Part shown: positions 1 through 58,036 of the stretch, piece by piece | How positions within the stretch are numbered: position 1 is the first letter of the stretch | Layout: each line of letters begins with the position of its first letter | NCBI GenBank assembly: GCA_964419615.1 | Contig: CAYQPU010000005.1 | Location: 1 to 58,036 of the forward strand | Direction of reading: 5' to 3' | DNA from: an uncultured Methanosarcinales archaeon | GTDB taxonomy: Archaea; Nanobdellota; Nanobdellia; Woesearchaeales; JAGVZT01 | DNA length: 58,036 nt | The notes under the pieces: model-generated | Seen by the model: only the letters and a program-made list of their open reading frames with translations | Databases searched by the model: none | Told to the model about the DNA's origin: nothing | Made by a program: the position numbers and the translations under genes

Positions 1-514
1 CAGATGCAAAAGGTGGCCTTTTTAGAAAACCCTTTATTGGATTTTTATTTGGTAAAAAACCCCAACAACCAGGATCACCAAAATCACCATCAAAAAGGTA
101 CTTTACAAAATAAACATTTAGACTCCTTACAACTGAAAGGGCTCTATGTGGCAGAAAGTCCCAACCATAAAAAGTACCAACTTCCTTTTCTGTGGCAACA
201 CAAAAATAAGGTCCAGTTGGGTTTTTTGGTTTGTTTATAATTCTAACATGAATCTTCCCATTCACATCTCTATCAAGAGCTTTTAGTCTTAAAGCATTAG
301 AGTATTCACCTGACTGGATTTTATGATCTCTACTATGAACAAATAAGCCGTGATAAGGTGTTGCATTTAGATCTTCTTTTGTAAATATTCTCAGTTTGGG
401 ATTAGCATTGTTATCTGAACGGGAAATCCAACTAGAAACACCACAAATTTCTGCTTCATAAACTATCCCTTTAATTAGCCCTTCAAGTCCAGAATCTTCA
501 TCACATAAAAACAT
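1..514 (-). CDS. Hypothetical protein, 3'-truncated by the window edge (MFLCDEDSGLEGLIKGIVYEAEICG...), absent from the ORF track
   Basis: Manual translation gives an open minus-strand frame of about 171 codons from ATG 514 to the left edge; the + ORF 4..240 is its shadow. Confidence 0.7.
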   Translation of the reverse strand, partial: MFLCDEDSGLEGLIKGIVYEAEICGVSSWISRSDNNANPKLRIFTKEDLNATPYHGLFVHSRDHKIQSGEYSNALRLKALDRDVNGKIHVRIINKPKNPTGPYFCVATEKEVGTFYGWDFLPHRALSVVRSLNVYFVKYLFDGDFGDPGCWGFLPNKNPIKGFLKRPPFAS

Positions 515-579
515 CGTAAATTAATACTATTTTATAGTAAAGAAATGGATCAGAATATAAAAATATATTGAAGTTTAAA

Positions 580-1488
580 CTAATTATTTAATGATTTAAA
601 ATTTTCCAAATGAGGTAATCTATTCATCAAGATAGCACTTATAACGATAATAATCCCACCTAATACCTCTCTTAGTACTGGAATTTCATTATATAGCAAC
701 AATCCAAATAAAAGGCCAAAAACTGATTCCAAAACTAGAATGTTGTTAGCAATTATTGCTTGCACTTTTTCAAATCCATAACTTCCAAAGTAATTAATCA
801 AAATAAATGTAAGACCTGCTAAAAATATAATTATTAACAAAAAAGGATTTACTGTTAAGAATTCATTTATTCCATCCCCAAATAATTGAGATAAGATTAC
901 AGCATAGCAGAAAGTAAAAAATGCTCCAAATACTGCAATTTCCTCATTTTTTATGTTTTTGGAAAACCACTTTCTAGATATGAATGTGAGTGAATAGAAA
1001 AATGTTGAAATCAATGCTAAAATTTCTCCCAGTCCAAAACTTAATCCATCAGAGAATCCTTCAAACGAAATCAATATAACTCCAAAAAATCCCACGAACA
1101 ATAATCCAGCTTTTTTGAAGGTCAGTCTTTCTCTTAAGAAAACTATACCAAGAAATGCAGTCATTGGCAGGGAAAATATAAAATGCACATTAGCAAATTT
1201 TGTTTTCATAATTGAAACTGTAAATAGACCGATTCCAATTACTAAACTTAGTGATCTAAATAGTAAAAGTAACAGATCTTTTCTTGATTTTTTAAATAAA
1301 TTCAGAATTCTGACTCGTTTATGATAAACTAAGATTCCAATAATAAAACCAATAAGTGCTCTGGCAGCAACCTGTTGAAATGTCATGAAGTGCTCGCCTA
1401 AAAACCTCACCCAAATTCCCATTATACTATTTAAAAAAGTCATAAGAACGAGAGCAGTAATTCCTTTTTGACTTTTCTTAATATTCAT
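580..1488 (-). CDS. DMT/EamA family transporter
   Basis: About 10 TM helices in two repeated halves. Start moved to MNIKK (1488) because the track start at 1530 overlaps the tRNA 3' end. Confidence 0.85.
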   Translation of the reverse strand: MNIKKSQKGITALVLMTFLNSIMGIWVRFLGEHFMTFQQVAARALIGFIIGILVYHKRVRILNLFKKSRKDLLLLLFRSLSLVIGIGLFTVSIMKTKFANVHFIFSLPMTAFLGIVFLRERLTFKKAGLLFVGFFGVILISFEGFSDGLSFGLGEILALISTFFYSLTFISRKWFSKNIKNEEIAVFGAFFTFCYAVILSQLFGDGINEFLTVNPFLLIIIFLAGLTFILINYFGSYGFEKVQAIIANNILVLESVFGLLFGLLLYNEIPVLREVLGGIIIVISAILMNRLPHLENFKSLNN

Positions 1489-1503
1489 TTTAAATATAAA
1501 AAA

Positions 1504-1800
1504 TGAGGGGATAGGGACTTTCATAAACATTTAATTAATCGAACCAAAGCTTCCACAATGCATTTGATTGTGTCGTGGTTAATTTGTATTGATTATTCAC
1601 CACGTCAAGGGACTGCAAGTCCCTTATGTTTTGGTCAAACTTTTATTAAAAGTTTGATTTGAACCCTAGTAGGCACTAAGCCAATGGATATCTAACAATC
1701 ATCGGACCTTTAACGTCCTCATCACTCAAATTGTCTTGAGTCCATCCCGTCTAGCCTAAAACCATATAATGATTTTTTTTGGCCACTCCGGCATCCCCTC
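1504..1800 (-). tRNA. tRNA-Leu(CAA) with three introns: D-loop 21/22 (1751-1778), anticodon 37/38 (1690-1734), T-loop 59/60 (1518-1657)
   Basis: Spliced sequence GAGGGGATGCCGGAGTGGCCAA|ACGGGATGGACTCAAG|ATCCATTGGCTTAGTGCCTACTAGGGTTCAAA|TCCCTATCCCCTCA folds as a class II cloverleaf; each junction has a BHB-type motif. Confidence 0.92.
1518..1657 (-). ncRNA. 140-nt structured T-loop intron, homologous to the intron at 56969-57079
   Basis: Three hairpins plus conserved linkers (CAAAACAT, GA, ACACRATCRA) shared with the tRNA-Trp intron, with compensatory changes. Confidence 0.85.
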
Positions 1801-1840
1801 TATTGGGTAAGATAAAAAGAATAATAGAAGTTATATAAAT

Positions 1841-2182
1841 TTAACCATGTTTTAAGCCAGAAAGCTTTGTTTCAATATGATCAAGCTCTTTTTCAAGATG
1901 TCTTAAGTCAGAAGCAGGCTTAACAGTTGTTCTAATCTTTTTAGGTGTCTTGGAGGAGATATTTATTTTAGGGAAGATTACTTTTAGTTTGGAGCTTAAT
2001 TCTCTAATATCACTAAATAAACTATGCATTTCTTTGATCTTTTCACGCTTTTCTGCTCTTAAATCTTCCACTCTTTCATACCTTTGAAGCATGTGAATTA
2101 CTTCTCTTGTTGATTCTAGTAGATCTCTTCTGAGTCTAACTGGATCACTAATTCCAACATGGTAGTCGTTTGATCTGTTCAT
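1841..2182 (-). CDS. Hypothetical coiled-coil protein (third gene of a cassette)
   Basis: Short N-terminal strand (YHVGI) followed by heptad helices; adjacent to two related ORFs. Confidence 0.8.
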   Translation of the reverse strand: MNRSNDYHVGISDPVRLRRDLLESTREVIHMLQRYERVEDLRAEKREKIKEMHSLFSDIRELSSKLKVIFPKINISSKTPKKIRTTVKPASDLRHLEKELDHIETKLSGLKHG

Positions 2183-2183
2183 T

Positions 2184-2426
2184 TTATATGTTTGGTTCTA
2201 GTAGTGTTTTGTTCATTAAAATGAGTTTATTTTCAATGTCTTCTAATTCAGTTTGCCACATTTCTAGTTCATTGTCTTCCTCATTTTTCAGTTGATTAAT
2301 CTTAGTAATTACTCCTTTTGCTTTTTCAAGCTTGTCGTTTATTAGTTTTAGTACTTCTAGCACATCTTTATACTCATCAATTTTCACAAATACAGGCATT
2401 CCTTCTTGCATTTTATCACCTTTCAA
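2184..2426 (-). CDS. Hypothetical 80-aa coiled-coil protein (PVFVKIDEYKDVL motif)
   Basis: Aligns by eye, without gaps, to the C-terminus of the 208-aa neighbour. Confidence 0.8.
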   Translation of the reverse strand: MKGDKMQEGMPVFVKIDEYKDVLEVLKLINDKLEKAKGVITKINQLKNEEDNELEMWQTELEDIENKLILMNKTLLEPNI

Positions 2427-3042
2427 ATAATACCTCGTCTATAAACAATAATTTTTTTCTCATGTTTTCAAAAATACTACTCCAATTTTTGTATTCCAAA
2501 TCTTGTTTTTGTCGAACTGCTTGGATTTTGTTTGTTGTGCCATCAAGGGCTGTTAATCTGTTACTCATCACGTTTATATCTTCTTGGATTTGTTTGTAGT
2601 GATCCATGTTAACATAAAATGGTTTTCCATCTTGAATTTGAACTCTAGTAAGTGTATGCTTAACTTCAGATATTTCCTTTTTGTGATGCGGAATTTCTAT
2701 ATGTTCAATGGGTTTTGTAGGGGTTGGTTTTTGTAATTGAAGTGGCTCTTCTATTTCAAAAGGTTCTAAGTCAGGAAACTGTTGTTTAACTTTACTTAGA
2801 TCAGCAGTATTTAATTCTACATTTGGTTTTGGTAGTGTTGTATCTTCATTAAATATTGGTGGTGCAACTTTGTTTTCCTGGGGTACTTCAAATGAAGGTA
2901 GTGCTTCAGTAGATACTTTTTGAGGCGGTGGAGGTGGTGGAGGTATATTTAGCTCTTTTTTATTACTCAGTGGTTTAATTTTAGAATTATCTTTTTTTCC
3001 AAAAATTCCCAGACCCATGATACACCTCTTTAATAAATACAA
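2416..3042 (-). CDS. Pro-rich disordered protein with a C-terminal coiled-coil domain
   Basis: Poly-Pro N-terminal region; C-terminal PFYVNMDHYKQI...W...LFE domain; start probably MGLGIFG. Confidence 0.8.
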   Translation of the reverse strand: MYLLKRCIMGLGIFGKKDNSKIKPLSNKKELNIPPPPPPPQKVSTEALPSFEVPQENKVAPPIFNEDTTLPKPNVELNTADLSKVKQQFPDLEPFEIEEPLQLQKPTPTKPIEHIEIPHHKKEISEVKHTLTRVQIQDGKPFYVNMDHYKQIQEDINVMSNRLTALDGTTNKIQAVRQKQDLEYKNWSSIFENMRKKLLFIDEVLFER

Positions 3043-3136
3043 AACAACAAGGTTATATATTAAAACTTTTAGTACTATTTAGAAATGATGAACATCCTGA
3101 GAAAGATTTTAATAATATATCACAATAAAACAATAT

Positions 3137-4132
3137 ATGCAAGAAGCTTTATATTATAAAAAATTAAACAATAACCTTCAATGCATTTTATGCCCTCATT
3201 TCTGTGTTATTGAACCTGGCCAGTATGGAAAATGTGGTGTTAGAATAAATATTGATCAAAAGTTAATAACCTTAAACTATTCAAAGCTAATTGGATTACA
3301 TGTTGATCCAATTGAAAAAAAACCTTTGTTTCATTTCCTACCTGGAAGCCAAGTAATGTCTTTTGGTACTGCTGGTTGTAATATGAGTTGTTTGCATTGT
3401 CAAAATTGGCATATGTCCCAGAAAAAAGTTTCAGATGACTCTCAAAGGATTTCTCCTGAGGAAATTGTTAAACTAACATTAAAACATGGTTGCAAGGTTA
3501 TTGCCTATACTTACAACGAACCAACAATATTTTTCGAGTTTATGCTTGATTGTGCTAAACTTGCAAGAAAAAATGGAATAAAGAATATTATGGTTTCAAA
3601 TGGATTTATTAATCCAGAACCATTAAAGGAACTTTGTCAGTTTATTGATGGTGTAAATATTGATCTTAAGGCTTTTAATGATAATTTCTACAAAAATATT
3701 TGTGACGCTAGATTGGAACCTGTAAAGAACAGTTTAAGGACTTTAAAAGAAAATGGTGTGTGGTTCGAGATTACCAACTTAATTATTCCAACAAAAAATG
3801 ATGATATGGTTGAAATTGAGCAGATGTGTAAGTGGATTAAAGGTGAATTAGGCCAAGGAGTCCCAATTCACTTTTCTAGGTTCAGACCAAATTACAAGCT
3901 GAATAGTATTCAACAAACACCTAAGAAAACACTAGAAAGTGCAAAAGAAATTGCTGAAAAGTATCTGGATTATGTTTATGTGGGCAATATTTGGATTGAG
4001 AATGCTGAGAATACATATTGTCCTAAGTGTAAAGCACTTGTTGTAAAAAGAGATGGATATAATGTTGTCATGAATGAAATTACAAACAGCAAATGTGAAT
4101 GCGGGCAAAAGATTGATGGAGTTTGGACTTAG
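3137..4132 (+). CDS. AmmeMemoRadiSam-type (PFL-activase-like) radical SAM enzyme
   Basis: N-terminal CxLCPHxC, VDPIEKKPLFHF, CxxxCxxC (CNMSCLHC), YTYNEPT, C-terminal Cys cluster. Confidence 0.88.
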   Translation: MQEALYYKKLNNNLQCILCPHFCVIEPGQYGKCGVRINIDQKLITLNYSKLIGLHVDPIEKKPLFHFLPGSQVMSFGTAGCNMSCLHCQNWHMSQKKVSDDSQRISPEEIVKLTLKHGCKVIAYTYNEPTIFFEFMLDCAKLARKNGIKNIMVSNGFINPEPLKELCQFIDGVNIDLKAFNDNFYKNICDARLEPVKNSLRTLKENGVWFEITNLIIPTKNDDMVEIEQMCKWIKGELGQGVPIHFSRFRPNYKLNSIQQTPKKTLESAKEIAEKYLDYVYVGNIWIENAENTYCPKCKALVVKRDGYNVVMNEITNSKCECGQKIDGVWT

Positions 4133-4208
4133 ATTTTTTTGCCTTTCGAAAGATTTCCGGAATATAATATAATAATCTTTTATGATTTGAGTTTGTTATT
4201 ATTTTTTT

Positions 4209-5285
4209 ATGAGATACGTGTGTTTCATTTTATTAGGATTGTTGATTGCATCTTCAGTTAATGCTTGCTATATAATAAGTGAAAAACAGATTTTCTTTGG
4301 AGAGAAAATAAAATTCAAAATTAAGACAAAAGATCCTGTTGAGTATTGGATAGAAGATTTTGAAGGAAATACTGTTAAAAATAAAAAGAATACTTCAAAT
4401 TCTAATTGGAAATCCTATACTGCAAAAGCCAAAACAACAAAAGTATATAAAATTAAAACAAATTGGTGCAATTCATCTGAAGCTTTAGTTGTATTCATCC
4501 CAAACTCCACAGAGGAAGTAGAGGTAGAAGACGGATTTGAGTATCAATTAAGATATGTACCTTCCATTGTTTACACAGGTCAAGAATTTCCTATAATTAT
4601 TGATTTTATTAATAACTACAACAAGTCAATTAATATTAGTGTTTGGAGTTATGTTTATAGGGGAAGTAAGCGTTATTCTGGTGAGAGAAAAGAAAATCAA
4701 CGTAATCTTACATTAAATAAACACAGTCAAATGCTTGTAGAATTAGAAAATCTAGTTACTGCCGTGGATGGGGATTATAGTTTAAGAATTAGTATTGAAA
4801 GGGATAATAAGAAAAAAAATATTAAAAAACAAATAGTGGTTATGTCAAAACCCGCAATTGATGTATCTTCATTAAAGTATGATTCTTCAAAAGGCACAGT
4901 CGAAATTGAAATTGAAAACAACAATTACAATAATTTAACTCTTGTACTTGAAACATCATCTGAATATTTTAAAGAAGTTTTGTTTCTAAACCAAGGAGAA
5001 AATTTTGTGACAAAGAAAATTAAGTTATTGAGTGGTAAGAATCATATTTATGTAAAATTGCTCAAAGAAGATAAAATAGTTACAATTAAAGAATTGATTG
5101 TAAGCAAGAAACATACTGATAAGCCTTTTAATTTAGTTCAAGGAAGTGTTATGTTAAACAGTTCTAGAACAGTGTTCAAAGATCCAAATCAAAAACTTAA
5201 AGGCTTAATTCCCTGGATTATTCTGTTTCTAACTTTGCTGATAAATCTTAATAATTTCCGAAAACTTTTCGGAAAATCAACCTAA
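4209..5285 (+). CDS. Secreted/surface hypothetical protein, beta-rich, with a C-terminal membrane anchor
   Basis: Signal-peptide-like N-terminus; hydrophobic C-terminal helix followed by basic residues. Confidence 0.75.
   Translation: MRYVCFILLGLLIASSVNACYIISEKQIFFGEKIKFKIKTKDPVEYWIEDFEGNTVKNKKNTSNSNWKSYTAKAKTTKVYKIKTNWCNSSEALVVFIPNSTEEVEVEDGFEYQLRYVPSIVYTGQEFPIIIDFINNYNKSINISVWSYVYRGSKRYSGERKENQRNLTLNKHSQMLVELENLVTAVDGDYSLRISIERDNKKKNIKKQIVVMSKPAIDVSSLKYDSSKGTVEIEIENNNYNNLTLVLETSSEYFKEVLFLNQGENFVTKKIKLLSGKNHIYVKLLKEDKIVTIKELIVSKKHTDKPFNLVQGSVMLNSSRTVFKDPNQKLKGLIPWIILFLTLLINLNNFRKLFGKST
5255..5275. repeat. Perfect 21-nt palindrome TTTCCGAAAA-C-TTTTCGGAAA
   Basis: Seen directly at the 3' end of CDS 4209..5285. 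Confidence 0.7.
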
Positions 5286-5321
5286 AAACATAAATATCCA
5301 AATCAATTCCCACTTTCTGAG

Positions 5322-5531
5322 ATGTCCACAATAGATGACTGGATATATACTGCAGTAGTTAGACTTCGTTCCGATGATCCAGGAGTTTTTATGAAAGGGG
5401 TTTATGGTCTTGAAAGAGCAGAAAGATGGATAGATGAGAACAAAACAGAAGAACAAAATTATTCAAGCCAACAAGGTAGTATCCAAATAGCTTATGGCAT
5501 TTTTAGAAGAAGAAAAGAGGATATCCTATAA
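5322..5531 (+). CDS. Small hypothetical protein
   Basis: 69-aa ORF filling the intergenic space, downstream of an AT-rich TATA-like element. Confidence 0.55.
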   Translation: MSTIDDWIYTAVVRLRSDDPGVFMKGVYGLERAERWIDENKTEEQNYSSQQGSIQIAYGIFRRRKEDIL

Positions 5532-5642
5532 AGGAAATTTAAAGAGTATAACCAAAGAACAGAGTGAAAAGGATTGTTTGCTTAAAAAGATCCTATCTTA
5601 AAAGTGTAACAAATAAAAAGTATTGGGGGTTCCCTATTTAAA

Positions 5643-6638
5643 ATGGATTGTAATAATGAATATCATCTGGTACAAGAAATGTTGGAAACAGCATTAGTTG
5701 TTCGCGATATGGATGTTGAAGCAATAATAGATTTTTCTACCATAGTTACAAAAGGAAAGGCAATATTGACTGGTGAAGGCTCTTCAAGAAAATTTCCAGC
5801 AAGAAAGGTAATCTATGATGCAAGGCACCATGGGTACGAAAGTGTTATTTTAACTGAAGGTGCAAACCAAGCAAGAGAATATAACTTAACTTCTTGGGAT
5901 GTTTTTGTTGCTTCAAACAGTGGTCAGACAAGTGAGTGTGTATGGTTGATTAATGATCTTGCAGAACAAGAGATTGATTCATTTGGTTTAACTGCCACTC
6001 CTGACTCATTAGTTGCAAATGACACTCATGCTTCATATGTATTATCCTGTGGTCCTGAAAAGGCTTGTGCAGCAACAAAAAGTGTTGTTGAACAAGCTTT
6101 GTTTTATGATATAATGTTTAGAATTCTTAACAAGCAAGAACTTCCTAATCTTAAAAGACTAGGGGATTTGATAGAAGAAGTAGCCACAACTCCACTTAGT
6201 GAAGAATTATTAGAGGCAGTTATAAACGCACCTATGATATATTGGACTGGAAGAAATAATGGTGTTGCAGACGAGTTAGCACTTAAAACAACTGAGATTA
6301 CTCGAAGAAAATCATGCTTTTATGAAGGCACAGATGTGGTTCATGGTGTAGAAGAGATTATGGATGACAATGAAGTTGTGGTAGCAATTAATCCATTTGT
6401 AAATGAATTGCAAAAATTCAAAGAGGTCCTTATAGATGGAGTTGGAATGAACGTTGTAACAATCTCTCCCGGTGACACTATTTTTAAAACACACAGTATT
6501 CCAAGCTATGGAGAATTTACTCCTTATTTAGAGTTGGTTGCTGGATGGAACCTCCTTGTTGAGGTTGGATTAACTAATGGTGTTGATATTGACAATCCAA
6601 AAAGGGCAAGAAAAATTGGGAATGAATATATTGAATAG
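5643..6638 (+). CDS. Double-SIS-domain sugar-phosphate isomerase/deaminase (GlmS C-terminal-like, no glutaminase domain)
   Basis: GEGSS, SNSGQT, ATKS motifs; C-terminal DNPKRARK resembles the GlmS DxPxxLAK tail. Confidence 0.8.
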   Translation: MDCNNEYHLVQEMLETALVVRDMDVEAIIDFSTIVTKGKAILTGEGSSRKFPARKVIYDARHHGYESVILTEGANQAREYNLTSWDVFVASNSGQTSECVWLINDLAEQEIDSFGLTATPDSLVANDTHASYVLSCGPEKACAATKSVVEQALFYDIMFRILNKQELPNLKRLGDLIEEVATTPLSEELLEAVINAPMIYWTGRNNGVADELALKTTEITRRKSCFYEGTDVVHGVEEIMDDNEVVVAINPFVNELQKFKEVLIDGVGMNVVTISPGDTIFKTHSIPSYGEFTPYLELVAGWNLLVEVGLTNGVDIDNPKRARKIGNEYIE

Positions 6639-6652
6639 AATAAAAACATGTT

Positions 6653-7795
6653 TTACTTTTTAATAATAATTATTTTTAATTCTTCTTCTCCTTGCCAGAT
6701 TGATCTTGAATGCATAATTTTAAACCCATGTTTTTCAGCATTTGTCTGAATAGTTTCAATTTTATTTGAGATTAAGGCAACAACACCGTTTGGTTTTAGA
6801 ATGTAATTCGCCTGATAAAACAGCTCATCATAGAGTTTGTTAACTCTTTCTTGATTGTGTTTAGAAGATCTTGGTGCGTTTGAAGCAATTATATCTATTG
6901 ATTGTTTTTCAAATTTTGTGTCAAGCCACTCCACTTCAAATTTACTGAAGTTTATTAGCTTGTTAACACCTGCAATTTTGCTGTTTGCTTTTGCAGCTTT
7001 TATGTGCCTAAATTGATCAGCTAGGCAGTGAATGTCTGCAATTTCCTTATTTTTTTTATTTGGAGCATCTAGTTTTTTGAAAAAATTCTCTGGTTTTTTA
7101 AGGTTTTTGCTAAAAAGCAATTTACTTTTTTGGTAAAAATTAGGTGATTTTCCTGATGCGTATAGTGCTGCTTCAATAGGAACAATTCCTGAACTTGTGA
7201 ACGGATCAGCAACTGTTTTGTCAGCTGAATAATTTGCTAGTTTAAGAATAACATATGCCAAATTTGGTTTTAAAGATGGAGTGTAGGTTAAGACTTTGTA
7301 GTCTCGTTTGCCAAGATCAAAACCACTGAAATCAACACCAAAGTATGCTTTTTTTTCAACAAGGAACAAGTAAAAGATGACGTCTGGATTTTTCAGATTA
7401 ACTTTTGGTTCATAACCTTTTTCTGATTTTGTTTTTTTACATATTGCTTTACCAATCTCACCAGCAAGGTCACTGCTTTTGTAATTATGCTTTCCTATAC
7501 GTTTACATTTTACTACAAACGTGCTTTCTTTGTTTAGCCATTTATCCAAATTCTTAATGTGTGGTTTGATTTTTTTTACAGTTTGTTCTAGTTTTTCACT
7601 TGCATCAAATTCTGCGATTAGCATTAACACTCTTCTAGCTGTTTGCGATTTATAACTAACTTTACAAAGTTCCTCTATTTTGCATTTGAATTTAACAACA
7701 TAAGGGTCTGTACTAGCTTTTTTGCCTATTAGCTCCTTTATTTCAAGAGCAGCAACATCTTCTATCCCCTTATTTGTTATTAACAATGAATCCAT
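6653..7795 (-). CDS. THUMP-domain RNA methyltransferase (Trm14/RlmL-like)
   Basis: THUMP region (VNLKNPD), GKRDY, SLKPNLA, DPFTSSG and SNAP motifs. Confidence 0.85.
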   Translation of the reverse strand: MDSLLITNKGIEDVAALEIKELIGKKASTDPYVVKFKCKIEELCKVSYKSQTARRVLMLIAEFDASEKLEQTVKKIKPHIKNLDKWLNKESTFVVKCKRIGKHNYKSSDLAGEIGKAICKKTKSEKGYEPKVNLKNPDVIFYLFLVEKKAYFGVDFSGFDLGKRDYKVLTYTPSLKPNLAYVILKLANYSADKTVADPFTSSGIVPIEAALYASGKSPNFYQKSKLLFSKNLKKPENFFKKLDAPNKKNKEIADIHCLADQFRHIKAAKANSKIAGVNKLINFSKFEVEWLDTKFEKQSIDIIASNAPRSSKHNQERVNKLYDELFYQANYILKPNGVVALISNKIETIQTNAEKHGFKIMHSRSIWQGEEELKIIIIKK

Positions 7796-7849
7796 CCATA
7801 TAAGGAATTTAACAAGCTTTATAAATATTGTTTAGTTACTTTAATCAAA

Positions 7850-8425
7850 ATGCTAAACAAAAAAACTATGGAAAAATTAAGAGATTATATGGAGAATTAC
7901 GATTCCAACAGAGAGATAGTTATTAAGAGTTCAAGAGATGTATTAAAGCTTTCAAAGCTGCTGATAAATTCTGTTCACAGAGGAGATCTTAAAACTGCTG
8001 AAGAGTATGTAGAAAAGATTAAAGATAGTTTTGAAAAATTAAATTCAATTGTAAAGAACGATCTGAGGTATTCTGGGTCATTTAAGGTTGCTGCTCAGGA
8101 GTATGTTGAAGCAATTGGCTATTATCATTATGTTGTTGACAAAAAGATTCCAACAAATGAAGAATTAAATGTTAATCCTGAACCATATATTACTGGTCTA
8201 TCTGATCTTACTGGTGAAGTTATTAGAAAAGCTGTTAATGATATTACTGAAGGGAAAAATGATGCTGCTTTTGAGGCAAAGAAATTTGTGCAAGAGGTTT
8301 ATGATGAACTGCTCAAGTTTGATTTCAGAAGTTCATCACTTAGGAAGAGCTTTGATAGGTTAAGATACAATCTGACAAAGATTGAAGAGATCAGCTTAAA
8401 AGTGGTGATAAAAAGTGCAGATTGA
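7850..8425 (+). CDS. Archaeal translin/C3PO family protein
   Basis: REIVIKSSRDV, AQEYVEA, YITGLSDLTGEV motifs. Confidence 0.85.
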   Translation: MLNKKTMEKLRDYMENYDSNREIVIKSSRDVLKLSKLLINSVHRGDLKTAEEYVEKIKDSFEKLNSIVKNDLRYSGSFKVAAQEYVEAIGYYHYVVDKKIPTNEELNVNPEPYITGLSDLTGEVIRKAVNDITEGKNDAAFEAKKFVQEVYDELLKFDFRSSSLRKSFDRLRYNLTKIEEISLKVVIKSAD

Positions 8426-9044
8426 TAATGTAAGTATAGATTGGCTTGGTCATGCAAGTGTGAAGATTAAATCAAGCAAGGTTATTTACATTGACCCTTT
8501 CAACTTACAAACCGATGAAAAGGCTGACATTATTCTCATAACGCATGGGCATTATGATCATTGTAGTATTGCAGATATTAATAAGATAATAAAAGAGGAT
8601 ACAGTTGCTTTTGTAACACCTGACTGTACAAGTAAGCTTGCAAGGATTGAGGGACTAAAAGTTAAGATAATAACACCAGGTAAGAAGTTCAAGGTAGGTG
8701 ATGTTATTATTGAAACAGTACCTGCTTACAACATTGGCAAGGATTTCCATCCACTGAGCAATGAATGGGTTGGGTACATTGTAACAGTTAATGGATTGAG
8801 AATTTATCATGCAGGTGATACTGATTTAACACCTGAAGTTAAGAGTGTTATAGCTGATGTTGTTTTGCTTCCAGTTGGTGGAACTTACACAATGGATGCA
8901 GAGCAAGCTGCCCTAGCTGCTAACTTAATAAAACCTGAAGTTGCTATACCTATGCATTATGGGAGTATTGTTGGATCTGAAGAGGATGCTGAGAAATTTA
9001 AAGATATGTGTGATGTTAATGTCGAGATACTCCAAAGTGTTTAG
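8415..9044 (+). CDS. Metallo-beta-lactamase fold hydrolase
   Basis: WLGHAS, THGHYDH, YHAGDT, PMHYG; GTG start overlapping the upstream gene. Confidence 0.9.
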   Translation: MQIDNVSIDWLGHASVKIKSSKVIYIDPFNLQTDEKADIILITHGHYDHCSIADINKIIKEDTVAFVTPDCTSKLARIEGLKVKIITPGKKFKVGDVIIETVPAYNIGKDFHPLSNEWVGYIVTVNGLRIYHAGDTDLTPEVKSVIADVVLLPVGGTYTMDAEQAALAANLIKPEVAIPMHYGSIVGSEEDAEKFKDMCDVNVEILQSV

Positions 9045-9649
9045 AATTTAATCCCTATCCGACTTAGTTTTTCTTCACAATCTTTTTGTCCAGTAAAATG
9101 AATTGTTTTCATACCAAGTTTATCTGCAGGAATTAATAATTCTTTTTTATTGTCAATAAAAACACATTCTTTTGCAGGTACACCTAATATCTTTAGAGTA
9201 AGTTTGTATATTTCAAGATCTGGTTTTGCTGTTCCTGCATAAGGAGAGCTTACAATTGTCTCAAATATTTCATTTAAGCCAAATTTCTTTTTTTTGAATT
9301 CCAACCATTCCTTACCAATTGTTGTCAAGGCTGCTAACCTATATTTTTTTAATTTTTTTAATAGATCAAGCATATTCTCATTTTCCATCTGATACTTTCG
9401 ATAAATTATCTTTGCTAATTCTACATCAATGTTTTTTGCATCAGCAGTTGTAAGGAATCTTTTCCAATATTCCTCTTCAGTCATCTTACCAATCAGATAA
9501 TCATGAGAATGGGCATTCCAACCTAATTCCATTTGATTATAATCTATTGCAAAAGCGTTTGTGAATTCATCAAATTTTTCCTGACATTCATAATGCCAAT
9601 CATTACTAAGAATTACTGCACCTAAATCAAAGATTAAAGTGGTTATCAT
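9041..9649 (-). CDS. HAD-superfamily phosphatase
   Basis: FDLGAV motif I, KP motif III, FIDN motif IV. Confidence 0.88.
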   Translation of the reverse strand: MITTLIFDLGAVILSNDWHYECQEKFDEFTNAFAIDYNQMELGWNAHSHDYLIGKMTEEEYWKRFLTTADAKNIDVELAKIIYRKYQMENENMLDLLKKLKKYRLAALTTIGKEWLEFKKKKFGLNEIFETIVSSPYAGTAKPDLEIYKLTLKILGVPAKECVFIDNKKELLIPADKLGMKTIHFTGQKDCEEKLSRIGIKF

Positions 9650-10086
9650 ATTTCATCCAAAACAACCAGTGTTTTTGTTTTATCTACTCCTTCAATATTC
9701 CTTAGGACTTTTGTTATAAAACCATTTAGTTTTGATATTGATTTGAATCTTGCTTTAACAAGCATGTCATCATCACCCGTCAAAATGTTTACTTCCTCAA
9801 CACAATCATGTATTTTGATTTTCTTAGCTATGTCCTCCTGAGAGACTTTTGTTTTATCCAAATATTTTATTGATAATAATATGTAGACTAAAACATCGTT
9901 TCCAAGCAATTCATGATTGAGTTTTATTGTGTAGCCAGCAATAATCTTGTTTTTTTCAAGTTTCTTGATTCTATTATGAACTGTTGTAATTGGAATGTTT
10001 GTTAGCTTAGAGATCTGACTTGTTGTTCTGCTTGAGTTTTGTTTTAGTGCTTCAAGAATTTTGAGATCTTTTTCATCAAATTTCAT
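9646..10086 (-). CDS. Lrp/AsnC family transcriptional regulator
   Basis: N-terminal HTH (DEKDLKILEAL...TTVHNRIKKLE) plus RAM domain (LTGDDDML); divergent from asnA. Confidence 0.93.
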   Translation of the reverse strand: MKFDEKDLKILEALKQNSSRTTSQISKLTNIPITTVHNRIKKLEKNKIIAGYTIKLNHELLGNDVLVYILLSIKYLDKTKVSQEDIAKKIKIHDCVEEVNILTGDDDMLVKARFKSISKLNGFITKVLRNIEGVDKTKTLVVLDEI

Positions 10087-10162
10087 AATATGGAATAATA
10101 TTTCATTAAATATATAAATTTATCTATTTATTGCAAAAAATTAGCAAAAATAAACAAAAACA

Positions 10163-10170
10163 TTTATAAA
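10163..10170 (+). promoter_or_regulatory. TATA box TTTATAAA for the Asn leader-asnA-asnS transcript
   Basis: Ends 22 nt upstream of the leader ATG at 10193. Confidence 0.6.
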
Positions 10171-10192
10171 TGATTTAACTCTTCTAGAAAAC

Positions 10193-10255
10193 ATGGCAAA
10201 ACAAATCAAATATCAAGTTCAAGTTTGTTTAGCTAATGCTTTTTTTAATAATTGA
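10193..10255 (+). CDS. Putative Asn-sensing leader peptide MAKQIKYQVQVCLANAFFNN* (20 aa)
   Basis: Manual translation: ends AAT AAT TGA upstream of asnA-asnS; parallels the Ser and Met leaders. Confidence 0.65.
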   Translation: MAKQIKYQVQVCLANAFFNN

Positions 10256-10316
10256 TCTGAGCAAATTGCTCTTACATTGAAAAAAAATTAAATAGGTACT
10301 TTATGGAGGTAATAAT

Positions 10317-11348
10317 ATGAAACAAACAATATTGGATGGATATGAATCAAAACTTGATTTTTTTGAGACTGAAATTGGAGTTAAGTTAATTAAGGATACA
10401 TTTGAAAAAAGGTTGGCTGAAAAATTGAGCTTACTTAGGGTTTCTGCACCAAGGTTTCTCAAAGTAGGAAAAGGATTGCAAGATGATCTTGCTGGTACAC
10501 AGGTTCCAGTTAGGTTCAAATCCAAGTTCACAGACAAAGATATTGAGATTGTACACAGTCTTGCTAAGTGGAAAAGATGGGTTTTGGGAAAATATGGGTT
10601 TAAATTAGGCACAGGACTGTACACAGACATGGATGCTGTAAGAAAAGATGAAGATGTTTCAGCTATCCACAGTATCTATGTTGATCAGTGGGACTGGGAG
10701 ATTATTCTTTCAAAAGAACAAAGGCATTTGGTTTTTCTCAAAAAAATAGTTGAGAGAATTTATGAAGCCTTGCTTGAAACAGAAGCTGTTGTGGCAGAAA
10801 AATTTCCAAGTCTAAAACCAACTTTACCCAAAGATATTCAATTTGTTCATACAGAAGAACTTGAAAAACGATTTCCAGACCTTAGCCCTAAACAAAGGGA
10901 GTATGAGATCACTAAAAAACTTGGAGCTGTGTTTTTAATTGGTATTGGTCACCCATTAGAATCTGGGGAACCTCATGATGTAAGGGCTGCAGATTATGAT
11001 GATTGGTCAACTAAGACAGAAGAAGGAAAAAAAGGATTAAACGGAGACATACTTGTGTGGGACAGTGTAAGAAAAGATTCACTTGAACTAACATCTATGG
11101 GAATTAGAGTGGATTCTAAAGCAATGGAGTTTCAGTTAAGTCATATGGGACTGGAAAAAAGAAAACTATTGGAGTTTCACAAAGGAGTTATTAAAGACAC
11201 AATTCCTTTAACAATGGGAGGAGGATTAGGTCAATCAAGAATCTGTATGCTACTTTTACAAAAAGCACACATTGCTGAAGTACAATCAAGTGTGTGGCCA
11301 GAAGAAATGGAAAAAGAATTTGAAGAGAAAAGAATTGCCATGTTGTGA
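10317..11348 (+). CDS. asnA: Aspartate-ammonia ligase (bacterial-type asparagine synthetase A)
   Basis: HSLAKWKR, YTDMDAVRKDE, YVDQWDWE, RAADYDDW, GGGLGQSR; SD GGAGGT at 10305. Confidence 0.93.
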   Translation: MKQTILDGYESKLDFFETEIGVKLIKDTFEKRLAEKLSLLRVSAPRFLKVGKGLQDDLAGTQVPVRFKSKFTDKDIEIVHSLAKWKRWVLGKYGFKLGTGLYTDMDAVRKDEDVSAIHSIYVDQWDWEIILSKEQRHLVFLKKIVERIYEALLETEAVVAEKFPSLKPTLPKDIQFVHTEELEKRFPDLSPKQREYEITKKLGAVFLIGIGHPLESGEPHDVRAADYDDWSTKTEEGKKGLNGDILVWDSVRKDSLELTSMGIRVDSKAMEFQLSHMGLEKRKLLEFHKGVIKDTIPLTMGGGLGQSRICMLLLQKAHIAEVQSSVWPEEMEKEFEEKRIAML

Positions 11349-11395
11349 AAACATTTTTAAAGGAGAAAAAAACAAGTAGTTTAGAGGTTTAAGAA

Positions 11396-12688
11396 ATGAA
11401 ATTTATCTCAATTCAAGAAGCAATAAAAAAAGGAAAAGGTAAAGTTTCTGTTAGAGGATGGGTTTATAGGGAAAGGGGCTCTAATAAGATGAAGTTCTTA
11501 GTACTTAGAGATTCAACACAGATAATACAATGCGTTCTTGCAAGAGCTGATTTTGAAGAGCAGTGGGGAGATATTGATGCACTTGGAATAGAATCATCAG
11601 TAAAAATGCAAGGACAGATAAAAAAGGATGCTAGAGCTCCAACTGGGTTTGAAATCAAAGCTGAAAAAATCGAGATTGTACAAAGTTCTGAGCCATTTCC
11701 AATAACTAAAGATCAATCTGCAGATTTTTTACTTGAAAAACGTCATCTTTGGATTAGATCAAGAAAAATGGTTGCAATTCTAAAGATAAGACATACTGTT
11801 GTTGGCGCCATACATGAGTTTTTTAGAAAAAGAGGGTATATTGAATTCAGCCCACCAATTTTCCAACCAACTCAATCAGAAGGAGGCGCAACTTTGTTTG
11901 AAGTTAAGTATTTCAAAGATAGAATGTATCTTTCTCAGACTTGGCAGTTGTATGCAGAAGCAGCAATATTTGGTTTGGAAAAAATTTATGATATGTCTCC
12001 AACTTTTAGATCCGAGAAATCTAAGACATCTAGGCATTTAACAGAGTTTTGGATGGCAGAAATGGAAGCTGCATGGATGAAATTAGATGAAGTTACAGAG
12101 GTTGCAAAAGAGGAGATTAGATTTATAATAAAGCAAGTGCTCAAGCATAACAAAGAGGAACTAAAAATTCTAAAAAGAGATGTCAAATTACTGGAGCATT
12201 ATGCTAAAGTTGATTACCCAACTATCAAGTATAAAGAAGCACTTGATATTCTAAATAAGAAATATAAAATGAAAGTGCCGTGGGGAAAGGATCTTAGAAC
12301 GATTGAGGAGGAAAAGATTGGTGATCACTTTAAATCGCCAGTTGTTGTTACTCATTTTCCAACAAAGATAATGGGTTTTTATAAGCCAAGCTCTCAGGAA
12401 GATCCAAAGGAAGCCTTGTGTTTTGATATGCTTGCTCCAGAAGGATACTGTGAGATTGTTGGAGGCTCTGAAAGAAGTCTAGACATTAAAGATATGGAAA
12501 AAAGACTTAAGGCAGATGGTGAAGATCCCAAACAATATGACTGGTATTTTGATTTAAGAAAGTATGGTTCAGTGCCACATTCTGGTTATGGTGTTGGTGT
12601 TGAAAGAGTGATTGCTTGGATATGTGGTCTTGACAATATCAAAGATGCAATTCCTTTCCCAAGGACTATGCTTAGGTACAAGCCCTAA
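11396..12688 (+). CDS. asnS: Asparagine-tRNA ligase
   Basis: OB-fold VRGWV, YLSQTWQLY, FRSEKSKTSRHLTEFWM, PHSGYGVGVER, IPFPR. Confidence 0.93.
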   Translation: MKFISIQEAIKKGKGKVSVRGWVYRERGSNKMKFLVLRDSTQIIQCVLARADFEEQWGDIDALGIESSVKMQGQIKKDARAPTGFEIKAEKIEIVQSSEPFPITKDQSADFLLEKRHLWIRSRKMVAILKIRHTVVGAIHEFFRKRGYIEFSPPIFQPTQSEGGATLFEVKYFKDRMYLSQTWQLYAEAAIFGLEKIYDMSPTFRSEKSKTSRHLTEFWMAEMEAAWMKLDEVTEVAKEEIRFIIKQVLKHNKEELKILKRDVKLLEHYAKVDYPTIKYKEALDILNKKYKMKVPWGKDLRTIEEEKIGDHFKSPVVVTHFPTKIMGFYKPSSQEDPKEALCFDMLAPEGYCEIVGGSERSLDIKDMEKRLKADGEDPKQYDWYFDLRKYGSVPHSGYGVGVERVIAWICGLDNIKDAIPFPRTMLRYKP

Positions 12689-12738
12689 CTCATAAGTTAA
12701 TAGGAACTTTTTTATATTCTCAATTGAAAAAATAGATT

Positions 12739-13668
12739 ATGATAGAGGCTTTTGCATTAATTAGAGACAAGGTAAAAAATATCCCATTAAAAAGATTTGG
12801 TGATAAGTTAGTTTGGGTTAGGTGTGTTAGGCCTTCTACTGAAGATATCGATAAACTGTCAAAAATAACAAAGATCCCTGTTGAGGAGCTATTGGAATCT
12901 GTTGAAGAGGAAGAAAGACCAAAATTAACTGAAAAAAAGTTTATTGAAATAATTTACAGGTCACCTTATGTTAAAGCAGATGATATTATCACACTTCCAG
13001 TCTATTTTTATATTTATAATAACAAGATAATTACTATAGAAAAAGAAAAAAATGAAATTTTGGATGATTTCAGTCAAAAACTTAATAAGAAAAAGTTTTT
13101 ACTCAGGAAAAGTGCAGGAAGTTTTGTTTTCTATGTTCTTGACTCAATTAATGATCTTTTTCTTAAACATATAGATAAGATTACAGAAGGTGTTGAAGTT
13201 TTTGAACAAGAAAAACAAGTTACAACTAAAGGGATGGAGAAGATTTATGAATCCAGTGTTGCATTAAGTTATTTTAATCAAGCATTACTTGCAAATATTG
13301 AAGTTTTAAATACTTTAAGAAAATGTCACCATAGATCATTAAATAAGAGAGACAGAGATTTGTTTTCAGAGCTTTATTACGATGCCTTACACATTCTTGA
13401 TACTGAAACCATCCAAAGGAATGTTATTACTAATTTGTTTAATTTACAGTCTGTTATTAGTTCAAACAAACTTAACATTTTTATGAAGAGATTAGCGAGC
13501 ATAGCTTTGATTTTTATGGTTCCAACACTAATTTCTGCAATGTACGGAATGAATTTCACCCATATACCATTAAAAGATCATCCTTATGGATTCCATATTA
13601 CAGTGATGTTAACTATCGCAGTATCAGCTCTACTCACAGTTATTTTTCTACTTGCAGACTGGATTTAG
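12739..13668 (+). CDS. corA: CorA family Mg2+/Co2+ transporter
   Basis: PTLISAMYGMNF signature with two C-terminal TM helices. Confidence 0.9.
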   Translation: MIEAFALIRDKVKNIPLKRFGDKLVWVRCVRPSTEDIDKLSKITKIPVEELLESVEEEERPKLTEKKFIEIIYRSPYVKADDIITLPVYFYIYNNKIITIEKEKNEILDDFSQKLNKKKFLLRKSAGSFVFYVLDSINDLFLKHIDKITEGVEVFEQEKQVTTKGMEKIYESSVALSYFNQALLANIEVLNTLRKCHHRSLNKRDRDLFSELYYDALHILDTETIQRNVITNLFNLQSVISSNKLNIFMKRLASIALIFMVPTLISAMYGMNFTHIPLKDHPYGFHITVMLTIAVSALLTVIFLLADWI

Positions 13669-14312
13669 AATAGATTTAGTTTTCTCTGTCCATTTTTCTT
13701 GGCAACATTTTTCCAGGACGCCCAGGATTTTCTGAATATTGGATATTTTTTGTAGTTTTTCTCTAGAAATTGTTTTGTAAAAGGATCAGCAGGGTATCCT
13801 GAACCAAATTCTATTTTATGCTTTCTTTTGAGTTTTTCTATTTCTCGATCTCTTGTAACTTTGGCTAAAATAGATGCAGCACCAACAACAATGTAGTTTT
13901 TGTCTGCTTTGTTTTCAACAACAAGTTGAGTTTCTACTTTAACGAAATCTTGCATTGTTTGCTTATATGCTTGCGTATTATTGCTAGGGCAGTCAACATA
14001 AACCAAATCCGGTTTTAGTGTATTGATAACTGCAGCAAATTTTTCAGCTTCCAAAAGATTTAAGTTGGATTTATCAGAATTAACTGCAGTATCAATTTCC
14101 TTTGGACTTACAACTGTTATTACAAAATCCTTAGCAACACTACATATACTGTTGAATAATTGTTCTCTTTTTTTTGGAGTAAGTAATTTTGAGTCTTTAA
14201 CACCTAGTTTTTCCAACTCTTTTTCAGATTTTTTGTCGATTAGTACTCCACAAATAATCATTGGCCCTATTACTGGACCACGACCCGCTTCCTCAACTCC
14301 ACAGATTAACAA
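13665..14312 (-). CDS. rnhB: Ribonuclease HII
   Basis: GV(E)EAGRGP, DSKLL, KAD, AASILAKV, GSGYPAD; TTG start at 14312 after SD GGTGAT. Confidence 0.92.
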   Translation of the reverse strand: MLICGVEEAGRGPVIGPMIICGVLIDKKSEKELEKLGVKDSKLLTPKKREQLFNSICSVAKDFVITVVSPKEIDTAVNSDKSNLNLLEAEKFAAVINTLKPDLVYVDCPSNNTQAYKQTMQDFVKVETQLVVENKADKNYIVVGAASILAKVTRDREIEKLKRKHKIEFGSGYPADPFTKQFLEKNYKKYPIFRKSWASWKNVAKKNGQRKLNLF

Positions 14313-14367
14313 TAGATCACCAAGAAAAAGAAAGACATGTGAGTTTAAAAAGTTTTTTTGTAACCCT

Positions 14368-15108
14368 TTACTCAATATTCAAGTTAAATTCTTGGCTTCC
14401 CAAGAATAGTTTATCTAAATGACCGTCTAGAATTAGTCTTGCTTGATCTTCTCCAACTTCTGTTGTAAATGTGCCTCTAAAATTTTTAATAGTAACTATG
14501 TCTTTTTCTGGATTAAGAGTTACTTTTTCCCAAATAACAATTTCACCACTAACAACACTATTAAACTCTTCAATACTTAATTGTGACACTTTTACTGTTC
14601 CTTGCATAACATGTATCTGAATATTATCTGTTGCTTTCCAATTAATTTTCACTTCATCTGACAGGTGTTTATCTAATTGTCCACTTAGTGTAAGCATTGA
14701 GTTTTTCCATTCCAAGTTACCATTAAATGCCTGTAATTCCATTGGTTCAGATAGAGTTAGAGAAATGTCTGCATCTGGAGATAAGATATCAACTTGTTTT
14801 GCTTTTATTGTGACATCAAGATTATTTATGGGTAACCCAAATTCCTGAGTAAGCATGTCTATTCTGGTGTTAATTAATGATTTTTCCACATCACCAGTTG
14901 CGGATCCATCTATTGAGTTTGACTGACCAAAAGCTTCTAAAACATCTTCTCCAGAAACAGCTTTACCAGTTACTGCTTGTTTTAAGTTACTAAAAATCGG
15001 ACTTGAAACAAATACAGCTAATAAAACAATCAATGAGACAATAACTGCTGCCACAATAATTGTTTTTGTATGAGTTTTACGCTTTGGCATTTGCGTTTTT
15101 TCAAGCAT
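14368..15108 (-). CDS. Membrane-anchored hypothetical protein
   Basis: Basic N-terminus, single TM helix, beta-rich ectodomain. Confidence 0.75.
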   Translation of the reverse strand: MLEKTQMPKRKTHTKTIIVAAVIVSLIVLLAVFVSSPIFSNLKQAVTGKAVSGEDVLEAFGQSNSIDGSATGDVEKSLINTRIDMLTQEFGLPINNLDVTIKAKQVDILSPDADISLTLSEPMELQAFNGNLEWKNSMLTLSGQLDKHLSDEVKINWKATDNIQIHVMQGTVKVSQLSIEEFNSVVSGEIVIWEKVTLNPEKDIVTIKNFRGTFTTEVGEDQARLILDGHLDKLFLGSQEFNLNIE

Positions 15109-15160
15109 AGCTTATAAATGCCAGGAATGATATTTAAATATTTCTTTAGAAATGGAAAAG

Positions 15161-15304
15161 TAGCGGGGAATGGATTTGAATTCAACGATTTTCTATAATT
15201 AATAGAGAATCTCCATTGACCTTCGGGTTTCCTAGTCCACTTATGATTTGATCACAAATGGAGCATATGAGCCCGACGGGCACTCCTGGCTGCCCTACCC
15301 CGCT
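15161..15304 (-). tRNA. Initiator tRNA-Met(CAT) with two introns: 37/38 (15229-15265) and 53/54 (15181-15212)
   Basis: A1-U72 pair; spliced AGCGGGGTAGGGCAGCCAGGAGTGCCCGTCGGGCTCATA|ACCCGAAGGTCAATGG|TTCAAATCCATTCCCCGCTA; BHB at 53/54 (CAAT/GTTG helix). Confidence 0.93.
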
Positions 15305-15326
15305 GTAAGGGGTAGGAAGGCCAGGA
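15284..15326. repeat. Inverted repeat between the tRNA-iMet 5' end and its upstream flank
   Basis: TCCTGGC-tgc-CCTACCCC pairs with GGGGTAGG-aag-GCCAGGA (8+7 bp). Confidence 0.8.
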
Positions 15327-15392
15327 TGTTTATAAATGTTGCTCAAATAGATTTCTAAATCAAAAGCCTTAAAAAGTTCCTTTTCTTTCTTT

Positions 15393-15419
15393 CAGACTAA
15401 GCCGCGGTCGCTTAGTCTG
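15393..15419. repeat. Inverted repeat between the tRNA-Ser upstream flank and its D-arm
   Basis: CAGACTAAGC / GCTTAGTCTG, perfect 10 bp. Confidence 0.7.
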
Positions 15420-15526
15420 GCCATAGCGGAGGATTGCTATCGGCTATATGATGATATGATTATCTTATATGGCCTTCAAAGATCCTCTGTGCCCTGCACA
15501 CATGAGTTCAAATCTCATCCGCGGCG
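15401..15526 (+). tRNA. tRNA-Ser(GCT) with a 37/38 intron (15440-15481)
   Basis: GCCGCGG/CCGCGGC acceptor, GAGGA/TCCTC anticodon stem, long variable arm, TTCAAAT T-loop. Confidence 0.93.
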
Positions 15527-15554
15527 TTTTTAATTACAAAGTTATATTAAGAAC

Positions 15555-16307
15555 TTACTTCCCAGTCTTTACCGCCTGATCCCATAACATCATAAAATAT
15601 TCTTTATATCTATCTGCAACAATCTGATTCTTGATCATAAAACACAATTTCTGTTCTTTTGTAAAAACAATTGTTCCAACAGTGTCTCCAAATATATATA
15701 TAAATGCAGGAGTCTTGATTCCTTCTGGCAAGTATCTTTGTTCTACATACTTTCTCTTGCCTCTGTTTTTACAAAACCATGTTTCATAATCATAGAGTAC
15801 TTTACCATATTGTTTTCTTCTGATTCTTTCTTTGTGATACTTTCTCCAATAAGCATGAAAGTAAAGGCTTGCTTCCTTAGGATAGCCAAGTACATAGTTT
15901 ATTTCCTTGTTATCATACAAAGACATATCAAAAAAAGCTTTTATTCCTCTTGGACCATGAAATACTTCTGCTTTTGTATTATCAGAGTATTTTGAAAGAT
16001 TTTCCAAAGTAGGTAATATCTCTTCTAATTTTTGTTTTTTTTGTTCTAGTTCTTTTGATTCTACTTCTAAAAATTCATGTAGCCTTTTTGGGGATACTGC
16101 ATCATATTTTTTTGTTTTACCTTCATAAACATAACTGACCAGTCCCTTTTGGATAAGTCTGTCAAGAATATCATATACTTTAGACCTTGATACTTTTGCT
16201 CTATTGATTATTGGGCCTACTGAACTAGAACCCAAGTAAAGCAAGGCTATGTACACCTTACTTTCACCTTGGGTAAGACCAATTTTTTCAAGAAAGGTCA
16301 GGTCCAT
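15555..16307 (-). CDS. TrmB-family HTH transcriptional regulator
   Basis: GLTQGESKVYIALL...SKVYDILDRLIQKGLV winged HTH plus C-terminal effector-like domain. Confidence 0.88.
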   Translation of the reverse strand: MDLTFLEKIGLTQGESKVYIALLYLGSSSVGPIINRAKVSRSKVYDILDRLIQKGLVSYVYEGKTKKYDAVSPKRLHEFLEVESKELEQKKQKLEEILPTLENLSKYSDNTKAEVFHGPRGIKAFFDMSLYDNKEINYVLGYPKEASLYFHAYWRKYHKERIRRKQYGKVLYDYETWFCKNRGKRKYVEQRYLPEGIKTPAFIYIFGDTVGTIVFTKEQKLCFMIKNQIVADRYKEYFMMLWDQAVKTGK

Positions 16308-16353
16308 TTACAGTATTAGACTTATTTAGTATATAAAACTTTATATTTATCAC

Positions 16354-16364
16354 CCCCTAAGGGG
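16354..16364. promoter_or_regulatory. GC-rich palindrome CCCC-TAA-GGGG in the divergent promoter; candidate operator
   Basis: Seen between TATA-like elements of the TrmB gene and the 16405 ORF. Confidence 0.45.
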
Positions 16365-16404
16365 CTGTTGATGATTTATATCTCTATAGTAGTTAAAATG
16401 TTTT

Positions 16405-17403
16405 ATGAAAAAGAATCAATTAAAAAAAGAAATTAAAGACAGACCAGGATTAATCAGATACGGTGGAGAACTAGAAATTGATTTATTCAACATGTCAGAA
16501 TACCCTGTCGGCTCAATTGGTTGGGAAAATGATATTGGGTTGTTCTGCTGCCAATCATTGGCTCAGAGAGTATTAGACGCACATGAGGAGTGGTATGACA
16601 AGTATGGAGATTCAGAACTATTTTGTGAAGCATATCTTGCTCAGTTATGCTTGAGACTTGAAGAAAAGGATCTTGAGCCTGCATTAATCATATCTGCACA
16701 TGATGTCCATTTATTTATGAAACTAACAAAAGGATCCCATGAAGGTAAATATGTACATTTACAAGCTTATCCTGGATTCACAAACTTAAAAGAAGACAAG
16801 ATTTTAATTGAAGCTACAATTAAAAGTGAACTTAGAGAAAATGCTGATTGTCAAGTTACTTTATGGAATAAAGAATTTTCTTTCAAAGGTTATGAAAAGA
16901 TTATAGAATTAATAGGAATTGGTATTGCAAGGTATGCCTTGGAACCAATAAGGAATCTCTTTATTGAAAACCATTTTGAAGCACTGCCACAAAAAGCAAA
17001 AAAATGTATTGAAAGTTTTGATGAAATGGTTATTAGTGGAGACTTTGACTGGGAGTACCAAAGTCAGGTCAGAGAAATTAGAAGTTTATTTTCAGAAGAA
17101 CAGTTTAATGCATTACCTGCTCAAGCAAAAGCTTGTTTTCATGCTGTTGATGTTATTGAGGCTGAAACTGGTTACTATGGAGATTATAATTATCATTTTA
17201 AAATTGGACAAGTAGGTTATCCTGGAGATCCAACTCCAGTTGGAAAAGCTGCATATTTCATTGCTGAATCACTAGATACCACAGTTAAGTTTATTGACTT
17301 TACAACAGCAAGCTTTGCAAAACAGTTAGATCCTTTGACAGTATATCTTGCTTTTCTACCAATATGGAATCAAGTGGATGAAAATGGTAAAGCTCCTAAT
17401 TGA
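16405..17403 (+). CDS. Hypothetical acidic protein (332 aa)
   Basis: Long ORF; no motif recognised. Confidence 0.75.
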   Translation: MKKNQLKKEIKDRPGLIRYGGELEIDLFNMSEYPVGSIGWENDIGLFCCQSLAQRVLDAHEEWYDKYGDSELFCEAYLAQLCLRLEEKDLEPALIISAHDVHLFMKLTKGSHEGKYVHLQAYPGFTNLKEDKILIEATIKSELRENADCQVTLWNKEFSFKGYEKIIELIGIGIARYALEPIRNLFIENHFEALPQKAKKCIESFDEMVISGDFDWEYQSQVREIRSLFSEEQFNALPAQAKACFHAVDVIEAETGYYGDYNYHFKIGQVGYPGDPTPVGKAAYFIAESLDTTVKFIDFTTASFAKQLDPLTVYLAFLPIWNQVDENGKAPN

Positions 17404-17507
17404 ATTTACAAACAATGAGATTAGAATAACAAATAATTATTTTCTGTGATCATTTACATCCTTTTTTCATTGTAATTTATTTATACTCACATTACTTTCT
17501 AAATTAT

Positions 17508-18026
17508 ATGTCATATGATATTAATCCCAAAAACCTTGTAATCAAAATTGCTGAGGGTATTACATTAAAAGAAGCTAGAACTTTGATTAACAATGGGTTA
17601 TATGCTCAACACAATATGCAAGAGATCACAATTGAAGATGATAAAAATGAGAAAGCACTTTATGTGATTGCTTTATATGAAGATAAGATTATAACTTCAG
17701 GTAGATTGTGTTTAAGTCCTCCAGAAGATAAGATTGAACAAAGTGGACTATGGGAAGAAGTTAATAAAGAAGAATGCCAAGGAAGAGTAGCTATGTCTAG
17801 AGGGATTGTTACATTAGAAGATTACTGGGGCTGTGGGATTGGAGAAGAAGTCACATTAAAAAGAGAGGAGATTGCAAGATCACATGAACATCTGGTCATC
17901 CTAGCTTTAATTAGAGACCCAGCAAAGAAACTTTACAATAATTTAGGTTATGCATTTCTAAAAAAAGACTATCATCCTGCCAATGAACTAATAGGAGTTA
18001 GAGATTTTGTCTTTAAGCATTTATAA
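17508..18026 (+). CDS. GNAT-family acetyltransferase
   Basis: VTLEDYWGCGIG motif A; LYNNLGY motif B. Confidence 0.75.
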   Translation: MSYDINPKNLVIKIAEGITLKEARTLINNGLYAQHNMQEITIEDDKNEKALYVIALYEDKIITSGRLCLSPPEDKIEQSGLWEEVNKEECQGRVAMSRGIVTLEDYWGCGIGEEVTLKREEIARSHEHLVILALIRDPAKKLYNNLGYAFLKKDYHPANELIGVRDFVFKHL

Positions 18027-18151
18027 TAGAAAATTCAACAAAATAAGAACAAATCAAAAGGTAGTTTCCTATAGTCCATAAGACAATTTTATTACATTTG
18101 TTTTTATCAAATAAACCACACCAACCTACCTTAAAAATAGAATATACAAAA

Positions 18152-19348
18152 TTACCTACTTGTAACTATCTCAACAACATCTCCATAGTTTAATGTTTTG
18201 TCTTTAGAAACAGGAAGCTTTGTTTTCATATCAATTGCTTTGATAAATTTGTCACCAATTTCTGTATGGATCTTATAGGCAAATCCCTTTGGAGTAATGT
18301 CTTTAGGTACAAGTAAACAATCTGGTAGAACATTTCCATCTTTATCTGTTAGTTTGTTTGTGGCAACAGGAAATACAGCAATATACTCCAACATATCAAA
18401 CACTGCTTTGTTTAATACATCTTGCACACCAGTTGTTCCATATTTTTGAAGAATGTTTTCTTTAATAAACTGTAAAGCTTTCAATTGTTGTTCATTCAAG
18501 CCAGATTCATTAATAACTTTAAAACTATCTTCTCCTGGAATGTATTTGATCAATTCTTTTTTTGCTGCTTCTCTTAGTGCAAGTTCTGATTCTGCGCTGC
18601 AAGGAACAATAGTATAATCTGGAAATTCTTTTTTTAGTTTTTTAAGGTTTTCTTCTGCTCCTTTCATATCAGCTTTGTTTGCAGCTATAATCATTCTTTT
18701 TGATATTCTTCTAAGCTCAGATGCAAATGCTTTTAGATCATCTACCGTCCATTCATGAATGTTTTTTGAAAAGTTTTGTTTTTCTAATGCAGATTTGACC
18801 ATGTTCAGATCAATCTTTAATCCTGAAAACTGTTTAACAATTGCTTCTTCAACTTTGGCTTTTTCCTGCTGAGTTTTTCTGGCAAATCTTTCCCAGTTTT
18901 TCATTAATAATCCAAAAAACCACATATCTATTTCTTGTTCTAAGAATTTTATATCTTCTGCAGGATCATAAGTTCCAACAGGAACATTTTCTCCTTTTTC
19001 ATTAGTTGATCCTGATATATCAATTACGTGGATTAAAACATCAGCTTGGCTTAGATCATCTAAGAATTGATTTCCCATTCCTTTTCCTAAATGTGCGCCA
19101 GGAACAAGACCAGCAACATCTAATAAATCTATTGCAACAAACCTATTAGAATCAAGACAATAACCTGTTTTTGGCTGACATTTTGTATTAAATTCTGTTT
19201 CCACACATTTGACTTTAACAAACCCACAACCATGATTAGGCTTAATTGTAACAAATGGTCTGTTAAATATCTCTACTTCTGCTAGAGTTGAAGCTTTAAA
19301 TAAAGTAGATTTCCCAACATTAGTCTTCCCAACAACACCAATTAGCAT
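18152..19348 (-). CDS. ychF: Obg-family YchF/OLA1 ATPase/GTPase with TGS domain
   Basis: GKTNVGKST, PFVTIKPN, DVAGLVPGAHLGKGMGNQFLD, NKAD, AYKIHT. Confidence 0.93.
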   Translation of the reverse strand: MLIGVVGKTNVGKSTLFKASTLAEVEIFNRPFVTIKPNHGCGFVKVKCVETEFNTKCQPKTGYCLDSNRFVAIDLLDVAGLVPGAHLGKGMGNQFLDDLSQADVLIHVIDISGSTNEKGENVPVGTYDPAEDIKFLEQEIDMWFFGLLMKNWERFARKTQQEKAKVEEAIVKQFSGLKIDLNMVKSALEKQNFSKNIHEWTVDDLKAFASELRRISKRMIIAANKADMKGAEENLKKLKKEFPDYTIVPCSAESELALREAAKKELIKYIPGEDSFKVINESGLNEQQLKALQFIKENILQKYGTTGVQDVLNKAVFDMLEYIAVFPVATNKLTDKDGNVLPDCLLVPKDITPKGFAYKIHTEIGDKFIKAIDMKTKLPVSKDKTLNYGDVVEIVTSR

Positions 19349-19381
19349 AAAAAGTAAGTTTATTGTTTTGGTATATATATT

Positions 19382-19780
19382 TTATTGGTAATTGAACTGC
19401 TTTAAAAACTCAATTCTTTTTATTCCAACTAAGTTTCTCCACCAATCACCAACTGATTTAAAGTCACTTTCATCAAAAATATCATCTATAATCCCAACAG
19501 GACCAAAAGCTGCATTAGGTTTTCCCAAGTATTGTAATAAATAATTACATGCTTCCCCGAGTTTTCTCTCACTGCCTTTTACTAAAAAGTATATTTTCTC
19601 ATCCAAACTTAATATTTTTTTGCATAACATATAGGGGTATTTTTGAGAGAAATCTGATTCAGCGTTAATGAACTTTTGATACTTGTCTATTTTTACACCA
19701 CCAAGGTTAAAAATCGCATTAGCAACTCCTCCCAGTAAATTGTATTCAAGTGTTACAGTCTTATAATTATCTGATCTCAT
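19382..19780 (-). CDS. Hypothetical protein, tandem paralog A
   Basis: Aligns with 19935..20330 (LGG, YQK, GP..IDDIF, W.RN..G, C-terminal NYQ). Confidence 0.8.
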   Translation of the reverse strand: MRSDNYKTVTLEYNLLGGVANAIFNLGGVKIDKYQKFINAESDFSQKYPYMLCKKILSLDEKIYFLVKGSERKLGEACNYLLQYLGKPNAAFGPVGIIDDIFDESDFKSVGDWWRNLVGIKRIEFLKQFNYQ

Positions 19781-19934
19781 TATAAAAAAGGGAATTTAAT
19801 CATCTATTTAAACATTTATTATAAATTCTATTAAAAAGTCAGCAAGCATATAAATTTACTAAAAAACACATATAAATCAAACAAAATCCAATTAACATAA
19901 AAATTAAATTAATAAGTAAGGGCACATATATGTA

Positions 19935-20330
19935 TTACTGGTAATTTGGTTGCTCAGCAAATTCAAGTTTTCTGAACCCTATTTTATTTCTTAACCAACT
20001 CTCGACTGGTTTAGAATCATATTCCTGGAAAATGTCATCAATAAACTCTCTTGGACCATATGCACTAACAGGCATGCCAAATTGTTGGAGAACTTGTAAT
20101 GCAACGTGACGAACAAAGTCTTCTTTGCCTAGAAACATAAGATTTACATCTGTAAAATCTAGCATTCTTTGACATTCTAAGTCAGGAAATCTATGAGCTA
20201 TACTCTCGGTTACATCAACATATTTTTGGTATTCATCTGATGTTATGCCAAAAGCGCTCAAAATACCACCTAAAAACCCATGATTAAGAGGACATGTTAA
20301 CATAACTGCTTCGTAATCCTTGTTTGTCAT
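19935..20330 (-). CDS. Hypothetical protein, tandem paralog B
   Basis: Aligns with 19382..19780. Confidence 0.8.
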   Translation of the reverse strand: MTNKDYEAVMLTCPLNHGFLGGILSAFGITSDEYQKYVDVTESIAHRFPDLECQRMLDFTDVNLMFLGKEDFVRHVALQVLQQFGMPVSAYGPREFIDDIFQEYDSKPVESWLRNKIGFRKLEFAEQPNYQ

Positions 20331-20416
20331 ATTTATCAGAAAACAACTAAAACTTATAAAACTTATGAAAAAAGACTATCCATAAAGGGTCATTTCTGTT
20401 TTTTCACCAAAAAATA

Positions 20417-20424
20417 TATATAAA
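20417..20424 (+). promoter_or_regulatory. TATA box TATATAAA for the Ser leader-serS transcript
   Basis: Ends 20 nt upstream of the leader ATG at 20445. Confidence 0.6.
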
Positions 20425-20444
20425 CTAATTCAAATCCATTGATT

Positions 20445-20492
20445 ATGAATATATACATGAATCAAAGCTCAAGTTCTAGTCAATCTAGCTAA
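20445..20492 (+). CDS. Putative Ser-sensing leader peptide MNIYMNQSSSSSQSS* (15 aa)
   Basis: Manual translation: 7 of the last 8 codons are Ser (AGC TCA AGT TCT AGT caa TCT AGC); directly upstream of serS. Confidence 0.85.
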   Translation: MNIYMNQSSSSSQSS

Positions 20493-20510
20493 GACTAGAT
20501 TCATTGTTTT
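20482..20510 (+). terminator. Attenuator-like hairpin AATCTAG-ctaaga-CTAGATT over the leader stop codon, followed by CATTG and a T-tract
   Basis: Seen directly; function inferred. Confidence 0.55.
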
Positions 20511-20551
20511 TCTCAAAAAATTTATATAAGATTATAACGGAGGGATAAAAT

Positions 20552-21829
20552 ATGCTAGATATAAAATTTGTCAGGGAAAATCCTGATAAGGTAAAAGAGA
20601 ATATTAAGAAAAAATTCCAAGAAGACAAACTTCCATTAGTTGATAAACTGCTAAAAGCAGATGTTGATTATAGAGCTGTTTTAAAGGAATCAGAGAACTT
20701 AAGACACGAACGAAATAAAATTACTGCAAAGATTAGTGAACTTAAAAAACAAGGTAAAAATGCAGCAGAATTACTTGCACAAGCCAAAGAGATTCCAGAT
20801 AAAATCAAGAACCTTGAAGTAAAAAGAGATGAGCTTAAGGCAGAGATCAAAGATTATCTATATACAATTCCAAATATGATTCATGAATCTGTGCCTACTG
20901 GCAAGAATGATAAAGAAAATGTTGAAATTCAAAGAATCGGTGAACCAAAAAAGTTTGATTTTGAAGTGAAAAGTCATGTTGAGATTGCAGAAAATTTAGG
21001 GATGGCAGATTTTACAACTTCTGGGGAGATTTCAGGTAATGGTTTTTACATTCTAAAAGGTAACCTAGGACTGTTGAATATGGCTTTGATTAACTATTCA
21101 AGAGACTACATGGTAAAACAAGGTTATTTGTATGTCGAACCTCCTTTGATGATTAGGAAAAAGGTATTGACAGGTGTTTATTCAAATGAAGAGATTGATC
21201 AAATGGCCTATAAGTTAGATGGTGAAGATCTTTATCTAATTGCAACTTCTGAACATCCCATGATTGGTATGTATATTAACAAGACTCTTGATAAAAAAGA
21301 GCTGCCTGTTAAGATCACAGGATATAGTGCTTGTTTTAGAAGAGAAATTGGCAGCCATGGTATTGATGAAAAAGGACTCTATAGAACGCATCAGTTTCAC
21401 AAACAAGAAATGATTGTAATTTGTGAACCTGAAGATTCATACAAATTCTATGATGAGATGCTTGAACATTCAATTAATGTGTTCAAGGGTTTAGAAATTC
21501 CTATAAGAATTTTAGAGTGTTGTTCTGGTGACCTTGCTGACCTTAAAGCTAAAAGCTGTGATCTTGAAGCATGGTCTCCAAGGCAAAATAAATATTTTGA
21601 AATTACATCACTAACAAATATGGAAGGTTCTCAAGCCAGAAGACTTAAGATTAAAATCCAAGGCAAAGATGGCAAGTATTACGCACATACCTTGAATAAT
21701 ACTGTTATCGCCACCTCCAGAGCAATGGTTGCAATCTTAGAGAATTTCCAAAATAAAGATGGTTCAGTGACAATTCCAAAGGCCCTTAGACCTTATATGA
21801 ACGGACTTGAAAAACTAGAAAAGATGTAA
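20552..21829 (+). CDS. serS: Serine-tRNA ligase
   Basis: MLDIKFVRENP, coiled-coil arm, LIATSEHP, FRREIG, HQFHKQE, HTLNNT; SD GGAGGG at 20539. Confidence 0.96.
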   Translation: MLDIKFVRENPDKVKENIKKKFQEDKLPLVDKLLKADVDYRAVLKESENLRHERNKITAKISELKKQGKNAAELLAQAKEIPDKIKNLEVKRDELKAEIKDYLYTIPNMIHESVPTGKNDKENVEIQRIGEPKKFDFEVKSHVEIAENLGMADFTTSGEISGNGFYILKGNLGLLNMALINYSRDYMVKQGYLYVEPPLMIRKKVLTGVYSNEEIDQMAYKLDGEDLYLIATSEHPMIGMYINKTLDKKELPVKITGYSACFRREIGSHGIDEKGLYRTHQFHKQEMIVICEPEDSYKFYDEMLEHSINVFKGLEIPIRILECCSGDLADLKAKSCDLEAWSPRQNKYFEITSLTNMEGSQARRLKIKIQGKDGKYYAHTLNNTVIATSRAMVAILENFQNKDGSVTIPKALRPYMNGLEKLEKM

Positions 21830-21834
21830 TTATA

Positions 21835-22890
21835 ATGGAAATAATTGAGATTCTAAAGCAACTCATCAGGTTTAAAACAACGTCTAATAGATCTGAAGAC
21901 CTAAGTAAGATTATTGATTATGTAGAAGAATACTTTGCAAAGGATTTTGTTGTAACAAGATATGAAAGAAGAAAAAAGCATTCCCTTGTTGTTACATATG
22001 ATGAATCAATGTCTCCTGAAGTATTTTTGGTGGCACACCTTGATGTTGTTCCAGGAAAAGAAGGGCAATTTGAGGCTGTTGTTAAAGGAAATAAACTTTA
22101 TGCAAGAGGATCAAATGACAACAAAGCTAGCGCAGCAATAATTATGAAACTTATGAAAGATCTCAAAGAACAAAAACCCTCTATTGGACTAATGCTAACA
22201 ACTGATGAAGAAGTTGGAGGTATGAATGGTGTCAAACATTTAATAGAGCAAGGCTATTCTTCAAAGTTTGCAATTGTACTTGATGCTGGAGAGGATTATA
22301 ACATAATTACCAAAGAAAAAGCAGCGCTTCATCTAAAAGTTAAGGCAATAGGTAAAGCTGCACATGGTTCAAAGCCATGGAAAGGTGAGAACGCGATTGA
22401 TAAGTTGATTGATCTTTACAGAGAGCTAAAAGAGAGTTTCCCTGATTCAACAAAAGATGATAGGTGGAAAAATACAATAAGCATTGGCAGGATTGAAGGA
22501 GGAACAGCTGTAAACAAAGTTGCAGATGAAGCTCACCTTTGGATAGATATGAGATTTGTTAGTAACAAGGATAAAAATAAAATAAAACAATTAATTGAGG
22601 AGAGAGGATTTGAAGTCAAGGTTTTGACAGATGCAGGTGTGATGGATACTGATCCTAATAATGATTATATTAACAGGCTAAAAAAGTGTGCAGGAGAGGT
22701 TGCAGATAAAGACATTATTTTTGATAAAATACATGGAGCAACTGATGCAAGATACTTTGCAGATAATAATATTCCTGCTGTTATGATAATGCCAAACGGA
22801 GGGGGAACTCATGCAGATGATGAATATGTTGAGATTGATAGCATTGATGTTATTTATAAAATTTTAAAGAAGTTCCTTCTTAATTACTGA
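21835..22890 (+). CDS. M20 family metallopeptidase (ArgE/DapE-like)
   Basis: HLDVVP, RGSNDNK, DEEVGG, GKAAHGS, GATDARYF, H-x-DDE. Confidence 0.88.
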   Translation: MEIIEILKQLIRFKTTSNRSEDLSKIIDYVEEYFAKDFVVTRYERRKKHSLVVTYDESMSPEVFLVAHLDVVPGKEGQFEAVVKGNKLYARGSNDNKASAAIIMKLMKDLKEQKPSIGLMLTTDEEVGGMNGVKHLIEQGYSSKFAIVLDAGEDYNIITKEKAALHLKVKAIGKAAHGSKPWKGENAIDKLIDLYRELKESFPDSTKDDRWKNTISIGRIEGGTAVNKVADEAHLWIDMRFVSNKDKNKIKQLIEERGFEVKVLTDAGVMDTDPNNDYINRLKKCAGEVADKDIIFDKIHGATDARYFADNNIPAVMIMPNGGGTHADDEYVEIDSIDVIYKILKKFLLNY

Positions 22891-22898
22891 AAATAAAT

Positions 22899-23411
22899 CT
22901 AGACTGTTTCTTGAGTTGAGTATCTTCCTTTATATTCTGCTTTACCTTTACACCTTTCAAAAACTATCTGACAGATTTTTGTTCCAGGATGTAATGCTAG
23001 CTTCATTTTACTTAGATTAATTATTTCAAGGACTTGTTTGTTATCTGCTCCTGGGTGGATAAAATTTGCACTTACATGTATAGATAAACCCATTCTTGCA
23101 AATCTGGATCTTCCTTGTAGCCATCCACAAATGTTTGGAGATAGTGTGATGTGCTCTTGGGTGATTCCATGAACTAGTTGACCAGGATGAATAATGAAAT
23201 TATCTTTTACTTTTACAATCTCTGAATAATCGTTAGGATCAATATCATTTGTTACATCTATTGTTTTGTTGTTGGCGTTAAATACTCTGAATTCATGACC
23301 CAGACAGAGATCAACTGAACCAGCTCCTACTTGATCTTCATTAAAAGGTGTAATTTTAATGTGTCCTTTTTTGATTTCAGATAAAATCTCTTTTTTTGTT
23401 AGAATTGTCAT
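22899..23411 (-). CDS. dcd: dCTP deaminase
   Basis: GSVDLCLG, GRSRFARMG, IHPG, LEIIN, ICQIVF; start moved to MTILTKKEI. Confidence 0.9.
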   Translation of the reverse strand: MTILTKKEILSEIKKGHIKITPFNEDQVGAGSVDLCLGHEFRVFNANNKTIDVTNDIDPNDYSEIVKVKDNFIIHPGQLVHGITQEHITLSPNICGWLQGRSRFARMGLSIHVSANFIHPGADNKQVLEIINLSKMKLALHPGTKICQIVFERCKGKAEYKGRYSTQETV

Positions 23412-23484
23412 AATTAGCAGCTGAGGTCTTTTATTTAAATAATTTACCAAAATCATATTAAATGAAACAATCCTTCCACCAAAT

Positions 23485-24264
23485 ATGAAAGCAATTGATA
23501 AGCTAAAGGAGTTAACTGGACATGAAAATGTATTACTTGTTAATTCAGGTAATGGTGCAATTTTCCTAGCTTTGCTATTAGCCAAAGAAAAACATAATCA
23601 AATCTATATTCCGGATCAAGGTGGTTGGCTGTCTTACCAAACCTTTCCAAAATTGTTAAGCTTAAAGGCTTTTGAAATTAAAACAGACCATGGTTTAATC
23701 AACCCAAATCAGTTAGATGCTAAAGAAGGGGCATTAATTGCCCAAAGTATGGCAGGTTATTTTGCTGAACAATCTATCAACGAGATTCAGAAGAAATTTT
23801 TCAAAAATAATTGTTTGTTTATCCAGGATGCTTCTCCTAATCTTGGTGAGAAACTAGTCAAAACAGATATTACTGTTGGGAGTTTTGGTAAATGGAAACC
23901 AGTGGAGTTAGGTTATGGTGGGTTTATTTCTTCAGATATGGAATTAGAATTTGACAAACAATTATTAAAAATGCTGAAGTTTCAAGGTGATCAAGAGCTG
24001 CTTTTAAGAAAGATAGATCAAGCACCTGAAAGGATTACTTCATGGAAACAAACTCAAAGTAAAATAAAAAAAGATCTTAAAAGCTTTAATATTATCCACA
24101 AAGATATTCCTGGGTCTAATGTGATTGTCAAATTTGATAATGAATCTGAAAAAGAAGAAATTATTAAATATTGCACAACAAACAAATATGAATATACTAT
24201 TTGTCCCAGGTATATCAGGGTTTTAGATAATGCAATTAGTATTGAAGTAAAAAGGTTAAGGTGA
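23485..24264 (+). CDS. Short DegT/DnrJ-like PLP-fold protein
   Basis: NSGNGAI, IQDAS, SFGKWKPV..GYGG resemble fold-type I sugar aminotransferase motifs. Confidence 0.65.
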   Translation: MKAIDKLKELTGHENVLLVNSGNGAIFLALLLAKEKHNQIYIPDQGGWLSYQTFPKLLSLKAFEIKTDHGLINPNQLDAKEGALIAQSMAGYFAEQSINEIQKKFFKNNCLFIQDASPNLGEKLVKTDITVGSFGKWKPVELGYGGFISSDMELEFDKQLLKMLKFQGDQELLLRKIDQAPERITSWKQTQSKIKKDLKSFNIIHKDIPGSNVIVKFDNESEKEEIIKYCTTNKYEYTICPRYIRVLDNAISIEVKRLR

Positions 24265-24268
24265 AAAT

Positions 24269-24664
24269 ATGTTAAGAGAACCAGAAAATATGAAAGAGTT
24301 GATTTACCATACTTTTAGAGATGTTGGAGAAGGAGATGCTAGGGTCTGGGTGTTTAAGGAAATGTGCCCAGAGTGTGGTAAAGGGTTAATGGGAAAACCA
24401 GTAAAAGATGATGGTAAGGTAAAAATTCGTGCTAAGGAATATGTTTGCCCAGAATGTAGTCATAGTATTGAGAAAAAAGAGTATGAGGAAAGTCTTCAGG
24501 CTAATGTTGAGTACACATGCCCTGAATGCAAACATAAAGGTCAAACACAAGTTCCATATAAAAGAAAAAGTATCAAAGGCGTTAAAACAATTAGAGCTAA
24601 TTGTGAAAAATGTAATGCAAATATTGACATTACAAAAAAGATGAAAGTACCAAAAAAGAAATAG
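24269..24664 (+). CDS. Multi-zinc-ribbon protein
   Basis: Four CxxC pairs; basic C-terminus. Confidence 0.8.
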   Translation: MLREPENMKELIYHTFRDVGEGDARVWVFKEMCPECGKGLMGKPVKDDGKVKIRAKEYVCPECSHSIEKKEYEESLQANVEYTCPECKHKGQTQVPYKRKSIKGVKTIRANCEKCNANIDITKKMKVPKKK

Positions 24665-24672
24665 TTGGAATC

Positions 24673-25275
24673 ATGCTAAAAGGAACAATCATTAAATTTG
24701 AGAACTGGCTAAAGACAAATGTTATTCCTGAGTTTAAAATAGCATTAGATCCAATCCTCGCTCGAAAAAGACTTATTATTGCTTGCATTATTATTTTAGT
24801 GATTGGATTGTTGTTAGGTAGAATTCACAAAGCATTGCTTTTTGTACCTTTACTAATTGTAATAGCATCTTTTTCAATGGTTTATAATCTAATTATAAGA
24901 TTTAGTTTTGGTTTTGAATTGATCATGCTTGCAACCGTGCTTTGCAGTGTTGCTTATGGGCCAGTGGTTGGAGTTCTTGTTGGTTTTGTTTCATTGTTTT
25001 TTGCTGAAATAATTAGTAGTAAAATGAGTTATAATACTTTCATTAGTTTTATTGGCATTGCTGTTGTTGCTATTGTTGCTTCATCATTTAGTGGAGATAA
25101 CATATCAACGTGGGGTATAATGATGACATTCTTGTATGATATTATTATAGTACCATTATACCTTCTTTCAGGAAGTAATCCAATTAGTTCAATAATTTAC
25201 GTTGTAACGCATATTCCTTTTAATGTGTGGGTCTTCTATAGAATCGCTCCTTGGCTTCTTAGGTCAATGGTTTGA
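24673..25275 (+). CDS. Integral membrane protein, ECF S-component-like
   Basis: Six to seven TM helices; YGPVVGVLVG motif. Confidence 0.6.
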   Translation: MLKGTIIKFENWLKTNVIPEFKIALDPILARKRLIIACIIILVIGLLLGRIHKALLFVPLLIVIASFSMVYNLIIRFSFGFELIMLATVLCSVAYGPVVGVLVGFVSLFFAEIISSKMSYNTFISFIGIAVVAIVASSFSGDNISTWGIMMTFLYDIIIVPLYLLSGSNPISSIIYVVTHIPFNVWVFYRIAPWLLRSMV

Positions 25276-25314
25276 GCAAAAGATATTTAAATATACAAAA
25301 ATCTCCTAAATAGA

Positions 25315-25345
25315 GAGGTGCTGATACCTCAGAGCTTGTTCTGAG
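25315..25345 (+). promoter_or_regulatory. Two mutually exclusive hairpins between the SD and the start codon
   Basis: GAGGT/ACCTC (sequesters the SD) overlaps CTCAGA/TCTGAG. Confidence 0.4.
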
Positions 25346-26764
25346 ATGGTAAAAATGAGAATTGATGGTAACATTATTTGGGCGGGTGCTGATCCAGATC
25401 AATTTCCAAGAGAGATCTCTGGAGGAAAAGGTAATTATCTGTTTGGATTATTCAATTTTGCTCAGGAATATGAGACTGTTATTGTTCCTAATTTTTTTGT
25501 GATTCATACTCGAGCATTTATTGATAGAATAATTCCCAAGGAAATAAGTGAAGGCATAAAGTTAGTTCTACCTAATGATGTTACTGATGGTTATCAAGAT
25601 TTAAATCAACCAACTGCTGTAAGATCTTCATCTCCATTAGAAGATGGAATTCAAGCAAGTTTTGCAGGAAAATATGAGACAGTATTAGGTGTGTGCAGCA
25701 TTAAAGAACTAAAGTCAGCTATGCTCACTGTATATGACTCAACACGATCTGACAGAGTTTATGAATATGCAGAACAAATAGGTATTCCAATCAGTCTAGA
25801 TATGGCAATCATTGTTCAAGAGCAAGTTATGGATCCTGATGCTTGGGGGATTATTAATATTAATGAAGATGAATATTATGTTTCATATGAAGAAAAAGGA
25901 TTTGATGGTTTTATTAACCTATCAGTATCAAAGAAACAAATTGAAAGAGGTTTAGCTGAACGTTCAGAAGAATCAGAATTAAATATTTCTGGTGCAATTG
26001 CTAGTGCTGCAAAAGCGAGGGATTTTCTAAGGTTAGACAAAGAGGCGGAAATACAAGTTGAGTTTTTGTTAAAACAAGGCGAAAAACCGTATTTTGTTCA
26101 AATAAGACAGCTTCCCAAAATTGATCTGGATGAAACAATGGTGGAATTGGAAGTTCCACCGGGAGTTATTTATGCTGAAAGCCAGGTTTGTAATGGTATA
26201 CCTGGAACATGGGAATATCCAGTATATGTCACATTTAGTGAATCTCAATTTGAAGGGATTCTTGATCAAACAGGCCATGCGGGGATTTTAAATCGAGATG
26301 TAACAGACATAGATCGTGAAAAACTAAAAGCTTTTAGTAGTAATAGTAATCTTGCAAGCAATTCAGATTTTTTAGAATTTCGGCAAGTAATGAATAATAG
26401 AAGTTATATGTTTAGAAGCGAGCGCTTTGAAGGATTTACCGAAATATGGAGAAGAGGAGACAAGCTCTTTGGTAATTACATTCTTGTTTGTGATAAACTC
26501 GATGGTAGTCGTGAGGAAATTAGGATGAGTGATTACACTCCAAACAAAGTAGGGATTGTTACCTGTGTAGACAATAATCCATTATCACATGCAATGGTTA
26601 TTTCAAAAGAATTGGGAATTCCTGCAGTGAGTTTTGTGAGTAGTGTAATGGATATGGAATCTTTTTATAATCAAGTTGAAACAGGTGACATTGTGGTTAT
26701 TAAAAGCAATGGTAAAAAAGCTGTTGCATATATTAAAGAAAAAAGATCCAAAGAATTTTCTTAA
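25346..26764 (+). CDS. PEP synthase/PPDK-like ATP-grasp plus C-terminal phospho-His domain protein
   Basis: GGKG, AVRSSSPLEDG..ASFAG, IIVQEQV, FVQIRQL; SHAMVISKELGIPAV. Confidence 0.8.
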   Translation: MVKMRIDGNIIWAGADPDQFPREISGGKGNYLFGLFNFAQEYETVIVPNFFVIHTRAFIDRIIPKEISEGIKLVLPNDVTDGYQDLNQPTAVRSSSPLEDGIQASFAGKYETVLGVCSIKELKSAMLTVYDSTRSDRVYEYAEQIGIPISLDMAIIVQEQVMDPDAWGIININEDEYYVSYEEKGFDGFINLSVSKKQIERGLAERSEESELNISGAIASAAKARDFLRLDKEAEIQVEFLLKQGEKPYFVQIRQLPKIDLDETMVELEVPPGVIYAESQVCNGIPGTWEYPVYVTFSESQFEGILDQTGHAGILNRDVTDIDREKLKAFSSNSNLASNSDFLEFRQVMNNRSYMFRSERFEGFTEIWRRGDKLFGNYILVCDKLDGSREEIRMSDYTPNKVGIVTCVDNNPLSHAMVISKELGIPAVSFVSSVMDMESFYNQVETGDIVVIKSNGKKAVAYIKEKRSKEFS

Positions 26765-26779
26765 AAACATAGCAAACAC

Positions 26780-26786
26780 TTAAATA
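26780..26786 (+). promoter_or_regulatory. TATA box TTAAATA for the Met leader-metG transcript
   Basis: Ends 22 nt upstream of the leader ATG at 26809. Confidence 0.55.
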
Positions 26787-26808
26787 TCTAAATTCATTCC
26801 TAATTGCT

Positions 26809-26868
26809 ATGAAATCAAACCATAGCTTAAAAATGATGACTTCTATGCTAGCTATGCGAATGCGGTAA
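26809..26868 (+). CDS. Putative Met-sensing leader peptide MKSNHSLKMMTSMLAMRMR* (19 aa)
   Basis: Manual translation: 5 internal Met codons in the last 11 codons; directly upstream of metG. Confidence 0.85.
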   Translation: MKSNHSLKMMTSMLAMRMR

Positions 26869-26924
26869 AACCATTCATTGTTTACTAAAATTTATATATT
26901 ATCAATTTTTAGGAGGTAATTAAA

Positions 26925-28991
26925 ATGACAAAAAAACTAATCACAAGCGCCCTACCATATGCTAATGGAAGCATACATATAGGACATTTAGTAGAGTATA
27001 TCCAGACTGATATATTTGTAAGATTTTTAAAATTAAAAGGAGAAGATGCGATTTATTGTTGTGCTGATGATACTCACGGAACACCTATTGAGATCAATGC
27101 TGCAAAGCAAGGCGTGAAACCAGAAGAGTTTATTGCAAAGTTTTTCAAAGAGCATTTGAGAGACTTTAAAAAATTCCATATTGAATTTGACTCATACTAT
27201 ACAACAAATAGTCCTGAAAATAAAAAATATGTTGAGTTAATTTATAAAAGACTCAAAGATAAAGGACTTATTTATACAAAAGATCTTGAGCTTACTTATT
27301 GTGAGAACTGCAAGAGATTTTTACCAGATAGATATGTTAGGGGTACTTGTCCTAATTGTAAAGCAGAGGATCAATATGGAGATGTTTGTGAAAATTGTAA
27401 TACTGCTTACAAAACAACTGATTTACTAAATCCAAAATGTTCAATTTGTAAAAGCACACCAATAAAAAGGACTTCTAAACATTATTTTTTCAAACTAAGT
27501 TCTTATTCTGAAAAATTAAGAGATTGGTTAAATAACAATGAAGAGCTTCAGCCAGAAGTTAGAAACCAAGTCTTAGAATGGATTAATAAAGGTCTTGAAG
27601 ATTGGAATATTAGTAGGGATCCACCTTATTTCGGATTTAAGATTCCAGGAGAAGATGACAAATACTTTTATGTTTGGTTAGATGCCCCAATTGGATATAT
27701 TGCAAGTACTGCTAATTATTGTAAAGATAAATCAATTACTGCTGAAGATTACTGGCAAAAACCAGGCTCAGAAATTATTCATTTTATTGGTAAGGATATT
27801 ATTTATTTTCATCTTTTATTTTGGCCTGCAGTTTTAATGGGGGCTGATTTTAATCTGCCAAAGAATGTTTTGGTGCATGGCTTTCTGACTGTAAACAAAC
27901 AAAAGATGTCAAAGTCAAGAGGAACTTTCCTAACAGCAGAGGAGTTTGGAGAGCTTGCTAAACCTGAGTACCTTAGGTTCTACTATGCAGCTAATTTGGC
28001 TAGAAAAATGTCTGATGTAGATCTTGATTTGGATGATTTTAGAGAGAAAATCAATAATGAATTAGTGGCAAATGTAGCTAATTTCTTTTATAGAGTTTTA
28101 AGCTATTGCAATAAAACTTTTGACTCAAAAATAATTCCAGCAGAAAAAGAATTCTTAGATCAATTCGATTATAGTGAGATTATTAAAGATTATGACAATG
28201 TTGAATTTAGAAGTGCATTAAAAAATATTCTAAAGGTTAGCAGCCAAGGAAATAAGTATTTCCAAGATAATGAACCATGGGCTCTAATCAAAACTGATAA
28301 ACAAAAAACTCATCAGATTGTAAGTAATTGTGTTAACCTTGTGAAGGATATTAATACCCTGCTAAAACCAGTGTTACCTGAGTTTACAAAAGAAATTGAA
28401 AAACAATTAAACATAGGTGAGTTAAAAACAGATTCCTTGGGGAAAAACATAGGTCAGCACAAAATCAATAAAAGTGAAATTATTTTAGAGAAGATTGACA
28501 AAATAGAACTGGACGTTTCAGATCCATTTTCAAATCTTGATTTAAGGGTTGCCAAGGTTATCAATGTTGAGTCTCATCCAGATGCTGAAAAACTTTACAT
28601 AATGCAAATTGATTTAGGTGATGAACAAAGAACTATTGTTAGTGGACTTAGACCTTTTTATTCAGAAGATGAACTTACTGAGAAAAATATAGTGGTTGTA
28701 AAGAATTTAAAACCTGCAAAACTTAAAGGTGTTGAAAGTAAAGGCATGCTTTTAGCCGCTGATACCAAAGAAGGTGCAAAATTAGTTTTTGCTTCTAAAA
28801 GCAAACCAGGAGATGTTGTTAGTGTTGAAGGTATCAAACCAAATCCAAAAGATCAAGTAACAATAGAGGCGTTTAAGAAAATCAAGCTTTTTGCAGAGAA
28901 TGAAACAGCAACTTACAACAAAAAACAACTTAAGACTTCAAAAGAAAATGTGAGTGCTCCAGGAGTAAAACAAAAGACAAGAATTATTTAG
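26925..28991 (+). CDS. metG: Methionine-tRNA ligase with C-terminal tRNA-binding OB domain
   Basis: ALPYANGSIHIGH, Zn knuckles, YVWLDAPIGY, KMSKS, DLRVAKV; SD GGAGGT at 26912. Confidence 0.96.
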   Translation: MTKKLITSALPYANGSIHIGHLVEYIQTDIFVRFLKLKGEDAIYCCADDTHGTPIEINAAKQGVKPEEFIAKFFKEHLRDFKKFHIEFDSYYTTNSPENKKYVELIYKRLKDKGLIYTKDLELTYCENCKRFLPDRYVRGTCPNCKAEDQYGDVCENCNTAYKTTDLLNPKCSICKSTPIKRTSKHYFFKLSSYSEKLRDWLNNNEELQPEVRNQVLEWINKGLEDWNISRDPPYFGFKIPGEDDKYFYVWLDAPIGYIASTANYCKDKSITAEDYWQKPGSEIIHFIGKDIIYFHLLFWPAVLMGADFNLPKNVLVHGFLTVNKQKMSKSRGTFLTAEEFGELAKPEYLRFYYAANLARKMSDVDLDLDDFREKINNELVANVANFFYRVLSYCNKTFDSKIIPAEKEFLDQFDYSEIIKDYDNVEFRSALKNILKVSSQGNKYFQDNEPWALIKTDKQKTHQIVSNCVNLVKDINTLLKPVLPEFTKEIEKQLNIGELKTDSLGKNIGQHKINKSEIILEKIDKIELDVSDPFSNLDLRVAKVINVESHPDAEKLYIMQIDLGDEQRTIVSGLRPFYSEDELTEKNIVVVKNLKPAKLKGVESKGMLLAADTKEGAKLVFASKSKPGDVVSVEGIKPNPKDQVTIEAFKKIKLFAENETATYNKKQLKTSKENVSAPGVKQKTRII

Positions 28992-29070
28992 TAGATAACT
29001 TTGAAAAGTCTCTTTAACGCAAGAAAAGATGTTTCAATACGGGATATATTATGATCTCAAAGTTCTCTCT

Positions 29071-29100
29071 GAGAATTTTGCTTGGTTTGTCAAAATTCTC
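29071..29100. terminator. 10-bp hairpin between the convergent metG and signal peptidase genes
   Basis: GAGAATTTTG / CAAAATTCTC. Confidence 0.55.
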
Positions 29101-29620
29101 AATAGATTATTCCAATCACAACTCTTTGAATTTGATCAAACCTGACTCGACCAGGATCTTTATACGGACTATTATCTCCCTTTAAAACAGCATACCAACC
29201 ATCTTCATCATAGCCAGTTTCAACAATTCTGTGGATTAGAACACCGTTTGCAAATTTTGATTTGTAACTAACAATATCTCCTTCACAGATCTCTGTAGGA
29301 GCCTTTGGAATGTATTCAAGAGCATTAGCTCCAACATCAATCACAGGATCCATTGAATTTGTGTCTGTAAATGTTGCCCACTCTGCATTTTTGAAATTAA
29401 TGATTATTTTGTCTTTTAAAACAATGATCTGGTTTTCAGCTATTCTATCACACGGACTTGGCCTTTCTGTTAGATTTGGCAGAAATAGTGACGTGATTGC
29501 ATCAGCTGTCTGACCTCTCTCTAGAATTGAATTTGCACGAGTTGAACTTACAATTCCAACTAGTATAACAACTACAATTAGTGCAAAAATAAGCTTTAAA
29601 CGTGACTGACCAACCCCCAT
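29099..29620 (-). CDS. Signal peptidase I (Sec11/S26-like)
   Basis: N-terminal TM, TNSMDP (Ser), IHRIV (His), KGDN. Confidence 0.8.
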   Translation of the reverse strand: MGVGQSRLKLIFALIVVVILVGIVSSTRANSILERGQTADAITSLFLPNLTERPSPCDRIAENQIIVLKDKIIINFKNAEWATFTDTNSMDPVIDVGANALEYIPKAPTEICEGDIVSYKSKFANGVLIHRIVETGYDEDGWYAVLKGDNSPYKDPGRVRFDQIQRVVIGIIY

Positions 29621-29738
29621 GACATATAAGTTACATTTATGGGTTTATAAATCTTTTGTTATTTTACCATTCTAAAGTAATTACAATTTTAGGCCACAGA
29701 CCAAAATATATAAATAGTTTTTTGAATAATTAACTTGT

Positions 29739-30251
29739 ATGGAAGTTGTAAAAGGAGAGGAGTGTCCGATTTGCAGGAAAAAGACTCTTGAGTTAAGAGA
29801 AGATAGTAAAGAAATTCCCCATTTTGGAAATGTTTTTATCTTTTCAATGACATGTTCTGGTTGCAGTTTTCACAAGGCAGATGTTTCATGTGAAGAAAAA
29901 AGAGATCCAAAAAAATACACATTAGAGATTGAAAATGAAGATGATTTAAAGATCACAATAGTTAGATCAGCTGAAGCAACATTAAAAATACCAAGAATAG
30001 TCACAATCTCTCCTGGTGCAGGCTCTAATGGGTACATAACAACTGTAGAAGGAGTTCTAAACAGAGTTAAACATCAAGTAGAAATGGCTAGAGAAGATGC
30101 TGAAGAAAAAGAAGCTAAAAAAAAGGCTAAGAATCATCTAAAGAAAATAAACAAAGTGCTTTGGGGACAAGAAAAAGTTAAGATCATTCTTGAAGACCCA
30201 ACAGGCAATTCAGCAATTATTTCTGATAAAACTAAAGTATCAAAACTTTGA
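29739..30251 (+). CDS. ZPR1-type zinc finger protein
   Basis: CPIC...IPHFG...CSGC, GYITTVEGVL, EDPTGNS. Confidence 0.9.
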   Translation: MEVVKGEECPICRKKTLELREDSKEIPHFGNVFIFSMTCSGCSFHKADVSCEEKRDPKKYTLEIENEDDLKITIVRSAEATLKIPRIVTISPGAGSNGYITTVEGVLNRVKHQVEMAREDAEEKEAKKKAKNHLKKINKVLWGQEKVKIILEDPTGNSAIISDKTKVSKL

Positions 30252-30326
30252 TTACATTTGCCTTATTAAATATAAATTCAAAAAATTTTAATAGGATGTA
30301 TTGATTATAAGACAATTGGTGAATTT

Positions 30327-31121
30327 GTGAAAACAAAAATTGGAGTTATAGGTGGATCTGGTTTGGATGATCCAAAAATTCTTAAGAATCCTGTAAATGT
30401 TGAGGCTAATACACCATATGGTAAACCTTCAAGCAATGTAACTACTGGAACTATTGAAGGTAGAGAAGTTGTAATATTAGCTAGACATGGTAAAAATCAT
30501 TCAATTATGCCCAGTAGTGTACCGTTTCAAGCAAACATCTGGGCTCTAAAAGAATTGGGCTGTACACATATTCTAACAACTACCGCTTGTGGTTCTTTAA
30601 GAGAGAAAATTGAACCTGGGCACCTTATATTGGTTGACCAGTTTATTGACAGGACAACAAAAAGAAAAAGTACTTTTTTTGAAAAAGACAAAGTATGCCA
30701 CATTCCAATGGCTGATCCTTTTTGTGAGAAGCTTAGAAATATGCTTGCAAAAACTTGTCAAGAACTTGAATTAAATCATCATAACAAGGGAACTGTTATT
30801 ACAATTGAAGGTCCAAGATTCAGTACAAAAGCTGAATCTCATATGTTTCGTCAATGGGGTGCTGACGTGATTAATATGTCAACAGTTCCAGAAGTTGTTT
30901 TAGCAAGAGAAGCGGGAATTTGTTATCAAGCAATTGCTATGAGTACAGATTATGATTGCTGGCACGAATCAGAAGAAGCAGTCTCAATTGAATTAGTTTT
31001 AAAAACAATGGCAAAAAATGCTGAGAATGTAAAAAAATTAATTATCAAAACAATTCCAAAAATAAAGCATAATAATTGTGAATGCAAAGAGTATATAAAG
31101 ACATCAGTGATAGGTGATTAA
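30327..31121 (+). CDS. mtnP: S-methyl-5'-thioadenosine phosphorylase
   Basis: [42 protein letters not shown]. Confidence 0.93.
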
Positions 31122-31638
31122 CATGGACATAAATAAAAAAATAAGAATTGTACCTGATTTTCCAATTAAAGGAATTATGTATGAAGATATTACTCCCTTA
31201 ATGCAGGATCCTGATGCATTTAAATTTGTTGTATCAAGCATGGTGGAGCATTACAAAAATAAAGAAGTGGATGTTATTGCCAGTGCTGAAAGTCGTGGTT
31301 TTATTTTTGGAGCTTTGCTTGCACATGAACTTGAAAAAAGTTTTGTATTACTCCGAAAACCAGGGAAACTCCCATACAAAAAGATTAGTCAGAGTTTTGA
31401 AAAAGAATACGGTACAGATGCCTTTGAAATTCATACAGATGCCATAAAGCAAGGTGATAAAGTAATAATTGTTGATGATTTATTAGCAACTGGTGGGACA
31501 AGTGAAGCTGCTGTTAAACTTGTTGAGAAACTGGGGGGAAAAGTTTTAAGTTTGGCATTCCTAATTGAACTTGGATATTTGAATGGAAGAGATAAGTTAA
31601 AAGGATATGATGTGTTTAGGTTGATAAATAGGGAGTAA
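31114..31638 (+). CDS. apt: Adenine phosphoribosyltransferase
   Basis: [28 protein letters not shown]. Confidence 0.93.
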
Positions 31639-31731
31639 TTATTAAGTACATTACAGGGCAGTGGGTCTACTAAAAAACAACGGTCTATGACCTAAATTAT
31701 ATGTCCCTAGCTCTGTGTACAAAGTAATTGA

Positions 31732-32064
31732 TTACTCCAAAACTTCAATCTGATGCGCAACAATCTGATCTTCTTGTAATTCTCCGAGTATTTGTACATA
31801 GTCTCCTTTACGCAAATTAAGTTTACCATCCTCAAAGATCAATACTTCATCGGTTTTAGGACTTACTAAATCAATAACTGATATTTTCCCAAACTGATTT
31901 ACTTTTCCAACTGTTCCAGTTATTTTAACATCAATAATATTAGAAGATAGCTGTTCTAAAGAACTTTGATTTGGATAATCCCCATAAAGAGAAATAACAG
32001 TTAACACAATTAAACCGATTATCGAGGTAGATATCGCCAATTGTATTAGTTTGGAATCATCCAT
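31732..32064 (-). CDS. Membrane-anchored OB-fold hypothetical protein
   Basis: N-terminal TM followed by an OB-like beta domain. Confidence 0.65.
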   Translation of the reverse strand: MDDSKLIQLAISTSIIGLIVLTVISLYGDYPNQSSLEQLSSNIIDVKITGTVGKVNQFGKISVIDLVSPKTDEVLIFEDGKLNLRKGDYVQILGELQEDQIVAHQIEVLE

Positions 32065-32139
32065 AGGAATATAATTTGATTTAATTAAATTAATATTATC
32101 TCAATAAAAATCCAGAAGATTTTCGGTAAATTAAAACTA

Positions 32140-32448
32140 TTATTTGAATTCCACTCTTTTAGCTCGAATACCTTTTTTCTGAGTATGAGCTTTATTACAA
32201 ACTCTACAAACGAATCTTAGATCTGTTTTTTTGGTTGTTTTCTTTCCAAATCTTTTCCATTTTGTAAGAGCTCCTTTAGAAAGCTTGCCTAAATTACCAT
32301 GCCCTGTGCCTTCCCCCCTTCTTTTCATCCTAAACTTTGAGCCTTTTTTTAAGCTGCTAGCCTTTCCTTTTTTTGACTGCATTACTTTGTGTTCTGTGTG
32401 TTTTTTACACTTTGGGCAGTACTTTTTCCTTACTTTGGGAAGTTTCAT
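32140..32448 (-). CDS. rpl44e: 50S ribosomal protein L44e
   Basis: YCPKCKKHT, KTTKK..LRFVC..C. Confidence 0.95.
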   Translation of the reverse strand: MKLPKVRKKYCPKCKKHTEHKVMQSKKGKASSLKKGSKFRMKRRGEGTGHGNLGKLSKGALTKWKRFGKKTTKKTDLRFVCRVCNKAHTQKKGIRAKRVEFK

Positions 32449-32504
32449 AGGCCAAAGTAATCAGGGCATATTTAAATAACTTTTGATATAGGATCTTGAG
32501 AATT

Positions 32505-33152
32505 TTAGCTGTTAATCTCTTCTGCTCTTAATTTGCTAATAAGGATGTTAGCAATTTCTGTTGGTAAGTTTGCCACATCTTCTTCTTCAAATGGCCCATA
32601 TACTTCAAGTTGTTTTCCAACAAATTTAGGTACTGGTTTTATGAATCTTACCACCTTTTGGGGTTTTTCAGGTTTTTCTGGCTTTTTCTCAATCATTGGA
32701 TTTGAGCTGACACTTTCTTTCTCCTTGATTTTTGGTTCAACTTGTGGCTGTTTTGTTTCAAGCACCATATCTAAAATATCTTTTCTTGACCCCTTTAGTA
32801 ATTTAACCAAAGCATCAAAAAGAGGTTTTTCTTCATCAAGTAAAGCCCGGTTGTCAAGCATTTCACCGGTTTTAACACTTATTATGGACATATTAACAAT
32901 TTTCTTTTCTCTTTGATCATAAAGTTGGCTTACTAACTTGTAAATGCTTTCAAGCTGTTTTTTTGCTTTTTGTTGCTCTGCATCTGCAAAAACACTAGTT
33001 TGAGGGTTGTTAAGTAAGTCTTTTTTTTCACTAATATACCTTATTAAATCCTTAAAAAAAGACTCGTCTAGTCTTTGGAGCTCATTTCTATTTTTTTCAC
33101 TTCTTAGGATGTCAAATAGAGTCTCATAAGTAATGTTTATTTTATCCCCCAT
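32505..33152 (-). CDS. DNA replication GINS family protein
   Basis: ITYETL, ELQRLDESFF, REKKIV, C-terminal B-domain VPKFVG..YGPF..DVANLP; start MGDKI. Confidence 0.85.
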   Translation of the reverse strand: MGDKINITYETLFDILRSEKNRNELQRLDESFFKDLIRYISEKKDLLNNPQTSVFADAEQQKAKKQLESIYKLVSQLYDQREKKIVNMSIISVKTGEMLDNRALLDEEKPLFDALVKLLKGSRKDILDMVLETKQPQVEPKIKEKESVSSNPMIEKKPEKPEKPQKVVRFIKPVPKFVGKQLEVYGPFEEEDVANLPTEIANILISKLRAEEINS

Positions 33153-33230
33153 GAAAAAGAAGACCTTTTGAGCGTTTATATAATTTTCTGTTAACAAGAT
33201 TTAAATAAAATCTGTGGCTCCCAAAGACAT

Positions 33231-34418
33231 ATGAACCAAATTACTTTTGATGACCTAGCCCTAGAAGATATGCAAGAGAATATTAGATTTAGTTTTCAAA
33301 GAAATTATTATTTTAACATTAAAAAATCTGAACTAAAAAAGATAGCAGATTATAGGATTGGTGGGAATTTTATTGAATTTGACTGTTCTGTTAGAAAAGC
33401 CAGTAACAAGCTAAATAGACTAATAACAAATGGATTAAATAATCTTATAAACAAGATTACTAAAAGGAAAACAATTTTCATAACTGAAGAATCAGGGATA
33501 CCATTAATTGGAAACAATGCTTTTGGAATTGTAGACAGGAACACTTCCTTAATTGAGGTCAAACCTGTTACTGGATGTAATCTTAATTGTATCTTCTGTT
33601 CTGTTGGAGAAGGACCAAAAGGAAAATGGCAGAGAGATTTTTTAGTAGACCACATTTATCTTGTGAAAGAATTTCAAAAACTTGCAGAGTTTAAGGGATG
33701 TGAAGTAGAAGCACACATAGGGGTTCATGGAGAACCTTTTTTGTATCCAAAACTCATTGAACTAGTACAAATGTTAAGGTCAATTAATAATGTTAAACTC
33801 ATAACTCTTGACACTAATGGAACGTTACTGACTGAAAAACTGATTGATGACCTTGCTAAAGCAGGATTGTCCAGAATTCAGCTTTCTTTAAATGCTCTTG
33901 ATAAAGATATTGCATCTAAACTTGCAGATTCACCTTACAACGTGAAAAAAGTGTTAGAGTTAGCCGAATACTGCTCAGGAAAAATAGATGTTTTATTAGC
34001 ACCTATATGGGTCCCTGGATTTAATGACAATGAATTGGAAAAACTAGTTAAACTAAGTAAGGAAATGAAAGTAGATGTTGCGATTCAAAACTTTCTAAGT
34101 TACAAACAAGGTCGAAATCCAGTTAAACAAAAATCTTGGCCGGAATTTAGAAATATATTAAAACAATTAGAAGAGAAACATGGTGTTAAACTTATTTACA
34201 AAGCTGAAGATTTTGGAATTAAGAAAACAAAAGTGCTTCCAAAACCATTTAAGAAAGGAGATATTGTAAAGGCAAGAGTTGTTTGTGAAGGAAGACTTGC
34301 AAATCAAAAAATAGTTGTTGCAGATAACAGAAATGTAACTGTTAATAATTGCCTGAAAAATGGTTTTGTTAAAGTCAAGATAATCAGAGACAAGCATAAC
34401 ATATTCTTTGCAGTTTAA
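33231..34418 (+). CDS. Radical SAM protein with C-terminal TRAM-like domain
   Basis: DRNTSLIEVKPVTGCNLNCIFCSV, GEP, TNG, PG.ND. Confidence 0.85.
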   Translation: MNQITFDDLALEDMQENIRFSFQRNYYFNIKKSELKKIADYRIGGNFIEFDCSVRKASNKLNRLITNGLNNLINKITKRKTIFITEESGIPLIGNNAFGIVDRNTSLIEVKPVTGCNLNCIFCSVGEGPKGKWQRDFLVDHIYLVKEFQKLAEFKGCEVEAHIGVHGEPFLYPKLIELVQMLRSINNVKLITLDTNGTLLTEKLIDDLAKAGLSRIQLSLNALDKDIASKLADSPYNVKKVLELAEYCSGKIDVLLAPIWVPGFNDNELEKLVKLSKEMKVDVAIQNFLSYKQGRNPVKQKSWPEFRNILKQLEEKHGVKLIYKAEDFGIKKTKVLPKPFKKGDIVKARVVCEGRLANQKIVVADNRNVTVNNCLKNGFVKVKIIRDKHNIFFAV

Positions 34419-34485
34419 TTGACAGTTTTGAAAATTGTTTATTAGAATTTATGAAAAAAAAGAAAAAAAAGAAAAAAAGTTAGGT

Positions 34486-36981
34486 TTATTCTGCAGCTTC
34501 CTCAACAACTTCTTCAGCAACAGCTTCTTCCTTTGGTGTTGGTACTCCAACATCAATGTCAGTTAAGCTTGTACCAGTGACTTCTAACTCTGCACCTGCA
34601 AAGTTATCATATTGGTCATAGTTTGCTACAACTCTTGCTGCTCTTCTGGAATCCATTGCGCTGTAACCTGCAACAAGTAATGCCATGTTTCCGTTGTCAT
34701 GTTCAAACAACTTAATCATTGCTTTACCCATTTCAAAGTCTGCTGCACAATCTGATGGATTGCCCATTAATTCTGCTGCTAAGGTGTTGACACAAGGTCC
34801 ACCAACCACAATTGCGTTTTGTGCGGTTAGGCTTGCTACTTCTGTGTCTAGCACTGCTGCTCCAACTTCGATTCTCTGGACTTCTTCATATGAGGTTCCA
34901 GTTCCACCTTCACTAACTACAGCTGCGTTTGATTTAACAAACACATTTGCATGATTTTCTGCTCCAGGATAAGTGACTGTTAAGTCATTCTCATCGCCAG
35001 ATTTATCCCATACAAATAAGGTACCTTTTGTTGTGTAGTGTCCCCATTTATCAGAGTCACCAATTTCATAGTACCTATTGCTCTTACCAGGTGCAAGGAC
35101 AAAGTCAGTATCTGTCTGATCTCCTACATCAATAGATGCCTTACTGCTTGAAGAAGTTAATGTAACTGTTAAGTTACCTCCTCCTTCCAACACATCATTT
35201 TGATCTTCTTCTAATAGATAGATGTCGTGTGTTGTTGTGTCACTGATTGCATTTCGCAGATCAATTGTAAAGCCTTCTTTTGTATAGACCTTGTGTCCTT
35301 CATCAGATGCTGCTGCAATTGTTGCTTGTCCTGCTCCAGGGCTTGCATAACTAAATACAGCACTTACATCTCCAACATTAACTGTACAGTTGACAGTTGA
35401 ACAAGAACCTGTGTACTTTGTACCTGATCCAATGTCCTTTAATGTGGTGACGTTGTCACTACTGATGTCATCTAGTTCAACAATTCGAGTTTCTCTCTCT
35501 GTTGCACTTGTTAACACAAGGTAGTCTCCTTCACTCATGGTTCCAGTTGCTACATAGATCACTCCGCTTCCAGCTGTAATGGATTCTCCGAATCCAGTAT
35601 AGTTGGTTCCGTCAAAGTATGCAATGTCCAAAGAGACTTTGCCAGACTCCAATGGAGCTACTAATCTTACATTATTATCTCCATGTGGTTCTACAACAAT
35701 TTCTTCTTCTGCACCATCGCTTGTCATTCCTGCAAATTGAACTTCATAAGAGCCCAATCCTGGGAAAGACAATACTTCGTCTTCAGCTGCAAATAGTTCA
35801 TTTTCTGGTGCCCAAGTTAATTCTAACTTGTCCATTGTAAAGGTAGCACCACTAATGGAACCTGTCCAGTCAACAAAGAGGTCATCTACGTCCTCTCCAC
35901 CAACTTGTACATTAGTATCCATTGCAGTTGGAGTTACTCCATCTGTGTCAGATAATACAACCTTTTGCGCACCTAGATAGAACTGCACAAGATCTCTTCC
36001 TGCTCCAGCTTCTCCAGCTTCATTACCCATAACTTGCTTAATTCCAACTTCAATTCCTGAAAGAGTTTGGGTTTGGTCTTTTGCAAGTTCTTTGGAACTT
36101 ACTCCGTTAACAGTTAAGATAACTGTTTCGTCTGATGTTCCTGTGTCTGAGATAATATCTACAGTTACTTCATAATCTTCACCAGCTACTGTAAAGGTTT
36201 TTGTTTCACCTTCGTACATGGTGTTAAGAGTAACTCCACCCATCATCTCCCAAGTAATGGCGTTGCTAGATCTCTCTGCTTTGGTGACGTCGTATTCAAC
36301 ACCCATTATTTCAATGGTTGTATCTTCAAAGTCACATAGTTCATTTGCTGAACCACATGTAGTTCCTGAATACCAGTCACTTTCTGCGTTTTTAGTGAAG
36401 TCCAGTGTGTACCTCATGAACCAAGACTTGGAAGATCCACTTCCAGTAGATTTTGGTACATATAGCATCACATACGGATTGTCTTCATCTGTGTAGTCCC
36501 TATCTTTTAGATAGGTAACATTTGCATGGTCGAATTCCAGTTTCTGCTCGTACTCATAAGATGTACTTTCGTCATCTCCATCATTGATAAAGGTTCCTCG
36601 TGCCAGCAATTCCGGCAAGTCTTCTTCATCAAGCTTTGACTTAACACTGTCAAAGTTTTCTCCTGGTGTTAGCTTGTTACTATCTGTTGCTATTTTTACT
36701 CCTTCACCAGAAACTGTCACTTCAGTAGAAGTTCCTTCTACTTCTGTGGTCACTGTATTTGCGTACTGCAGACTTGTTGCAATATCAATGGCGCCTAGCA
36801 CGTCTTCAGTTGCTGCTGCTGCTCCTACCACTAACAATGCATTAAATGCACCGTCCTCCACGAATGGAGCTGGGTAAGTGCCCAGGTCAGCTGCTGCCAT
36901 AGCTCCAAGGATGGTTGCTCCAACCATGGTTGCTCCAGTTCCTAAGGCCACTATTCTTTTGATGGCCTTTTTCAGCTTCAT
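34486..36981 (-). CDS. S-layer protein
   Basis: Signal peptide, DLGTYPAPFV, VVGAAAATEDV, C-terminal NAIVVGGPCVN and LLVAGYSA.D; acidic Thr/Gly-rich; SD GGAGGTG. Confidence 0.9.
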   Translation of the reverse strand: MKLKKAIKRIVALGTGATMVGATILGAMAAADLGTYPAPFVEDGAFNALLVVGAAAATEDVLGAIDIATSLQYANTVTTEVEGTSTEVTVSGEGVKIATDSNKLTPGENFDSVKSKLDEEDLPELLARGTFINDGDDESTSYEYEQKLEFDHANVTYLKDRDYTDEDNPYVMLYVPKSTGSGSSKSWFMRYTLDFTKNAESDWYSGTTCGSANELCDFEDTTIEIMGVEYDVTKAERSSNAITWEMMGGVTLNTMYEGETKTFTVAGEDYEVTVDIISDTGTSDETVILTVNGVSSKELAKDQTQTLSGIEVGIKQVMGNEAGEAGAGRDLVQFYLGAQKVVLSDTDGVTPTAMDTNVQVGGEDVDDLFVDWTGSISGATFTMDKLELTWAPENELFAAEDEVLSFPGLGSYEVQFAGMTSDGAEEEIVVEPHGDNNVRLVAPLESGKVSLDIAYFDGTNYTGFGESITAGSGVIYVATGTMSEGDYLVLTSATERETRIVELDDISSDNVTTLKDIGSGTKYTGSCSTVNCTVNVGDVSAVFSYASPGAGQATIAAASDEGHKVYTKEGFTIDLRNAISDTTTHDIYLLEEDQNDVLEGGGNLTVTLTSSSSKASIDVGDQTDTDFVLAPGKSNRYYEIGDSDKWGHYTTKGTLFVWDKSGDENDLTVTYPGAENHANVFVKSNAAVVSEGGTGTSYEEVQRIEVGAAVLDTEVASLTAQNAIVVGGPCVNTLAAELMGNPSDCAADFEMGKAMIKLFEHDNGNMALLVAGYSAMDSRRAARVVANYDQYDNFAGAELEVTGTSLTDIDVGVPTPKEEAVAEEVVEEAAE

Positions 36982-37092
36982 TTAAACACCTCCTAAATGT
37001 TTTTTGGCTATCATTTACTGTTAGCCCTGTTAGCATAAAACCATCAGAAGAAAATATCATCCTCTTTATGGCTAGCCGTTTGCTAACAGTTA
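36982..37092 (-). promoter_or_regulatory. Structured ~110-nt 5' UTR of the S-layer mRNA
   Basis: TATA TTTATAAA at 37114-37121; 9-bp arm with two alternative partners; internal ATGATA...CTGA. Confidence 0.55.
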
Positions 37093-37395
37093 ACTGGCTG
37101 TACCAAAATTCTGTTTATAAATATTTCGTCGATAAAGAATATAATAATACAACCTATTTGGGTATAGCTCTTCTAAGCCTCAAATTTCCCAATTTAGACC
37201 TGTTGTCACTTGACAATAGGGAAGTACCTTTTTACATGAATGTTTGGAGTGATTTAAAAAGCTTTATCGACGGTATGAGTTGGTGTGATATATAAATTTA
37301 AGAGTCTAAAAAATTTAAGAAAATACAGTATTTAGATTATTAATAATTTACATTATTTTATAGTTTTTTTATAGCAATAAAAGTGATTAGAAATA

Positions 37396-37541
37396 TGGTG
37401 CGGAGAGCAGGATTTGAACCTGCGAAAGCACTAAGCTAACAGGTGTCTTCAAACCAAGTCGAATACCCGATTCACCTAAGCCTGTCCCGTATGACCTAAA
37501 ACCAGAATCCTGATTTTGTTTGGCCACTCCGGCATCTCCGC
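37396..37541 (-). tRNA. tRNA-Leu(TAG) with two introns: D-loop 21/22 (37491-37519) and 37/38 (37445-37474); CCA encoded
   Basis: Spliced GCGGAGATGCCGGAGTGGCCAA|ACGGGACAGGCTTAGG|ACCTGTTAGCTTAGTGCTTTCGCAGGTTCAAATCCTGCTCTCCGCACCA. Confidence 0.94.
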
Positions 37542-37574
37542 TTGGGTTATAGGGACAAAGTAATTATATTTAAA

Positions 37575-38852
37575 TTATTCTATTGAGAAAGAGTAGTCCA
37601 CATCTAGTTGATCTTTAACAGGTTCTAATCTTTTAATTACTTCTTGCAAATCTGCTCTGAATGATGGTTCAAGTTCAACAGCTCTCTTGAAATGAAAGTA
37701 TGCACTAGCATATTTTTTTGCACCAAGACTTATTGCACCAACATTTCTATGGATAGTGGCATTTTTTGGATCTAATTCAAGGGCTTTTTTAAAATTCTTT
37801 AGAGCATTTTCAAACTGGTCCAAGTTTGCATATGCATTGGCCAAGTTGTTAAAAATTTCTGAATCTTTGGGATCTAGCTTGCCTGCTTGTTCATATGCAT
37901 CTATGGCTCTCTTAAAATTACCAAGACTTGCATTTGCTTGACCTAAAAAGAAATATGATAATGGTGTGTTAGGTACAATTCCAATAACTTTTTCAAAGCA
38001 ATCAATTGCTTTTTTGAATTGCTCTGTTTTCATATAGCTTTTGCCCAAATTGAAATAAACATATACATAAGTTGAGTGATGTTCAACATTTTTAGTATCA
38101 CCAATTAATTCTGCTGATTTTTTAAAATATTCAATTGCTTTTGAATAATCTTCTTGTGCAAAATAAATTGAACCAACTTCAAAGTAAGGTTTTGGGTTAT
38201 CTGGTGTTTGCTTTATCTGTTCTTTTCCAATCTTAAGATATTTTTCAGTTTTCTCCTGGTCAAATTCTTCGCTTTTATCAACCCTGAAATGATGTATTGG
38301 AATGTTTGATTTTCCAATTTTCCTTTTCTGATCTTTGATTGAGGGCTCAATTAATTCATGGATCATTCCAGAAAATTTGTATTCTTTTTTGTTTTTGAAT
38401 AATCTTACTAATTCTGATGGAAACCAACCTTTGTAGTTTTTGCTTTCTTCATAATCATCATTATCAGAGGTAACCTCAAATGTTAGTGGTTTTAATTCAC
38501 TATAATAATTTCTCTGAATCAGTGTGTAAGCTTCAAAGTCCTTTGCAATTAGTAATTGAATTTTTTTGTGATCTTTTTTTGAGATTGTTTCATCAGCATC
38601 AAGAACCAATATCCAGTCTTTTGTTGCATGTTTTAAAGAGATATTTCTTGCTTCACTAAAGTTATCATTCCATTTATGTTCAATTACCTTGGCTCCAAAT
38701 TCTTTTGCTATTTTTGTAGTGTTATCTTTTGATCCTGTGTCAACAATTATAATTTCATCTACAATCTCTTTTACACTTTCAAGACAATTCCTTAAGAATT
38801 CTTCTTCATCCTTTGTTATCATACAAAGACTGATAGTTGGCTTTGGTGCCAT
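37575..38852 (-). CDS. GT2 glycosyltransferase with TPR repeats
   Basis: ISLCMITKDEE, VDTGSKD, FSEARN, LDADE; C-terminal TPRs. Confidence 0.9.
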   Translation of the reverse strand: MAPKPTISLCMITKDEEEFLRNCLESVKEIVDEIIIVDTGSKDNTTKIAKEFGAKVIEHKWNDNFSEARNISLKHATKDWILVLDADETISKKDHKKIQLLIAKDFEAYTLIQRNYYSELKPLTFEVTSDNDDYEESKNYKGWFPSELVRLFKNKKEYKFSGMIHELIEPSIKDQKRKIGKSNIPIHHFRVDKSEEFDQEKTEKYLKIGKEQIKQTPDNPKPYFEVGSIYFAQEDYSKAIEYFKKSAELIGDTKNVEHHSTYVYVYFNLGKSYMKTEQFKKAIDCFEKVIGIVPNTPLSYFFLGQANASLGNFKRAIDAYEQAGKLDPKDSEIFNNLANAYANLDQFENALKNFKKALELDPKNATIHRNVGAISLGAKKYASAYFHFKRAVELEPSFRADLQEVIKRLEPVKDQLDVDYSFSIE

Positions 38853-38854
38853 CT

Positions 38855-39022
38855 TTACTTTTGTTTACTCCAATTGTAATTTCTCATCTTGCTTGTTTTT
38901 CCATAACCACAAGATGAACATTCCTTCTTGGATTTATGATAGGTTCTTTTCCCACATCTTCTACAAACTATGTGGGTCTTGCCCCTACTCATTTTTCCTT
39001 TAGAAGGAGTTCCTTTTGTCAT
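38855..39022 (-). CDS. rpl37e: 50S ribosomal protein L37e (55 aa, absent from the ORF track)
   Basis: Manual translation MTKGTPSKGKMSRGKTHIVCRRCGKRTYHKSKKECSSCGYGKTSKMRNYNWSKQK; follows Sm, as is usual in archaea. Confidence 0.95.
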   Translation of the reverse strand: MTKGTPSKGKMSRGKTHIVCRRCGKRTYHKSKKECSSCGYGKTSKMRNYNWSKQK

Positions 39023-39024
39023 TT

Positions 39025-39252
39025 TTATGCAGGAGAGATTATCGTGATTGTATCTCCTCTAATAAATACTACACCTAATTTTCTTTTTGTCTTACCGTCT
39101 TCTCTTTCCTCAGCATCTTCGAGTACTACATTGATATGAATATCAAAAGATACTAAATTACCAAGGTACTGGCAACCGTTTTTCTGTTCTACAATAACTC
39201 TCTTATTTCTTGCATTATTTAATGCATCCAAAGGTCTTGATGTTTCAACCAT
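39025..39252 (-). CDS. Sm/LSm-like RNA-binding protein
   Basis: RPLDAL, SFDIHINVVL, FIRGDTI; start moved to MVETSRP. Confidence 0.92.
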   Translation of the reverse strand: MVETSRPLDALNNARNKRVIVEQKNGCQYLGNLVSFDIHINVVLEDAEEREDGKTKRKLGVVFIRGDTITIISPA

Positions 39253-39388
39253 AGTATTACACCCCACAAAATGATAATTCATGGTATTTAATCTTGGTTT
39301 ATAAAGTTTGCGTAAATACTGCATATTATTTATCTTATTGATCGTAAGCAAAACCTATTTAAATGGATAGATACTCCTTATATTAACA

Positions 39389-39763
39389 ATGCTAACTCAA
39401 TACAGATCAAAGAGAAAGGTCACAGGTGGTAGATACAAAAAATATCGAAGCAAAAGGCTTTTTGAAACCGCTAGAATCGCTTCTCTAACTAAATTAGGCG
39501 AGACAAGGTCATCTAAGATACCTACTCTTGGTGGAAACTCAAAAGATAGATTATACAGAGCTGAGTTTGCAAATATTATGGATCCAAAAACTAAAAAAGC
39601 TAAAAAAGCTAAAATTAAAACAATTCTTGAAAGTCCTGCAAACAGGCATTATGTCAGAAGAAACATCATGACAAAAGGAACTGTTATTGACACTGATCTA
39701 GGAAAAGCAAAGATCACATCAAGGCCTGGCCAAGATGGAACTGTTAATGCAGTGTTAGTTTGA
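39389..39763 (+). CDS. rps8e: 30S ribosomal protein S8e
   Basis: RSKRKVTGG, NRHYVRRNIMTKG, TSRPGQDG.VNAVL. Confidence 0.96.
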   Translation: MLTQYRSKRKVTGGRYKKYRSKRLFETARIASLTKLGETRSSKIPTLGGNSKDRLYRAEFANIMDPKTKKAKKAKIKTILESPANRHYVRRNIMTKGTVIDTDLGKAKITSRPGQDGTVNAVLV

Positions 39764-40156
39764 TTAAGCATATTCTTTATACAGATTTAAAAAAAGAGTT
39801 CCTATTTGAGGAACTGTGTAATGAGATATATCCTGTTGATCTTCTTCTTTACCAAATTTGCCTGGAAAGCACTCCAATATTAACTTTCTTTTTCTGTTTG
39901 GTTGATTAAATCTGTTTTGATCATACTTGCCACCAATACCCCTAAATCTTAGAATTCTTTCATGTCTGCAATCTTCATCTGTATACCTCTGACGCAAAGA
40001 CTGATAGCCAGTATTTTCCAGTCCTCTTTCATACAATACTGGGTCTTCTATTCGAACAAATGCAAGATAATCACATAACACAGCATATGTGAGGGCATCA
40101 TTAGTTCTGAGTGCTAGATTTCTTTCATCATCTAATTCACGAAATCTGTCATCCAT
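39764..40156 (-). CDS. Hypothetical protein
   Basis: 130-aa ORF; no motif recognised. Confidence 0.6.
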   Translation of the reverse strand: MDDRFRELDDERNLALRTNDALTYAVLCDYLAFVRIEDPVLYERGLENTGYQSLRQRYTDEDCRHERILRFRGIGGKYDQNRFNQPNRKRKLILECFPGKFGKEEDQQDISHYTVPQIGTLFLNLYKEYA

Positions 40157-40222
40157 AGTATGAAAAAGAGAAGTTTAAGTATATAAATTTATCGGTATTT
40201 TTTACTTATAAGTGGTAAAGCA

Positions 40223-43200
40223 TCATACCTTTTCAACCATTTCTTTAAACTTCTTTTTTTGTTTTATGAATTCATCTTGAGCTGATTTTGCTGTTTTCTT
40301 TTCTCTTGCAACTAAAAATAAAATACCTATTCCAACTCCAGGCACAACCACAAAGAAGATTATCAAGAATATTAACCAAGGGAAAGAATCAGTTGCCTCA
40401 GGCTCTTCTTTAATTGGCTTTACTTCAGGCTGAACAATACTGATACTTGCTTCAGCTTCTACCACAACTGTTGAAGTGTCTATTCTTTGGCCAGTTATAA
40501 CAAAATAACTAAATCCAGGTGATTCTGCAGAATAAAATAGATGTGTACTGTTTGATTTAATTTGCTTTGTTTCAAGCTTTGCCCATTCACCTGTCCATCT
40601 ATATAATGTGACTGTACTTGTATTAACCACATTTGCGGTTACCCAGTTTTTGCTAACTTGAAATTCAATATCAGCGCGAGATATAACACTATCATTAATA
40701 TTATCACTCAGCTCAAATTCAACATATTGGTAAACAGCTCCTCCTATGTCAGCTACAATATCAGGTTGTTCTACTAGATTTCGTACAGTTATCTCTGCTC
40801 CCAAAACTTCCTCGGATGCACTAAACGTGATCTTGCTTACTGAGATTTCAGGTTTGCTAATGTGCATTGTGTTTTCATCCAAACTAAGCACATCCCAACT
40901 TTTAGATTGGCTTACTTCTTCCTCATCTACTGTTGTAGGGACAAACCCGCCTCCACCTCCTCCACCTCCACTTGAAGTTGCTGTAGTACTCGCGGGTATT
41001 TCCTGAAATACACCTATGTGTTCAGGTCCAACTCCTGAGAAATGTGGGATTTTAAACCAGATCATGTTTTGATCAGTATCTTTATAGCAAAGATCTGTTA
41101 AGTTTTCATTTGTCTCATTGCAAACCACAACTGTGGAATTAAAATAAGATTCATATTCAGTGCCGATGTAATCAGCATAGTCATTCAAAGAACTATCTGT
41201 TGAAATGTTTGTTACATTATCTCCTGCTGAAGTATTCCAAATAACATTCCAATCATCATCGTACAACACAGGAATTGTTATGTTAATTTGAAGGCTTTCA
41301 TTAATTCCAGATTGGTTTACGTTTGCTTCCTGGTATGGAGCTCCAATTATAACATAGTCATAGATTTCTGGACCACTGCTTCCAAACCTCCAGGCTTGTG
41401 CAAAATAAGATGTATCATTGTTGTTTGTGGAATTAGAATCAAACAATGCGTCTGGTGGGCCAGATGCAAGTAGGTCAACATTCACATAATGTACTGTGAT
41501 ATTATCAACATTCCTCATTCTAAAACTAATTGGTGCTCCGCCCATAACAACTGATAATGGTTTTACATGACTTTTATTTGTCTCTCCAGCCGAAAACAAA
41601 CTGCAAGAACTATTGTAATTAGGAATATCACATTCACTACTAAATGAAATCATGTCAACATAAAGATCTCCAAGAGAATCTCCATCTGGGTCTTGTACAT
41701 CAAATGGATCATTTAAAGTTAGGTTTACTTCAGAAGATAACTGGAAAACAGTAAATGATTTTTTTGTTGGTGCACCAGATGATGAGTAAACATTAATTCT
41801 CTCAATACCTGATATGTTCAACAAAGGTATTGAGAACGTACCATTTGTGTTTTGGCTAACATCTCTCATTAATGTAAAGTTAGTTTGATTGTATGAATTG
41901 TAACTAAGCTCAATTTCAACAAATGCAAAATCATTAATAAATGAGCCTGTACTGTTGTAAATGATAATTTCTTTTTGTTTTAATGGTATACTTTGCTGTC
42001 CGTTTTGTCCATTAACTGTAAGATTTGAGTTGCTTCCGAGGAGTTTGTACAGTGTGAAGTTAACCTCACTAGGAGTTGTATTGTAACTTAATGAAACTTC
42101 CTGGAACCCACCATAATATTCAGAACTATTTTCTACAATAGCAAATAAAATTATTGTTGAATTTTCCACAGGTGCAACAAGTGATATGTTAAATGCACCC
42201 GTACTTAAGTTATAAAAATCATCTGCTGTAAAATTAAACATTGCAGGAGCATTATCTCCAAAGAACATCATTCTCCCAGGTTCTAATAGATACGACACAA
42301 TACTAAATGAATCAAATCCAGCTGAGTTGTTAATAGTTACATAACCAGTCAGTCTTTCCATTGATTCAGTACAATTGAAATTTTTTGCATAGTAATTTGA
42401 TAAGTTGGTTACATCTGCACTTACTGGAAAACTTCCATTTGGATAAATCATTATTGAATAGTTTCGATCATTTGGGACTGCTACCTCAACATTCAAAGAG
42501 TAGGAATTAAAATTATTTTGAATTGAATAACCTAATTTCTGATCTTTAATTTGATATTGGAAATATATTGGTGAACCAGAAGCATTTACAGCAGAAAAAT
42601 TAAGTGTTGCAGCTTGTTTAACATAAAAATCGACTGGTGCAACATTTTCAAGCTCAAAATATGGAAATTCTGGTAAAGATGCACCTATATAGTCAACAAG
42701 ACTTCCATTGTAATGCTTTACAACTGGCTTGTAAAATGCATCATTATAAATTCTTATATTTGAAACATTAAAATATCCAGTATTATTGCTTAACACTGAA
42801 AAAGATGAATTTAACACAGGCCCTTGACCAGGTACAATAAAATAAACATCCACTGTGACATTTGTGTTATTAATTATGGACCCATTTGGATATTTAGTGT
42901 ATCCATATAAATCAAAGTATTCTATTAAAGTTCCATCAACTGTTAAACTCCTATTTGCACTCCAAATTTTTTGACCAACTGTATCATATGCCAAGCAAGC
43001 CCAAGTATAAGTTCCATTGTGCATGCTAATTGTCCAAGTCTTATTAATCGATCTTCCAACATTGGATTGGGAAAGGTTAATAGCAAATGATTGATTAGTT
43101 TTGTTTGTTAAGTATAAACTAATATTGAATATTCCTTGGTCATCAGTTGCATAACAATTAAAACTTACATCAACTGGATCTGTTGAATTTTTTAATGAAT

Positions 43201-44362
43201 TATGATCTGGACTTCCAAGAGATAATACTGGGGTTTCATCTTGTCCTGCACTGAATGCATAGATGTTTTGATCTGAACTTGCCATAAACACAATTCCGTT
43301 TGCAATTGCAGGAGAATTAAATGAAGAAATGGACATTGAATAGTTCCACATGTGAGCTCCATTTGAAAGATTAATTGCTGTTAAACCTACATCAGTTCCA
43401 ACAAATAAAAGATTTGATGAAATTACTGGTGAAGAGGTTATGTCATAAGTTGTAGTATAATTCCAAACTTGTGCTCCAGTGCTGGCATTGATTGCATAAA
43501 GCAAATCATCGTCACTTCCAACATACACAATTCCATTGGTATATGCTGGAGATGATTCAATATAATCACCAGTTGTAAAGTTCCATAAATGCTGACCTGT
43601 GCTAGCATTTAATGCATAGAAATTTGTGTCTATACTTCCAATAAATAATCGTCCATCTGCAACTGCCACTGATGCAGTTACATCTCCTCCTGTTGAATAG
43701 TTCCAAATATGTGTTCCATTAAAAACATCTATTGCATAAACACTATTGTCTGACCATCCACTTCCAAAGTAAACATAGTTATTGGAAACTGCTGGAGCTG
43801 ATGTTATAGCATAACTGGTTGTATAATTCCATAGTTGTGTTCCATCTGAAAAGTTAAGGGCATAAAGATTATAATCACTGCTGCCAATAAACACAGCTTG
43901 TGATGAGACTGCTGGTGAAGAATATGATATTGTTCCTCCTGTAGTAAAGTTCCATACTTGCGTTCCATTTGTTACATTTATTGCGTAAACTCTGTTATCA
44001 TCACTTCCAATATAGACTACTCCTTGAGAAACAGCTGGTGAAGAATCAATTCTATCTCCAGTTGTATAATTCCATATGTGTTGACCAGTTGTGGCATTTA
44101 ATGCATATATTTTTTTGTCTCTGCTTCCAATATACAGTACATCATCAGCTATTGCTGAGCTCATCGAGTTGATACTTCCATTGGTTGTGAAGTTCCACAA
44201 TACTCCCATATTGGTGATGTTTACAGTATCTGGATAAAATCTTGTATTGTTTAGGTTTCTGCCAAACATTTTCCATTCAAGTGTTGAGCTGGAATCAGAA
44301 TCTGCTGTTATTAAGGAGATTAGTAGAAGAATCAGTGTAACAACTAAGATCCCCTTTTTCAT
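40223..44362 (-). CDS. Large surface protein: PQQ/BamB-like beta-propeller repeats, Asn-rich middle, PGF-pre-PGF-like domain, C-terminal TM
   Basis: Eight WN(F/Y)(T/S)T...SSPA...YIGS.D repeats; many N-x-S/T sequons; SPGFSYFVI; start MKKGILV. Confidence 0.85.
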   Translation of the reverse strand: MKKGILVVTLILLLISLITADSDSSSTLEWKMFGRNLNNTRFYPDTVNITNMGVLWNFTTNGSINSMSSAIADDVLYIGSRDKKIYALNATTGQHIWNYTTGDRIDSSPAVSQGVVYIGSDDNRVYAINVTNGTQVWNFTTGGTISYSSPAVSSQAVFIGSSDYNLYALNFSDGTQLWNYTTSYAITSAPAVSNNYVYFGSGWSDNSVYAIDVFNGTHIWNYSTGGDVTASVAVADGRLFIGSIDTNFYALNASTGQHLWNFTTGDYIESSPAYTNGIVYVGSDDDLLYAINASTGAQVWNYTTTYDITSSPVISSNLLFVGTDVGLTAINLSNGAHMWNYSMSISSFNSPAIANGIVFMASSDQNIYAFSAGQDETPVLSLGSPDHNSLKNSTDPVDVSFNCYATDDQGIFNISLYLTNKTNQSFAINLSQSNVGRSINKTWTISMHNGTYTWACLAYDTVGQKIWSANRSLTVDGTLIEYFDLYGYTKYPNGSIINNTNVTVDVYFIVPGQGPVLNSSFSVLSNNTGYFNVSNIRIYNDAFYKPVVKHYNGSLVDYIGASLPEFPYFELENVAPVDFYVKQAATLNFSAVNASGSPIYFQYQIKDQKLGYSIQNNFNSYSLNVEVAVPNDRNYSIMIYPNGSFPVSADVTNLSNYYAKNFNCTESMERLTGYVTINNSAGFDSFSIVSYLLEPGRMMFFGDNAPAMFNFTADDFYNLSTGAFNISLVAPVENSTIILFAIVENSSEYYGGFQEVSLSYNTTPSEVNFTLYKLLGSNSNLTVNGQNGQQSIPLKQKEIIIYNSTGSFINDFAFVEIELSYNSYNQTNFTLMRDVSQNTNGTFSIPLLNISGIERINVYSSSGAPTKKSFTVFQLSSEVNLTLNDPFDVQDPDGDSLGDLYVDMISFSSECDIPNYNSSCSLFSAGETNKSHVKPLSVVMGGAPISFRMRNVDNITVHYVNVDLLASGPPDALFDSNSTNNNDTSYFAQAWRFGSSGPEIYDYVIIGAPYQEANVNQSGINESLQINITIPVLYDDDWNVIWNTSAGDNVTNISTDSSLNDYADYIGTEYESYFNSTVVVCNETNENLTDLCYKDTDQNMIWFKIPHFSGVGPEHIGVFQEIPASTTATSSGGGGGGGGFVPTTVDEEEVSQSKSWDVLSLDENTMHISKPEISVSKITFSASEEVLGAEITVRNLVEQPDIVADIGGAVYQYVEFELSDNINDSVISRADIEFQVSKNWVTANVVNTSTVTLYRWTGEWAKLETKQIKSNSTHLFYSAESPGFSYFVITGQRIDTSTVVVEAEASISIVQPEVKPIKEEPEATDSFPWLIFLIIFFVVVPGVGIGILFLVAREKKTAKSAQDEFIKQKKKFKEMVEKV

Positions 44363-44466
44363 ACAAAAATTGATATTTGATAAGTATTTAAATTTTATTA
44401 AGTTTATAATACACAATATTTATGAATAATTAGAAAAATATAAAAATCCCAAAATCAATTCAAATA

Positions 44467-44925
44467 GTGAGGCAAATGGATTGTGATATGTGTGGTTCTA
44501 AAAAAGCAGTTCTTAAAACAGTAGTTGAGGGAGCAGTTCTAAATTTGTGTGTTGGCTGCAGTTCTTATGGAAATGTTATTGAAAAGATAAGACCAAAACC
44601 TATTGTTAAAAAACAAAGATCAATCCAGATTCCCAAAAAAGAGGAATCTATTTTGCTCATTTCAAAGGACTATGCTAGTAGAATAAAAAACAGAAGAGAA
44701 AGGCTTGGACTTAAGCAAGAAGAATTTGCTAAAAAGATTAATGAAAAAGAGTCATTGATGAGCAAAATTGAATCTGGGACTGTTGAACCTAACTTAAGTC
44801 TAGCTAGAAAAATTGAAAAGTTCTTAAAGATTGACCTTGTTGAAGAGCACAAAGAAAATAGTGAGTTTAAATCAAAATCAAGTAGCGGTGTTGTAACAAT
44901 AGGAGATCTAATTAATATCAAATGA
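44467..44925 (+). CDS. Archaeal multiprotein bridging factor aMBF1
   Basis: N-terminal CxxC/CxxC ribbon plus HTH (LKQEEFAKKINEKES..KIESG); VTIGD tail. Confidence 0.92.
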   Translation: MRQMDCDMCGSKKAVLKTVVEGAVLNLCVGCSSYGNVIEKIRPKPIVKKQRSIQIPKKEESILLISKDYASRIKNRRERLGLKQEEFAKKINEKESLMSKIESGTVEPNLSLARKIEKFLKIDLVEEHKENSEFKSKSSSGVVTIGDLINIK

Positions 44926-44926
44926 A

Positions 44927-46177
44927 CTAATCATTCTTGTTCCAAATATTTTTTTGGTGTTTGTTAAAAATCTCTGGTACTGCTAGGATATAAAATACCA
45001 TTAATACTAACCAGAACGGAAACATGAATAGTACAGGAATCAAATGCCAGAAGTCAAACTTCTTGTCAAATTTGAAAATTGCCACAAAGTATAATGGATA
45101 AGACAAAAGTGTAGCCATAATTCCAATTAGTGTCACAAAACTAAGTGGACTATTTCCAAGTAAAACATTTCCAACCCATTTGATAAAACCAATAATAGAT
45201 AACCAATCAATAAAGAAATTAACAACACTAAGATTAAAGATCACACCTTGTGAAAAATAATAAGTTATGTAGCCTGTTATTATCTGGTATAATGTAAATG
45301 AACCCATTATTGCTGCCTGCACATAAGAGAATAAAAGCAGTGGAAGAGTTAGAACATCTATGTAGGTTTTATTTATTTTAAGATGTTTTTTAAGTATGTT
45401 TACAAGCCCTCTTGAAAGTCGCACTCTTTGTTTTACAAATTCTTTTAATGTGTGTGGGTTGTATGTTTCAGAAATTGCTTTTTCACAAAAACTAACTTTA
45501 TACCCTTTTCGTATTAGTCTGATTGTAACATCAGTATCTTCACAATAACCTTCTGTACTAAATCCACCTATTTCCTTTAATTGCTTTGTTCTATAGATGC
45601 TAAGAGCGCCAGGTGTGACAATATTAGCGTTTATTTTTGAAATCATGTACCTTATCATAGAATTGTATAGCTGTTCTATGTGTGGCCACATGCACAGAAA
45701 TTTCCTTCTATTTTTTACTTTAACTATGCCTGTTGCTGCAACAACGTCTTTTCTTCCAAGTTCTCTTGACAATTCAACCAGTGCATTCTTTTCAATACAA
45801 CTATCTGAATCCACAATAGCAATTAGCTCGCCTGTTGCATACTTAAGTGCTTTATTAATTGAAGCGGATTTACCTGAATGATTGTTTTGAATAAATTTAA
45901 TCCCCTTAATTTTTTTAACAATTTCTGCAGTTCTATCCGTGCTTCCATCATCAACAACAATAATTTGTTTTTTTCCAGAAAATACCGCTTTTTTGGCATA
46001 ATTTATTGCCTCTTTAATGTAAGCTTCTTCATTATGTGCGGGCATAATTATTGTAATGCTTATAAATTTCTTTTTTATTGGTGGTTTAACTGGTTTGTAA
46101 AATAATAAGAAATAATAGTATATCAAGCTAGCTAAAAAAATTGTAGTGATCAAAGAAACCAATACATTTTGGATCAT
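44927..46177 (-). CDS. Membrane GT2 glycosyltransferase (cellulose-synthase-like/PgaC-like)
   Basis: DDGS, DSD, EDTD, degenerate QxxRW (QRVRL); TM helices. Confidence 0.85.
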   Translation of the reverse strand: MIQNVLVSLITTIFLASLIYYYFLLFYKPVKPPIKKKFISITIIMPAHNEEAYIKEAINYAKKAVFSGKKQIIVVDDGSTDRTAEIVKKIKGIKFIQNNHSGKSASINKALKYATGELIAIVDSDSCIEKNALVELSRELGRKDVVAATGIVKVKNRRKFLCMWPHIEQLYNSMIRYMISKINANIVTPGALSIYRTKQLKEIGGFSTEGYCEDTDVTIRLIRKGYKVSFCEKAISETYNPHTLKEFVKQRVRLSRGLVNILKKHLKINKTYIDVLTLPLLLFSYVQAAIMGSFTLYQIITGYITYYFSQGVIFNLSVVNFFIDWLSIIGFIKWVGNVLLGNSPLSFVTLIGIMATLLSYPLYFVAIFKFDKKFDFWHLIPVLFMFPFWLVLMVFYILAVPEIFNKHQKNIWNKND

Positions 46178-46178
46178 T

Positions 46179-47429
46179 TTACATTATGTCCTGATTAGCA
46201 CTTTTTGGTGTGCAATACCAGCTTAGTTTGCTATTGAGTAATGCCTTAATAAATGCATAACTCTGGGCTGTTGAAAGAACTACTCCTACTGTAAATGCTG
46301 AAATAATGAAGTACTTAAATTCATTTAAAAGATTACGTTTCGCCAAGGTTATGGAGCCTATCAACAAAAATCCTCCTGTGTAAATAAATTTACTTACAAG
46401 AGTTATTACATCTGATAGTTTGAACAGTGTTGCCTCACCTAAAAACCATCCTGCAAAACCAAAGAATGTCATTATTACAACAAAAGGTGCAGTTATATTT
46501 GCTAAAGTAATAAACGTGATCATTACTCTTTGCTGTATGCTTAATCCGGGATTAAAGATAATTTTCTTTGCATTGTCCAAAAATACTCTTGTATTCCCAT
46601 AACACCATCTCATTTGCTGTTTTACAAAACTTTCAAATGTATCTGGAACTTCTGAAGGTGTTTCAAAATCAAAATAAACTGTTTTGTACCCTTTAATTAG
46701 AAGCTTAACACTTAACTCTGAATCTTCAGTTATACTATTCATGTTCCAGCCACCAACTTCGTCAAAAGCACTTCTTCTAATTGCGCCTGCGGTTCCACAA
46801 AAGAAAACACAATTGATTCTATTATTAATTGGCATGACAATTGTATGGTAGACCATTAACAGGTATGCTGCAAATCTGGTTACCAAATTTGTATCTTTGT
46901 TGTAAAATCCCTGTCTGGTTTGCACAATTGCCACTTTTGGGTCTGAAAAAGGATTAACAACTCTTTTTAAAAAATCTTTTTGAGGAATCCAATCTGCATC
47001 AAAGACAACAAGGACTTCTCCTTTTGTTATTTTCATTGCATTCCTGAGTGCTCCCGGCTTATAGCCAGATCTATTATCTCTATGAATATACTTAATAAAA
47101 CCAGGATTATCAATTGCATATTTTTTTAGTTTCTTTTGAGTTTCCTTATTTGTGCTGTCATCAACAATAATTATTTCATATCTGTTTTTTGGATAGTTAA
47201 ACTGCATACATTTTTCAACACATCTAGCAGCAATAGGATCATTAAATGTTGGAACCTGAACGCTTACAAAAGGAAGTTTTTTCGGTTTTTTATACTCCTT
47301 TTCATTTGGTTTGTTAACAAAGAGGTTAAGCATTATTAATATTAGAAATAATACTGAAAAAAAGGCTATTGGCAATAAAGCAAGATTGTACATAAATAAA
47401 GCAATGTCTTGAGGTCCTATCTTACTCAC
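46179..47429 (-). CDS. Membrane GT2 glycosyltransferase (cellulose-synthase-like)
   Basis: DDS, GYKPGAL, FDADW, TED, QQMRW. Confidence 0.88.
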   Translation of the reverse strand: MSKIGPQDIALFMYNLALLPIAFFSVLFLILIMLNLFVNKPNEKEYKKPKKLPFVSVQVPTFNDPIAARCVEKCMQFNYPKNRYEIIIVDDSTNKETQKKLKKYAIDNPGFIKYIHRDNRSGYKPGALRNAMKITKGEVLVVFDADWIPQKDFLKRVVNPFSDPKVAIVQTRQGFYNKDTNLVTRFAAYLLMVYHTIVMPINNRINCVFFCGTAGAIRRSAFDEVGGWNMNSITEDSELSVKLLIKGYKTVYFDFETPSEVPDTFESFVKQQMRWCYGNTRVFLDNAKKIIFNPGLSIQQRVMITFITLANITAPFVVIMTFFGFAGWFLGEATLFKLSDVITLVSKFIYTGGFLLIGSITLAKRNLLNEFKYFIISAFTVGVVLSTAQSYAFIKALLNSKLSWYCTPKSANQDIM

Positions 47430-48129
47430 CTATTACTATTTGATAACTTTTAATTGCCCTTCTAAAAGTACTATACGGTGGAATTCCATTTATAATTTCG
47501 TAATCATTCTCACCAAATCCAATGTAAAATCTTGGTTCTATTCCTCTCATTCCAAACAACTCAACATCAAGCATGTCTTCTCTTATCTCATCAAAAGATT
47601 GATTCTCAATGCATTCTTCCAATTTTTCATTTGAGACGTTGATTTTTTCAAGTGAATCTTCAATTTCATTATTTTGAAGGTCAAAGTAAAACTCATAATA
47701 AATAGACGGTTTTACTTTTTTTACACAGGCAATTGTCTGTGCATATTTAAATCTTTCACCATTCTCCTGAATATCTTTAACACTAATGTGTTGTTTTATT
47801 ACAAATTTGACTTTTCCTGTATCAATAAATTCAGACTTTACGCTAGGAAAGATATTATTAATAAAATATTCAGTGGATTGTGATTTAGATCCAAGAACAG
47901 CAATAATAATAATTGGAGCATTTTCATCACCATAGACTAAATCATAAAAAGGTTGTTGCTGCACATATTTATTAATTAAAAAGTCAATTTCTCTTTTGTT
48001 AATTTCATCTATGGTATAGGAAAATCTGGCAAAATCAAGCCATGCATACAAAACAAAAGCTGACAAGAGCATACTAATAATTATTATTAATATGGGAGAC
48101 ACTATCCATTTGTATGCTTGTTTTCTCAT
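47422..48129 (-). CDS. Membrane-anchored DsbA/thioredoxin-fold-like protein lacking CxxC
   Basis: YGDENAPIII..., GKVKFV, G...PRFYIG; no active-site CxxC. Confidence 0.6.
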   Translation of the reverse strand: MRKQAYKWIVSPILIIIISMLLSAFVLYAWLDFARFSYTIDEINKREIDFLINKYVQQQPFYDLVYGDENAPIIIIAVLGSKSQSTEYFINNIFPSVKSEFIDTGKVKFVIKQHISVKDIQENGERFKYAQTIACVKKVKPSIYYEFYFDLQNNEIEDSLEKINVSNEKLEECIENQSFDEIREDMLDVELFGMRGIEPRFYIGFGENDYEIINGIPPYSTFRRAIKSYQIVIGE

Positions 48130-48881
48130 TTCTCTAATTCACTTAATATTTCTATACTTGGTGTAAAACCCTGAAAAACCTTATCATTAACAACAAGTGC
48201 AGGTGTTTGAGTAATGTTAAAAAACTCTTTGATATAAGTTACCATTAAGTCATCAGAATTCAAATCTACTGTAAAAACCAAAACCCCTTTTCCCCCCTCA
48301 AGCAATTTTAATCCATCAAGCTCTTTTCCTTGTTCTATACAATCTATACATTGATTAGTATAAAAATATAGTATAGGGACAAGTTCAGTTTTACACATGT
48401 TATGTTTGTTTCTTACATAAATCCAAGTTCTTATTGAATGCTGAGTGTATTGTCTTTTAAGTTGTAGATATTCCTCACCTAGTTCATTTTGTGCTTCGTA
48501 TTCTTCAATCCTATAAGGAAGCTTATCCCAAAAATATTCTAATTGATTGAGTAATCCAGTTACTGCAATTGAAGAGAAATCACAAATTTCTTCACTAGTC
48601 ATAGTCTCAACAAAGATCTGTTCAAGCTGCATGGTTTTAATATTTAGCTCAAGAAGGTCAATATAATTTCTTAGATCTTCCAGTTCTTCTTGTGTTTCTG
48701 ATTTAAAAAAACCAATATCTCTTTTGGATTCTTCTCTTAAGTTTTCAATATTTTCATTTGTACGCTCCTCAAATATTTTGTTTGCATACAAACCACTAAA
48801 AACTCCTGCAAAATAAAGAATGATGGAAATTATTACAGCTGTTGTAATAATTATTTTTCTTTCAGATCCTTTTCTTTTCAT
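48126..48881 (-). CDS. Membrane-anchored protein with a C-terminal thioredoxin-like domain
   Basis: LYFYTNQCIDC, TPALVVN. Confidence 0.7.
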   Translation of the reverse strand: MKRKGSERKIIITTAVIISIILYFAGVFSGLYANKIFEERTNENIENLREESKRDIGFFKSETQEELEDLRNYIDLLELNIKTMQLEQIFVETMTSEEICDFSSIAVTGLLNQLEYFWDKLPYRIEEYEAQNELGEEYLQLKRQYTQHSIRTWIYVRNKHNMCKTELVPILYFYTNQCIDCIEQGKELDGLKLLEGGKGVLVFTVDLNSDDLMVTYIKEFFNITQTPALVVNDKVFQGFTPSIEILSELEK

Positions 48882-49399
48882 TCTCTTTGTTTTATTGAAT
48901 TCTTTTTGGTTTTACTTTTTATTATATTGGATTCATTGACTTTCATACCATGATACAACATAATCAGTGACCAGATTACGAGCCCAGGAACTAGTTTATG
49001 AGTCCATCCAAAAAGCAGAAGAGGGGTTAAAGAATAAAACAAAATCTTAAGCATTTCAGTATATTTTACTCTTGTAAAAAATTGCTTAATGATCAAGCTT
49101 ACCAAAAACATGATAAATGTTCCAAAGAATAAAGCAAAAAAGAATATTGAACTTGCTTTTCCAAAAAGGTAGTTAATCATTCTGATGTATTGAACATCAG
49201 CATGTAAGAAAATATCAAGATACAATGCCCTAAACACATTGATTAATAGGTTGAATATTCCCGCAATAACCCCAATAGTAATTAACATATGAAGATACTC
49301 ACCTAGGACTTTTTCAAAAGAAATCTTGTTCAATTTTTTAAATTCTGAAATAGGATCTGTAACAATGTTCCATGCTTTTTTTAATGATTTTGCAAACAT
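48878..49399 (-). CDS. Yip1-like membrane protein
   Basis: N-terminal amphipathic ..P...F, YSLTPLLLFGW, four to five TM helices. Confidence 0.55.
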   Translation of the reverse strand: MFAKSLKKAWNIVTDPISEFKKLNKISFEKVLGEYLHMLITIGVIAGIFNLLINVFRALYLDIFLHADVQYIRMINYLFGKASSIFFFALFFGTFIMFLVSLIIKQFFTRVKYTEMLKILFYSLTPLLLFGWTHKLVPGLVIWSLIMLYHGMKVNESNIIKSKTKKNSIKQRE

Positions 49400-49524
49400 T
49401 TTGTATTCCTCCTAATTAATTTAAGAGGTATTAATTTGACTTTTAAATTTTTCGGGTTTGTAATACTTCTTTAGGTATATTTTAAATTTGCCGTAAGAAT
49501 TCTGGATTTACTGAAATGACAAGA

Positions 49525-50892
49525 TTATACAAGAAGAGATATGTTCAAAGGTATAAATTCCCAGATTTCCACTGTAGGTAAATCAACTATTTTTTTAAAA
49601 GTCTGATTGTTTCTAAACAAGAAGAGAAGCCCTTGATCTTCTTTTTGCCAAATTGAACCGTTTTTCATCCTATCATCAACAAAAATATAGGTTATATTAC
49701 TTTCATTTAAAAGCAAAGTTGTTTTATAATAATCTCTTGATTCGTAAATTTGGTTTGAGATATTCTGATCTCTGAAAACGGGCATTTGTGAATAATATTC
49801 TATAAAAGGATAATTGAAAGAATCAGATAGAGTAATGGCCCTTTTGTGTACTTTAAGAGTTTCTAATGAATCTATAACATCCTGGTTTGGATATGCTCCC
49901 GATACCCTATTAATGTAGGAAAATGATGAAAAAACTAATCCACATATTATCAATACTAATGTAAGCTCTTTTAGTATTTTAATTTGCCACTTATCTTTTA
50001 AGAATTTTGTTAGACCTATCCCGGCAAAAAATGCAAATGCTAAATTAATAAAAATATTGAGGTTAATCTTAAATGTTAGTGAAAAAATAATTAGTGATAG
50101 CAATAAAATTTGTAATATTCCAAACTTATCCTTTTGGTTCCAAACAGAAAACATGCCTAAAGCAATTAATAATATATTAAATACTCCAAATCCATCTATT
50201 GCACCTAAATCTGTTATTGTTTCACTAAGTACATCATCAAACAACATAATTGGTTCTTGGTCTGTATATAAATAAGAAGCTAGACCTACAAAAATAATCA
50301 TGGCAAGAATCAGAGCATAACTTCTCTTATCTTTAAATTGACATATTAAGTAAATCAATACAAGCGAACTAATAAGAGCAATTGGCCAACCTTGAAGACT
50401 CAACAAGGTAAAGACAACTCCTGCTGCAATTTTACTCAATTTATTACCTTGTATAAGATGAATCCCCAATAAGATAAACATTGCAAGTAAACTGTCTGCT
50501 GAAGAATAAACAAATAAAAAAACCATTGCTGGAGAACTAACCAGTATAAGTGTCATAATCCAAGCTTTGTATATATTTGTTGATTTGGCACATAATGAGA
50601 AAAAAAGTACAATAGACACCACACAACATATTAGTGGGACAATTACTGAGCTGATTTGGAAACCTACAAATGTTCCAAATATCTGAATCACAAATAAATA
50701 AATTTGGTTAATTTGTAAACTTGAGCTCTGTGCCAACAGTATGTTCTGATATACTGCACTCCCAACTAACACTGGTTGTTTTTGAATTAATCTTATCACT
50801 AAAGGAATAATTAATGTCAGTAGTGCTATTCCTATTAAAAGAGGATAATTTTTCTTGCTTAAGATTTTATTAAGTTTCATTTGCTTCCTCAA
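49525..50892 (-). CDS. Polytopic membrane protein, GT-C (PMT/AglB-like) fold
   Basis: About 12 TM helices plus C-terminal soluble domain (LNESNITYIFV). Confidence 0.65.
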   Translation of the reverse strand: MRKQMKLNKILSKKNYPLLIGIALLTLIIPLVIRLIQKQPVLVGSAVYQNILLAQSSSLQINQIYLFVIQIFGTFVGFQISSVIVPLICCVVSIVLFFSLCAKSTNIYKAWIMTLILVSSPAMVFLFVYSSADSLLAMFILLGIHLIQGNKLSKIAAGVVFTLLSLQGWPIALISSLVLIYLICQFKDKRSYALILAMIIFVGLASYLYTDQEPIMLFDDVLSETITDLGAIDGFGVFNILLIALGMFSVWNQKDKFGILQILLLSLIIFSLTFKINLNIFINLAFAFFAGIGLTKFLKDKWQIKILKELTLVLIICGLVFSSFSYINRVSGAYPNQDVIDSLETLKVHKRAITLSDSFNYPFIEYYSQMPVFRDQNISNQIYESRDYYKTTLLLNESNITYIFVDDRMKNGSIWQKEDQGLLFLFRNNQTFKKIVDLPTVEIWEFIPLNISLLV

Positions 50893-52366
50893 TTATGCAA
50901 TCAACACTAAATATTTGAACTGAATTGTCGTATACAAGTGTGAAACACCTTTCTTCAATATATTGAAGTTTTTCAATTCCATAAAGTATTTTGGCATTAT
51001 TTGACAAAATAATGTAATCAACATTATACTTGTTAAGTAACCTGAGTGCTTCTGTTTCAAAAATTGCTGAATATATTTTCTGTGTGTCTACATAGATTTG
51101 ATCTACATTTGTTTGTAATAGAAAATTTTCATCAATAACATTTTTCCGTTTAGAAATTGAGGTTATATAATGTCCTTCCTGAGGTGTTGAAAGTATAACT
51201 GAATCTTCAGTTGTATTATTTTGAATCCAAGTGTAAGCTTGGAACTCATCACCTGTTAAAGAATTTGAGATGCTTTCTGAAGCATAATAAATTGACGGAA
51301 TAAATGAAGTTATTAAAAATACCCCAAAAAAGACAGCGAAGAATTTCTTTTTATGTTTAGTAAATCTAGTTTTGTTAAAATAGGATATTATTCTTTCAAT
51401 TGCTTTGGCTGAAAGAATTGTTAAAATAATGCTAAAGAAAATTAAGCCAATTTCCAATTTAACAAGTCTTAGCCATATGAGCAAGAATATAGTAATGGCA
51501 AATGAGATTATTAAGTATATATCTCTGTTTTTCTCCTTAAAGATATAATTGTAGATTACAAATATTCCTGCACCAAATGGTATAATACCAACAGCATATA
51601 TTGCTTCTAGTAAGTTGAATTCTAAAAAGTATTTTCCAATTAAAGGAGTTGGGATATTTTGATACACCAAATTGGAGCCATAAACTAAAAATGCATTTTT
51701 AAAAATTATAAAACTTAACCAAATAACAAAGAAACATGAGAATATGACCAACTCCAGTTCAACTCTACGGTATTTTAATCCTTCTAACCACACAAAAAAT
51801 AAGTAAACAAACAAAGATAATAATAGGATTACAACTAACTGATGACTCATTGCTAGTGTTAGTAAAAGAACTAAAAACAAGACTATGTACTTTTTATTGT
51901 CAGTAATTTTCATGAAGGTATATAATAAACCAAAGGTTAATGGAACTACCAGAGAATAAACAGACAGGATATTAAAATTCTTAAAAAGGATAGGTATAAA
52001 TCCGGATAGCATTGCCACCATAATACTGATGTTTTCGCTTTTTGTTATTTTCTTGGATATTAGATATATAATGAAAATGGTGCTACATAGCATAATGTTT
52101 GGTATTAACTTAGCGACTAATAAAATGGGCAAAAAAAATGTGAAAAATGCCAACAAGTAATGAAAAAATGGCAAGAAAATGTAAAAACGGCCAGAATAAC
52201 TTAGATTATCATCAAAAATTGGAAGCCCGGTTGATTTTATATGTTGAATTTGCCTAAGATTAAAGTAAGAAGTGCTATCTCCAAAATACGGAGTTTGAAA
52301 AGTAAAGTATAATCTAATAATTAAAGCTAAGACAAAAATTACCCAAATCCAGGTTTGCTTTTTCAT
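50870..52366 (-). CDS. Polytopic membrane protein, GT-C (PMT/AglB-like) fold
   Basis: DSTSYFNLR, YLPFFH-like loop, SHQ, C-terminal WIQNNT.EDSVILS...LNKYNVDYII. Confidence 0.75.
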   Translation of the reverse strand: MKKQTWIWVIFVLALIIRLYFTFQTPYFGDSTSYFNLRQIQHIKSTGLPIFDDNLSYSGRFYIFLPFFHYLLAFFTFFLPILLVAKLIPNIMLCSTIFIIYLISKKITKSENISIMVAMLSGFIPILFKNFNILSVYSLVVPLTFGLLYTFMKITDNKKYIVLFLVLLLTLAMSHQLVVILLLSLFVYLFFVWLEGLKYRRVELELVIFSCFFVIWLSFIIFKNAFLVYGSNLVYQNIPTPLIGKYFLEFNLLEAIYAVGIIPFGAGIFVIYNYIFKEKNRDIYLIISFAITIFLLIWLRLVKLEIGLIFFSIILTILSAKAIERIISYFNKTRFTKHKKKFFAVFFGVFLITSFIPSIYYASESISNSLTGDEFQAYTWIQNNTTEDSVILSTPQEGHYITSISKRKNVIDENFLLQTNVDQIYVDTQKIYSAIFETEALRLLNKYNVDYIILSNNAKILYGIEKLQYIEERCFTLVYDNSVQIFSVDCIIEEANET

Positions 52367-52498
52367 CTCTTCATAATGTTAACTTAAGCTATTTATAAGT
52401 CTTCCCAAGTTTAAATGATGATCGATTTTATTAACCGAAATCTTTATTAGTCAGGTATATTATTCAATTAACTAATCGCTAGTATTGAGGAGGGGAAA

Positions 52499-53530
52499 AT
52501 GGCTTTAAAAAAAAATAAGAAAGTAGCTATAAGAAAAAAATCTATAAGAAAAAAAGGTAAGAAAGAAGTAACTAAAGATGTTGATTTAATTGTAGTTCCA
52601 TTATCCAAATTGGTTACATGGGTGGTAATATTTGCTGTAATTGTACTTGCATTTGTAGGACTTAGGTATTCACAAACCCAAAGTCAACCTGTTGAGATTC
52701 CTGATGGTGCCGCAGTAGTTGTAAACGGTCAAGTTATTTTGTGGGAAGAAATCAACGCAAGATACGATTCACTTGCAGATGAAACCAAAGAAAGTATAAC
52801 AAAGGAAGTTGTTTTAAACCAAACAGTTGAAGCAATTGTTGTATCTCAAGAAGTTGAAAAACAAAAGATACCTGTTAATGATGAGGATTTAAACATTATT
52901 GTTAACAGAGTAAGATCCCAATATAGTGAAGAAGGATTTGATCTAAGACTTCAGCAGCAAAGATTAACATTTGATCAGTTCAAAGAGCAATTAGCACAGA
53001 ATTTGGTGACTAATGAACTTTTTGCACAAAATGTTGAAGAGTTAAGAATTTCTGAAGAGGAAGTTGTACAATTCTATGAGAACAACAAGGAACAATTGAA
53101 ATCGCCAGAGATGGTAAGAGCTTCGCACATTTTGCTAGAATCTAGTGTAAAAGCAGACCAAGTGCTTTCTTTAGTTAAAGGTGGTGCTGATTTTGCAGAA
53201 ATGGCAAAAGAACATTCAACTGGACCATCAGCTCAAGTTGGAGGAGATTTAGACTTTTTCAGTAGAGGTATGTTATTACCTGAATTTGAAGGAGCTGCTT
53301 TTAACTTAAGTGTAGGACAGATTTCGCAAGTTGTCCAAACTGATGCTGGTTACCATATCATTAAAGTGACTGATAAAAGAGCTGAAAAGGATGTGACTTT
53401 TGAAGAAGTTAAACCTGTAATAAAACTGAACATCTTTGATGGAAAACTAAGATCTAATCAAGGTAAGGTTGGAGATTACATAGAAGGCTTGATAAGCAAA
53501 TCAGATATTCAATACTTTGAAGAAGAATAA
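52499..53530 (+). CDS. Parvulin-type peptidyl-prolyl isomerase (PrsA/SurA-like), membrane-anchored
   Basis: ASHIL, FAEMAKEHS.GPS...GGDL, GYHIIKV; basic N-terminus plus TM. Confidence 0.9.
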   Translation: MALKKNKKVAIRKKSIRKKGKKEVTKDVDLIVVPLSKLVTWVVIFAVIVLAFVGLRYSQTQSQPVEIPDGAAVVVNGQVILWEEINARYDSLADETKESITKEVVLNQTVEAIVVSQEVEKQKIPVNDEDLNIIVNRVRSQYSEEGFDLRLQQQRLTFDQFKEQLAQNLVTNELFAQNVEELRISEEEVVQFYENNKEQLKSPEMVRASHILLESSVKADQVLSLVKGGADFAEMAKEHSTGPSAQVGGDLDFFSRGMLLPEFEGAAFNLSVGQISQVVQTDAGYHIIKVTDKRAEKDVTFEEVKPVIKLNIFDGKLRSNQGKVGDYIEGLISKSDIQYFEEE

Positions 53531-53594
53531 ATTCTTTTTCTTTTTTTTTAATTTATTAGTTTTGTAAATCTAATTCTAAATAAAAGAAAAAAAA

Positions 53595-54839
53595 TTAAAG
53601 ATTATCATTAGTGAGAATCTTTACTTTTGTTGCACCTTTAAACTTTGAGTCCATAGCAATTAAGAAATTTATCTTTGCTTTTTCTGCGATCTTAACTAAT
53701 TCACTTTCGATCACACCATCAAAGATGATTGCATACATTCCAGTTTTTAGACTCATGATTGTGGTTTGTAGTTCTGTCATTGGAACTTTTCCTAAAATTT
53801 CAAGCTTCTCATTAAGTATGTAAGCCCCTCTTGTTCCAATTAAATCATCAAGCATTGACTTGAATTTAGTCTTTTGTTCAGACGTAAGCCGAACAGGTGT
53901 TGATTTTCTAGTGACTGGTGCTGCTCTTGATGATGAAGTTGTAGATATTACTGGTTTTGTTGTAGTTCTTACTGATTTTGTTGTAGTTCTTGTTGAAGGT
54001 TTACGACTACTCATTTCAAGTTTTGCCTGTTCCATTGCGATCCTTGCTCTTAATGCTTTATGTAGCTCTTTCTTTGTCATCTCTTCAACTTCTTTACCAT
54101 CTGGTGCTTTTGCCACATAATCTATTTCAGCAAGGCTTTGTAATCCTTTTACAATGAGGTCTCCCCCTCTGTCTCCATCTACAAATACTGTGGTTGTCTT
54201 CTCATTACATAATTTAACAATAGTATCTGGAACTGAAGTACCGTTTACTGCAATTGAATTTTTTATTCCATGCTTAAGAAGATTTAGTACATCTGCTCTT
54301 CCTTCAACAACAATAATCTCATCTGAGTCATCAATGTTGGGACCTGCAGGTAATCTATCTTTCCCATACTCTCTTACTTCCATTATCCTTACAGAATATG
54401 CAACTTCATCTGTAATCTCTTGAGAATCAGGAAGTACTCCATCCATCATAATTTTTAAAAGCTCTTTTGCTCTACTAACCACAAAATTTCTTTTAGAAAC
54501 TCTGACATCTTCAATTTTAATTACTTTGATTTTAGAATTGCATGGACCAATTCTTTGGATAATTTCCATTGCAGCTCCAATTATCGCTGTTTCTGCTTTA
54601 TCCAAACTTGAAGGTATTAGTATTGCACCTGATGTTTTTCCTGATCTGGTATCACACTTAACTTCAATTCTACCTATTCTTCCACTTCTTTGCAATTCTC
54701 TTAGTTCTAGTTCAGAACCAAGTAGACCTTCTGTTTGTCCAAATATGGCCCCAATAACATCTGGTCTGTCTACTATTCCTTCAATTTCAATCGATGCATG
54801 AACTATGTATTTAGCTGAAACTGGACTAATCTTTCCCAT
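53595..54839 (-). CDS. dnaG: Archaeal DnaG-type primase
   Basis: DVIGAIFGQTEGLLG, GRIGRI, VEGRADV, TOPRIM DGDRGG. Confidence 0.95.
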   Translation of the reverse strand: MGKISPVSAKYIVHASIEIEGIVDRPDVIGAIFGQTEGLLGSELELRELQRSGRIGRIEVKCDTRSGKTSGAILIPSSLDKAETAIIGAAMEIIQRIGPCNSKIKVIKIEDVRVSKRNFVVSRAKELLKIMMDGVLPDSQEITDEVAYSVRIMEVREYGKDRLPAGPNIDDSDEIIVVEGRADVLNLLKHGIKNSIAVNGTSVPDTIVKLCNEKTTTVFVDGDRGGDLIVKGLQSLAEIDYVAKAPDGKEVEEMTKKELHKALRARIAMEQAKLEMSSRKPSTRTTTKSVRTTTKPVISTTSSSRAAPVTRKSTPVRLTSEQKTKFKSMLDDLIGTRGAYILNEKLEILGKVPMTELQTTIMSLKTGMYAIIFDGVIESELVKIAEKAKINFLIAMDSKFKGATKVKILTNDNL

Positions 54840-54856
54840 TTTATCTCGCCCCCGGT

Positions 54857-54916
54857 TTACAAGAAGAAGTACACTCTATGTCGCTTTTCAAAAACAATTA
54901 ATGAATTGACAATCAT
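54857..54916 (-). CDS. Possible upstream small ORF MIVNSLIVFEKRHRVYFFL* (19 aa)
   Basis: Preceded by SD-like GAGGGAG; stop 17 nt before the dnaG start. Confidence 0.35.
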   Translation of the reverse strand: MIVNSLIVFEKRHRVYFFL

Positions 54917-55050
54917 GAAATACTCCCTCTGATTTTCTTATTAGAACAAGCAATAGCCTAACTTGCTTATATTGTATCCATCATTTTGTAAATAAATGAA
55001 TAATGACTGAACGTAATGTGCCTGTTCTTTTGAATGATTTATAATTTTAA

Positions 55051-55128
55051 TGTAGCCCGAAACACTAACTCCCAAATTCATGGCTTGGCTTCGCCGTGAG
55101 CTCCTCTGAGTACTCTCGTGACGGGCCT
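55051..55128 (-). ncRNA. Candidate small structured RNA, H/ACA-guide-like
   Basis: GC-rich island closed by GGCCCG/CGGGCT, then ACA; starts 22 nt after TTTATATA. Confidence 0.45.
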
Positions 55129-55175
55129 ATCTATATGATAATGAATAGATATATAAAAAAGTTGTGTTTTAGCAC

Positions 55176-55985
55176 ATGAAAGGTGGTTTTATGGTCAAAG
55201 TGGGACTTGCTTTAAGCAGTGGTGGTGCAAGAGGATTTTCACATATTGGAATTATAAAAATTTTGGAAAAAAACAATATACCAATTGACTATATTGCTGG
55301 AACTAGCATGGGAGCTTTAGTAGGCGCTCACTACTCACTATATAAAGATGTGAAGATCTTAGAAGAATTTGCTTTATCCTTTAAAAGAAAAGATTTTCTT
55401 AAATATTTGGATATAAATGATCCTAGAATATCCCTTATTAAAGGGGAAAAAGCTAAAGAATTGCTTAAAAGAACGTTTGGGGATGCAACCTTTAAAAATA
55501 CTAAAATACCAGTTAGAATAGGAGCAACTGCATTAGAAGATGGTTCAAGGATTATTTTGAAGTCTGGAAAGCTCTGGAGAGCAGTTTTAGCATCTGGATC
55601 TGTCCCAGGTTTATTGCCTCCAGTTTACTATAAAGGTAAACATCTGGTTGATGGTGGCCTTGCAGATGCAACTCCTGTTGATATAGTTAGCGGTATGGGT
55701 GCAGATGTAATTATTGCTATTGATCTTTATAAAATTGAAAAAGTGAAACTAAAGAAAAATTGTAGTTCTAGACAAGTAATCAGAAGAACACAAGACATTG
55801 TAATGTCAAAACTTGCATATTACAGTGCACAAGAATATGGTAAGAATATTATTGTAATCAAGCCGAAGCTTGGGGACAAGGTAGATTTTGCGGCATTTTA
55901 TAAAGCACAAGAAAAAATAAAAGGTGGGGAATTAGCAGCCAAAAAAGCAATGAAAGAGATAAAGAGAAAAATCAATTCTGACTAA
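55176..55985 (+). CDS. Patatin-like phospholipase
   Basis: LSSGGARG, GTSMG, DGG; real start may be 55191. Confidence 0.9.
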   Translation: MKGGFMVKVGLALSSGGARGFSHIGIIKILEKNNIPIDYIAGTSMGALVGAHYSLYKDVKILEEFALSFKRKDFLKYLDINDPRISLIKGEKAKELLKRTFGDATFKNTKIPVRIGATALEDGSRIILKSGKLWRAVLASGSVPGLLPPVYYKGKHLVDGGLADATPVDIVSGMGADVIIAIDLYKIEKVKLKKNCSSRQVIRRTQDIVMSKLAYYSAQEYGKNIIVIKPKLGDKVDFAAFYKAQEKIKGGELAAKKAMKEIKRKINSD

Positions 55986-56395
55986 TTACCACCAACAGTT
56001 AGTAAAATTTATAAATAAGTAATACTTATTATGGTATTATGAAGATGAAAAGTGATTGTCCCTGGCTATCATAGAGATTCGTTCTACTTTTGTTTAGTTT
56101 TAAATCCCTTATTTAAGGACTTTTTATTTGGATGTTGGTGTTAGAAGATTTCATTCAGATTTTAAAAGGTTAATTAAGCTATTTTTCTAATTTAGCGAGA
56201 GCTTTAGCTTTATTTAGCTTATCAGAGACAAAAGATTTAAATAGAAGTTGTGTATTACTATAATTGTTGTCCAAATGACAAAAGAAAAACATACAGCAAG
56301 ATTTTGGCGTTGGAATTAGTTCTTTGTAGCTTAATTTAGATTATTTTGTGTTTAAACAATAAAATTTGTGAATAATCAATGGAGGAGATTAGAAA

Positions 56396-56824
56396 ATGAA
56401 ACATAATAGAGTAATAAAAAATTTGAAAGATGGAATCATCATCACAAGTTTGCTAGCACTATATGGAGGGTTTGTGTTTGGTTTAAGTGAGTTTATTAGA
56501 AATGAGCATTATAAGCGAACAATGAAAACATATCCCCAATTAGGAGCTTTGATTGGAGATGATGAGTTAAAAATATTTCGAGAGTATAAAGATAGAACTG
56601 GACTACTTGGAAAATCAGGTTGTGAATACATATTTATGGAACCTAGAGGAAACAGGAGTGGACTAGAAGATAAGACATTTAGAGCCTGTGAAGATGGAAC
56701 TGTAATTCAAGTAGAACTGTTTGAAGGATCTGTTAACGGAATTAATGGATTTGTGGATGGTGAAGGCAATATGGTGCATGAACTAGTGGAACCTAGAATT
56801 TATTGTGTATTTGGGTGTCCATAA
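56396..56824 (+). CDS. Membrane-anchored hypothetical protein
   Basis: SD GGAGG; N-terminal TM. Confidence 0.65.
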   Translation: MKHNRVIKNLKDGIIITSLLALYGGFVFGLSEFIRNEHYKRTMKTYPQLGALIGDDELKIFREYKDRTGLLGKSGCEYIFMEPRGNRSGLEDKTFRACEDGTVIQVELFEGSVNGINGFVDGEGNMVHELVEPRIYCVFGCP

Positions 56825-56834
56825 AGATTATTCA

Positions 56835-56906
56835 GGGGACATAGCTTAATTGGCAGAGTGGCTGGCTCCAGACCAGCAGGTCCCAGTTCGAGGCTGGGTG
56901 TTCCCA
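56835..56906 (+). tRNA. tRNA-Trp(CCA) copy 1, intronless
   Basis: GGGGACA/TGTTCCC-A acceptor; GCTGG-CTCCAGA-CCAGC anticodon arm; CCCAG-TTCGAGG-CTGGG T-arm. Confidence 0.88.
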
Positions 56907-56908
56907 TA

Positions 56909-57093
56909 GGGGTTGTAGTTTAATTTGGCTAGAGCATTCGGCTCCAAACCGAAAGATCCCGGTTCAAAGCGAACTTTTAATAAAAGTTCGATCAAAACAT
57001 AAGGGGCTTTCAGCCCCTTGACGTGGCCTTAATAAAACAGGATTGCCACGACACGATCGATATTGAAGTTCTGTGAAAGTCCGGGCAACCTCA
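56909..57093 (+). tRNA. tRNA-Trp(CCA) copy 2 with a 111-nt T-loop 59/60 intron (56969-57079)
   Basis: GGGGTTG/CAACCTC-A acceptor; TTCGG-CTCCAAA-CCGAA anticodon arm; BHB TTCA/TGAA. Confidence 0.9.
56969..57079 (+). ncRNA. Structured T-loop intron homologous to 1518-1657
   Basis: Same three hairpins and linkers, with compensatory substitutions. Confidence 0.85.
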
Positions 57094-57126
57094 CTTTTTA
57101 CAAATAAAATCAAGGAGGAAAAGAAA

Positions 57127-57693
57127 ATGAACTTAGAATCAATTTTAGCAACAACAGGTCTGTATGCATTCACTCTAAGTGCTGGTTACTTAGTAATTAA
57201 GGATATGATTGAAAAAGATAAAAAGGAGAGAGAAAGAATCGCACCTTATGAACATGCAATTAGACTAGTAATTAGAGAATACGACGAGGATATCTTAGAT
57301 CCTTACAAAGAGTTTAAAGATTCAGTGAATGACCACACCTATCTTAGAATCGAAAATGGAGAATTGGTTTTTTTTAATTCTCTTGCAGTAAGTCATGGTA
57401 GGATAGTGATGTGTGAAGATGAAGAAGGTTTGCTCTCTGATGGATCTGAAAAAAAATATCTTTTGATGGTGAGAAAAGAAGATGGTGAATTTATTGAGTC
57501 TCTGGTTTTTGAAATTCCTACAGACCATGAAACAATAATTCATAGAGATGATCTGTCTGTTGAACCTCAAGAATGTGAATTATATAGTACTTGCGAATAT
57601 TATAACTTTCTTTTGGAAGATCGCATTGGAAATACTTTGGAGGTAAGACATAGGGTTAAAATAACCCAAGTTCCACCTGGTGGTTTTTTTTAA
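57127..57693 (+). CDS. Membrane-anchored hypothetical protein
   Basis: SD GGAGG before ATG 57127; the track start (57073) lies inside the tRNA. Confidence 0.7.
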   Translation: MNLESILATTGLYAFTLSAGYLVIKDMIEKDKKERERIAPYEHAIRLVIREYDEDILDPYKEFKDSVNDHTYLRIENGELVFFNSLAVSHGRIVMCEDEEGLLSDGSEKKYLLMVRKEDGEFIESLVFEIPTDHETIIHRDDLSVEPQECELYSTCEYYNFLLEDRIGNTLEVRHRVKITQVPPGGFF

Positions 57694-57708
57694 TAAGTTA
57701 AGAAAAAA

Positions 57709-58036
57709 ATGACACAAAACAAATTAGCCAGATTTTTGGAAGCAGGGATCTTTTATGATCCCTACCTTAATGTAGATGAAGTTATAAGAAGAATCCAAGA
57801 ATTAAAAGGGAAAAAGGTTAAGATACTCTATGGGGAGACTTATGATCTGTTTGGGTTGACTATTGACTCATTAAAGTATTACTTTGTTATCAACACACTG
57901 CATAATTTACTGGAAAAACAAGGTTATGAAGTTGAATCAAACATTCTTGTTGCAGATATAGCTTCAATTAGGAACGATAATGTGAATAAAGAAAAGGTAC
58001 TGGGTAAAATAAAGACAAATATTGGACTAATAAAAA
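57709..58036 (+). CDS. Partial ORF resembling a class Ic (TyrRS/TrpRS-like) Rossmann fold with a degenerate HIGH region; runs off the window
   Basis: Manual translation MTQNKLARF...KVKILYGETYDLFGLTIDSL...QGYEVESNILVADIASIRN. Confidence 0.5.
   Translation, partial: MTQNKLARFLEAGIFYDPYLNVDEVIRRIQELKGKKVKILYGETYDLFGLTIDSLKYYFVINTLHNLLEKQGYEVESNILVADIASIRNDNVNKEKVLGKIKTNIGLIK

What the first reader, a model, noticed from the sequence alone, without database searches (positions are those of the whole stretch)
1518..1657. A conserved, covarying three-hairpin intron family inserted at position 59/60 of two unrelated tRNAs (Leu-CAA and Trp-CCA)
Seen: the 140-nt Leu intron and the 111-nt Trp intron (56969-57079) share order and linkers. 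Hairpin 1 is CAAACTTTT-AAT-AAAAGTTTG vs CGAACTTTT-AAT-AAAAGTTCG; then linker CAAAACAT; hairpin 2 AAGGGACT-TGC-AGTCCCTT vs AAGGGGCT-TTC-AGCCCCTT; then GA; hairpin 3 CGTGGT...ACCACG vs CGTGGC...GCCACG; then ACACRATCRA; both end TGAAAG. Each stem shows a compensatory A-T/G-C swap, the signature of selection on RNA structure. Established: archaeal introns are cut at BHB motifs and released as circles, and most are short with unconserved interiors. Inference: a mobile intron or MITE-like element that targets the conserved TTCAAA T-loop, or a functional circular ncRNA hosted in tRNAs.
Basis: partly seen in the sequence, partly recalled or inferred. Interest (0 to 1): 0.85.

Follow-up and report, generated by a model that had tools for sequence, protein, structure and literature searches.

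The report
Spreading folded introns in archaeal tRNAs
The two look-alike inserts are real, protein-spliced introns from a family of about twenty folded copies that has recently copied itself through the tRNA genes of a tiny archaeon. This gives a rare sequence-level view of how such introns spread.

Summary
Window 1518-1657 (- strand, tRNA-Leu CAA) and 56969-57079 (+ strand, a second tRNA-Trp CCA) are position-59/60 T-loop introns sharing three covarying hairpins.

They are not a pair. A covariance model finds 22 copies in this 1.48-Mb genome and 9 in the sister species. Only weak traces occur in other genera of the family, and 52 of 60 sampled relatives have no match. Copies sit at T-loop 59/60, the D-loop and 37/38, and in the RNase P RNA gene. 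A relative sharing only hairpin 1, the linker and matching 3' segments interrupts the 16S rRNA gene.

The shared TGAAAG end is the splicing motif itself. TGAA pairs with T-loop nucleotides 54-57, and AG plus U60 forms the 3' bulge. Hairpin 1 competes with a long-range helix between the intron's two ends, which completes the bulge-helix-bulge.

Copying is recent:
- tRNA-Leu lacks this intron in two other genera.
- In the sister species the Leu and Lys introns are 92.7% identical, although the host tRNAs are unrelated.

Hairpin 1 plus its CAAAA linker is older. It occurs in 17% of 401 genomes of the phylum, mostly inside or beside tRNA genes.

Best reading: a proliferating BHB-intron family, a new variant of the intron "transposition" known in Thermoproteales. 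No separate function for the core is shown.

This scan had already noted the family in other windows of this genome.

The parts
1504..1800 (-). tRNA-Leu(CAA) gene in four exons: 1800-1778, 1749-1734, 1689-1658 and 1517-1504
   Evidence: Read. The exon boundaries come from alignment with the G004 ortholog, which lacks the D-loop and T-loop introns.
1518..1657 (-). 140-nt T-loop (59/60) intron of tRNA-Leu, a family member. Hairpin 1 is 1656-1636, CAAAA linker 1635-1626, hairpin 2 1625-1607, hairpin 3 1604-1574 and hairpin 4 1572-1554. The 3' strand of P1 is 1532-1524, the TGAA central-helix strand is 1523-1520 and the AG bulge is 1519-1518.
   Evidence: R1 scores 96.1 bits. The fold with T stem, UUCA/UGAA helix and bulges has the same energy as the minimum (-41.2 kcal/mol).
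1750..1777 (-). Short D-loop intron of tRNA-Leu (about 28 nt, boundaries +/- a few A). It is not a member of the three-hairpin family.
   Evidence: Present in G000 and G001 and absent from G004 and G007.
1690..1733 (-). Canonical 37/38 intron of tRNA-Leu carrying a box-C-like GUGAUGA. It is older than the family.
   Evidence: A 37/38 intron is also present in G001, G004 and G007. The box assignment is by eye only.
56909..57093 (+). Second tRNA-Trp(CCA) gene: exon 1 is 56909-56968 and exon 2 is 57080-57093
   Evidence: ARAGORN calls tRNA-Trp(CCA) after the intron is removed. Intron-less relatives exist in other families of the order.
56969..57079 (+). 111-nt T-loop (59/60) intron of tRNA-Trp, a family member. 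Hairpin 1 is 56970-56990, linker 56991-57000, hairpin 2 57001-57019 and hairpin 3 57022-57050. The 3' strand of P1 is 57066-57071, TGAA is 57074-57077 and the AG bulge is 57078-57079.
   Evidence: R1 scores 102.7 bits. The minimum-energy fold uses the long-range P1/P2 helices (-44.6 kcal/mol), and the BHB-constrained fold is at -43.9.
56835..56906 (+). Intact, intron-less tRNA-Trp(CCA), 2 nt upstream of the interrupted copy (context)
   Evidence: ARAGORN and Rfam at 58.4 bits. Orthologs are present in G001 and G002.

Best explanation
Both inserts are archaeal bulge-helix-bulge (BHB) introns. They would be cut out by the genome's single splicing endonuclease and the exons rejoined by an RNA ligase.

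They belong to one young, modular family of 110-190-nt introns with a conserved order:
- hairpin 1;
- a CAAAA linker;
- hairpin 2;
- hairpin 3;
- often a fourth hairpin;
- a 3' segment that pairs back to the intron's 5' end.

How the splice site is built at the T-loop:
- Nucleotides 54-57 (UUCA or UUCG) pair with the intron's UGAA or CGAA to form the 4-bp central helix.
- A58-A59 plus the first intron base form one bulge. AG plus U60 form the other.
- The T stem and the end-to-end helix P1 are the two outer helices.
- This makes 59/60 the exact geometric twin of the canonical 37/38 site.

Inferred roles and history:
- The remaining hairpins are inferred to be kept because a long insert must fold on itself, so that it does not disturb tRNA folding and still presents the splice motif.
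- The family is inferred to spread at the DNA level, by copying or gene conversion between intron-bearing RNA genes and by insertion of hairpin modules. Only spliceable insertions survive.
- Its 5' module (hairpin 1 plus linker) is an older element, found across the phylum and associated with tRNA genes.
For: Family size and range:
- 22 R1 matches in this genome and 9 in same-genus G001.
- 1-3 weak matches in three other genera of the family. 52 of 60 relatives have none.

Structure:
- The three hairpins covary.
- P1 covaries. An intron's own 5' and 3' ends pair at -7.6 kcal/mol on average, against -5.2 for ends taken from different introns (permutation p<2e-4).
- T-loop base 57 covaries with intron base -6. 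With A57 it is T in 18 of 19 introns. With G57 it is C in 3 of 5 and T (a G-U pair) in 2 of 5.
- Folding gives the T stem, central helix and bulges at or within about 1-2.6 kcal/mol of the minimum.

Positions: T-loop, D-loop, 37/38 and RNase P RNA. A relative sharing hairpin 1 and the linker is in 16S rRNA.

Recent gain and copying:
- The tRNA-Leu(CAA) orthologs in G004 and G007 have an intact T-loop.
- In G001 the Leu and Lys introns are 92.7% identical, while the orthologous Lys introns of G000 and G001 are only 57% identical.
- A roughly 50-nt two-hairpin module is present in G001 and absent in G000 at the same spot in hairpin 1 of the orthologous Leu intron.

Splicing machinery and mobility genes:
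- One EndA gene of 219 aa.
- No reverse transcriptase found.

About 26 tRNA genes here carry a 59/60 intron ending GAAAG|T. Only 10 tRNA genes pass Rfam's cut-off.
Against: - No RNA data: neither splicing nor circle formation has been observed.
- The RNase P copy cannot be spliced like the T-loop copies without deleting the essential GAGGAAAG. There the module may simply be tolerated as an enlarged P3.
- The copying mechanism is inferred, not shown.
- The invariant CAAAA linker and a few conserved loop bases are not explained by a pure folding constraint in copies that lack the P2 partner.
- The covariation counts come from paralogs aligned to the model, so they are not independent events.
Confidence: 0.8

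Rival explanations
1. The conserved core (hairpins 2-3 plus linker) is a functional RNA in its own right. The tRNA merely hosts it, and it is released as a stable circle after splicing, for example as a protein-binding or regulatory circular RNA.
For: - The core's stems are kept by compensatory change across 23 copies.
- The CAAAA linker and part of the hairpin-3 loop (AAGAU) are sequence-conserved.
- The same core sits in RNase P RNA, where it may not be removed.
- BHB introns are released as circles (established knowledge).
Against: - Only 7 of 43 unpaired columns are at least 90% conserved.
- The core is confined to essentially one genus.
- Orthologous sites carry different modules in sister species.
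- About twenty near-redundant copies are not expected for one functional RNA.
- No Rfam match.
Confidence: 0.12
2. The modules are non-autonomous DNA transposons (MITE/PATE-like). A transposase encoded elsewhere moves them, for example the IS200/IS605 Y1 transposase. The intron copies are simply the insertions that happened to be spliceable.
For: - An intact IS200-type TnpA lies on contig C57, with a second fragment on C2. None was found in G001, which has fewer copies.
- The elements are built of hairpins and show no target duplication.
- The nested two-hairpin module always sits at the same AAAA^G site in hairpin 1.
- Copies of hairpin 1 plus linker lie outside introns, in intergenic DNA and next to partial tRNA duplications in many genomes.
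Against: - The TnpA gene's own ends share no similarity with any module. The best chance-level words are 14-16 nt, and R1 scores at most 11 bits.
- No protein recurs next to 120 loci carrying the hairpin.
- Insertion sites share no constant target sequence.
- TnpB is not above cut-off.
Confidence: 0.12
3. Spread occurs at the RNA level. Excised introns reverse-splice into other RNAs that offer a BHB-like site, and the product is copied back into DNA.
For: All full insertions lie in transcribed structural RNAs (tRNA, RNase P, 16S) at sites that form BHB-like structures.
Against: - No reverse transcriptase domain in a 99%-complete genome.
- An intron-less T-loop is not an EndA substrate.
- Free-standing copies of hairpin 1 plus linker occur in intergenic DNA.
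Confidence: 0.04

Closest known systems
Paralogous ('transposed') BHB introns of Thermoproteales tRNA genes (Sugahara 2008; Fujishima et al. 2010 Mol Biol Evol 27:2233, as summarised in PMC4090602)
   Same: - Very similar introns sit in tRNAs of unrelated identity.
- They occupy both canonical and non-canonical positions, including 59/60.
- Genes carry several introns each.
- They were gained after the species split.
- The mechanism is unknown but is thought to act on DNA.
   Different: - The lineage is DPANN (Woesearchaeota according to earlier scan notes, not Crenarchaeota).
- The introns are 110-190 nt with a modular, covarying multi-hairpin core. As far as I recall, the Thermoproteales introns are mostly short and unstructured. 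This was not checked here.
- Copies also sit in RNase P RNA, and a relative sharing only hairpin 1 and the linker is in 16S rRNA.
- The 5' module is shared with intergenic copies and with the boundaries of partial tRNA duplications across the phylum.
- There is a single alpha-type EndA rather than an (alpha-beta)2 enzyme.
Disrupted tRNA genes of DPANN archaea with broad-specificity EndA (ARMAN-2 epsilon2 enzyme, PMC3239211; L3-loop alpha4 enzymes, PMC5829648)
   Same: A DPANN genome in which standard software misses most tRNA genes, with non-canonical introns and a single EndA gene.
   Different: In the passages I read, those papers catalogue intron positions and enzyme types. Those passages do not describe a repeated structured intron family. 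PMC5829648 explicitly notes that DPANN tRNA sets remain incomplete.
[quoted passage not shown]
   Same: Repeated intron gains at sites able to form the BHB motif, with many introns missed by tRNAscan-SE.
   Different: [quoted passage not shown] Here copying between genes is directly visible (92.7% identity between the Leu and Lys introns).
REP/MITE-type palindromic repeats and IS200/IS605 PATEs
   Same: Small multi-copy hairpin modules without coding capacity, arranged in mosaics, partly intergenic.
   Different: - No matching transposase ends.
- No target-site duplication.
- The modules are strongly associated with tRNA genes.
- Most copies must be removed by RNA splicing for the gene to work.

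Membership tests
Archaeal bulge-helix-bulge (protein-spliced) introns | Two 3-nt bulges separated by a 4-bp helix and flanked by helices at the exon-intron junctions | tested here: met
   The T stem, the UUCA/UGAA helix, the AA|N and AG|U bulges and helix P1 are all present. Folds are and covariation of the central helix and P1 is.
Archaeal bulge-helix-bulge (protein-spliced) introns | A splicing endonuclease (EndA) is encoded by the host | tested here: met
   One PF01974 match at 101 bits, in an ORF of 219 aa on contig C3. The ligase was not searched for.
Archaeal bulge-helix-bulge (protein-spliced) introns | Actual cleavage at the bulges, exon ligation and intron circle formation | not testable with these tools
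   Needs RNA data or an enzyme assay.
Transposed / paralogous tRNA-intron families (Thermoproteales type) | Near-identical introns in tRNA genes of unrelated identity | tested here: met
   The G001 Leu and Lys introns are 92.7% identical. There are 22 R1 matches in varied hosts.
Transposed / paralogous tRNA-intron families (Thermoproteales type) | Presence or absence of the intron at orthologous sites in close relatives | tested here: met
   tRNA-Leu(CAA) has the 59/60 intron in G000 and G001 and lacks it in G004 and G007.
Transposed / paralogous tRNA-intron families (Thermoproteales type) | Occupies several positions, canonical and non-canonical | tested here: met
   59/60, D-loop and 37/38.
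IS200/IS605-derived PATE or MITE | Element ends match those of a cognate transposase-bearing element | tested here: not met
   The flanks of the TnpA gene on C57 have unrelated hairpins. BLAST and R1 find nothing.
IS200/IS605-derived PATE or MITE | A constant target sequence or a target-site duplication | tested here: inconclusive
   Whole introns show no common target or duplication. The nested two-hairpin module does sit at a constant AAAA^G site.
Described RNA families (ribozymes, group I/II introns, C/D or H/ACA RNAs in Rfam 15) | A match to a curated covariance model | tested here: not met
   No family matches the introns, even at E<=1. None matches the hairpin-1 module in other taxa at E<=0.1.

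The most novel reading that the evidence does not exclude
Hairpin 1 plus the CAAAA linker may be the footprint of an undescribed DNA module that targets or recombines at tRNA genes.
- It is found in 17% of 401 sampled genomes of the phylum.
- There it forms the 5' end of D-loop, 37/38 and T-loop introns, sits in tRNA trailers, and marks the boundaries of partial tRNA duplications.
- Near-identical extended hairpins also occur in methanogens and Clostridia.

If this module seeds spliceable insertions and replacement tRNA fragments, it would be the long-sought mechanism by which archaeal tRNA genes gain introns.
Probability: 0.3. Interest if true: 0.8.

Novelty: new variant of a known kind. Interest (0 to 1): 0.6.

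Why it matters
How protein-spliced introns enter tRNA genes is still unknown. The Thermoproteales work inferred "transposition" without a mechanism, and a 2026 Asgard census found no route of arrival.

This family provides what those studies lacked:
- It is young, with 92.7% identical copies in unrelated tRNAs.
- It is long enough to align and to build trees from.
- It is modular, with hairpin modules present or absent at orthologous sites.
- Its 5' module is linked to partial tRNA duplications across a whole phylum.

Donor and recipient sites, the order of events and the selective filter (the BHB geometry) can therefore be read directly from sequence.

There is also a practical point. Only 10 tRNA genes pass Rfam's tRNA cut-off in a 99%-complete genome. 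tRNA-based completeness and codon-usage inferences for such DPANN genomes are therefore unreliable unless this intron class is modelled.

Tried and rejected
1. Known RNA families. Rfam was run at the gathering threshold on the window and at E-value thresholds (up to 1 and 0.1) on 13 loci. Only tRNA and RNase P RNA were found.
2. IS200/IS605 origin. A TnpA gene exists, but its ends are unrelated to any module. TnpB is below cut-off.
3. Retro-mobility. No reverse transcriptase domain was found.
4. A protein partner encoded next to the hairpin-1 module. Clustering ORFs within 2.5 kb at 120 loci found only ABC ATPases, a ubiquitous family.
5. CRISPR repeat or type III antitoxin arrays as an explanation for tandem copies in methanogens. 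The "spacers" are identical to one another and no associated gene recurs.
6. K-turn, H/ACA or C/D motifs in hairpins 1-3. By eye the required GA pairs, pocket or boxes are absent. This was not tested formally.
7. Splicing of the RNase P copy by the T-loop rule. Rejected because it would remove GAGGAAAG.
8. Plasmid and phage collections gave no informative match to the bacterial version of the hairpin.
9. A literature search for the motif sequence found only a primer.
10. MAFFT misaligned copies with long hairpin-1 loops (A1), so a model-based alignment (A3) was used instead.

Full report
**What is at the coordinates**

On the - strand, 1800-1504 is a tRNA-Leu(CAA) gene cut into four exons.
- The T-loop reads GGTTCAAA, followed by 140 nt (1657-1518), then TCCCTATCCCCTCA.
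- Comparison with an ortholog that lacks two of the inserts fixes a short D-loop intron (about 1777-1750) and a canonical 37/38 intron (1733-1690) as well.

On the + strand, 56909-57093 is a second tRNA-Trp(CCA) gene.
- A 111-nt insert (56969-57079) lies between GGTTCAAA and TCCGGGCAACCTCA.
- ARAGORN and Rfam detect only the intact tRNA-Trp 2 nt upstream, at 56835-56906.
- After the insert is removed by hand, ARAGORN calls the interrupted gene tRNA-Trp(CCA).

**It is a family, not a pair**

- BLAST, iterated nhmmer and a covariance model built on the three hairpins (R1) find 22 matches in this 1.48-Mb, 99%-complete genome.
- Fourteen are at T-loop 59/60.
- Others are in D-loops (C21, C20, C26) and at 37/38 (tRNA-Ser on C12; the exact position of the C22 copy was not settled).
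- One lies in the RNase P RNA gene, between P2 and P4.
- A relative sharing only hairpin 1, the linker and the matching 3' segments interrupts the 16S rRNA at GGATTAGAT|ACCC.
- A regex census finds about 26 tRNA genes with a 59/60 intron ending GAAAG|T. These introns are 25-191 nt long, and 17 carry hairpin 1 plus linker by the census pattern. The same scan of the reversed genome gave 9 hits.
- Only 10 tRNA genes pass Rfam's cut-off.

**Structure**

On the model-based alignment of 23 copies:
- 96.8% of cells are paired.
- 16 of 22 pairs carry compensatory double changes.
- No shuffle out of 500 reaches this.
- Structures slid by 1-3 columns fall to 33-50% paired.

The alignment was fitted to the model and the copies are paralogs, so these are not independent events. 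The contrast is nevertheless large.

Only 7 of 43 unpaired columns are at least 90% conserved, chiefly the CAAAA linker.

**Why both introns end in TGAAAG**

In the canonical anticodon-arm case, the 4-bp central helix of the bulge-helix-bulge uses loop bases 32-35, and the cut falls after base 37. The T arm has the same 5-bp stem and 7-nt loop.
- Bases 54-57 (UUCA) pair with the intron's UGAA.
- A58-A59 plus the first intron base form the 5' bulge.
- AG plus U60 form the 3' bulge.
- The cuts therefore fall exactly at 59/60.

This rests on established BHB geometry plus direct reading of the sequence.

Covariation supports it across 24 introns of G000 and G001.
- With A57, intron base -6 is T in 18 of 19 introns.
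- With G57, it is C in 3 of 5 and T (a G-U pair) in 2 of 5.

**The outer helix (P1) and the status of hairpin 1**

P1 pairs the intron's first roughly 9 nt with a segment just upstream of TGAA.
- An intron's own 5' and 3' ends pair at -7.6 kcal/mol on average. Ends taken from different introns pair at -5.2 (permutation p<2e-4).
- For the Leu intron the two folds are isoenergetic (-41.2 kcal/mol).
- For the Trp intron the minimum-energy fold uses P1/P2.

Which fold prevails, or whether the RNA switches during transcription, is not known.

**Evidence of recent gain and copying**

- R1 finds 9 copies in the same-genus genome G001.
- It finds 1-3 weak matches in three other genera of the family (one of them the unpublished G006) and four weak matches elsewhere in the order.
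- 52 of 60 relatives have none.
- tRNA-Leu(CAA) has the T-loop and D-loop introns in G000 and G001. In G004 and G007 the T-loop is an intact TTCGAAT, and only the 37/38 intron is shared.
- In G001 the T-loop introns of tRNA-Leu(CAA) and tRNA-Lys(CUU) are 92.7% identical over about 188 nt. The orthologous Lys introns of G000 and G001 are only 57% identical. This means one intron was copied or converted between unrelated genes after the two species split.
- Orthologous sites can hold different contents. The G000:C8 tRNA has the full core, G001 has a 78-nt variant, and G004 has an unrelated 59/60 intron. Some 59/60 sites are therefore older than the modules now in them.
- A roughly 50-nt two-hairpin module is present in G001 and absent in G000 at the same AAAA^G spot in hairpin 1 of the Leu intron. 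It recurs at that spot in other copies.

**Machinery**

- The genome has a single EndA gene (219 aa). This fits the DPANN alpha-type enzymes that PMC5829648 associates with disrupted tRNA genes.
- No reverse transcriptase domain was found.
- An intact IS200-type Y1 transposase exists on C57, but its ends are unrelated to the modules.

**The RNase P copy**

- Sister genomes have a short P3 (CAAAC-loop-GTTTG).
- G000 has about 130 extra nt 5' of P3. They consist of a forward module joined to an inverted partial module that shares hairpin 3. The antisense R1 hit scores 72.5 bits.
- Splicing by the T-loop rule would delete GAGGAAAG. Either other boundaries are used or the insert is tolerated as an enlarged P3. 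This is unresolved.

**An older layer: hairpin 1 plus linker**

The pattern CTTTT-N(3-14)-AAAAG-N-T-Y-GA-H-CAAAA was searched in 401 genomes of the phylum.
- It occurs in 67 genomes, with about 190 matches in total.
- The same pattern read backwards gives about 6 matches.
- G000 has the most copies (24).

Forty-three instances from 38 other genomes were inspected.
- Most are the 5' end of D-loop, 37/38 or T-loop introns.
- Others lie directly after tRNA 3' ends.
- Others sit at the boundary between a complete tRNA gene and a duplicated 5' fragment (up to the D-loop) or 3' fragment (from the T-loop).
- A T-arm motif lies within 130 nt in 21 of 43 instances, against 2 of 38 control windows.

- Hits include methanogens, other DPANN groups and Clostridia.
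- 92 of 138 matches carry four extra stem pairs that the pattern does not impose.
- In viral contigs only 9 of 152 do, which serves as a negative control.
- No neighbouring protein recurs.
- No Rfam family matches.

I cannot explain this cross-domain hairpin.

**Comparison with the literature**

- The closest described case is the similar-sequence intron sets of Thermoproteales, interpreted as large-scale intron transposition acting on DNA (PMC4090602).
- A 2026 Asgard study found repeated gains at BHB-competent sites but no copying route.
- I found no paper describing a structured, modular intron family in DPANN. The library is not exhaustive.

**Earlier notes and unpublished genomes**

- Earlier notes of this scan describe the same family from other windows of this genome and name it Woesearchaeota.
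- I re-derived the family, the RNase P and 16S copies and the covariation independently. I did not verify the taxon name beyond similarity to named Woesearchaeota MAG introns (L162).
- Unpublished genomes G006, G275 and G362 appear in tallies. No conclusion rests on them.

**Verdict**

The feature is real and non-random. It is a proliferating BHB-intron family, a new variant of a known kind, with an unexplained and possibly more interesting link to a widespread hairpin module associated with tRNA genes.

Noticed in passing
window 56835-57093: Two tRNA-Trp(CCA) genes lie 2 nt apart. The intact copy (type 1) has orthologs in G001 and G002. The interrupted copy (type 2) resembles the normal intron-less tRNA-Trp of other families (G028, G046). 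It was not found in G001-G004 or G007, and in G001 type 1 alone appears to occupy the syntenic site. This looks like a gene replacement caught midway.
   Followed up: partly
window 1690-1733 (- strand): The 37/38 intron of tRNA-Leu(CAA) carries a box-C-like GUGAUGA and a second UGAUGA-like element. A 37/38 intron is present at this site across genera (G001, G004, G007). It may be a methylation-guide RNA. Boxes D and D' were not identified.
   Followed up: no
window 15406-15520 (+ strand): A weak tRNA-model hit (20 bits, partial), possibly another interrupted tRNA gene.
   Followed up: no
G000 contig C3:47755-47925 (locus L036/L042): The RNase P RNA gene has a roughly 130-nt insert at P3, made of a forward family module joined to an inverted partial module that shares hairpin 3. 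Sister genomes have a 13-19-nt P3. Whether the insert is spliced is unknown.
   Followed up: partly
G000 contig C1:7681-7840: The 16S rRNA gene is interrupted at GGATTAGAT|ACCC by an intron that shares hairpin 1, the linker and the matching 3' segments with the family but has different inner hairpins.
   Followed up: partly
L129, L136, L144, L164, L210 and about 100 other loci: A near-identical extended hairpin, (C)GCAAACTTTTT-GAA-AAAAGTTTGA(T/C)CAAAAAC, occurs in Methanosarcinales, Methanobacteria, ANME-1, Micrarchaeota and Clostridia/Ruminococcus. It is often multi-copy or in tandem arrays, with no recurrent neighbouring gene and no Rfam match. Its origin and role are unknown.
   Followed up: partly
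L263, L265, L267, L273, L276, L280, L282, L284, L285, L259 (3' fragments); L266, L268, L274 (5' fragments): In many genomes of the phylum, the module of hairpin 1 plus linker sits exactly between a complete tRNA gene and a duplicated fragment of the same tRNA. The fragment is either the 5' end up to the D-loop or the 3' end from the T-loop. This resembles a miniature integration scar.
   Followed up: partly
G000 C10:1705-1751, C20:19510-19557, C26:21775-21818, C37:10540-10585; G001 L098, L110, L112: A roughly 50-nt two-hairpin sub-module is nested at a constant AAAA^G site in the 3' arm of hairpin 1. It is present in G001 and absent in G000 in the orthologous Leu intron.
   Followed up: partly
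G000 contig C57:970-1407 (- strand) and C2:79974-80084: An intact IS200-type Y1 transposase gene (145 aa) and a second partial copy at a contig end. None was found in G001. The ends do not resemble the intron modules.
   Followed up: yes
G000 contig C40:9240-9600: An intergenic run of repeat units. Each unit has ATCAAACACCCCATNGCATG followed by a hairpin-1-like stem, a CAAAA linker and a hairpin with a CTCACTT loop. This is a free-standing relative of the intron modules.
   Followed up: no
G000 contig C13:17372-19106: A cluster of tRNA genes, each with a T-loop 59/60 intron. Several of these introns are only 29-43 nt long and lack hairpin 1.
   Followed up: no

Follow-up and report, generated by a model that had tools for sequence, protein, structure and literature searches.

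Classical bacterial attenuators (trpL, hisL, thrL, leuL, and ilvL) have their regulatory codons clustered in runs toward the end of a short leader ORF and depend on bacterial intrinsic termination. In tnaC and pyrBI/pyrE, a ribosome at the 3' end of the leader ORF blocks a terminator hairpin or a termination-factor loading site, the signals being free tryptophan or UTP-dependent polymerase pausing. T-box riboswitches are untranslated and bind uncharged tRNA directly. They are used upstream of Firmicute synthetase genes (PMC1262725), while in E. coli pheM-pheST and the predicted leuS and trpS attenuators of Streptomyces (PMC1262725) a cognate-rich leader peptide controls the synthetase gene. 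For the leaderless poly-Cys short ORFs of mycobacteria, stalled ribosomes are reported to block structures sequestering the downstream ribosome-binding site (RBS) (Canestrari et al., bioRxiv 10.1101/834739). This leader-peptide way of gauging amino-acid supply is bacterial, and no published archaeal case of cognate leader peptides was found in the literature searched. Here, such leaders are described for a small marine DPANN-type archaeon.

The window, i.e., the whole stretch of 58,036 nt that was analyzed, holds three synthetase loci according to its gene annotation, namely asnA-asnS, serS, and metG, and no others. A sequence-only reading had placed a cognate leader peptide upstream of each. 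All three leaders were present, with small corrections to their coordinates, and the anatomy described (TATA box at leaderless distance, stop hairpin, CATTG, strong Shine-Dalgarno (SD) sequence) was correct and turned out to be a shared cassette. The label 'DPANN-type archaeon' given in that reading agrees with the archaeal marker proteins and the small genome. All features listed below lie on the forward (+) strand unless indicated otherwise.

At the asnA-asnS locus, a first TATA box (P1, 10163-10170) lies 22 nt upstream of the leader ATG, in leaderless geometry. The leader ORF (10193-10255, 20 codons) ends in Asn-Ala-Phe-Phe-Asn-Asn-stop and is directly followed by the hairpin GAGCA-AAT-TGCTC (10259-10271, -5.3 kcal/mol) and, 3' of it, by CATTG (10275-10279), after which an A-run, and no T-run, is found. 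A second TATA-like box (10287-10294, 22 nt from the asnA ATG) and the SD sequence GGAGG (10305-10309) precede asnA, encoding asparagine synthetase A (ATG at 10317; 10317-11348, Pfam AsnA), and asnS, encoding asparaginyl-tRNA synthetase (11396-12688, Pfam tRNA-synt_2 and tRNA_anti-codon). An AsnC/Lrp-family regulator gene (9646-10086, - strand; Pfam AsnC_trans_reg and HTH_24/HTH_AsnC-type) is oriented divergently from the asnA leader and probably provides a second, protein-based layer of control on asnA.

At the serS locus, the P1 TATA box (20417-20424) is located 20 nt upstream of the leader ATG. The leader ORF (20445-20492) comprises 15 codons, the last nine of which hold seven Ser codons (AGC, TCA, AGT, and TCT, so that both Ser codon boxes are used), and it has the best-scoring single-amino-acid tail among 1,493 ranked intergenic short ORFs. 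The stop codon sits in the loop of the hairpin ATCTAG/CTAGAT (20483-20500, -5.7 kcal/mol), followed by TCATTG (20501-20506) and TTTTT (20507-20511). A second TATA box (20521-20528, 23 nt from the serS ATG) and the SD sequence GGAGGG (20539-20544) precede the seryl-tRNA synthetase gene (ATG at 20552; 20552-21829, Pfam Seryl_tRNA_N and tRNA-synt_2b).

The metG leader ORF (26809-26868, 19 codons, five internal Met codons among the last 11) starts 21 nt downstream of a TATA-like P1 box (26780-26787). The hairpin GAATG/CATTC (26858-26876, -4.6 kcal/mol) spans the stop codon and is overlapped by TCATTG (26875-26880). A second TATA box (26891-26898, 26 nt from the metG ATG) and the SD sequence AGGAGGT (26911-26917) follow, and the gene (ATG at 26925; 26925-28991) encodes a methionyl-tRNA synthetase with a C-terminal tRNA-binding domain (Pfam tRNA-synt_1g, Anticodon_3, tRNA_bind). 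An A-rich stretch plus TATA box was found at all five leader-bearing metG loci (5/5). The sequence-only reading had overlooked the second TATA-like boxes, which at the three loci precede the main ATG by 22-26 nt.

The same layout was found on other contigs of the genome upstream of ileS, valS, and thrS, where the leaders end in Ile, Val, and Thr runs, as had been predicted for further synthetase genes. Weaker versions occur upstream of the lysW lysine operon and the ppc-aspC-aspS operon; with these two counted, the genome has eight loci with cognate leaders. The leader ORFs range from 9 to 24 codons. In the whole genome, 14 synthetase-type genes have 40 nt or more of upstream space, and five of them are preceded by a short ORF whose last 10 codons include at least four cognate residues. 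Random genes carrying the same amino-acid labels would be expected to yield 0.08, and none of 20,000 randomizations reached five; shuffling the labels among the synthetase genes likewise gave 0 of 20,000. All clear leaders matched the downstream enzyme as named by NCBIfam (6/6). Among the 1,493 intergenic short ORFs, the top homo-amino-acid tails were those of serS, thrS, valS, and ileS. The combination of TATA box, leaderless short ORF, SD sequence, and gene exists at only 13 loci genome-wide, with the strongest single-amino-acid tails at serS, thrS, asnA, and metG. Compared with the other leaders, those for Asn (2-3 codons), Lys (3), and Asp (2) are much weaker, and a leader is missing from half of the synthetase genes.

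Recurrence at orthologues had also been anticipated, and further genera of the family do carry Thr, Val, Ile, Met, and Asn leaders. Thr leaders were identified in five further genera, Val leaders in two further genomes, Ile leaders in four further genomes plus a weak fifth, and Met-rich leaders upstream of metG in four other genomes of the family; a single Leu leader was seen upstream of a leuS among the family genomes. All four family genomes having asnA carry the Asn leader (4/4), which always ends in Asn-Asn (in one case Asn-Asn-Gln), and the stem of the asnA stop hairpin is changed in sequence in the relatives while its pairing is kept. The N-termini of the leaders diverge between relatives and the cognate runs are retained. 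Between the two closest genomes, the thrS run shows two synonymous and no non-synonymous changes and the valS run three and none; as judged from these comparisons, selection acts on codon identity in the leader runs. As negative controls, the Thr leader was absent in 78 of 79 metagenomic thrS relatives, and no Ser leader ORF was found at serS of relatives (0 of 29).

The order of the shared cassette is TATA box, approximately 22 nt, leaderless ATG, cognate run, stop hairpin, (T)CATTG, CU-rich tract, SD sequence, and gene, with the second TATA box often placed between the CU-rich tract and the SD sequence. The cognate run ends 0-1 codon before the leader stop. A strict TATA pattern placed P1 18-28 nt from the start codon in 18 of 27 leaders. 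TATA boxes of the SD-less genes of this genome peak 20-27 nt upstream of the ATG, and the P1 spacing is thus that of its dominant leaderless genes. The leader stop codons are embedded in GC hairpins with a mean of -5.5 kcal/mol, compared to -1.5 kcal/mol at 701 ordinary stops and -1.8 kcal/mol at 1,021 other short-ORF stops (P about 1e-11). Because the related sequences share ancestry, P values that pool them are overstated. The CU-rich tract 3' of the hairpin is complementary to the RBS of the main gene. This complementarity to SD/RBS exceeds that after ordinary genes (P = 0.002 to 5e-5) and is highest, for the RBS of the own locus, 12-28 nt downstream of the leader stop; the duplexes formed are weak (mean z of -0.56 vs. 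shuffles) and unconvincing for ileS and metG.

The mycobacterial 'Cys ribulon', as outlined in the preprint, is alike in that several loci have a short ORF opening a leaderless mRNA, with the codons of the regulated amino acid in direct succession, whereas it is bacterial and concerns one amino acid (Cys) and Cys metabolic genes. The archaeal leaders differ by their TATA promoters, at least six different amino acids, each at the gene of its own synthetase, the stop in a hairpin, the (T)CATTG cassette, and often an internal second promoter. RBS sequestration as in the 'Cys ribulon' can be suggested for them with little confidence. The pheM-pheST, leuS, and trpS attenuators share the principle of a cognate-rich leader peptide at a synthetase gene, but their leader is SD-led and they employ mutually exclusive terminator and antiterminator hairpins with poly-U; the archaeal leaders are leaderless, with one small hairpin and no alternative fold found. 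The same differences apply to the trpL, hisL, thrL, leuL, and ilvL operons, which the asnA, lysW, and ppc-aspC loci resemble in being biosynthetic. With T-boxes, the archaeal elements would share the arrangement of one cis element per synthetase gene, specific for the charging state of the cognate tRNA, but they are ORFs, and no match to a T-box or any other Rfam family was found in the window or the three leader regions. As in tnaC and pyrBI/pyrE, a ribosome at the leader 3' end may act as the block in the output step; those systems, however, do not use cognate codon runs as signal.

Starting from the observed anatomy, its statistical specificity, its conservation, and the codon-identity selection, we consider it likely that the leaders are ribosome-read amino-acid gauges in which charged tRNA is sensed through ribosome stalling and stalling raises expression. 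The archaeal TATA promoter would give an mRNA starting at, or a few bases from, the leader AUG. The run codes for the amino acid charged downstream (Ser, Met, Ile, Val, Thr) or made downstream (Asn), as is probably also the case for Lys at lysW and Asp at ppc-aspC-aspS. The last sense codons and the stop lie in the short GC-rich hairpin, followed by (U)CAUUG and the CU-rich tract, which is complementary to the SD and start codon that the main gene has 50-90 nt downstream. With plentiful cognate aminoacyl-tRNA, the leader would be cleared fast, hairpin and anti-RBS pairing would form, and the read-through transcript would be poorly expressed. Under scarcity, ribosomes would queue on the run, and the leading one would cover the hairpin and CAUUG and hold both unfolded, so that expression of the SD-led gene would rise. 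At several loci, the second promoter near the gene could supply a constitutive leaderless basal transcript. Translation of the leader, with stalling as the signal, is presumed, and the direction of the response (on under scarcity) follows what would make sense for asnA and lysW. For the output step, unmasking of the RBS is given a small edge over suppression of a hairpin-dependent terminator.

Several observations weigh against the gauge. A ribosome stalled at the first codon of a run of 5-6 codons would fall short of the hairpin, control acting on the leader transcript would be circumvented by the second promoter, and the lack of a leader at half of the synthetase genes and the weak Asn, Lys, and Asp leaders have to be accounted for. 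Among RNA runs, none was found to contain this DNA. RNAalifold returned the stop hairpin only, with neither covariation nor an alternative fold. Unmasking of the RBS in particular has to be viewed with care, as modeled ribosome occupancy left the predicted RBS accessibility unchanged at 37 or 15 °C (P about 0.47) and the post-stop/RBS duplexes are weak.

A possible, though rather doubtful, alternative is transcription attenuation, in which the stop hairpin and the interrupted U-rich tract would form a conditional terminator, intrinsic or aCPSF1/FttA-assisted, and a ribosome parked on the last cognate codons would prevent it, letting RNA polymerase continue into the SD-led gene. T5 tracts cluster 0-20 nt past ordinary stop codons, which makes oligo-T the terminator signal of this genome, and the leaders have T3-T6 tracts 10-25 nt past their stop. 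Hairpins at leader stops and their absence at ordinary stops would be expected if a weak U tract needs a hairpin. Since the SD sequence lies between the second TATA box and the ATG, it would be useful only on read-through transcripts. The genome also encodes aCPSF1, described as acting in archaeal genome-wide transcription termination via 3'-end cleavage (PMC7515710). The missing antiterminator fold is at odds with attenuation, as are the asnA locus with its A-run in place of a T-run and the Cs inside the T tracts, which suit an anti-SD better than a terminator. Moreover, for a decision made while transcription is under way, a fast ribosome gets to the hairpin and melts it more reliably than a stalled one; expression would then be 'on when replete', opposite to what asnA and lysW call for.

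Independent mini-genes or promoter-proximal transcripts without a link in cis, the synthetase genes being driven by the second promoter alone, are improbable. The second TATA box, which in 12 of 27 loci stands at leaderless distance before the main ATG, and the T-rich tracts, which follow leaders as they follow ordinary genes, would fit, but the constant match of amino acid to downstream enzyme, the conservation of the run while the remaining peptide drifts, and the strong SD sequences on main genes in a mostly leaderless genome would stay unexplained. At asnA this reading is further disfavored because in one family genome only 34 nt separate the leader stop from the main ATG, leaving no room for a second promoter.

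It is similarly improbable that a protein or tRNA reads the element, be it a transcription factor on TCATTG DNA (AsnC at asnA) or, T-box-like, uncharged tRNA on the codon run. One shared DNA site cannot confer amino-acid specificity on eight loci, even if (T)CATTG is common to loci and genera and an AsnC-family gene adjoins asnA. The spacing between TCATTG and the second TATA box ranges from 7 to 31 nt, unlike an operator, the runs mix synonymous codons for different tRNAs, the Rfam search argues against a T-box, and what is conserved, a start codon at TATA distance and a stop codon within the hairpin, belongs to an ORF.

Chance, which the sequence-only reading had already called unlikely, is next to impossible as the source of these short ORFs rich in one amino acid in AT-rich intergenic DNA: ORFs of this size with many Ile, Leu, Lys, or Asn codons do arise by chance in a genome of 32% GC, and composition alone would not single out the Asn, Lys, and Asp leaders, but it does not favor Ser, Thr, Val, or Met runs, the randomizations never matched the genome-wide count, the leaders are kept across genera, and orthologous control genes lack them. 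For the Ser, Thr, Val, Ile, and Met leaders, a chance origin was tested and rejected.

We consider it likely that a portable cassette, which precedes at least eight operons in one DPANN family, provides a series of ribosome-read gauges, each for a different amino acid. This would be the first case of archaeal leader-peptide attenuation, and it would operate on leaderless mRNA with archaeal promoters. The cassette spans ~130 nt and consists of a TATA box, a leader (a short ORF of 9–24 codons ending in a run of the amino acid that the downstream main gene charges or makes), a hairpin at the leader stop, the motif (T)CATTG, a pyrimidine-rich tract, often a second TATA box, and a Shine-Dalgarno (SD) sequence. 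The window corresponds to an entire 58-kb contig of a 1.48-Mb genome (99% complete, 32% GC), and its DNA was found in eight DNA sequencing runs, from marine or seawater metagenomes, and in no RNA run.

The sequence-only reading had proposed cognate leader peptides upstream of all three synthetase loci of the window, asnA-asnS, serS, and metG. Sequence inspection located the three leaders as claimed, with slightly corrected coordinates. The asnA leader ORF (10193–10255, + strand) ends in FFNN. In the serS leader ORF (20445–20492, + strand), serine accounts for seven of the last nine residues and is encoded by four codons from both serine codon boxes, and the metG leader ORF (26809–26868, + strand) contains five internal methionines among its last eleven codons. 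At each locus the leader ATG follows the TATA box at a distance of 20–22 nt, a small hairpin at or beside the leader stop precedes (T)CATTG, and the main gene has a strong SD, all as described before. Pfam matches upheld the identities of the main genes as AsnA and AsnRS, SerRS, and MetRS, and family searches across the whole genome placed no further synthetase loci on this contig.

Synthetase genes of the whole genome were located by Pfam models and named by NCBIfam. The enrichment in cognate residues extended to ileS, valS, and thrS on other contigs, with the same layout. The IleRS leader comprises 13 codons (ending in IISIII), the ValRS leader 9 codons (VVVVVA), and the ThrRS leader 19 codons (TTTTTTA). 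Like those of asnA, serS, and metG, these leader ORFs lie upstream of their main genes in the same orientation. A pattern scan for TATA box, short ORF, stop, and CATTG added two weaker members. One is a leader of 13 codons with three lysines, followed by lysW, a homocitrate-synthase-like gene, and two LysX-type ORFs (assigned by eye); the other, with 15 codons and the end NNTDCDSQ, precedes the genes for an archaeal PEP carboxylase (ppc), an aminotransferase, and AspRS. No convincing leader was found at the other synthetase genes of this genome, some of which are operon-internal and some (LysRS, GluRS) plainly leaderless.

For statistical comparison, 1,533 genes were called by a simple longest-ORF procedure, and 1,493 ATG-started ORFs of 5–45 codons were collected from the upstream intergenic DNA. 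Among these short ORFs, the strongest single-amino-acid tails belonged to the leaders of serS and thrS, followed by those of valS and ileS, which ranked among a few chance Leu-, Ile-, or Lys-rich ORFs. The runs comprise 5–7 Thr, Val, Ser, or Ile residues, or 4–6 clustered Met. Fourteen synthetase-type genes, each with at least 40 nt of upstream DNA, were compared with random gene sets. At least four cognate residues within the last ten codons were present at 5 of the 14 genes and at least three at 7, compared to expectations of 0.08 and 0.34 for random genes under the same amino-acid labels. The observed values were matched in none of 20,000 such draws, and likewise in none of 20,000 shuffles of the labels among the synthetase genes, so that the claimed enrichment stood. 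The layout of TATA box, leaderless short ORF, 25–130 nt, SD, and gene occurs at only 13 loci of this genome, and the strongest tails among them belong to serS, thrS, asnA, and metG.

Two further short ORFs were recorded. A Phe-rich one on contig 15 precedes a gene for a 240-aa protein without a Pfam family. Upstream of leuS on contig 3 (L003), between an RpoN-like gene (by eye) and leuS, and at the corresponding locus of the congener G001 (L127), an ORF of 11–13 codons with the pattern FER(L/F)KPLL is kept. It contains just 2–3 Leu and may be a degenerate Leu leader.

Most genes of this genome start leaderless: of 679 genes that lack an SD and have 80 nt or more of upstream DNA, 40% show a TATA box whose end lies 20–27 nt before the ATG, and SD-bearing first genes are the exception. 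In 18 of the 27 leaders examined across this genome and its relatives, the leader TATA box, by a strict pattern, lies 18–28 nt from the leader ATG, the spacing of the leaderless genes. This spacing would place the leader ORF at the very 5' end of its predicted transcript. In 26 of the 27 leaders, no more than one codon separates the cognate run from the stop, the exception being the metG leader of G001, whose frame continues through the TCATTG motif. The hairpin often holds the stop codon in a 4-nt loop, and its 5' arm is made up of the last sense codons. Within a 31-nt window, the mean folding energy was −5.5 kcal/mol at leader stops, compared to −1.5 kcal/mol at ordinary stops (n = 701) and −1.8 kcal/mol at the stops of other short ORFs (n = 1,021), a difference with a Mann-Whitney P of ~1e-11, a value overstated by the kinship of the leaders. 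(T)CATTG follows the hairpin in most leaders, across amino acids and genera, and is itself followed by the pyrimidine-rich tract, usually with CT or TC steps.

Several roles for this motif were considered and rejected. Helices between UCAU and the 5' AUG of the same leader were too weak to be of use (3.5 bp on average versus 3.2 bp for cross-pairs, permutation P = 0.048). Pairing of UCAU with the main AUG showed no covariation, and the motif is kept where the starts of serS, ileS, lysW, and ppc differ. As a general terminator motif, TCATTGT is not overrepresented (55 intergenic copies, compared to 45 ± 19 for 7-mers of equal composition). By eye, TATA spacing was inconsistent with an antisense ORF or promoter from the CAT of TCATTG, and second upstream ORFs starting at the TTG of CATTG varied in length and end point between loci.

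A second TATA box lies 21–26 nt before the main ATG at 12 of the 27 loci, namely at all valS and all metG loci, two ileS loci, serS, and asnA; in thrS the distance is 34–40 nt. In the window these boxes occupy 10287–10294 (asnA), 20521–20528 (serS), and 26891–26898 (metG), all on the + strand, and they are also present at valS, ileS, and metG of relatives. Because the SD lies between the second TATA box and the start site expected from it, only transcripts begun at the leader promoter would carry the SD. The arrangement suggests a leaderless basal transcript beside an SD-led read-through transcript. A T-rich tract following CATTG in the thrS leaders of this genome and four relatives (G001, G003, G006, and G007), and in the lysW and ppc leaders of this genome, could form a helix with an A-rich or complementary stretch farther downstream, directly ahead of the second TATA box or the SD; the sequences vary and, by eye, the pairing is kept.

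Conservation was explored in 40 relatives, comprising the other seven members of the family and, for 33 further families of the order, one genome per family. One family genome (G006), flagged as unpublished, supplies a single example each for thrS and asnA, on which no conclusion rests. Cognate leaders were found at orthologues of thrS, valS, ileS, metG, and asnA. Within the family, Thr-run leaders precede thrS in five further genera, and they probably also occur in two other families. A run of five valines is present at valS in two other family genomes, Ile runs at ileS in four relatives (with a weak fifth), and Met-rich leaders sharing the core SML(A/V)M.M at metG in four relatives. The asnA leader occurs in all four family genomes that have asnA, ending in Asn-Asn, or in Asn-Asn-Gln in one. 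Single relatives carry a leuS leader with five terminal Leu and an aspS leader ending in DADL. Between this genome and G001, the N-terminal halves of the leaders differ by amino-acid changes and the runs by synonymous changes only (two synonymous and no non-synonymous in thrS, three and none in valS).

No serS leader was found among the 29 relatives searched, in which serS is mostly leaderless. The SerRS of the window shares 63–75% identity with enzymes from other families of the order, compared to ~45% within its own family, which suggests a lateral replacement. As the gene was apparently acquired laterally and yet carries the leader cassette of the family, the cassette seems to have been recruited quickly. 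Metagenomic thrS loci with 52–68% protein identity served as negative controls. At 78 of these 79 loci, no upstream ORF tail contained more than two Thr, and one locus has a possible Thr leader; the trait is therefore lineage-restricted and no general property of thrS upstream DNA.

The start at TATA distance and the stop are kept, synonymous codons read by different tRNAs are mixed within the run, and everything but the run drifts, which points to the ribosome as the reader. From the biosynthetic members asnA and lysW, we infer that scarcity of the charged tRNA leads to more expression. At steady state, queued ribosomes would prevent the hairpin and CAUUG from folding during most of the transcript's lifetime. 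Since this picture fits the logic best, translational control was ranked slightly first as the output step. A stalled ribosome could, for example, block a duplex that sequesters the downstream ribosome-binding site (RBS). At each locus, the sequence that best complements its own RBS is situated 12–28 nt after the leader stop, the post-stop tracts show more complementarity to an SD or SD-AUG than do the T-rich tracts that follow ordinary genes (P = 0.002 to 5e-5), and the anti-SD and SD of valS show one double compensatory change between genera (by eye). Against such unmasking, the duplexes between post-stop tract and RBS are weak. A modelled stalled-ribosome footprint gave no consistent change in predicted RBS accessibility.

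Slightly behind stands transcription termination between leader and gene. Oligo-T is the terminator signal of this genome, aCPSF1 is encoded, and weak T tracts occur in the leaders together with a hairpin, which is missing at ordinary genes. A U-rich tract between leader and gene is present at most loci, where it is interrupted, and is missing at asnA. A scan of the window for consensus terminators flagged none of the asnA, serS, and metG leaders. RNAalifold, applied to the thrS and metG leader alignments, returned an invariant stop hairpin or a weak intra-ORF helix without compensatory changes, and neither an antiterminator fold nor mutually exclusive antiterminator and terminator pairings, which argues against termination. 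In a purely co-transcriptional race, fast translation would promote read-through, and the response would have the wrong sign.

At asnA, control by a protein may accompany control by the ribosome, given the divergent neighbor, an AsnC/Lrp-family regulator gene (9646–10086, − strand) that shares a 230-bp intergenic region with the asnA leader. E. coli has the same neighborhood, asnC-asnA. A T-box riboswitch was dismissed, as no Rfam match reached the gathering score in the window and the three leader regions gave none at E values of up to 10, and so was a bacterial origin of the DNA, as the marker proteins encoded (archaeal DnaG, Trm14, an MJ-type S-layer protein, and a PGF-pre-PGF domain) are archaeal.

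Leader-peptide attenuation is a textbook bacterial mechanism, with biosynthetic leaders as the classical cases. The leaders of this family resemble the trpL and pheM attenuators in being short upstream ORFs of the same orientation with concentrated cognate codons, but the mutually exclusive terminator and antiterminator folds of those attenuators were not found in the thrS and metG leader alignments. Among synthetases, the bacterial cases include the pheM-pheST attenuator and the predicted leuS and trpS attenuators of Streptomyces (PMC1262725). A report on mycobacteria describes leaderless poly-Cys short ORFs at which a stalled ribosome unmasks the downstream RBS (bioRxiv 10.1101/834739); consecutive cognate codons are common to that Cys ribulon and to the present leaders. 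Unlike in the bacterial models, the host here is an archaeon, the predicted start is leaderless, the stop is set in a hairpin, a putative second promoter lies internally, and one cassette serves many operons in versions matched to their respective amino acids. The sequence-only reading knew of no described example, and an archaea-directed full-text literature search across ~8.4 million papers and preprints likewise found no archaeal case of leader-peptide attenuation.

The case is clean and internally replicated, with six amino acids each matched to the right enzyme, and the leaders recur in several genera, where codon identity is visibly under selection. Whether archaea employ the ribosome as a metabolite gauge, a long-standing question, thus becomes directly testable. 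The cassette also offers an initial clue to the way in which DPANN cells, reduced and host-dependent, adjust their synthetase levels to the supply of amino acids.

Some structural peculiarities were observed at other loci. In the metG leader region of G003 (L133:1211–1488), a spacer of 203 nt separates the Met leader from the second TATA box, and the whole leader transcript folds at −88.8 kcal/mol; the spacer looks like an inserted structured element. Approximately 60–230 nt upstream of argS on contig 42 of this genome (L009), a GC-rich element with long inverted-repeat flanks (AAGAGGAGCC ... GGGGCTCCTCTT) is followed by CATTG. The class II LysRS encoded by lysS on contig 1 (L015) has 917 aa, of which lysS models cover residues 5–482, with ~430 residues beyond. 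On contig 3, two TrpRS-like genes (L008 and L007) lie ~2 kb apart, one with an N-terminal extension of ~225 aa. Finally, a 789-aa protein on contig 38 (L004) matched archaeal LeuRS models in their C-terminal half alone, well under the cut-off, and may be a LeuRS-derived paralogue.

Follow-up and report, generated by a model that had tools for sequence, protein, structure and literature searches.

Introduction

Sensing of charged tRNA by a ribosome translating a leader peptide is a textbook bacterial mechanism, and the transcription attenuators trpL, hisL, thrL, and pheM-pheST are its classical examples. Archaeal promoters, termination, and translation initiation differ from those of bacteria, and archaeal RNA polymerase, too, terminates differently from the bacterial enzyme. 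We know of no Asn-specific leader peptide described in bacteria and, to our knowledge, asnA of E. coli has no leader peptide. Our full-text literature searches found no archaeal amino-acid leader-peptide attenuator. By analogy of layout, the closest published counterpart of the locus described here is the leaderless polycysteine short ORF of mycobacteria, a type of attenuator that acts by masking a Shine-Dalgarno sequence (Canestrari et al., bioRxiv 10.1101/834739).

The locus is a short Asn-ending mini-gene in front of asnA and asnS. Like the mycobacterial short ORFs, it would open a polycistronic mRNA as a leaderless frame and carry its sensing codons at the 3′ end; it is one of several leaders per genome that would form a ribosome-read regulon, and one of its relatives (L027) masks the next Shine-Dalgarno sequence. 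Unlike them, it is archaeal, has a TATA/TBP promoter, and ends in codons for Asn; no pairing links its codon tract to the Shine-Dalgarno sequence in the window, and we found no counterpart of the YTCAKTG tail of its family in 10.1101/834739. It resembles trpL, hisL, and thrL in being a short upstream frame rich in cognate codons, and pheM-pheST in the control of an aminoacyl-tRNA synthetase (10.1101/834739), but differs from the classical attenuators in that the sensing codons abut the stop codon and in that there is neither a terminator/antiterminator pair nor a hairpin-plus-U-run before asnA in the window. The asnC-asnA region of E. coli likewise has an Lrp/AsnC gene divergent from asnA with palindromic boxes between the two, although here the regulator falls below the AsnC equivalog cut-off and asnS is part of the operon. 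Lastly, translational attenuation of the ermC/cat kind, in which a stalled leader ribosome frees a masked ribosome-binding site, fits only L027 and one Val leader (val_G003); the trigger would be uncharged tRNA rather than a drug, and no such masking is seen in the window leader.

Results and discussion

The asnA-asnS locus

The window, by which we mean the whole 58,036-nucleotide stretch of DNA that was analyzed, belongs to a genome of 1.48 Mb and 33% GC that encodes TBP and an orthologue of aCPSF1/FttA. The AsnA sequences closest to its own carry the names Candidatus Woesearchaeota or Nanoarchaeota and, based on these names, TBP, and the 3′ end of the 16S rRNA, we concluded that the host is a DPANN archaeon. 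The features of the leader region and of the related mini-genes are collected in Table 1. A sequence-only reading of this DNA had proposed an Asn-ended leader peptide before an asnA-asnS operon, and the frame that it described, opening at ATG 10193 and closing with AAT AAT TGA, is indeed present (10247-10255 for the closing codons). The genes flanking the leader also include corA. The Shine-Dalgarno sequence of asnA is complementary to the 16S 3′ end, ...GGATCACCTCCT (CCUCC), on contig C1. There is no terminator-like site between the leader frame and asnA in the window, and searches of Rfam gave no match to the leader at the gathering threshold and only chance-level hits at E values up to 10.

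Table 1. Coordinates of the asnA-asnS leader region in the window, and mini-genes of similar design elsewhere (peptide endings are given up to the stop codon)
Feature	Position	Strand	Remarks
Divergent Lrp/AsnC-family regulator gene, 146 aa	9646..10086	-	Pfam AsnC_trans_reg (PF01037) 5e-14, plus HTH_24/HTH_AsnC-type
Imperfect palindrome ATGGAATAATATTTCAT, probable Lrp/AsnC box (putative binding site)	10090..10106	.	adjoins regulator start
A-rich BRE-like stretch	about 10154-10162	+	before P1 TATA
TATA box TTTATAAA, promoter P1	10163..10170	+	starts 30 nt before ATG 10193
Leader mini-gene MAKQIKYQVQVCLANAFFNN, putatively leaderless	10193..10255	+	20 codons, stop 10253-10255
Further AAT codon in leader	10235-10237	+	
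T7 tract, Phe-Phe codons	10240..10246	+	pairs with A-run in predicted fold
Terminal Asn codons AAT AAT, proposed sensing codons	10247..10252	+	directly before TGA
Post-stop hairpin GAGCA-AAT-TGCTC	10259..10271	+	predicted fold; present in 4/4 family-f1 copies
Tail motif TTACATTG	10272..10279	+	variant of the YTCAKTG tail common to the genome's leader mini-genes
A8 run	10280..10287	+	T7 partner, or BRE of possible second promoter
TATA-like TTAAATAG, possible promoter P2 (uncertain)	10288..10295	+	29 nt before asnA ATG
Shine-Dalgarno GGAGGT of asnA	10305..10310	+	kept in L001-L004
asnA, aspartate-ammonia ligase	10317..11348	+	Pfam AsnA 3e-97; TIGR00669 389.5 bits, cut-off 292.8
asnS, asparagine-tRNA ligase	11396..12688	+	NF003037 486 bits, cut-off 414
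Mini-gene ending TTTTTTA (T6)			before thrS (TIGR00418, 698 bits); TATA(-30)
Mini-gene ending VVVVVA (V5)			before valS (NF009687, 1060 bits); TATA(-30)
Mini-gene ending SSSSSQSS			before serS; TATA(-30)
Mini-gene ending MLAMRMR			before metG; TATA(-30)
Mini-gene ending RCCC	contig C2:45195-45230 (G000)		before SerK-like (ParB-fold) gene; TATA(-30); TTCATTG tail
Mini-gene ending LVRRR	contig C12:9487-9543 (G000)		before 103-aa protein, no NCBIfam match; TTCATTG tail
Mini-gene MSLTININNTDCDSQ, ending NINNTDCDSQ	C12:16855-16902 (L197)		before archaeal PEP carboxylase (TIGR02751, 595 bits); TATA(-30); canonical tail

The genome also encodes a second asparagine synthetase, of the glutamine-hydrolysing AsnB type (TIGR01536, 481 bits; contig C17:3925-5574), and AsnA is therefore not the sole route to Asn. 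The region upstream of asnB contains no leader, and asnB directly follows another ORF.

A leaderless promoter geometry

In the host genome (G000), TATA motifs before the in-frame ATGs of long ORFs peak genome-wide at -30 (111 motifs) and -31 (62), whereas background positions have about 7 each. Because this peak is so sharp, we take leaderless mRNAs to be the norm, the majority of genes in this archaeon being apparently leaderless. The ATG of the Asn leader lies exactly at the peak position, and from this promoter spacing we infer that the leader itself is leaderless. The geometry recurs in eight orthologous leaders (TATA at -30/-31) and in L201 (-30). At asnA loci that have no mini-gene, the same promoter, consisting of an AsnC box followed by BRE/TATA, is located about 30 nt from the ATG of asnA, and the mini-gene therefore looks to have been inserted between the promoter and asnA; judging from the sequences, the insertion looks to have been accompanied by the gain of a Shine-Dalgarno sequence at asnA. 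As a general observation, leader-controlled genes have a strong GGAGG Shine-Dalgarno sequence, though most genes appear leaderless.

Conservation of the Asn ending

We searched for asnA in 401 genomes of the order and found the gene in 35. An Asn-ending mini-gene occupies the leaderless position at nine asnA loci, drawn from six families. The frame ends FFNN both in the window (L001) and in the copy from the same genus (L002), ISNN in L003 (G006, family f1), ISNNQ in L004 (G002, family f1), DFNNC in L012 (family f2), FLDN in L027 (G228, family f32), LLSN in L008 (family f8), and RFNC in L032 (family f60). The ninth leader, L201 (G363, family f67), came under inspection only when the hypothesis had already been fixed; it reads MSYHIRYKTLVFCFVNSNSNNC and ends NSNSNNC. 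Several of the leaders were first recognized by their Asn ending, and the relatives are not independent. G006, the source of the ISNN leader and of the compensatory hairpin pairs discussed below, is an unpublished genome, and the permission of its depositors is needed for publication; the same applies to G249 (L015, asnA without a leader) and to G372, G307, and G118 (L202, L205, and L206, stand-alone asnS).

On its own, the leader in the window does not go beyond chance expectation, with two terminal Asn codons in DNA of 33% GC, where AAT is common; the case is a comparative one, and any single locus is weak. We therefore turned to a blind scan, in which ATG frames between 6 and 40 codons long were collected regardless of amino-acid content, provided that a TATA motif lay at -33 to -21. 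Upstream of asnA, 7 of 10 such frames had Asn within their last three codons and 4 of 10 had Asn-Asn, compared with 74/413 (18%) and 3/413 (0.7%), respectively, of the TATA-preceded short frames genome-wide. Background frames from the same loci gave similar figures: terminal Asn in 8/38 (21%; p = 0.006 versus the asnA frames) and Asn-Asn in 1/38 (2.6%; p = 0.005). Against this same-locus background, Asn is the sole residue of the 20 that is enriched at leader ends. When counted by lineage, about 5 of 8 have a terminal Asn (p around 0.01).

Several features of the frame suggest coding-like evolution: the L004 copy has gaps of 3 and 9 nt, both multiples of three, and the frame is 83% identical at the nucleotide level to the same-genus copy, versus 50-73% in the flanks. 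One might ask, then, if the frame encodes a small functional peptide, and the conserved length of the leaders (17-24 codons) together with their hydrophobic C-terminal halves would be in keeping with this. We nevertheless regard such a function as very improbable, given that just 13 of the 20 residues are common to the two copies within the genus and that, between families, the peptides cannot be aligned except for the start and the Asn end.

A minor regularity concerns the nucleotides that follow the last Asn codon. In six of the nine leaders inspected, which include L001, L003, L012, L027, L032, and L201, AAT is followed by TG, as AATTGA, AATTGT TAG, or AATTGC with TAG or TAA. The TG is retained both where it contributes to the stop codon and where it does not.

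Association with asnA-asnS operons

At each of the nine leader loci asnS follows asnA directly, as it does at only 4 of the 23 asnA loci without a leader (Fisher p around 3e-5, a value to be read with the caveats that relatives are not independent and that a few leader-free loci are cut by contig ends). Among the best 30 asnS loci in the order, 25 contain a stand-alone asnS gene with no asnA nearby; no Asn leader precedes any of these 25 genes, and most of them are themselves leaderless. The expectation that relatives would show terminal Asn codons upstream of asnA or asnS hence holds for the nine asnA-asnS loci in six families, but does not extend to asnS standing alone.

Sister leaders for other amino acids

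The host genome has further mini-genes (Table 1), and the codons of those before thrS, valS, serS, and metG match the gene downstream. The Asn leader, with TATA at -30, is laid out like the Ser and Met members, as had been noted from the sequence. These sister leaders share a YTCATTG tail 6-9 nt after the stop codon, usually followed by T-rich sequence. In relatives, codons and tail alike are retained by the orthologues of the Thr, Val, and Met leaders. Many sister leaders also contain a small hairpin with the stop codon in its loop, examples being CAGC-GUAA-GCUG in the Thr leader (z -3.5 to -4.2), one in the Ser leader (z -4.2), and one in the Val leader of G001 (z -2.6).

Two members of the set deserve separate mention. 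The mini-gene before the PEP carboxylase gene is rich in codons for Asn, Thr, and Asp, which belong to the oxaloacetate family of amino acids. In L245 (G001), the Met leader from the same genus, the frame continues across the CTCATTG tail to a stop codon 9 nt beyond it, so that the tail of the Met leader is conserved even where the stop codon has moved.

The AsnC-type regulator

A divergent Lrp/AsnC gene lies beside asnA in most of the related loci. The palindromic boxes, which at the same place in relatives take the form TGGAA-N5-TTCCA or TGGAACATATGTTCCA, are retained at most asnA loci, among them the 23 that have no leader. NCBIfam matches of the regulator (Lrp/AsnC/LysM) are below the equivalog cut-offs. 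The retention of regulator and boxes with or without the leader suggests that the promoter is controlled by free Asn in addition to any control exerted by the leader.

The same observations could be taken further, in that the AsnC-type regulator alone might control asnA-asnS and the short frame might be a by-product of a conserved 5′ UTR that does not sense Asn at all; a leader with only two Asn codons at its end and weak structure would be compatible with this. We consider it unlikely, since it would not account for an Asn-specific enrichment at the ends of peptides that are otherwise unalignable across six families, for the exact leaderless spacing, for indels in multiples of three, or for cognate leaders before four aminoacyl-tRNA synthetase genes in the same genome.

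Predicted RNA structure and the tail motif

The sequence-only reading had proposed that a hairpin follows the stop codon and that the T-tract plus Asn codon (TTTTTTTAAT, 10240-10249) pairs with ATTGAAAAAA (10276-10285), thereby masking an oligo-U tract of the kind used by archaeal terminators. The structural part of this proposal was recovered, in that the ViennaRNA minimum free energy structure of 10236-10290 is exactly the proposed nested fold, hairpin and T-tract/A-run pairing included, albeit a weak one (-8.3 kcal/mol, z = -1.9, with 10 of 200 shuffled sequences as good). The leader as a whole is no more structured than its shuffled counterparts (z = -0.3). The functional part did not hold up as a general mechanism: a run of at least five T residues before the Asn codons is found in L001 and L012 only (L002 has T4CT3), the A-run is limited to the genus (L001 and L002, the latter with T6A7 at this place), and A8 comes after the tail of the window leader, which has no U-tract downstream of either the hairpin or the tail. 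A U6 or U-rich tract between leader and asnA occurs only in L002 and L201.

The post-stop hairpin itself is found in all four family-f1 copies, as GAGCA/UGCUC, GGGC/GCUC, UGGC/GCCA, and GAGC/GCUC. L003 differs at two pairs, each altered in both arms, and L002 has a G.U in place of one pair, with individual hairpins reaching z scores of only -1.3 to -1.9. The 5′ arm begins 1-4 nt after the stop codon; while the last codons are being decoded, this position lies at the ribosome's entry. RNAalifold applied to the four copies (-1.1 kcal/mol) returned no conserved terminator/antiterminator or alternative pairs.

The f1 Asn leaders keep the tail as RCAYWG (ACATTG, ACACAG, ACATTG, and GCATAG), with a 12-13 nt hairpin inserted between stop codon and tail. 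In the window, the insertion is 13 nt and places the tail 19 nt after the stop codon, as compared to 5-9 nt, then T-rich sequence, in the sister leaders. Since the T-rich stretch is replaced by A8 in the window, this leader may have an output unlike that of its sisters, or a weaker one. The Asn leader of L201 has a canonical tail, TAA-tttat-TCAGTG-TTTTATTACTC.

This part of the leader also lends itself to a different reading, namely that TTTAATAAT (10244-10252) is an internal TATA box with a transcription start near ACATTG, about 30 nt downstream, and that the Asn codons are a side effect. The distance from 10244 to A10274 is indeed 30 nt, and TTTAATAA serves as the P1 TATA box in L004. However, TTTAATAAT is not preceded by an A-rich BRE, unlike every P1; L003, L004, L201, and L008 have TCTAATAAT, CTCTAATAAT, or TTCTAAT, which are poor boxes; and the spacing from stop codon to tail differs in L201, L027, and L012 (5 to 12 nt). 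An internal promoter thus strikes us as quite improbable.

Other roles for the tail and its surroundings were considered. The tail is not an ordinary terminator, as it shows no enrichment after 1180 gene stops: TTCATTG or CTCATTG follows just 3 of these 1180, where T6 is enriched 2.6-fold. Frameshifting at U UUU UUU was rejected, as the -1 and +1 frames either meet a stop codon immediately or lack conservation. Within the tail, CAU is complementary to the 5′-terminal AUG, and the pairing extends in ten non-Asn leaders (permutation p = 0.005); no extension was seen in the Asn leaders, and we did not adopt this pairing for them. Finally, aCPSF1 prefers single-stranded CA (PMC3553952), a preference that the invariant CA of the tail fits; we treat this as a lead only.

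Possible masking of the Shine-Dalgarno sequence

Constrained folds of eight orthologues revealed no consistent change in the accessibility of the Shine-Dalgarno sequence. In the window, the duplex between the stall region and the Shine-Dalgarno sequence has a z score of +1.0, that is, no pairing. Such a duplex is significant in L027 only (z = -3.9; fold of -11.7 kcal/mol), where the 9-10 nt right after the stop codon, UUUACCUCA, pair with UGAGGUAAA, the Shine-Dalgarno sequence of a second frame of 31 codons (MLQAIYIQ...) whose stop codon overlaps the ATG of asnA. The asnA match of this genome (G228) carries one in-frame TGA. Duplexes between tail and Shine-Dalgarno sequence averaged z = -0.35 over 22 leaders and were strong only in val_G003 and L027. 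Masking as a general switch was therefore rejected, significance being confined to L027 and the tails not being anti-Shine-Dalgarno sequences in general. With its Shine-Dalgarno sequence locked by the post-stop pairing, L027 would be turned on by a ribosome stalled there, and its sequence hence points to a polarity (stall, then expression on) rather than to a general mechanism.

That neither the constrained folds, nor RNAalifold, nor the duplexes disclosed a conserved Asn-dependent RNA switch could also mean that the mini-gene is translated and regulatory, and yet reports on translation or coupling in general instead of on Asn, for example through a ribosome at the 5′ end that protects the leaderless mRNA against 5′-3′ decay, or through re-initiation; a tail motif common to leaders for different amino acids would sit well with this. 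It leaves unexplained, on the other hand, why the terminal codons match the downstream gene for Asn, Thr, Val, Ser, and Met, and we give it a low probability.

A proposed mechanism

Recurrence of the Asn-ended mini-gene at nine related loci leads us to conclude that it probably serves as a gauge of asparagine supply read by the ribosome, and comparison of these sequences makes the Asn sensor well supported. On balance, we favor a fuller scheme in which the leaderless Asn leader is read by the ribosome, a stall raises expression of asnA-asnS, and an AsnC layer is added; translation, stalling, the direction of the response, and the output step are the parts that we infer. The operon would be transcribed from the TATA box at 10163 as a leaderless mRNA with the 20-codon leader at its front, and the first ribosome would read the leader frame. 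When charged tRNA-Asn is scarce, this ribosome would wait on AAU-AAU, against the stop-proximal hairpin and the tail, and would thereby prevent a negative event at the hairpin/tail module, giving more asnA-asnS. When Asn-tRNA is plentiful, the ribosome would finish and leave, the hairpin (and, in the genus, also the T7:A8 stem) would fold, and expression would be damped. At the hairpin/CAKTG tail, the RNA might be terminated prematurely or processed; alternatively, the output might be unmasking of the ribosome-binding site as in L027. The divergent AsnC-type regulator would probably act on the same promoter with free Asn, resulting in two layers of control.

More tentatively, the Asn leader could belong to a class of ribosome-gated attenuators of the Woesearchaeales, which is possible, though we would not yet call it likely. 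A member of this class would consist of a leaderless mini-gene with its last codons set against a hairpin and a CAKTG tail, and the stalled ribosome would block termination or cleavage, possibly by FttA/aCPSF1 at single-stranded CA; the Asn member would be stacked on an AsnC-type regulator, a double control reminiscent of the trp operon. A conserved Asn leader that is linked to an asnA-asnS operon, as one of a set of cognate leaders before aminoacyl-tRNA synthetase genes, would mean that genome-reduced DPANN archaea regulate amino-acid supply via the ribosome and not through many transcription factors, and would provide a defined template for studying how transcription-translation coupling and termination are regulated in archaea.

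Possible second promoters

Some of the leader-controlled genes have additional promoter-like sequences. A second BRE/TATA, ACCAAAA-TTTATATA, lies between the Met leader and metG (26880-26925 in the window). This P2 is kept in five genomes (including L245-L248), about 31-34 nt before the ATG of metG, and would yield a leaderless metG mRNA without the equally conserved Shine-Dalgarno sequence GGAGGTAA. Similar boxes precede serS, valS, and perhaps asnA (10288-10295), the box before asnA being absent in L003; leader-controlled genes may thus carry a basal second promoter. Within the gap between asnA and asnS (11349-11395), a TATA-like TTTTTAAA is found at 11354-11361, about 42 nt before the ATG of asnS; this box is retained in L199, L208, and L218, and asnS may therefore also have a promoter of its own.

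Follow-up and report, generated by a model that had tools for sequence, protein, structure and literature searches.

A serine-rich, predicted leaderless mini-ORF upstream of archaeal serS, a likely charged-tRNA sensor within a set of cognate leaders

The seryl-tRNA synthetase gene (serS) of a woesearchaeal (DPANN) genome was found to be preceded by a short Ser-rich ORF, which is probably a leader peptide that acts in cis to signal how much charged tRNA-Ser is available and forms part of a genome-wide set of such leaders. The evidence consists of the ORF itself, its unique enrichment in Ser, the spacing of its promoter, a layout and a sequence motif in common with other leaders, sister leaders that match the synthetases encoded behind them, and the conservation of these sisters in related organisms. 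For the leader family as a whole, the reading of the mini-ORFs as ribosome-based sensors is well supported by these comparisons, and for the serS leader it is likely.

The host genome (1.48 Mb in 64 contigs, 33.5% GC) is archaeal by its 16S rRNA, and the relatives of its serS are labeled Woesearchaeota, Nanoarchaeota or Nanobdellota. The 16S-23S spacer holds a tRNA of 126 nt (L001 3288-3413), which presumably contains an intron. serS is located at positions 20552..21829 of the analyzed stretch of 58,036 nt (hereafter, the window), on the forward strand, as are all features of the serS, metG and asnA-asnS loci given below. It encodes a bacterial type seryl-tRNA synthetase of 425 aa with the Pfam domains Seryl_tRNA_N and tRNA-synt_2b. 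The leader mini-ORF (20445..20492) contains 15 codons, ATG (20445-47) AAT ATA TAC ATG AAT CAA AGC TCA AGT TCT AGT CAA TCT AGC, followed by TAA (20490-92), and is predicted to be translated leaderless. Its sensor stretch (20466..20489) has seven Ser codons, AGC TCA AGT TCT AGT and, after one CAA, TCT AGC. Ser therefore occupies 7 of the 15 residues and 7 of the final 8 sense codons (four AGY and three TCN). A Ser-rich ORF starting at ATG 20445, with seven Ser codons from both codon boxes, was described in the original prediction, and re-derivation of the reading frame gave the same result. The tRNA-Ser genes of this genome include at least those with GCU and UGA anticodons. The whole serS leader is 107 nt long. 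A BLAST search with positions 20400-20551 against the whole genome returned the self-match alone, and an origin of the leader from a repeat or mobile element was dropped on this basis. Rfam covariance models applied to the window detected one tRNA (56835-56906) and nothing else; no T-box and no curated leader family were found in it.

Upstream of the mini-ORF is a putative promoter, P1 (20409..20422), composed of an A-rich, BRE-like stretch and the TATA box TATATATA (20415-20422), 30 nt before the ATG. A second promoter-like element, P2 (20515..20528), composed of an A-rich stretch and TTTATATA (20521-28), is located 31 nt before the serS ATG. It is followed by an SD-like GGAGGG (20539..20544), 13 nt before the start codon, which would be transcribed from P1 only. 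The divergent gene at 19935-20330 has its own TATA box near 20353-60. In a set of 1444 long ORFs, the start positions of the TATA motif TTTAWAWA have a sharp peak at -30/-31 relative to the ATG (89 of the 409 motif matches at -30 and 42 at -31), and GGAGG has a peak at -12/-13 from the start codon. Both a TATA box at -30 and an SD were present in 13 genes, including serS, metG, leuS and proS, as compared with 56 expected (p = 1.6e-15), so that the two signals are otherwise mutually exclusive. The TATA spacing indicates that this genome uses mostly leaderless mRNAs, a prediction from promoter geometry. A TATA box ~30 nt upstream was found for 5.1% of background mini-ORFs, versus every leader ORF of our set.

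Because the TATA box of the serS mini-ORF is exactly at -30, the modal leaderless spacing, the mini-ORF is predicted to be leaderless and to start at the 5' end of its transcript. Likewise, the position of the P2 TATA box at -31 suggests that serS has its own promoter besides P1 and probably also its own leaderless transcript. serS orthologues have a TATA box 25-45 nt upstream, and four relatives retain a P2-like element upstream of metG. The SD at 20539-44 points to a long transcript and the TATA box at 20521-28 to an extra, separate one. serS, metG and, after correction of its start, valS have the same downstream arrangement, in which the TATA-like box is located at -31 to -35 and the SD at -13. 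In valS (contig C10, L033; likewise in its G001 and G003 orthologues) the first in-frame ATG or TTG is inside the SD (…GGAGGT…). Translation probably begins at the ATG located 15 nt further downstream, in which case automatic annotation would add 5 residues.

Our initial reading, that an archaeal serS with its own TATA box would make the mini-ORF a chance ORF, was abandoned after an unbiased genome scan. Every ATG-started mini-ORF with a length of 8-45 codons located before a long ORF (1220 in all) was ranked by enrichment for any single residue, and the serS mini-ORF was the first of them. Synthetase genes were also located by Pfam models, and the last eight residues of their upstream mini-ORFs were scored for the enzyme's own amino acid. 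An upstream mini-ORF with at least seven Ser in its last eight residues was found for serS alone among 1425 genes. The mini-ORF in front of thrS (a 634-aa gene) has Thr at 6 of 8 positions and ends with six Thr and one Ala, that of valS (799 aa) contains five consecutive Val, and that of ileS (1057 aa) is Ile-rich; these three synthetases were identified by NCBIfam, all above the curated cut-offs. The respective level of cognate enrichment was reached by thrS alone and by valS alone, whereas ileS was one of 3 and metG one of 11 such genes, again out of 1425. When all other synthetases were included at their own p-values (seven of which equal 1), the Fisher combined p was 2e-6, and none of 20000 label permutations reached four cognate matches, the observed count. 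The synthetases for Leu, Arg, Glu, Ala, Phe, Tyr, Pro, Gly, His, Asp, Lys and Cys had no cognate leader upstream. The lysyl-tRNA synthetase is a class II enzyme fused to a C-terminal HDIG domain (917 aa; contig C1 64056-66809, L039).

The metG leader (26809..26868) is a Met-rich mini-ORF of 19 codons with a TATA box at -30. It is followed by the motif discussed below (26874-83), a proximal TATA box (26891-98), an SD (26911-16) and metG itself (26925-28991). A weaker case is the asnA-asnS leader (10193..10255), in which a 20-codon mini-ORF ends with Asn-Asn and is followed by a hairpin (10259-71) and then CATTG; the Asn score of this leader was reached by 23 of the 1425 genes, asnA included. 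Three further loci, two genes for HExxH proteins and one for an archaeal PEP carboxylase (ppc), were found via the motif. The HExxH proteins are paralogs of 103 and 110 aa that have no Pfam family, and both are encoded behind mini-ORFs ending with Arg-Arg-Arg and followed by TTCATTGTT. At one of these loci (L075; contig C44 4049-4117 and 4189-4521) the next gene is that for argininosuccinate synthase (argG operon); the other locus is L074 (contig C12 9487-9543 and 9622-9933). The ppc mini-ORF (L076; contig C12 16855-16902, gene at about 16960-18438) has 15 codons, is rich in Ile, Asn, Thr and Asp, and is followed by a stop-codon hairpin and CTCATTGTTTTTCT. It is possible that this leader acts as an Asp-family sensor that gauges the supply of oxaloacetate. 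Unlike its G001 counterpart, the ileS leader (contig C7 12772-12832, L034) has no motif, no TATA-like box and no SD; instead, a 7-bp hairpin ends 2 nt before the ATG, merely 19 nt past the mini-ORF stop, a geometry that would suit stall-dependent unmasking or termination-reinitiation.

The post-stop motif of the serS leader, TTCATTGTTT (20500..20509), occurs as an identical 10-mer after the stop codons of the thrS and metG leaders, with near-copies after those of the valS, ppc and argG-operon leaders. It is also found 3' of the thrS and valS leaders in relatives. In most leaders the motif is 6-10 nt past the stop, whereas a variable 8 to 23 nt separate it from the proximal TATA box; it is therefore tied to the end of the mini-ORF. 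The T5 tract at 20507..20511 is a candidate archaeal oligo-T termination site. Tracts of T5 or longer were present after 9 of 24 leader stops versus 106 of 715 in the background (p = 0.007), the share of T in the 35 nt past leader stops was 0.415 versus 0.336 (p = 0.003), and oligo-T (T5+) runs are enriched just 3' of ordinary genes in this genome. No T tract was found in the metG, ileS and asnA leaders. Three other ideas concerning the motif were discarded. One was that CATTG marks gene ends in general as a terminator motif, but it is not enriched after stop codons (58 observed versus 77 expected). Another was a helix between the AUG at the 5' terminus and the CAU within the motif, which was not significant in a swap test (p = 0.24). 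The third was a conserved second ORF initiated at the UUG within the motif; in serS and metG it stops immediately ahead of the start codon, but its frames and stops were inconsistent in thrS, valS, argG and asnA.

Folding of the serS leader yielded both of the overlapping hairpins that had been proposed as alternatives with a common 3' arm. In hairpin B (20475..20499), which is the minimum-free-energy fold as well as the centroid, positions 20475-81 pair with 20493-99 and the 5' arm lies within the Ser codons (-7.7 kcal/mol). In hairpin A (20482..20501), positions 20482-88 pair with 20495-501 and the stop codon is in the loop (-5.7 kcal/mol). The two are mutually incompatible, the 3' arm at 20493-20501 being common to both, and CATTGTTTTT comes 3' of them. 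As compared with shuffled sequences, the fold energy of the leader was ordinary, with z-scores of -0.31 (whole leader) and -1.15 (core). Most leaders of the set have a small hairpin over or just past the stop codon. The stop region of serS falls in the 8th percentile of 779 background mini-ORF stops, and fold energy around leader stops in general was lower than at these background stops (p = 8e-5). Stop-region structure in relatives was also more stable than at background mini-ORF stops (p = 0.002), although this p-value is inflated by the kinship of the relatives, as are all p-values across them. The original prediction further held that the position of the ribosome selects the fold. The overlapping helices on which this idea was based do exist, and a switch between them is possible, but their energies are ordinary and the design is not the classical four-segment one. 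A stalled ribosome would block hairpins A and B alike, and a separate antiterminator helix was looked for in the serS leader and not found; a simple occlusion model fits better.

Comparison with other genomes gave contrasting pictures for serS and for its sister leaders. The Ser-rich ORF, which had been expected upstream of serS orthologues, was found at none of 188 serS loci (29 from related genomes, 80 from species representatives and 79 from metagenomes; best protein identity 75-79%, about a third of them bacterial), and the absence of such ORFs had been named beforehand as a refuting result. In contrast, Thr runs ending with Ala and a stop were found upstream of thrS in the same-genus genome G001, in G003 of the same family and in G098 of another family. 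Val runs were found upstream of valS in three genomes (G001, G003 and G047), Ile runs upstream of ileS in five (G001, G002, G003, G007 and G148), and Met-rich ORFs upstream of metG in three (G001, G002 and G004). None of the claims made here depends on the unpublished genomes G006, G118, G127 and G188. Nearly all of these leaders have a TATA box ~30 nt before the mini-ORF, and their peptides are unrelated in sequence except for the cognate run. In the thrS leaders the Thr codons vary at third positions only, and a five-pair hairpin is 100% kept, with one compensatory change from A-U to U-A; with n = 4, this is not significant by itself. The third-position variation and the TATA box at -30 are indirect evidence for translation of the leader ORFs. 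A long-range helix between the thrS mini-ORF and the SD had no visible counterpart in G001 (inspected by eye, not folded). Among the 10 matches to the exact motif listed for each of G001, G003 and G098, the thrS leaders alone combine the motif with a cognate ORF. In other woesearchaeal families, a different conserved mini-ORF is located upstream of thrS (L048, L049, L050 and L055), with a hydrophobic tail, …IFLL, and then one or two Thr or Ser codons, followed by TTCATTGTTTCT in L049; it may be an arrest-type or a minimal Thr sensor.

The serS of this genome is only 46% identical to that of a genome of the same genus (G001 locus L029) and 73-75% identical to those of Woesearchaeota of other families, whereas valS, metG and ileS are 80-85% identical to their G001 counterparts; the nearest bacterial serS sequences (Clostridia) are 50-55% identical. 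Thus, the gene looks as if it was replaced by transfer within the order, and its leader would be young. The proposal that the Ser-rich leader lets the ribosome report seryl-tRNA supply draws strong support from the sister leaders for Thr, Val, Ile, Met and Arg, which have the same layout, and from the recurrence of the Thr, Val, Ile and Met leaders in relatives; it is weakened by the lack of conservation of the serS leader itself. Since the latter is one of at least five leaders for the gene's own amino acid, the ribosome probably gauges charged tRNA at serS as well.

A mechanism consistent with these data would be as follows. The P1 transcript (TATA box at 20415-22) would start at or beside ATG 20445 and the mini-ORF would be translated leaderless. 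When charged tRNA-Ser is scarce, the ribosome would stall on the seven Ser codons (20466-89), its footprint covering the 5' arms of the hairpins (20475-88); the hairpin together with TTCATTGTTT and T5 could then not act, and the polymerase would read on into serS, producing an RNA that carries the SD at 20539-44. When charged tRNA-Ser is plentiful, the ribosome would finish and leave, the hairpin would form and most P1 transcripts would end near 20507-11. P2 (TATA box at 20521-28) would supply a basal leaderless serS mRNA in either state. In this scheme we infer that the ORF is translated, that it shares one RNA with serS, in which direction serS responds and by which effector step. The design is coherent, in that P2 would provide basal leaderless expression of an essential gene and read-through from P1 would add SD-bearing mRNA.

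With regard to the effector step, and given that the leader is a sensor, we mildly favor termination over masking of the SD. The 5' arm of the hairpin is in or beside the cognate run and T-rich tracts occur past the stop, as would suit termination. On the other hand, the terminator candidate of serS consists of a weak hairpin (either A or B) and T5, its z-scores are not significant, a scan for bacterial-type terminators did not call this site, and three of the sister leaders have no T tract. Archaeal termination is not known to require hairpins.

It is less likely, but conceivable, that the same sensor has a translational output, i.e., that the serS SD is masked and a stalled ribosome remodels the leader to free the SD or the start codon, with no termination involved. 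In both the minimum-free-energy and the centroid folds, positions 20504-13 pair with the SD region (20539-50), leaving the SD unpaired with a probability of 0.09, and in the ppc and argG leaders, too, the SD is paired with a U/C-rich stretch that follows CATTG. Moreover, these genes carry an SD, unlike most promoter-proximal genes in this genome, and the ileS leader has, in place of a T tract, just the hairpin that ends 2 nt before the ATG. A bacterial precedent is provided by the poly-Cys ORFs of mycobacteria (bioRxiv 10.1101/834739). However, pairing of a purine-rich SD with a U-rich tract is nearly the default outcome in AT-rich RNA. Folding with ribosome-footprint constraints, the check that the original prediction had called for, did not free the serS SD. 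Its accessibility was 0.09 without a ribosome, 0.08 and 0.07 with footprints placed on the first and the last cognate codon, and 0.10 with a footprint on the stop codon. Averaged over 24 leaders, it was 0.40 free versus 0.45 stalled. Unmasking of the SD by a stalled ribosome was thus not seen in these constrained partition-function folds, which are thermodynamic modeling only.

We consider it improbable that the mini-ORF arose by chance in an AT-rich spacer that has CTAG-containing repeats, and is inert in front of a serS gene expressed solely, and leaderless, from its proximal promoter. No such ORF was found at the 188 serS loci compared, the folding of the leader is ordinary and the P2 TATA box at -31 has the modal leaderless spacing, all as this explanation would have it. 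However, it does not fit the observation that a Ser enrichment found once in 1425 genes occurs before the one cognate gene, nor the TATA box exactly at -30 of the mini-ORF (5% in the background), nor the exact 10-mer that the thrS and metG leaders have at a like distance from the stop. An SD would also be needless for a purely leaderless gene, and CTAG is under-represented in the genome (2981 observed versus 4580 expected). Finally, P1 has its own TATA box with a T5 tract about 65 nt downstream, and the palindromic arms TCTAGT and ACTAGA can be read as DNA sites, but it is very improbable that P1 yields a separate RNA of ~65 nt (20445 to T5) acting as a small RNA or micro-peptide mRNA, or that the CTAG palindromes are an operator for the divergent promoters, as the palindrome has no second copy elsewhere in the genome, the sister-leader peptides are unrelated save for the cognate run, and the cognate match to the downstream gene would be left without explanation.

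Regulation by leader peptides is a textbook bacterial mechanism, and trpL, hisL, thrL, leuL, ilvL and E. coli pheM-pheST are examples of leader-peptide transcription attenuators. The serS leader resembles pheM-pheST in that a short upstream ORF is packed with cognate codons and the downstream gene is that for a synthetase. It also resembles bacterial attenuators in having a hairpin and a U-rich tract between leader ORF and gene, stalling being the proposed gauge of charged tRNA. Unlike in these systems, the host of serS is an archaeon with TBP/TFB-type promoters and the leader ORF is predicted to be leaderless, without its own SD. In place of the 1:2/2:3/3:4 design, serS has one small stop-codon hairpin or two overlapping versions of it. 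Further differences are that TTCATTGTTT is common to leaders for different amino acids, that a second promoter-like TATA box is located between the serS leader and the gene, and that no Rfam leader family matches. T-box RNAs, which precede aminoacyl-tRNA synthetase genes of Firmicutes, bind tRNA directly and need no translation. The physiological role would be the same, i.e., synthetase expression increases when the cognate tRNA is uncharged, but the serS leader is just 107 nt long and, again, without an Rfam match.

Bacterial leader-peptide attenuators have been surveyed comparatively (PMC1262725). A close parallel is found in the Cys ribulon of mycobacteria, where a ribosome stalled on leaderless poly-Cys short ORFs blocks a duplex that masks the ribosome-binding site (bioRxiv 10.1101/834739). 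As in that system, leaderless sensory mini-ORFs with a run of one codon class are located at the transcript 5' end (inferred in our case), several loci rely on one type of sensor, and the downstream gene has its own ribosome-binding site. The Cys ribulon, however, is bacterial, responds to Cys only and controls metabolic operons, whereas here at least five amino acids are involved, mostly before synthetases, and our in silico footprint test did not reproduce the unmasking of the ribosome-binding site. Attenuators of Corynebacterium (ilvB, trp, leu) also have leaderless leader peptides (PMC3890552, PMC11857589). They share with the serS leader a peptide translated without an SD from the first codon of the transcript and the presence of attenuator hairpins after it, and differ in being bacterial, in serving biosynthetic operons and in their three-hairpin terminator/antiterminator designs.

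In a full-text literature search for leader-peptide attenuation in Archaea, no published case was found, and the cases returned were bacterial only. The principle is known from bacteria, and what is new is the domain, the leaderless TATA-driven layout, the common motif and the breadth within one small genome. On balance, we lean toward the view that, in this genome and to a varying degree in the order to which it belongs, ribosomes serve as the sensors of a network built of leaderless cognate mini-ORFs with a common module of a stop hairpin and TTCATTGTTT. Such a network would cover the synthetases for Ser, Thr, Val, Ile, Met and perhaps Asn, the argG operon and PEP carboxylase. It would amount to ribosome-mediated attenuation carried out on archaeal transcription or translation machinery, and would be able to spread to newly acquired genes such as serS.

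In Archaea, transcription and translation are coupled, the polymerase is eukaryote-like, and termination occurs at oligo-T independently of hairpins. With such a polymerase and such termination, how a stalled ribosome controls the polymerase or a downstream start is a mechanistic question, for which this genome offers a compact and testable set of at least five leaders with different amino acids and one common motif. The serS leader, apparently recent and located before a gene that seems to have been horizontally replaced, is in addition a natural experiment on the origin of such sensors. Reduced DPANN genomes have few transcription factors, and it is possible that they regulate their synthetases and the few amino-acid genes that they have retained in this way.

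Follow-up and report, generated by a model that had tools for sequence, protein, structure and literature searches.

The methionyl-tRNA synthetase gene (metG) in the 58,036-nt stretch of archaeal DNA analysed here (hereafter, the window) is preceded by a 19-codon, Met-rich open reading frame (ORF), on which ribosomes very probably gauge the level of charged tRNA, in a manner that has so far been described for bacteria only. What our comparisons support best is the statement that this leader would make metG expression from an upstream promoter (P1) depend on the speed at which Met codons are read, i.e., on charged tRNA-Met. A role as Met-tRNA sensor for metG had been proposed for this ORF when the window was first read (the original prediction), and the proposal is now supported by comparison, both by the conservation of the leader at metG and by the cognate leaders that we found in the same genome. 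We consider it likely that the ORF is a regulatory leader and not a protein gene of the usual kind. The features on which the argument draws are collected in Table 1.

Table 1. Features of the metG leader region, homologues of the Met leader and other leaders of the same genome. Plain numbers are positions in the window; SD, Shine-Dalgarno sequence.
Feature	Location	Strand	Remarks
P1, TATA-like box (TTAAATAT)	26780..26787	+	first T 29 nt before leader ATG
Leader mini-ORF, Met-rich	26809..26868	+	19 codons plus stop, reads MKSNHSLKMMTSMLAMRMR*
Inner helix, 5' arm CATAGCT	26821..26827	+	pairs with 26850-26856
Inner helix, 3' arm AGCTATG	26850..26856	+	contains Met codon 16
Stop-codon hairpin, short, bulged	26858..26876	+	stop 26866-26868 at loop; 5' arm includes last Met codon
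Post-stop box TCATTGTTT	26875..26883	+	common to cognate-codon leaders of the genome and family
P2, A-rich BRE-like stretch plus TTTATATA	26884..26898	+	first T 34 nt before metG ATG
SD of metG, GGAGGT	26912..26917	+	perfect SD, complementary to 16S 3' end; between P2 TATA and ATG
metG, methionine--tRNA ligase	26925..28991	+	688 aa, C-terminal tRNA-binding domain; Pfam, NCBIfam NF001100
Met leader homologue, G001	L002:1326-1406		5' of metG
Met leader homologue, G003	L003:1211-1282		5' of metG
Met leader homologue, G004	L004:3571-3633	minus	5' of metG
Met leader homologue, G002	L006:3156-3224	minus	5' of metG
Met leader homologue, Logan contig	L191:31-105		TTG start
Met leader homologue, JGI contig	L192:20-88		5' of metG
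Thr leader	G000:C1:77218-77277		6 terminal Thr codons; before thrS
Val leader	C10	minus	nine codons with five Val; before valS
Ser leader	20445-20492		15 codons, 7 Ser in last nine; before serS
Cys leader	C2:45195-45230		3 terminal Cys codons; before cysteine-synthase-like (PALP) gene and cysS
Arg leader	C12:9487-9543		3 terminal Arg codons; before operon with argininosuccinate synthase gene
Asn leader (weaker case)	10193-10255		20-codon ORF ending in two Asn; before asnA (10317-11348) and asnS (11396-12688)
Box-bearing mini-ORF with K-S-K-F-K (weaker case)	G000:C1	minus	before lysW/homocitrate-synthase/ATP-grasp operon
Box-bearing mini-ORF rich in Asn, Asp, Thr (weaker case)	C12:16855-16902		before archaeal-type PEP carboxylase and aminotransferase

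Results

The mini-ORF and its genomic context

By Pfam and by the NCBIfam model NF001100 (817 bits, cut-off 587), the product of metG is a full-length methionine--tRNA ligase. Its nearest relatives among MetRS proteins bear names of Candidatus Woesearchaeota (DPANN), and the locus is flanked by ZPR1 and other archaeal genes. The enzyme itself belongs to the long, bacterial-like MetRS class, having a tRNA-binding domain at its C terminus, and its best matches outside DPANN are bacterial (53-60% identity); in one of the relatives discussed below (G002) and in many other archaeal matches, a B3/4 domain (PF03483) is added to MetRS by fusion, which brings the protein to ~910 aa. The gene on the 5' side of the leader (25346-26764) encodes 472 aa in which we recognised only a PPDK_N ATP-binding domain and a weak PEP-utilizer mobile domain; judging from these domains, its product is a truncated PEP-synthase or PPDK-like protein. 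Elsewhere in this genome, we found no Met leader before a MetE-like gene and no member of the archaeal SAM synthetase family.

The leader lies in the 160-nt intergenic gap between the end of the upstream gene (26764) and the start of metG (26925), and its own end is 56 nt from metG. It runs from the ATG at 26809 to the TAA at 26866-26868, with Met at codons 1, 9, 10, 13, 16 and 18, i.e., in 6 of 19 codons, and all six ATGs share a single frame. The original prediction had pointed to five internal ATGs within the last 11 codons, which is what the sequence reads, and had held this density to be hard to obtain by chance. A scan of both strands of the genome (1.48 Mb, 33% G+C, 64 contigs) bears this out: stretches with at least five in-frame ATGs per 11 codons occur at 15 sites, 14 of which lie inside long ORFs, leaving the metG leader as the sole intergenic one.

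Conservation of the leader at metG

The original prediction had called for a search for Met-rich ORFs before metG in related genomes. We sampled metG loci from 40 related genomes, from 160 metagenome or genome contigs and from the contigs encoding the closest MetRS proteins. A homologous Met-rich ORF was present 5' of metG in all seven lineages that combine a MetRS at least 68% identical with readable DNA, namely the window itself, G001, G002, G003, G004 and two metagenome contigs; in the six relatives, MetRS is 68-80% identical to that of the window. The leaders contain 4-9 Met codons each, are 15-26 codons long with variable ends, and have a core resembling ..S-M-L-A-M-A-M-M.. in common. The lack of conservation that the original prediction had named as grounds for its rejection was thus not observed. 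Of the 49 ATGs that the seven ORFs contain, 46 are in frame, and the gaps in the part that aligns (through the central Met codons) measure 3 or 6 nt; towards the 3' ends the alignment is poor. Where flanking sequence exists, in five genomes, the genes 5' of the leader show no mutual similarity, which argues that the leader travels with metG and not with its neighbours.

Beyond these lineages, no Met leader was found before metG in two further family members with a metG match, G007 (MetRS 64% identical) and G005 (37%), in four contigs whose MetRS is 63-66% identical, or in the 160 loci of a MetRS-profile scan (best match at most 72% identical, mostly other lineages). A search for the core motif in 401 genomes of the order matched family members upstream of metG and gave five matches outside the family, none near metG, all of them inside long unrelated ORFs in another frame; the same search with the reversed pattern returned no match in the 401 genomes.

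At the level of nucleotides, the tetranucleotide TTCT is invariant across the aligned leaders, and conservation at third codon positions matches that at the other two. This substitution pattern does not support coding. As far as it indicates, selection does not act on the peptide for its own sake, which fits a regulatory leader, though it is no proof of translation. We also observed that in G003 an insertion of ~140 nt (approximately L003:1283-1450), which forms a long, nearly perfect hairpin, separates the region just past the leader from the metG promoter; it is absent from the six other lineages and has the appearance of a small element, mobile or structured. A shorter, T-rich insertion occupies the same place in G001.

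Two promoter-like boxes and a Shine-Dalgarno sequence

In the original picture, the mini-ORF was an upstream ORF in a plain 5' untranslated region. This picture had to be given up: the leader has a TATA box of its own at the distance typical of leaderless transcripts, and a second TATA box precedes metG. The relevant distance was obtained genome-wide from the long ORFs: measured from the start codon back to the first T of a TATA box, it has a sharp maximum at 30 nt, with 227 genes at 28-34 nt. Only 9 of these 227 genes have an SD-like motif, and the TATA geometry together with the rarity of SD motifs indicates that transcripts are leaderless for most genes of this genome. SD motifs are almost confined to contexts other than a TATA box at leaderless distance. 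The consensus sequence 5' of the TATA boxes is A-rich and BRE-like, and P2 matches this promoter consensus.

Wherever upstream sequence exists, homologues included, the Met leader starts 28-31 nt after a TATA box, and inspection of the sequence before the mini-ORF of the window revealed no SD. As the leader ATG lies 29 nt from the first T of P1, close to the genomic peak, the transcript on which the leader is translated is probably leaderless. The arrangement at metG itself is equally constant: the P2 TATA box is kept in all seven lineages (in the six relatives, 30-34 nt before the metG ATG), and so is the SD. At metG, serS and valS alike, a second TATA box occupies the leaderless position and an SD is present as well. 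Given that the SD of metG is located 3' of the P2 TATA box, between it and the start codon, it would be usable only on RNA begun further upstream, at P1. From this position of the SD we infer two transcripts, a leaderless one from P2 that would provide basal expression and a longer one from P1 that would carry the leader, the post-stop box and the SD.

Cognate-codon leaders before other genes of the same genome

We scanned the genome for intergenic mini-ORFs that are preceded by a TATA box and rich in one amino acid, and for those that are followed by a CATTG-type sequence; the genes behind them were identified with Pfam and NCBIfam. These scans yielded the Thr, Val, Ser, Cys and Arg leaders listed in Table 1. 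The serS locus, which lies in the window as well, has the layout of metG: a probably leaderless mini-ORF with a 7-bp hairpin around its stop codon, the TCATTGTTT box (20501-20509) and then, ahead of serS (20552-21829, TIGR00414), another TATA box and a GGAGG SD. The Thr leader recurs with the box in G001, G003, G004 and G006, and without it in G014; relatives with the Val leader are G001 and G003. (The genome G006, which is unpublished, supplies only a single Thr orthologue, used for the Thr recurrence and for the AUG-pairing and stop-hairpin tallies below and for no other result.)

That four synthetase genes should each lie behind a run of codons for their own amino acid cannot, on this pattern, be a coincidence. 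In the Thr, Val, Ser, Cys and Arg cases, the amino acid of the terminal run is the one that the downstream gene or operon handles, and the simplest reading of this would be an amino-acid-specific ribosomal sensor. Three further mini-ORFs are weaker cases. In the Asn leader, the weakest member of the set, the only CATTG comes 19 nt after the stop codon, and for the leaders before the lysW operon and the PEP carboxylase gene the cognate logic is less clear.

A common box after the leader stop codon

In each of the strong leaders (Thr, Val, Ser, Cys and Arg), a box of the form TCATTGT(T/G)T follows the stop codon at a distance of 5-9 nt, and the same box follows the Met leader of the window. Among the Met leader homologues, that of G004 is without the box, and in G001 the stop codon has shifted downstream of it. 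Strict copies of the box number 17 in the intergenic space, and only two of them come after long ORFs; it does not mark the ends of genes in general. As a working guess, we take it to be a pause or termination signal.

Other roles for the box were also considered. A TTG-initiated ORF inside the box was rejected, its frames and ends being unconserved, and no pairing was found between the box and the 3' end of 16S rRNA. The AUG at the 5' end of the leader RNA may pair with the CAU of the box, a match that is significant by permutation (P ~2e-4 over kin sequences that are not independent of each other); structure prediction gives a closing stem between AUG and box in the cys, arg, ppc and lys leaders and not in met or thr. 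Another possibility is that the SD is masked by the pyrimidine tract that lies 3' of the box.

RNA structure of the leader

The original prediction had described two helices, which fared differently. The inner helix, in which CATAGCT pairs with AGCTATG over a Met codon, is present as described. It is the only consensus helix that RNAalifold reports from the seven-sequence alignment, and it is weak: 80% of the cells are paired and two pairs show compensatory double changes, a result equalled by 38 of 500 column shuffles, so that the covariation is modest and suggestive only. The hairpin at the stop codon is likewise there as written (GAATGCGGT, 26858-26866, pairing with ACCATTC, 26870-26876, around a 2-nt bulge) and is followed by ATTGTTT; as a structure, it does not stand out from chance. 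It consists of 5+2 bp with a bulge, followed by CAUUGUUU; the T-run after the box is only TTT, and the folding energy of the hairpin is no better than that of shuffled sequences (z = 0.1). In five of the seven Met leaders the z of this hairpin is about 0, and the folding energy of the whole leader in the window is ordinary (z = -0.5).

Across leaders of different specificity, hairpins at the stop codon are more frequent than in controls: a hairpin of at least 3 bp encloses the stop in 72% of 18 leaders (orthologues among them not being independent) compared with 32% of 306 control sORFs, and the mean energies are -4.6 and -1.0 kcal/mol, respectively. A scan for bacterial promoters and terminators called no bacterial-type terminator, i.e., no G+C-rich hairpin with a U-run behind it; in archaea, hairpins are not known to be needed for termination. 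Neither mutually exclusive antiterminator and terminator hairpins nor a conserved alternative pairing were found in the leader. At the gathering threshold, Rfam matched nothing in the window except one tRNA, and with permissive settings the best E-values in 26600-27100 exceeded 1.

Discussion

Read-through control at the box as the favoured mechanism

Of the mechanisms considered, we favour read-through control at the box, which is likely to be the best explanation of the observations as a whole. On transcription from P1, the RNA would begin at or next to the leader AUG and a ribosome would translate the leader directly, its speed tied by the five internal Met codons to the supply of charged elongator tRNA-Met, the product of MetRS. 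When Met-tRNA is scarce, the ribosome would stall over the last Met codons, which form or abut the 5' arm of the stop hairpin. The stalled ribosome would cover this arm and the RNA just before the box, and the hairpin with its TCATTGTTT/T-rich box could then not stop the polymerase; the P1 transcript would continue into metG, to be translated via the strong SD. With plentiful Met-tRNA, the ribosome would finish the leader and leave, most P1 transcripts would end or stay unproductive at the box, and metG would be expressed only at a basal level, from the leaderless P2 transcript.

Leader translation, ribosome stalling and the action of the box are putative steps that we read from sequence patterns, and the direction of the response (more metG at low Met-tRNA) is the one that physiology and bacterial precedents would suggest. 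The model also faces a difficulty of its own. Because the stop codon sits inside the hairpin, a ribosome that terminates there would cover the hairpin just as a stalled one would, and read-through control would thus require a pause of the polymerase, or an aCPSF1/FttA-like factor acting at the box.

Alternative explanations

The main rival to read-through control, and in our estimate an unlikely one, is translational attenuation in the mycobacterial style, in which, on P1 read-through RNA, a pyrimidine-rich stretch at and after the box would mask the SD of metG until a stalled ribosome, or a queue of ribosomes, frees it. Such unmasking has been shown experimentally for leaderless polycysteine sORFs (bioRxiv 10.1101/834739), and the predicted probability that the SD is unpaired amounts to 0.09 for serS, 0.15 for valS and 0.14 for the metG leaders of G003 and G004. 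The SD in the window, however, is predicted to be half free already (0.48) and rises only to 0.60 with a simulated stalled ribosome. Over ten leaders, the unpaired probability ranges from 0.07 to 0.74 with no consistent shift upon simulated stalling, and the partner with which the SD pairs is located downstream of the footprint that a stalled ribosome would have.

A second alternative holds that the element acts without being translated and that its open frame is incidental; it would work as an RNA structure, as a small RNA from P1, or through GCTATG repeats serving as transcription-factor sites that act on P2. The even conservation of the three codon positions would suit such an element, the invariant TTCT and the helix with its two compensatory changes point to constraint at the nucleotide level, and the element sits just 5' of a good promoter match. 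An incidental frame, on the other hand, does not account for ATGs that are so consistently in frame, for indels in multiples of three in the aligned part, for a start codon at leaderless distance from a TATA box, or for the SD of metG. The chief objection comes from the leaders of thrS, valS, serS, cysS and the argininosuccinate-synthase operon, which are without such repeats and have in common only their cognate codon runs; we accordingly regard this explanation as improbable.

Less credible still is the idea that the ORF encodes a short hydrophobic peptide, rich in Met and with an independent function, e.g., a membrane or MetRS-binding micropeptide that is merely co-located with metG. The promoter-like box that the ORF possesses, its hydrophobic C-terminal half and a fairly constant order of residues would be in keeping with such a peptide, yet non-synonymous positions show no excess conservation, length and ends vary among the homologues, and the parallel Thr, Val, Ser, Cys and Arg mini-ORFs cannot all be peptides of this kind, which makes the idea very improbable. 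Chance, finally, can be practically dismissed: single coincidences of in-frame ATGs in AT-rich intergenic DNA are expected when very many windows are scanned, but a cluster that is unique in the intergenic space of its genome, absent as a reversed pattern from 401 genomes and kept in seven lineages with different neighbours is refuted as an accident by its conservation.

Significance

If the reading of the leader as a sensor is true, reduced DPANN genomes, which are often assumed to be little regulated, would retain amino-acid-specific control of their synthetases. Going further, we give a slightly less than even chance to the possibility that this Woesearchaeota family runs a genome-wide 'ribulon', in which at least six, and perhaps nine, synthetase genes or amino-acid operons would be controlled by leaderless cognate mini-ORFs and by one TCATTGTTT post-stop signal read by the archaeal transcription or termination machinery. 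Such a ribulon would represent archaeal attenuation with a dedicated signal, mechanistically distinct from the hairpin-switch attenuators of bacteria.

Archaea have eukaryote-like promoters and a eukaryote-like polymerase and are not known to possess Rho, and for these reasons a working archaeal attenuator would reveal how translation talks to the archaeal polymerase or to a termination factor. The metG locus offers a compact, testable module for this question, comprising a promoter, a 19-codon sensor, the common box, a second promoter and an SD, and the parallel Thr, Val, Ser, Cys and Arg leaders in one genome would serve as built-in specificity controls.

Comparison with known systems

The sensing of charged tRNA by a ribosome on a leader peptide is a textbook mechanism in bacteria. 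In the classical attenuators of Escherichia coli, i.e., the pheM leader of pheST as well as trpL, hisL and thrL, the ribosome stalls on cognate codons. The metG leader resembles pheM in being a leader rich in the cognate amino acid before a synthetase gene, with stalling as our proposal. The classical attenuators differ in that an SD precedes their leader, and antiterminator and terminator hairpins that exclude each other come after it, together with a strong intrinsic terminator; at the metG leader we detected none of these.

The tnaC leader of the E. coli tna operon, which works with Rho, senses free tryptophan through its nascent peptide and not through hungry codons. It shares with the metG leader a regulatory position beside the leader stop codon, where a ribosome would block the termination machinery just after the stop, and it may in this respect be a model for the TCATTGTTT box; unlike Rho-dependent control, the archaeal box would need another protein, e.g., aCPSF1/FttA. 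In many bacteria, the same physiological purpose is served by T-box leaders and SAM riboswitches, which adjust metG or methionine genes to the charging of tRNA or to SAM. They bind these ligands as structured RNAs and work with no translation; the metG leader has no Rfam match of this kind.

Closer in form are the leaderless leaders of Streptomyces. In Streptomyces lividans, alaL-alaS, thrL-thrS, trpL2-trpS and leuL2-leuS pair such leaders with synthetase genes, and metL precedes metNIQ (PMC8079986); attenuators of leuS and trpS are also reported in Streptomyces, and pheST is cited (PMC1262725). As here, ORFs with cognate codons, leaderless in Streptomyces and probably so in the archaeon, lie directly 5' of synthetase genes, and a Met-containing leader (metL) exists there, too. 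The Streptomyces systems differ in being bacterial, in using hairpin-plus-U terminators in several cases and in that metL controls a methionine importer and not metG; no common post-stop box has been described for them.

The multi-locus character of the leaders finds its nearest match in mycobacteria, where leaderless polycysteine sORFs act as attenuators at several loci and form a 'ribulon' (Canestrari et al., bioRxiv 10.1101/834739). Like them, the leaders of this genome are short ORFs with a cognate codon run near the 3' end, placed upstream of cognate genes at multiple loci, and the leaderless transcript and the stalled-ribosome sensor of the mycobacterial system are both what we infer here. 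The mycobacterial sORFs differ in being bacterial, in responding to Cys only, in lying before biosynthetic operons and in the mechanism shown for them, the unmasking of a downstream ribosome-binding site. The metG leader, for its part, stands apart by its archaeal host, its TATA/BRE promoters, an aminoacyl-tRNA synthetase as target, the common post-stop box and the second promoter. A full-text search of the literature returned no relevant account of leader-peptide attenuation in archaea, nor of a methionine leader before metG in any organism. What is new here is thus the archaeal host, the pairing of Met with metG, the common post-stop box and the dual promoter, and the kind of regulation that they point to is known from bacteria.
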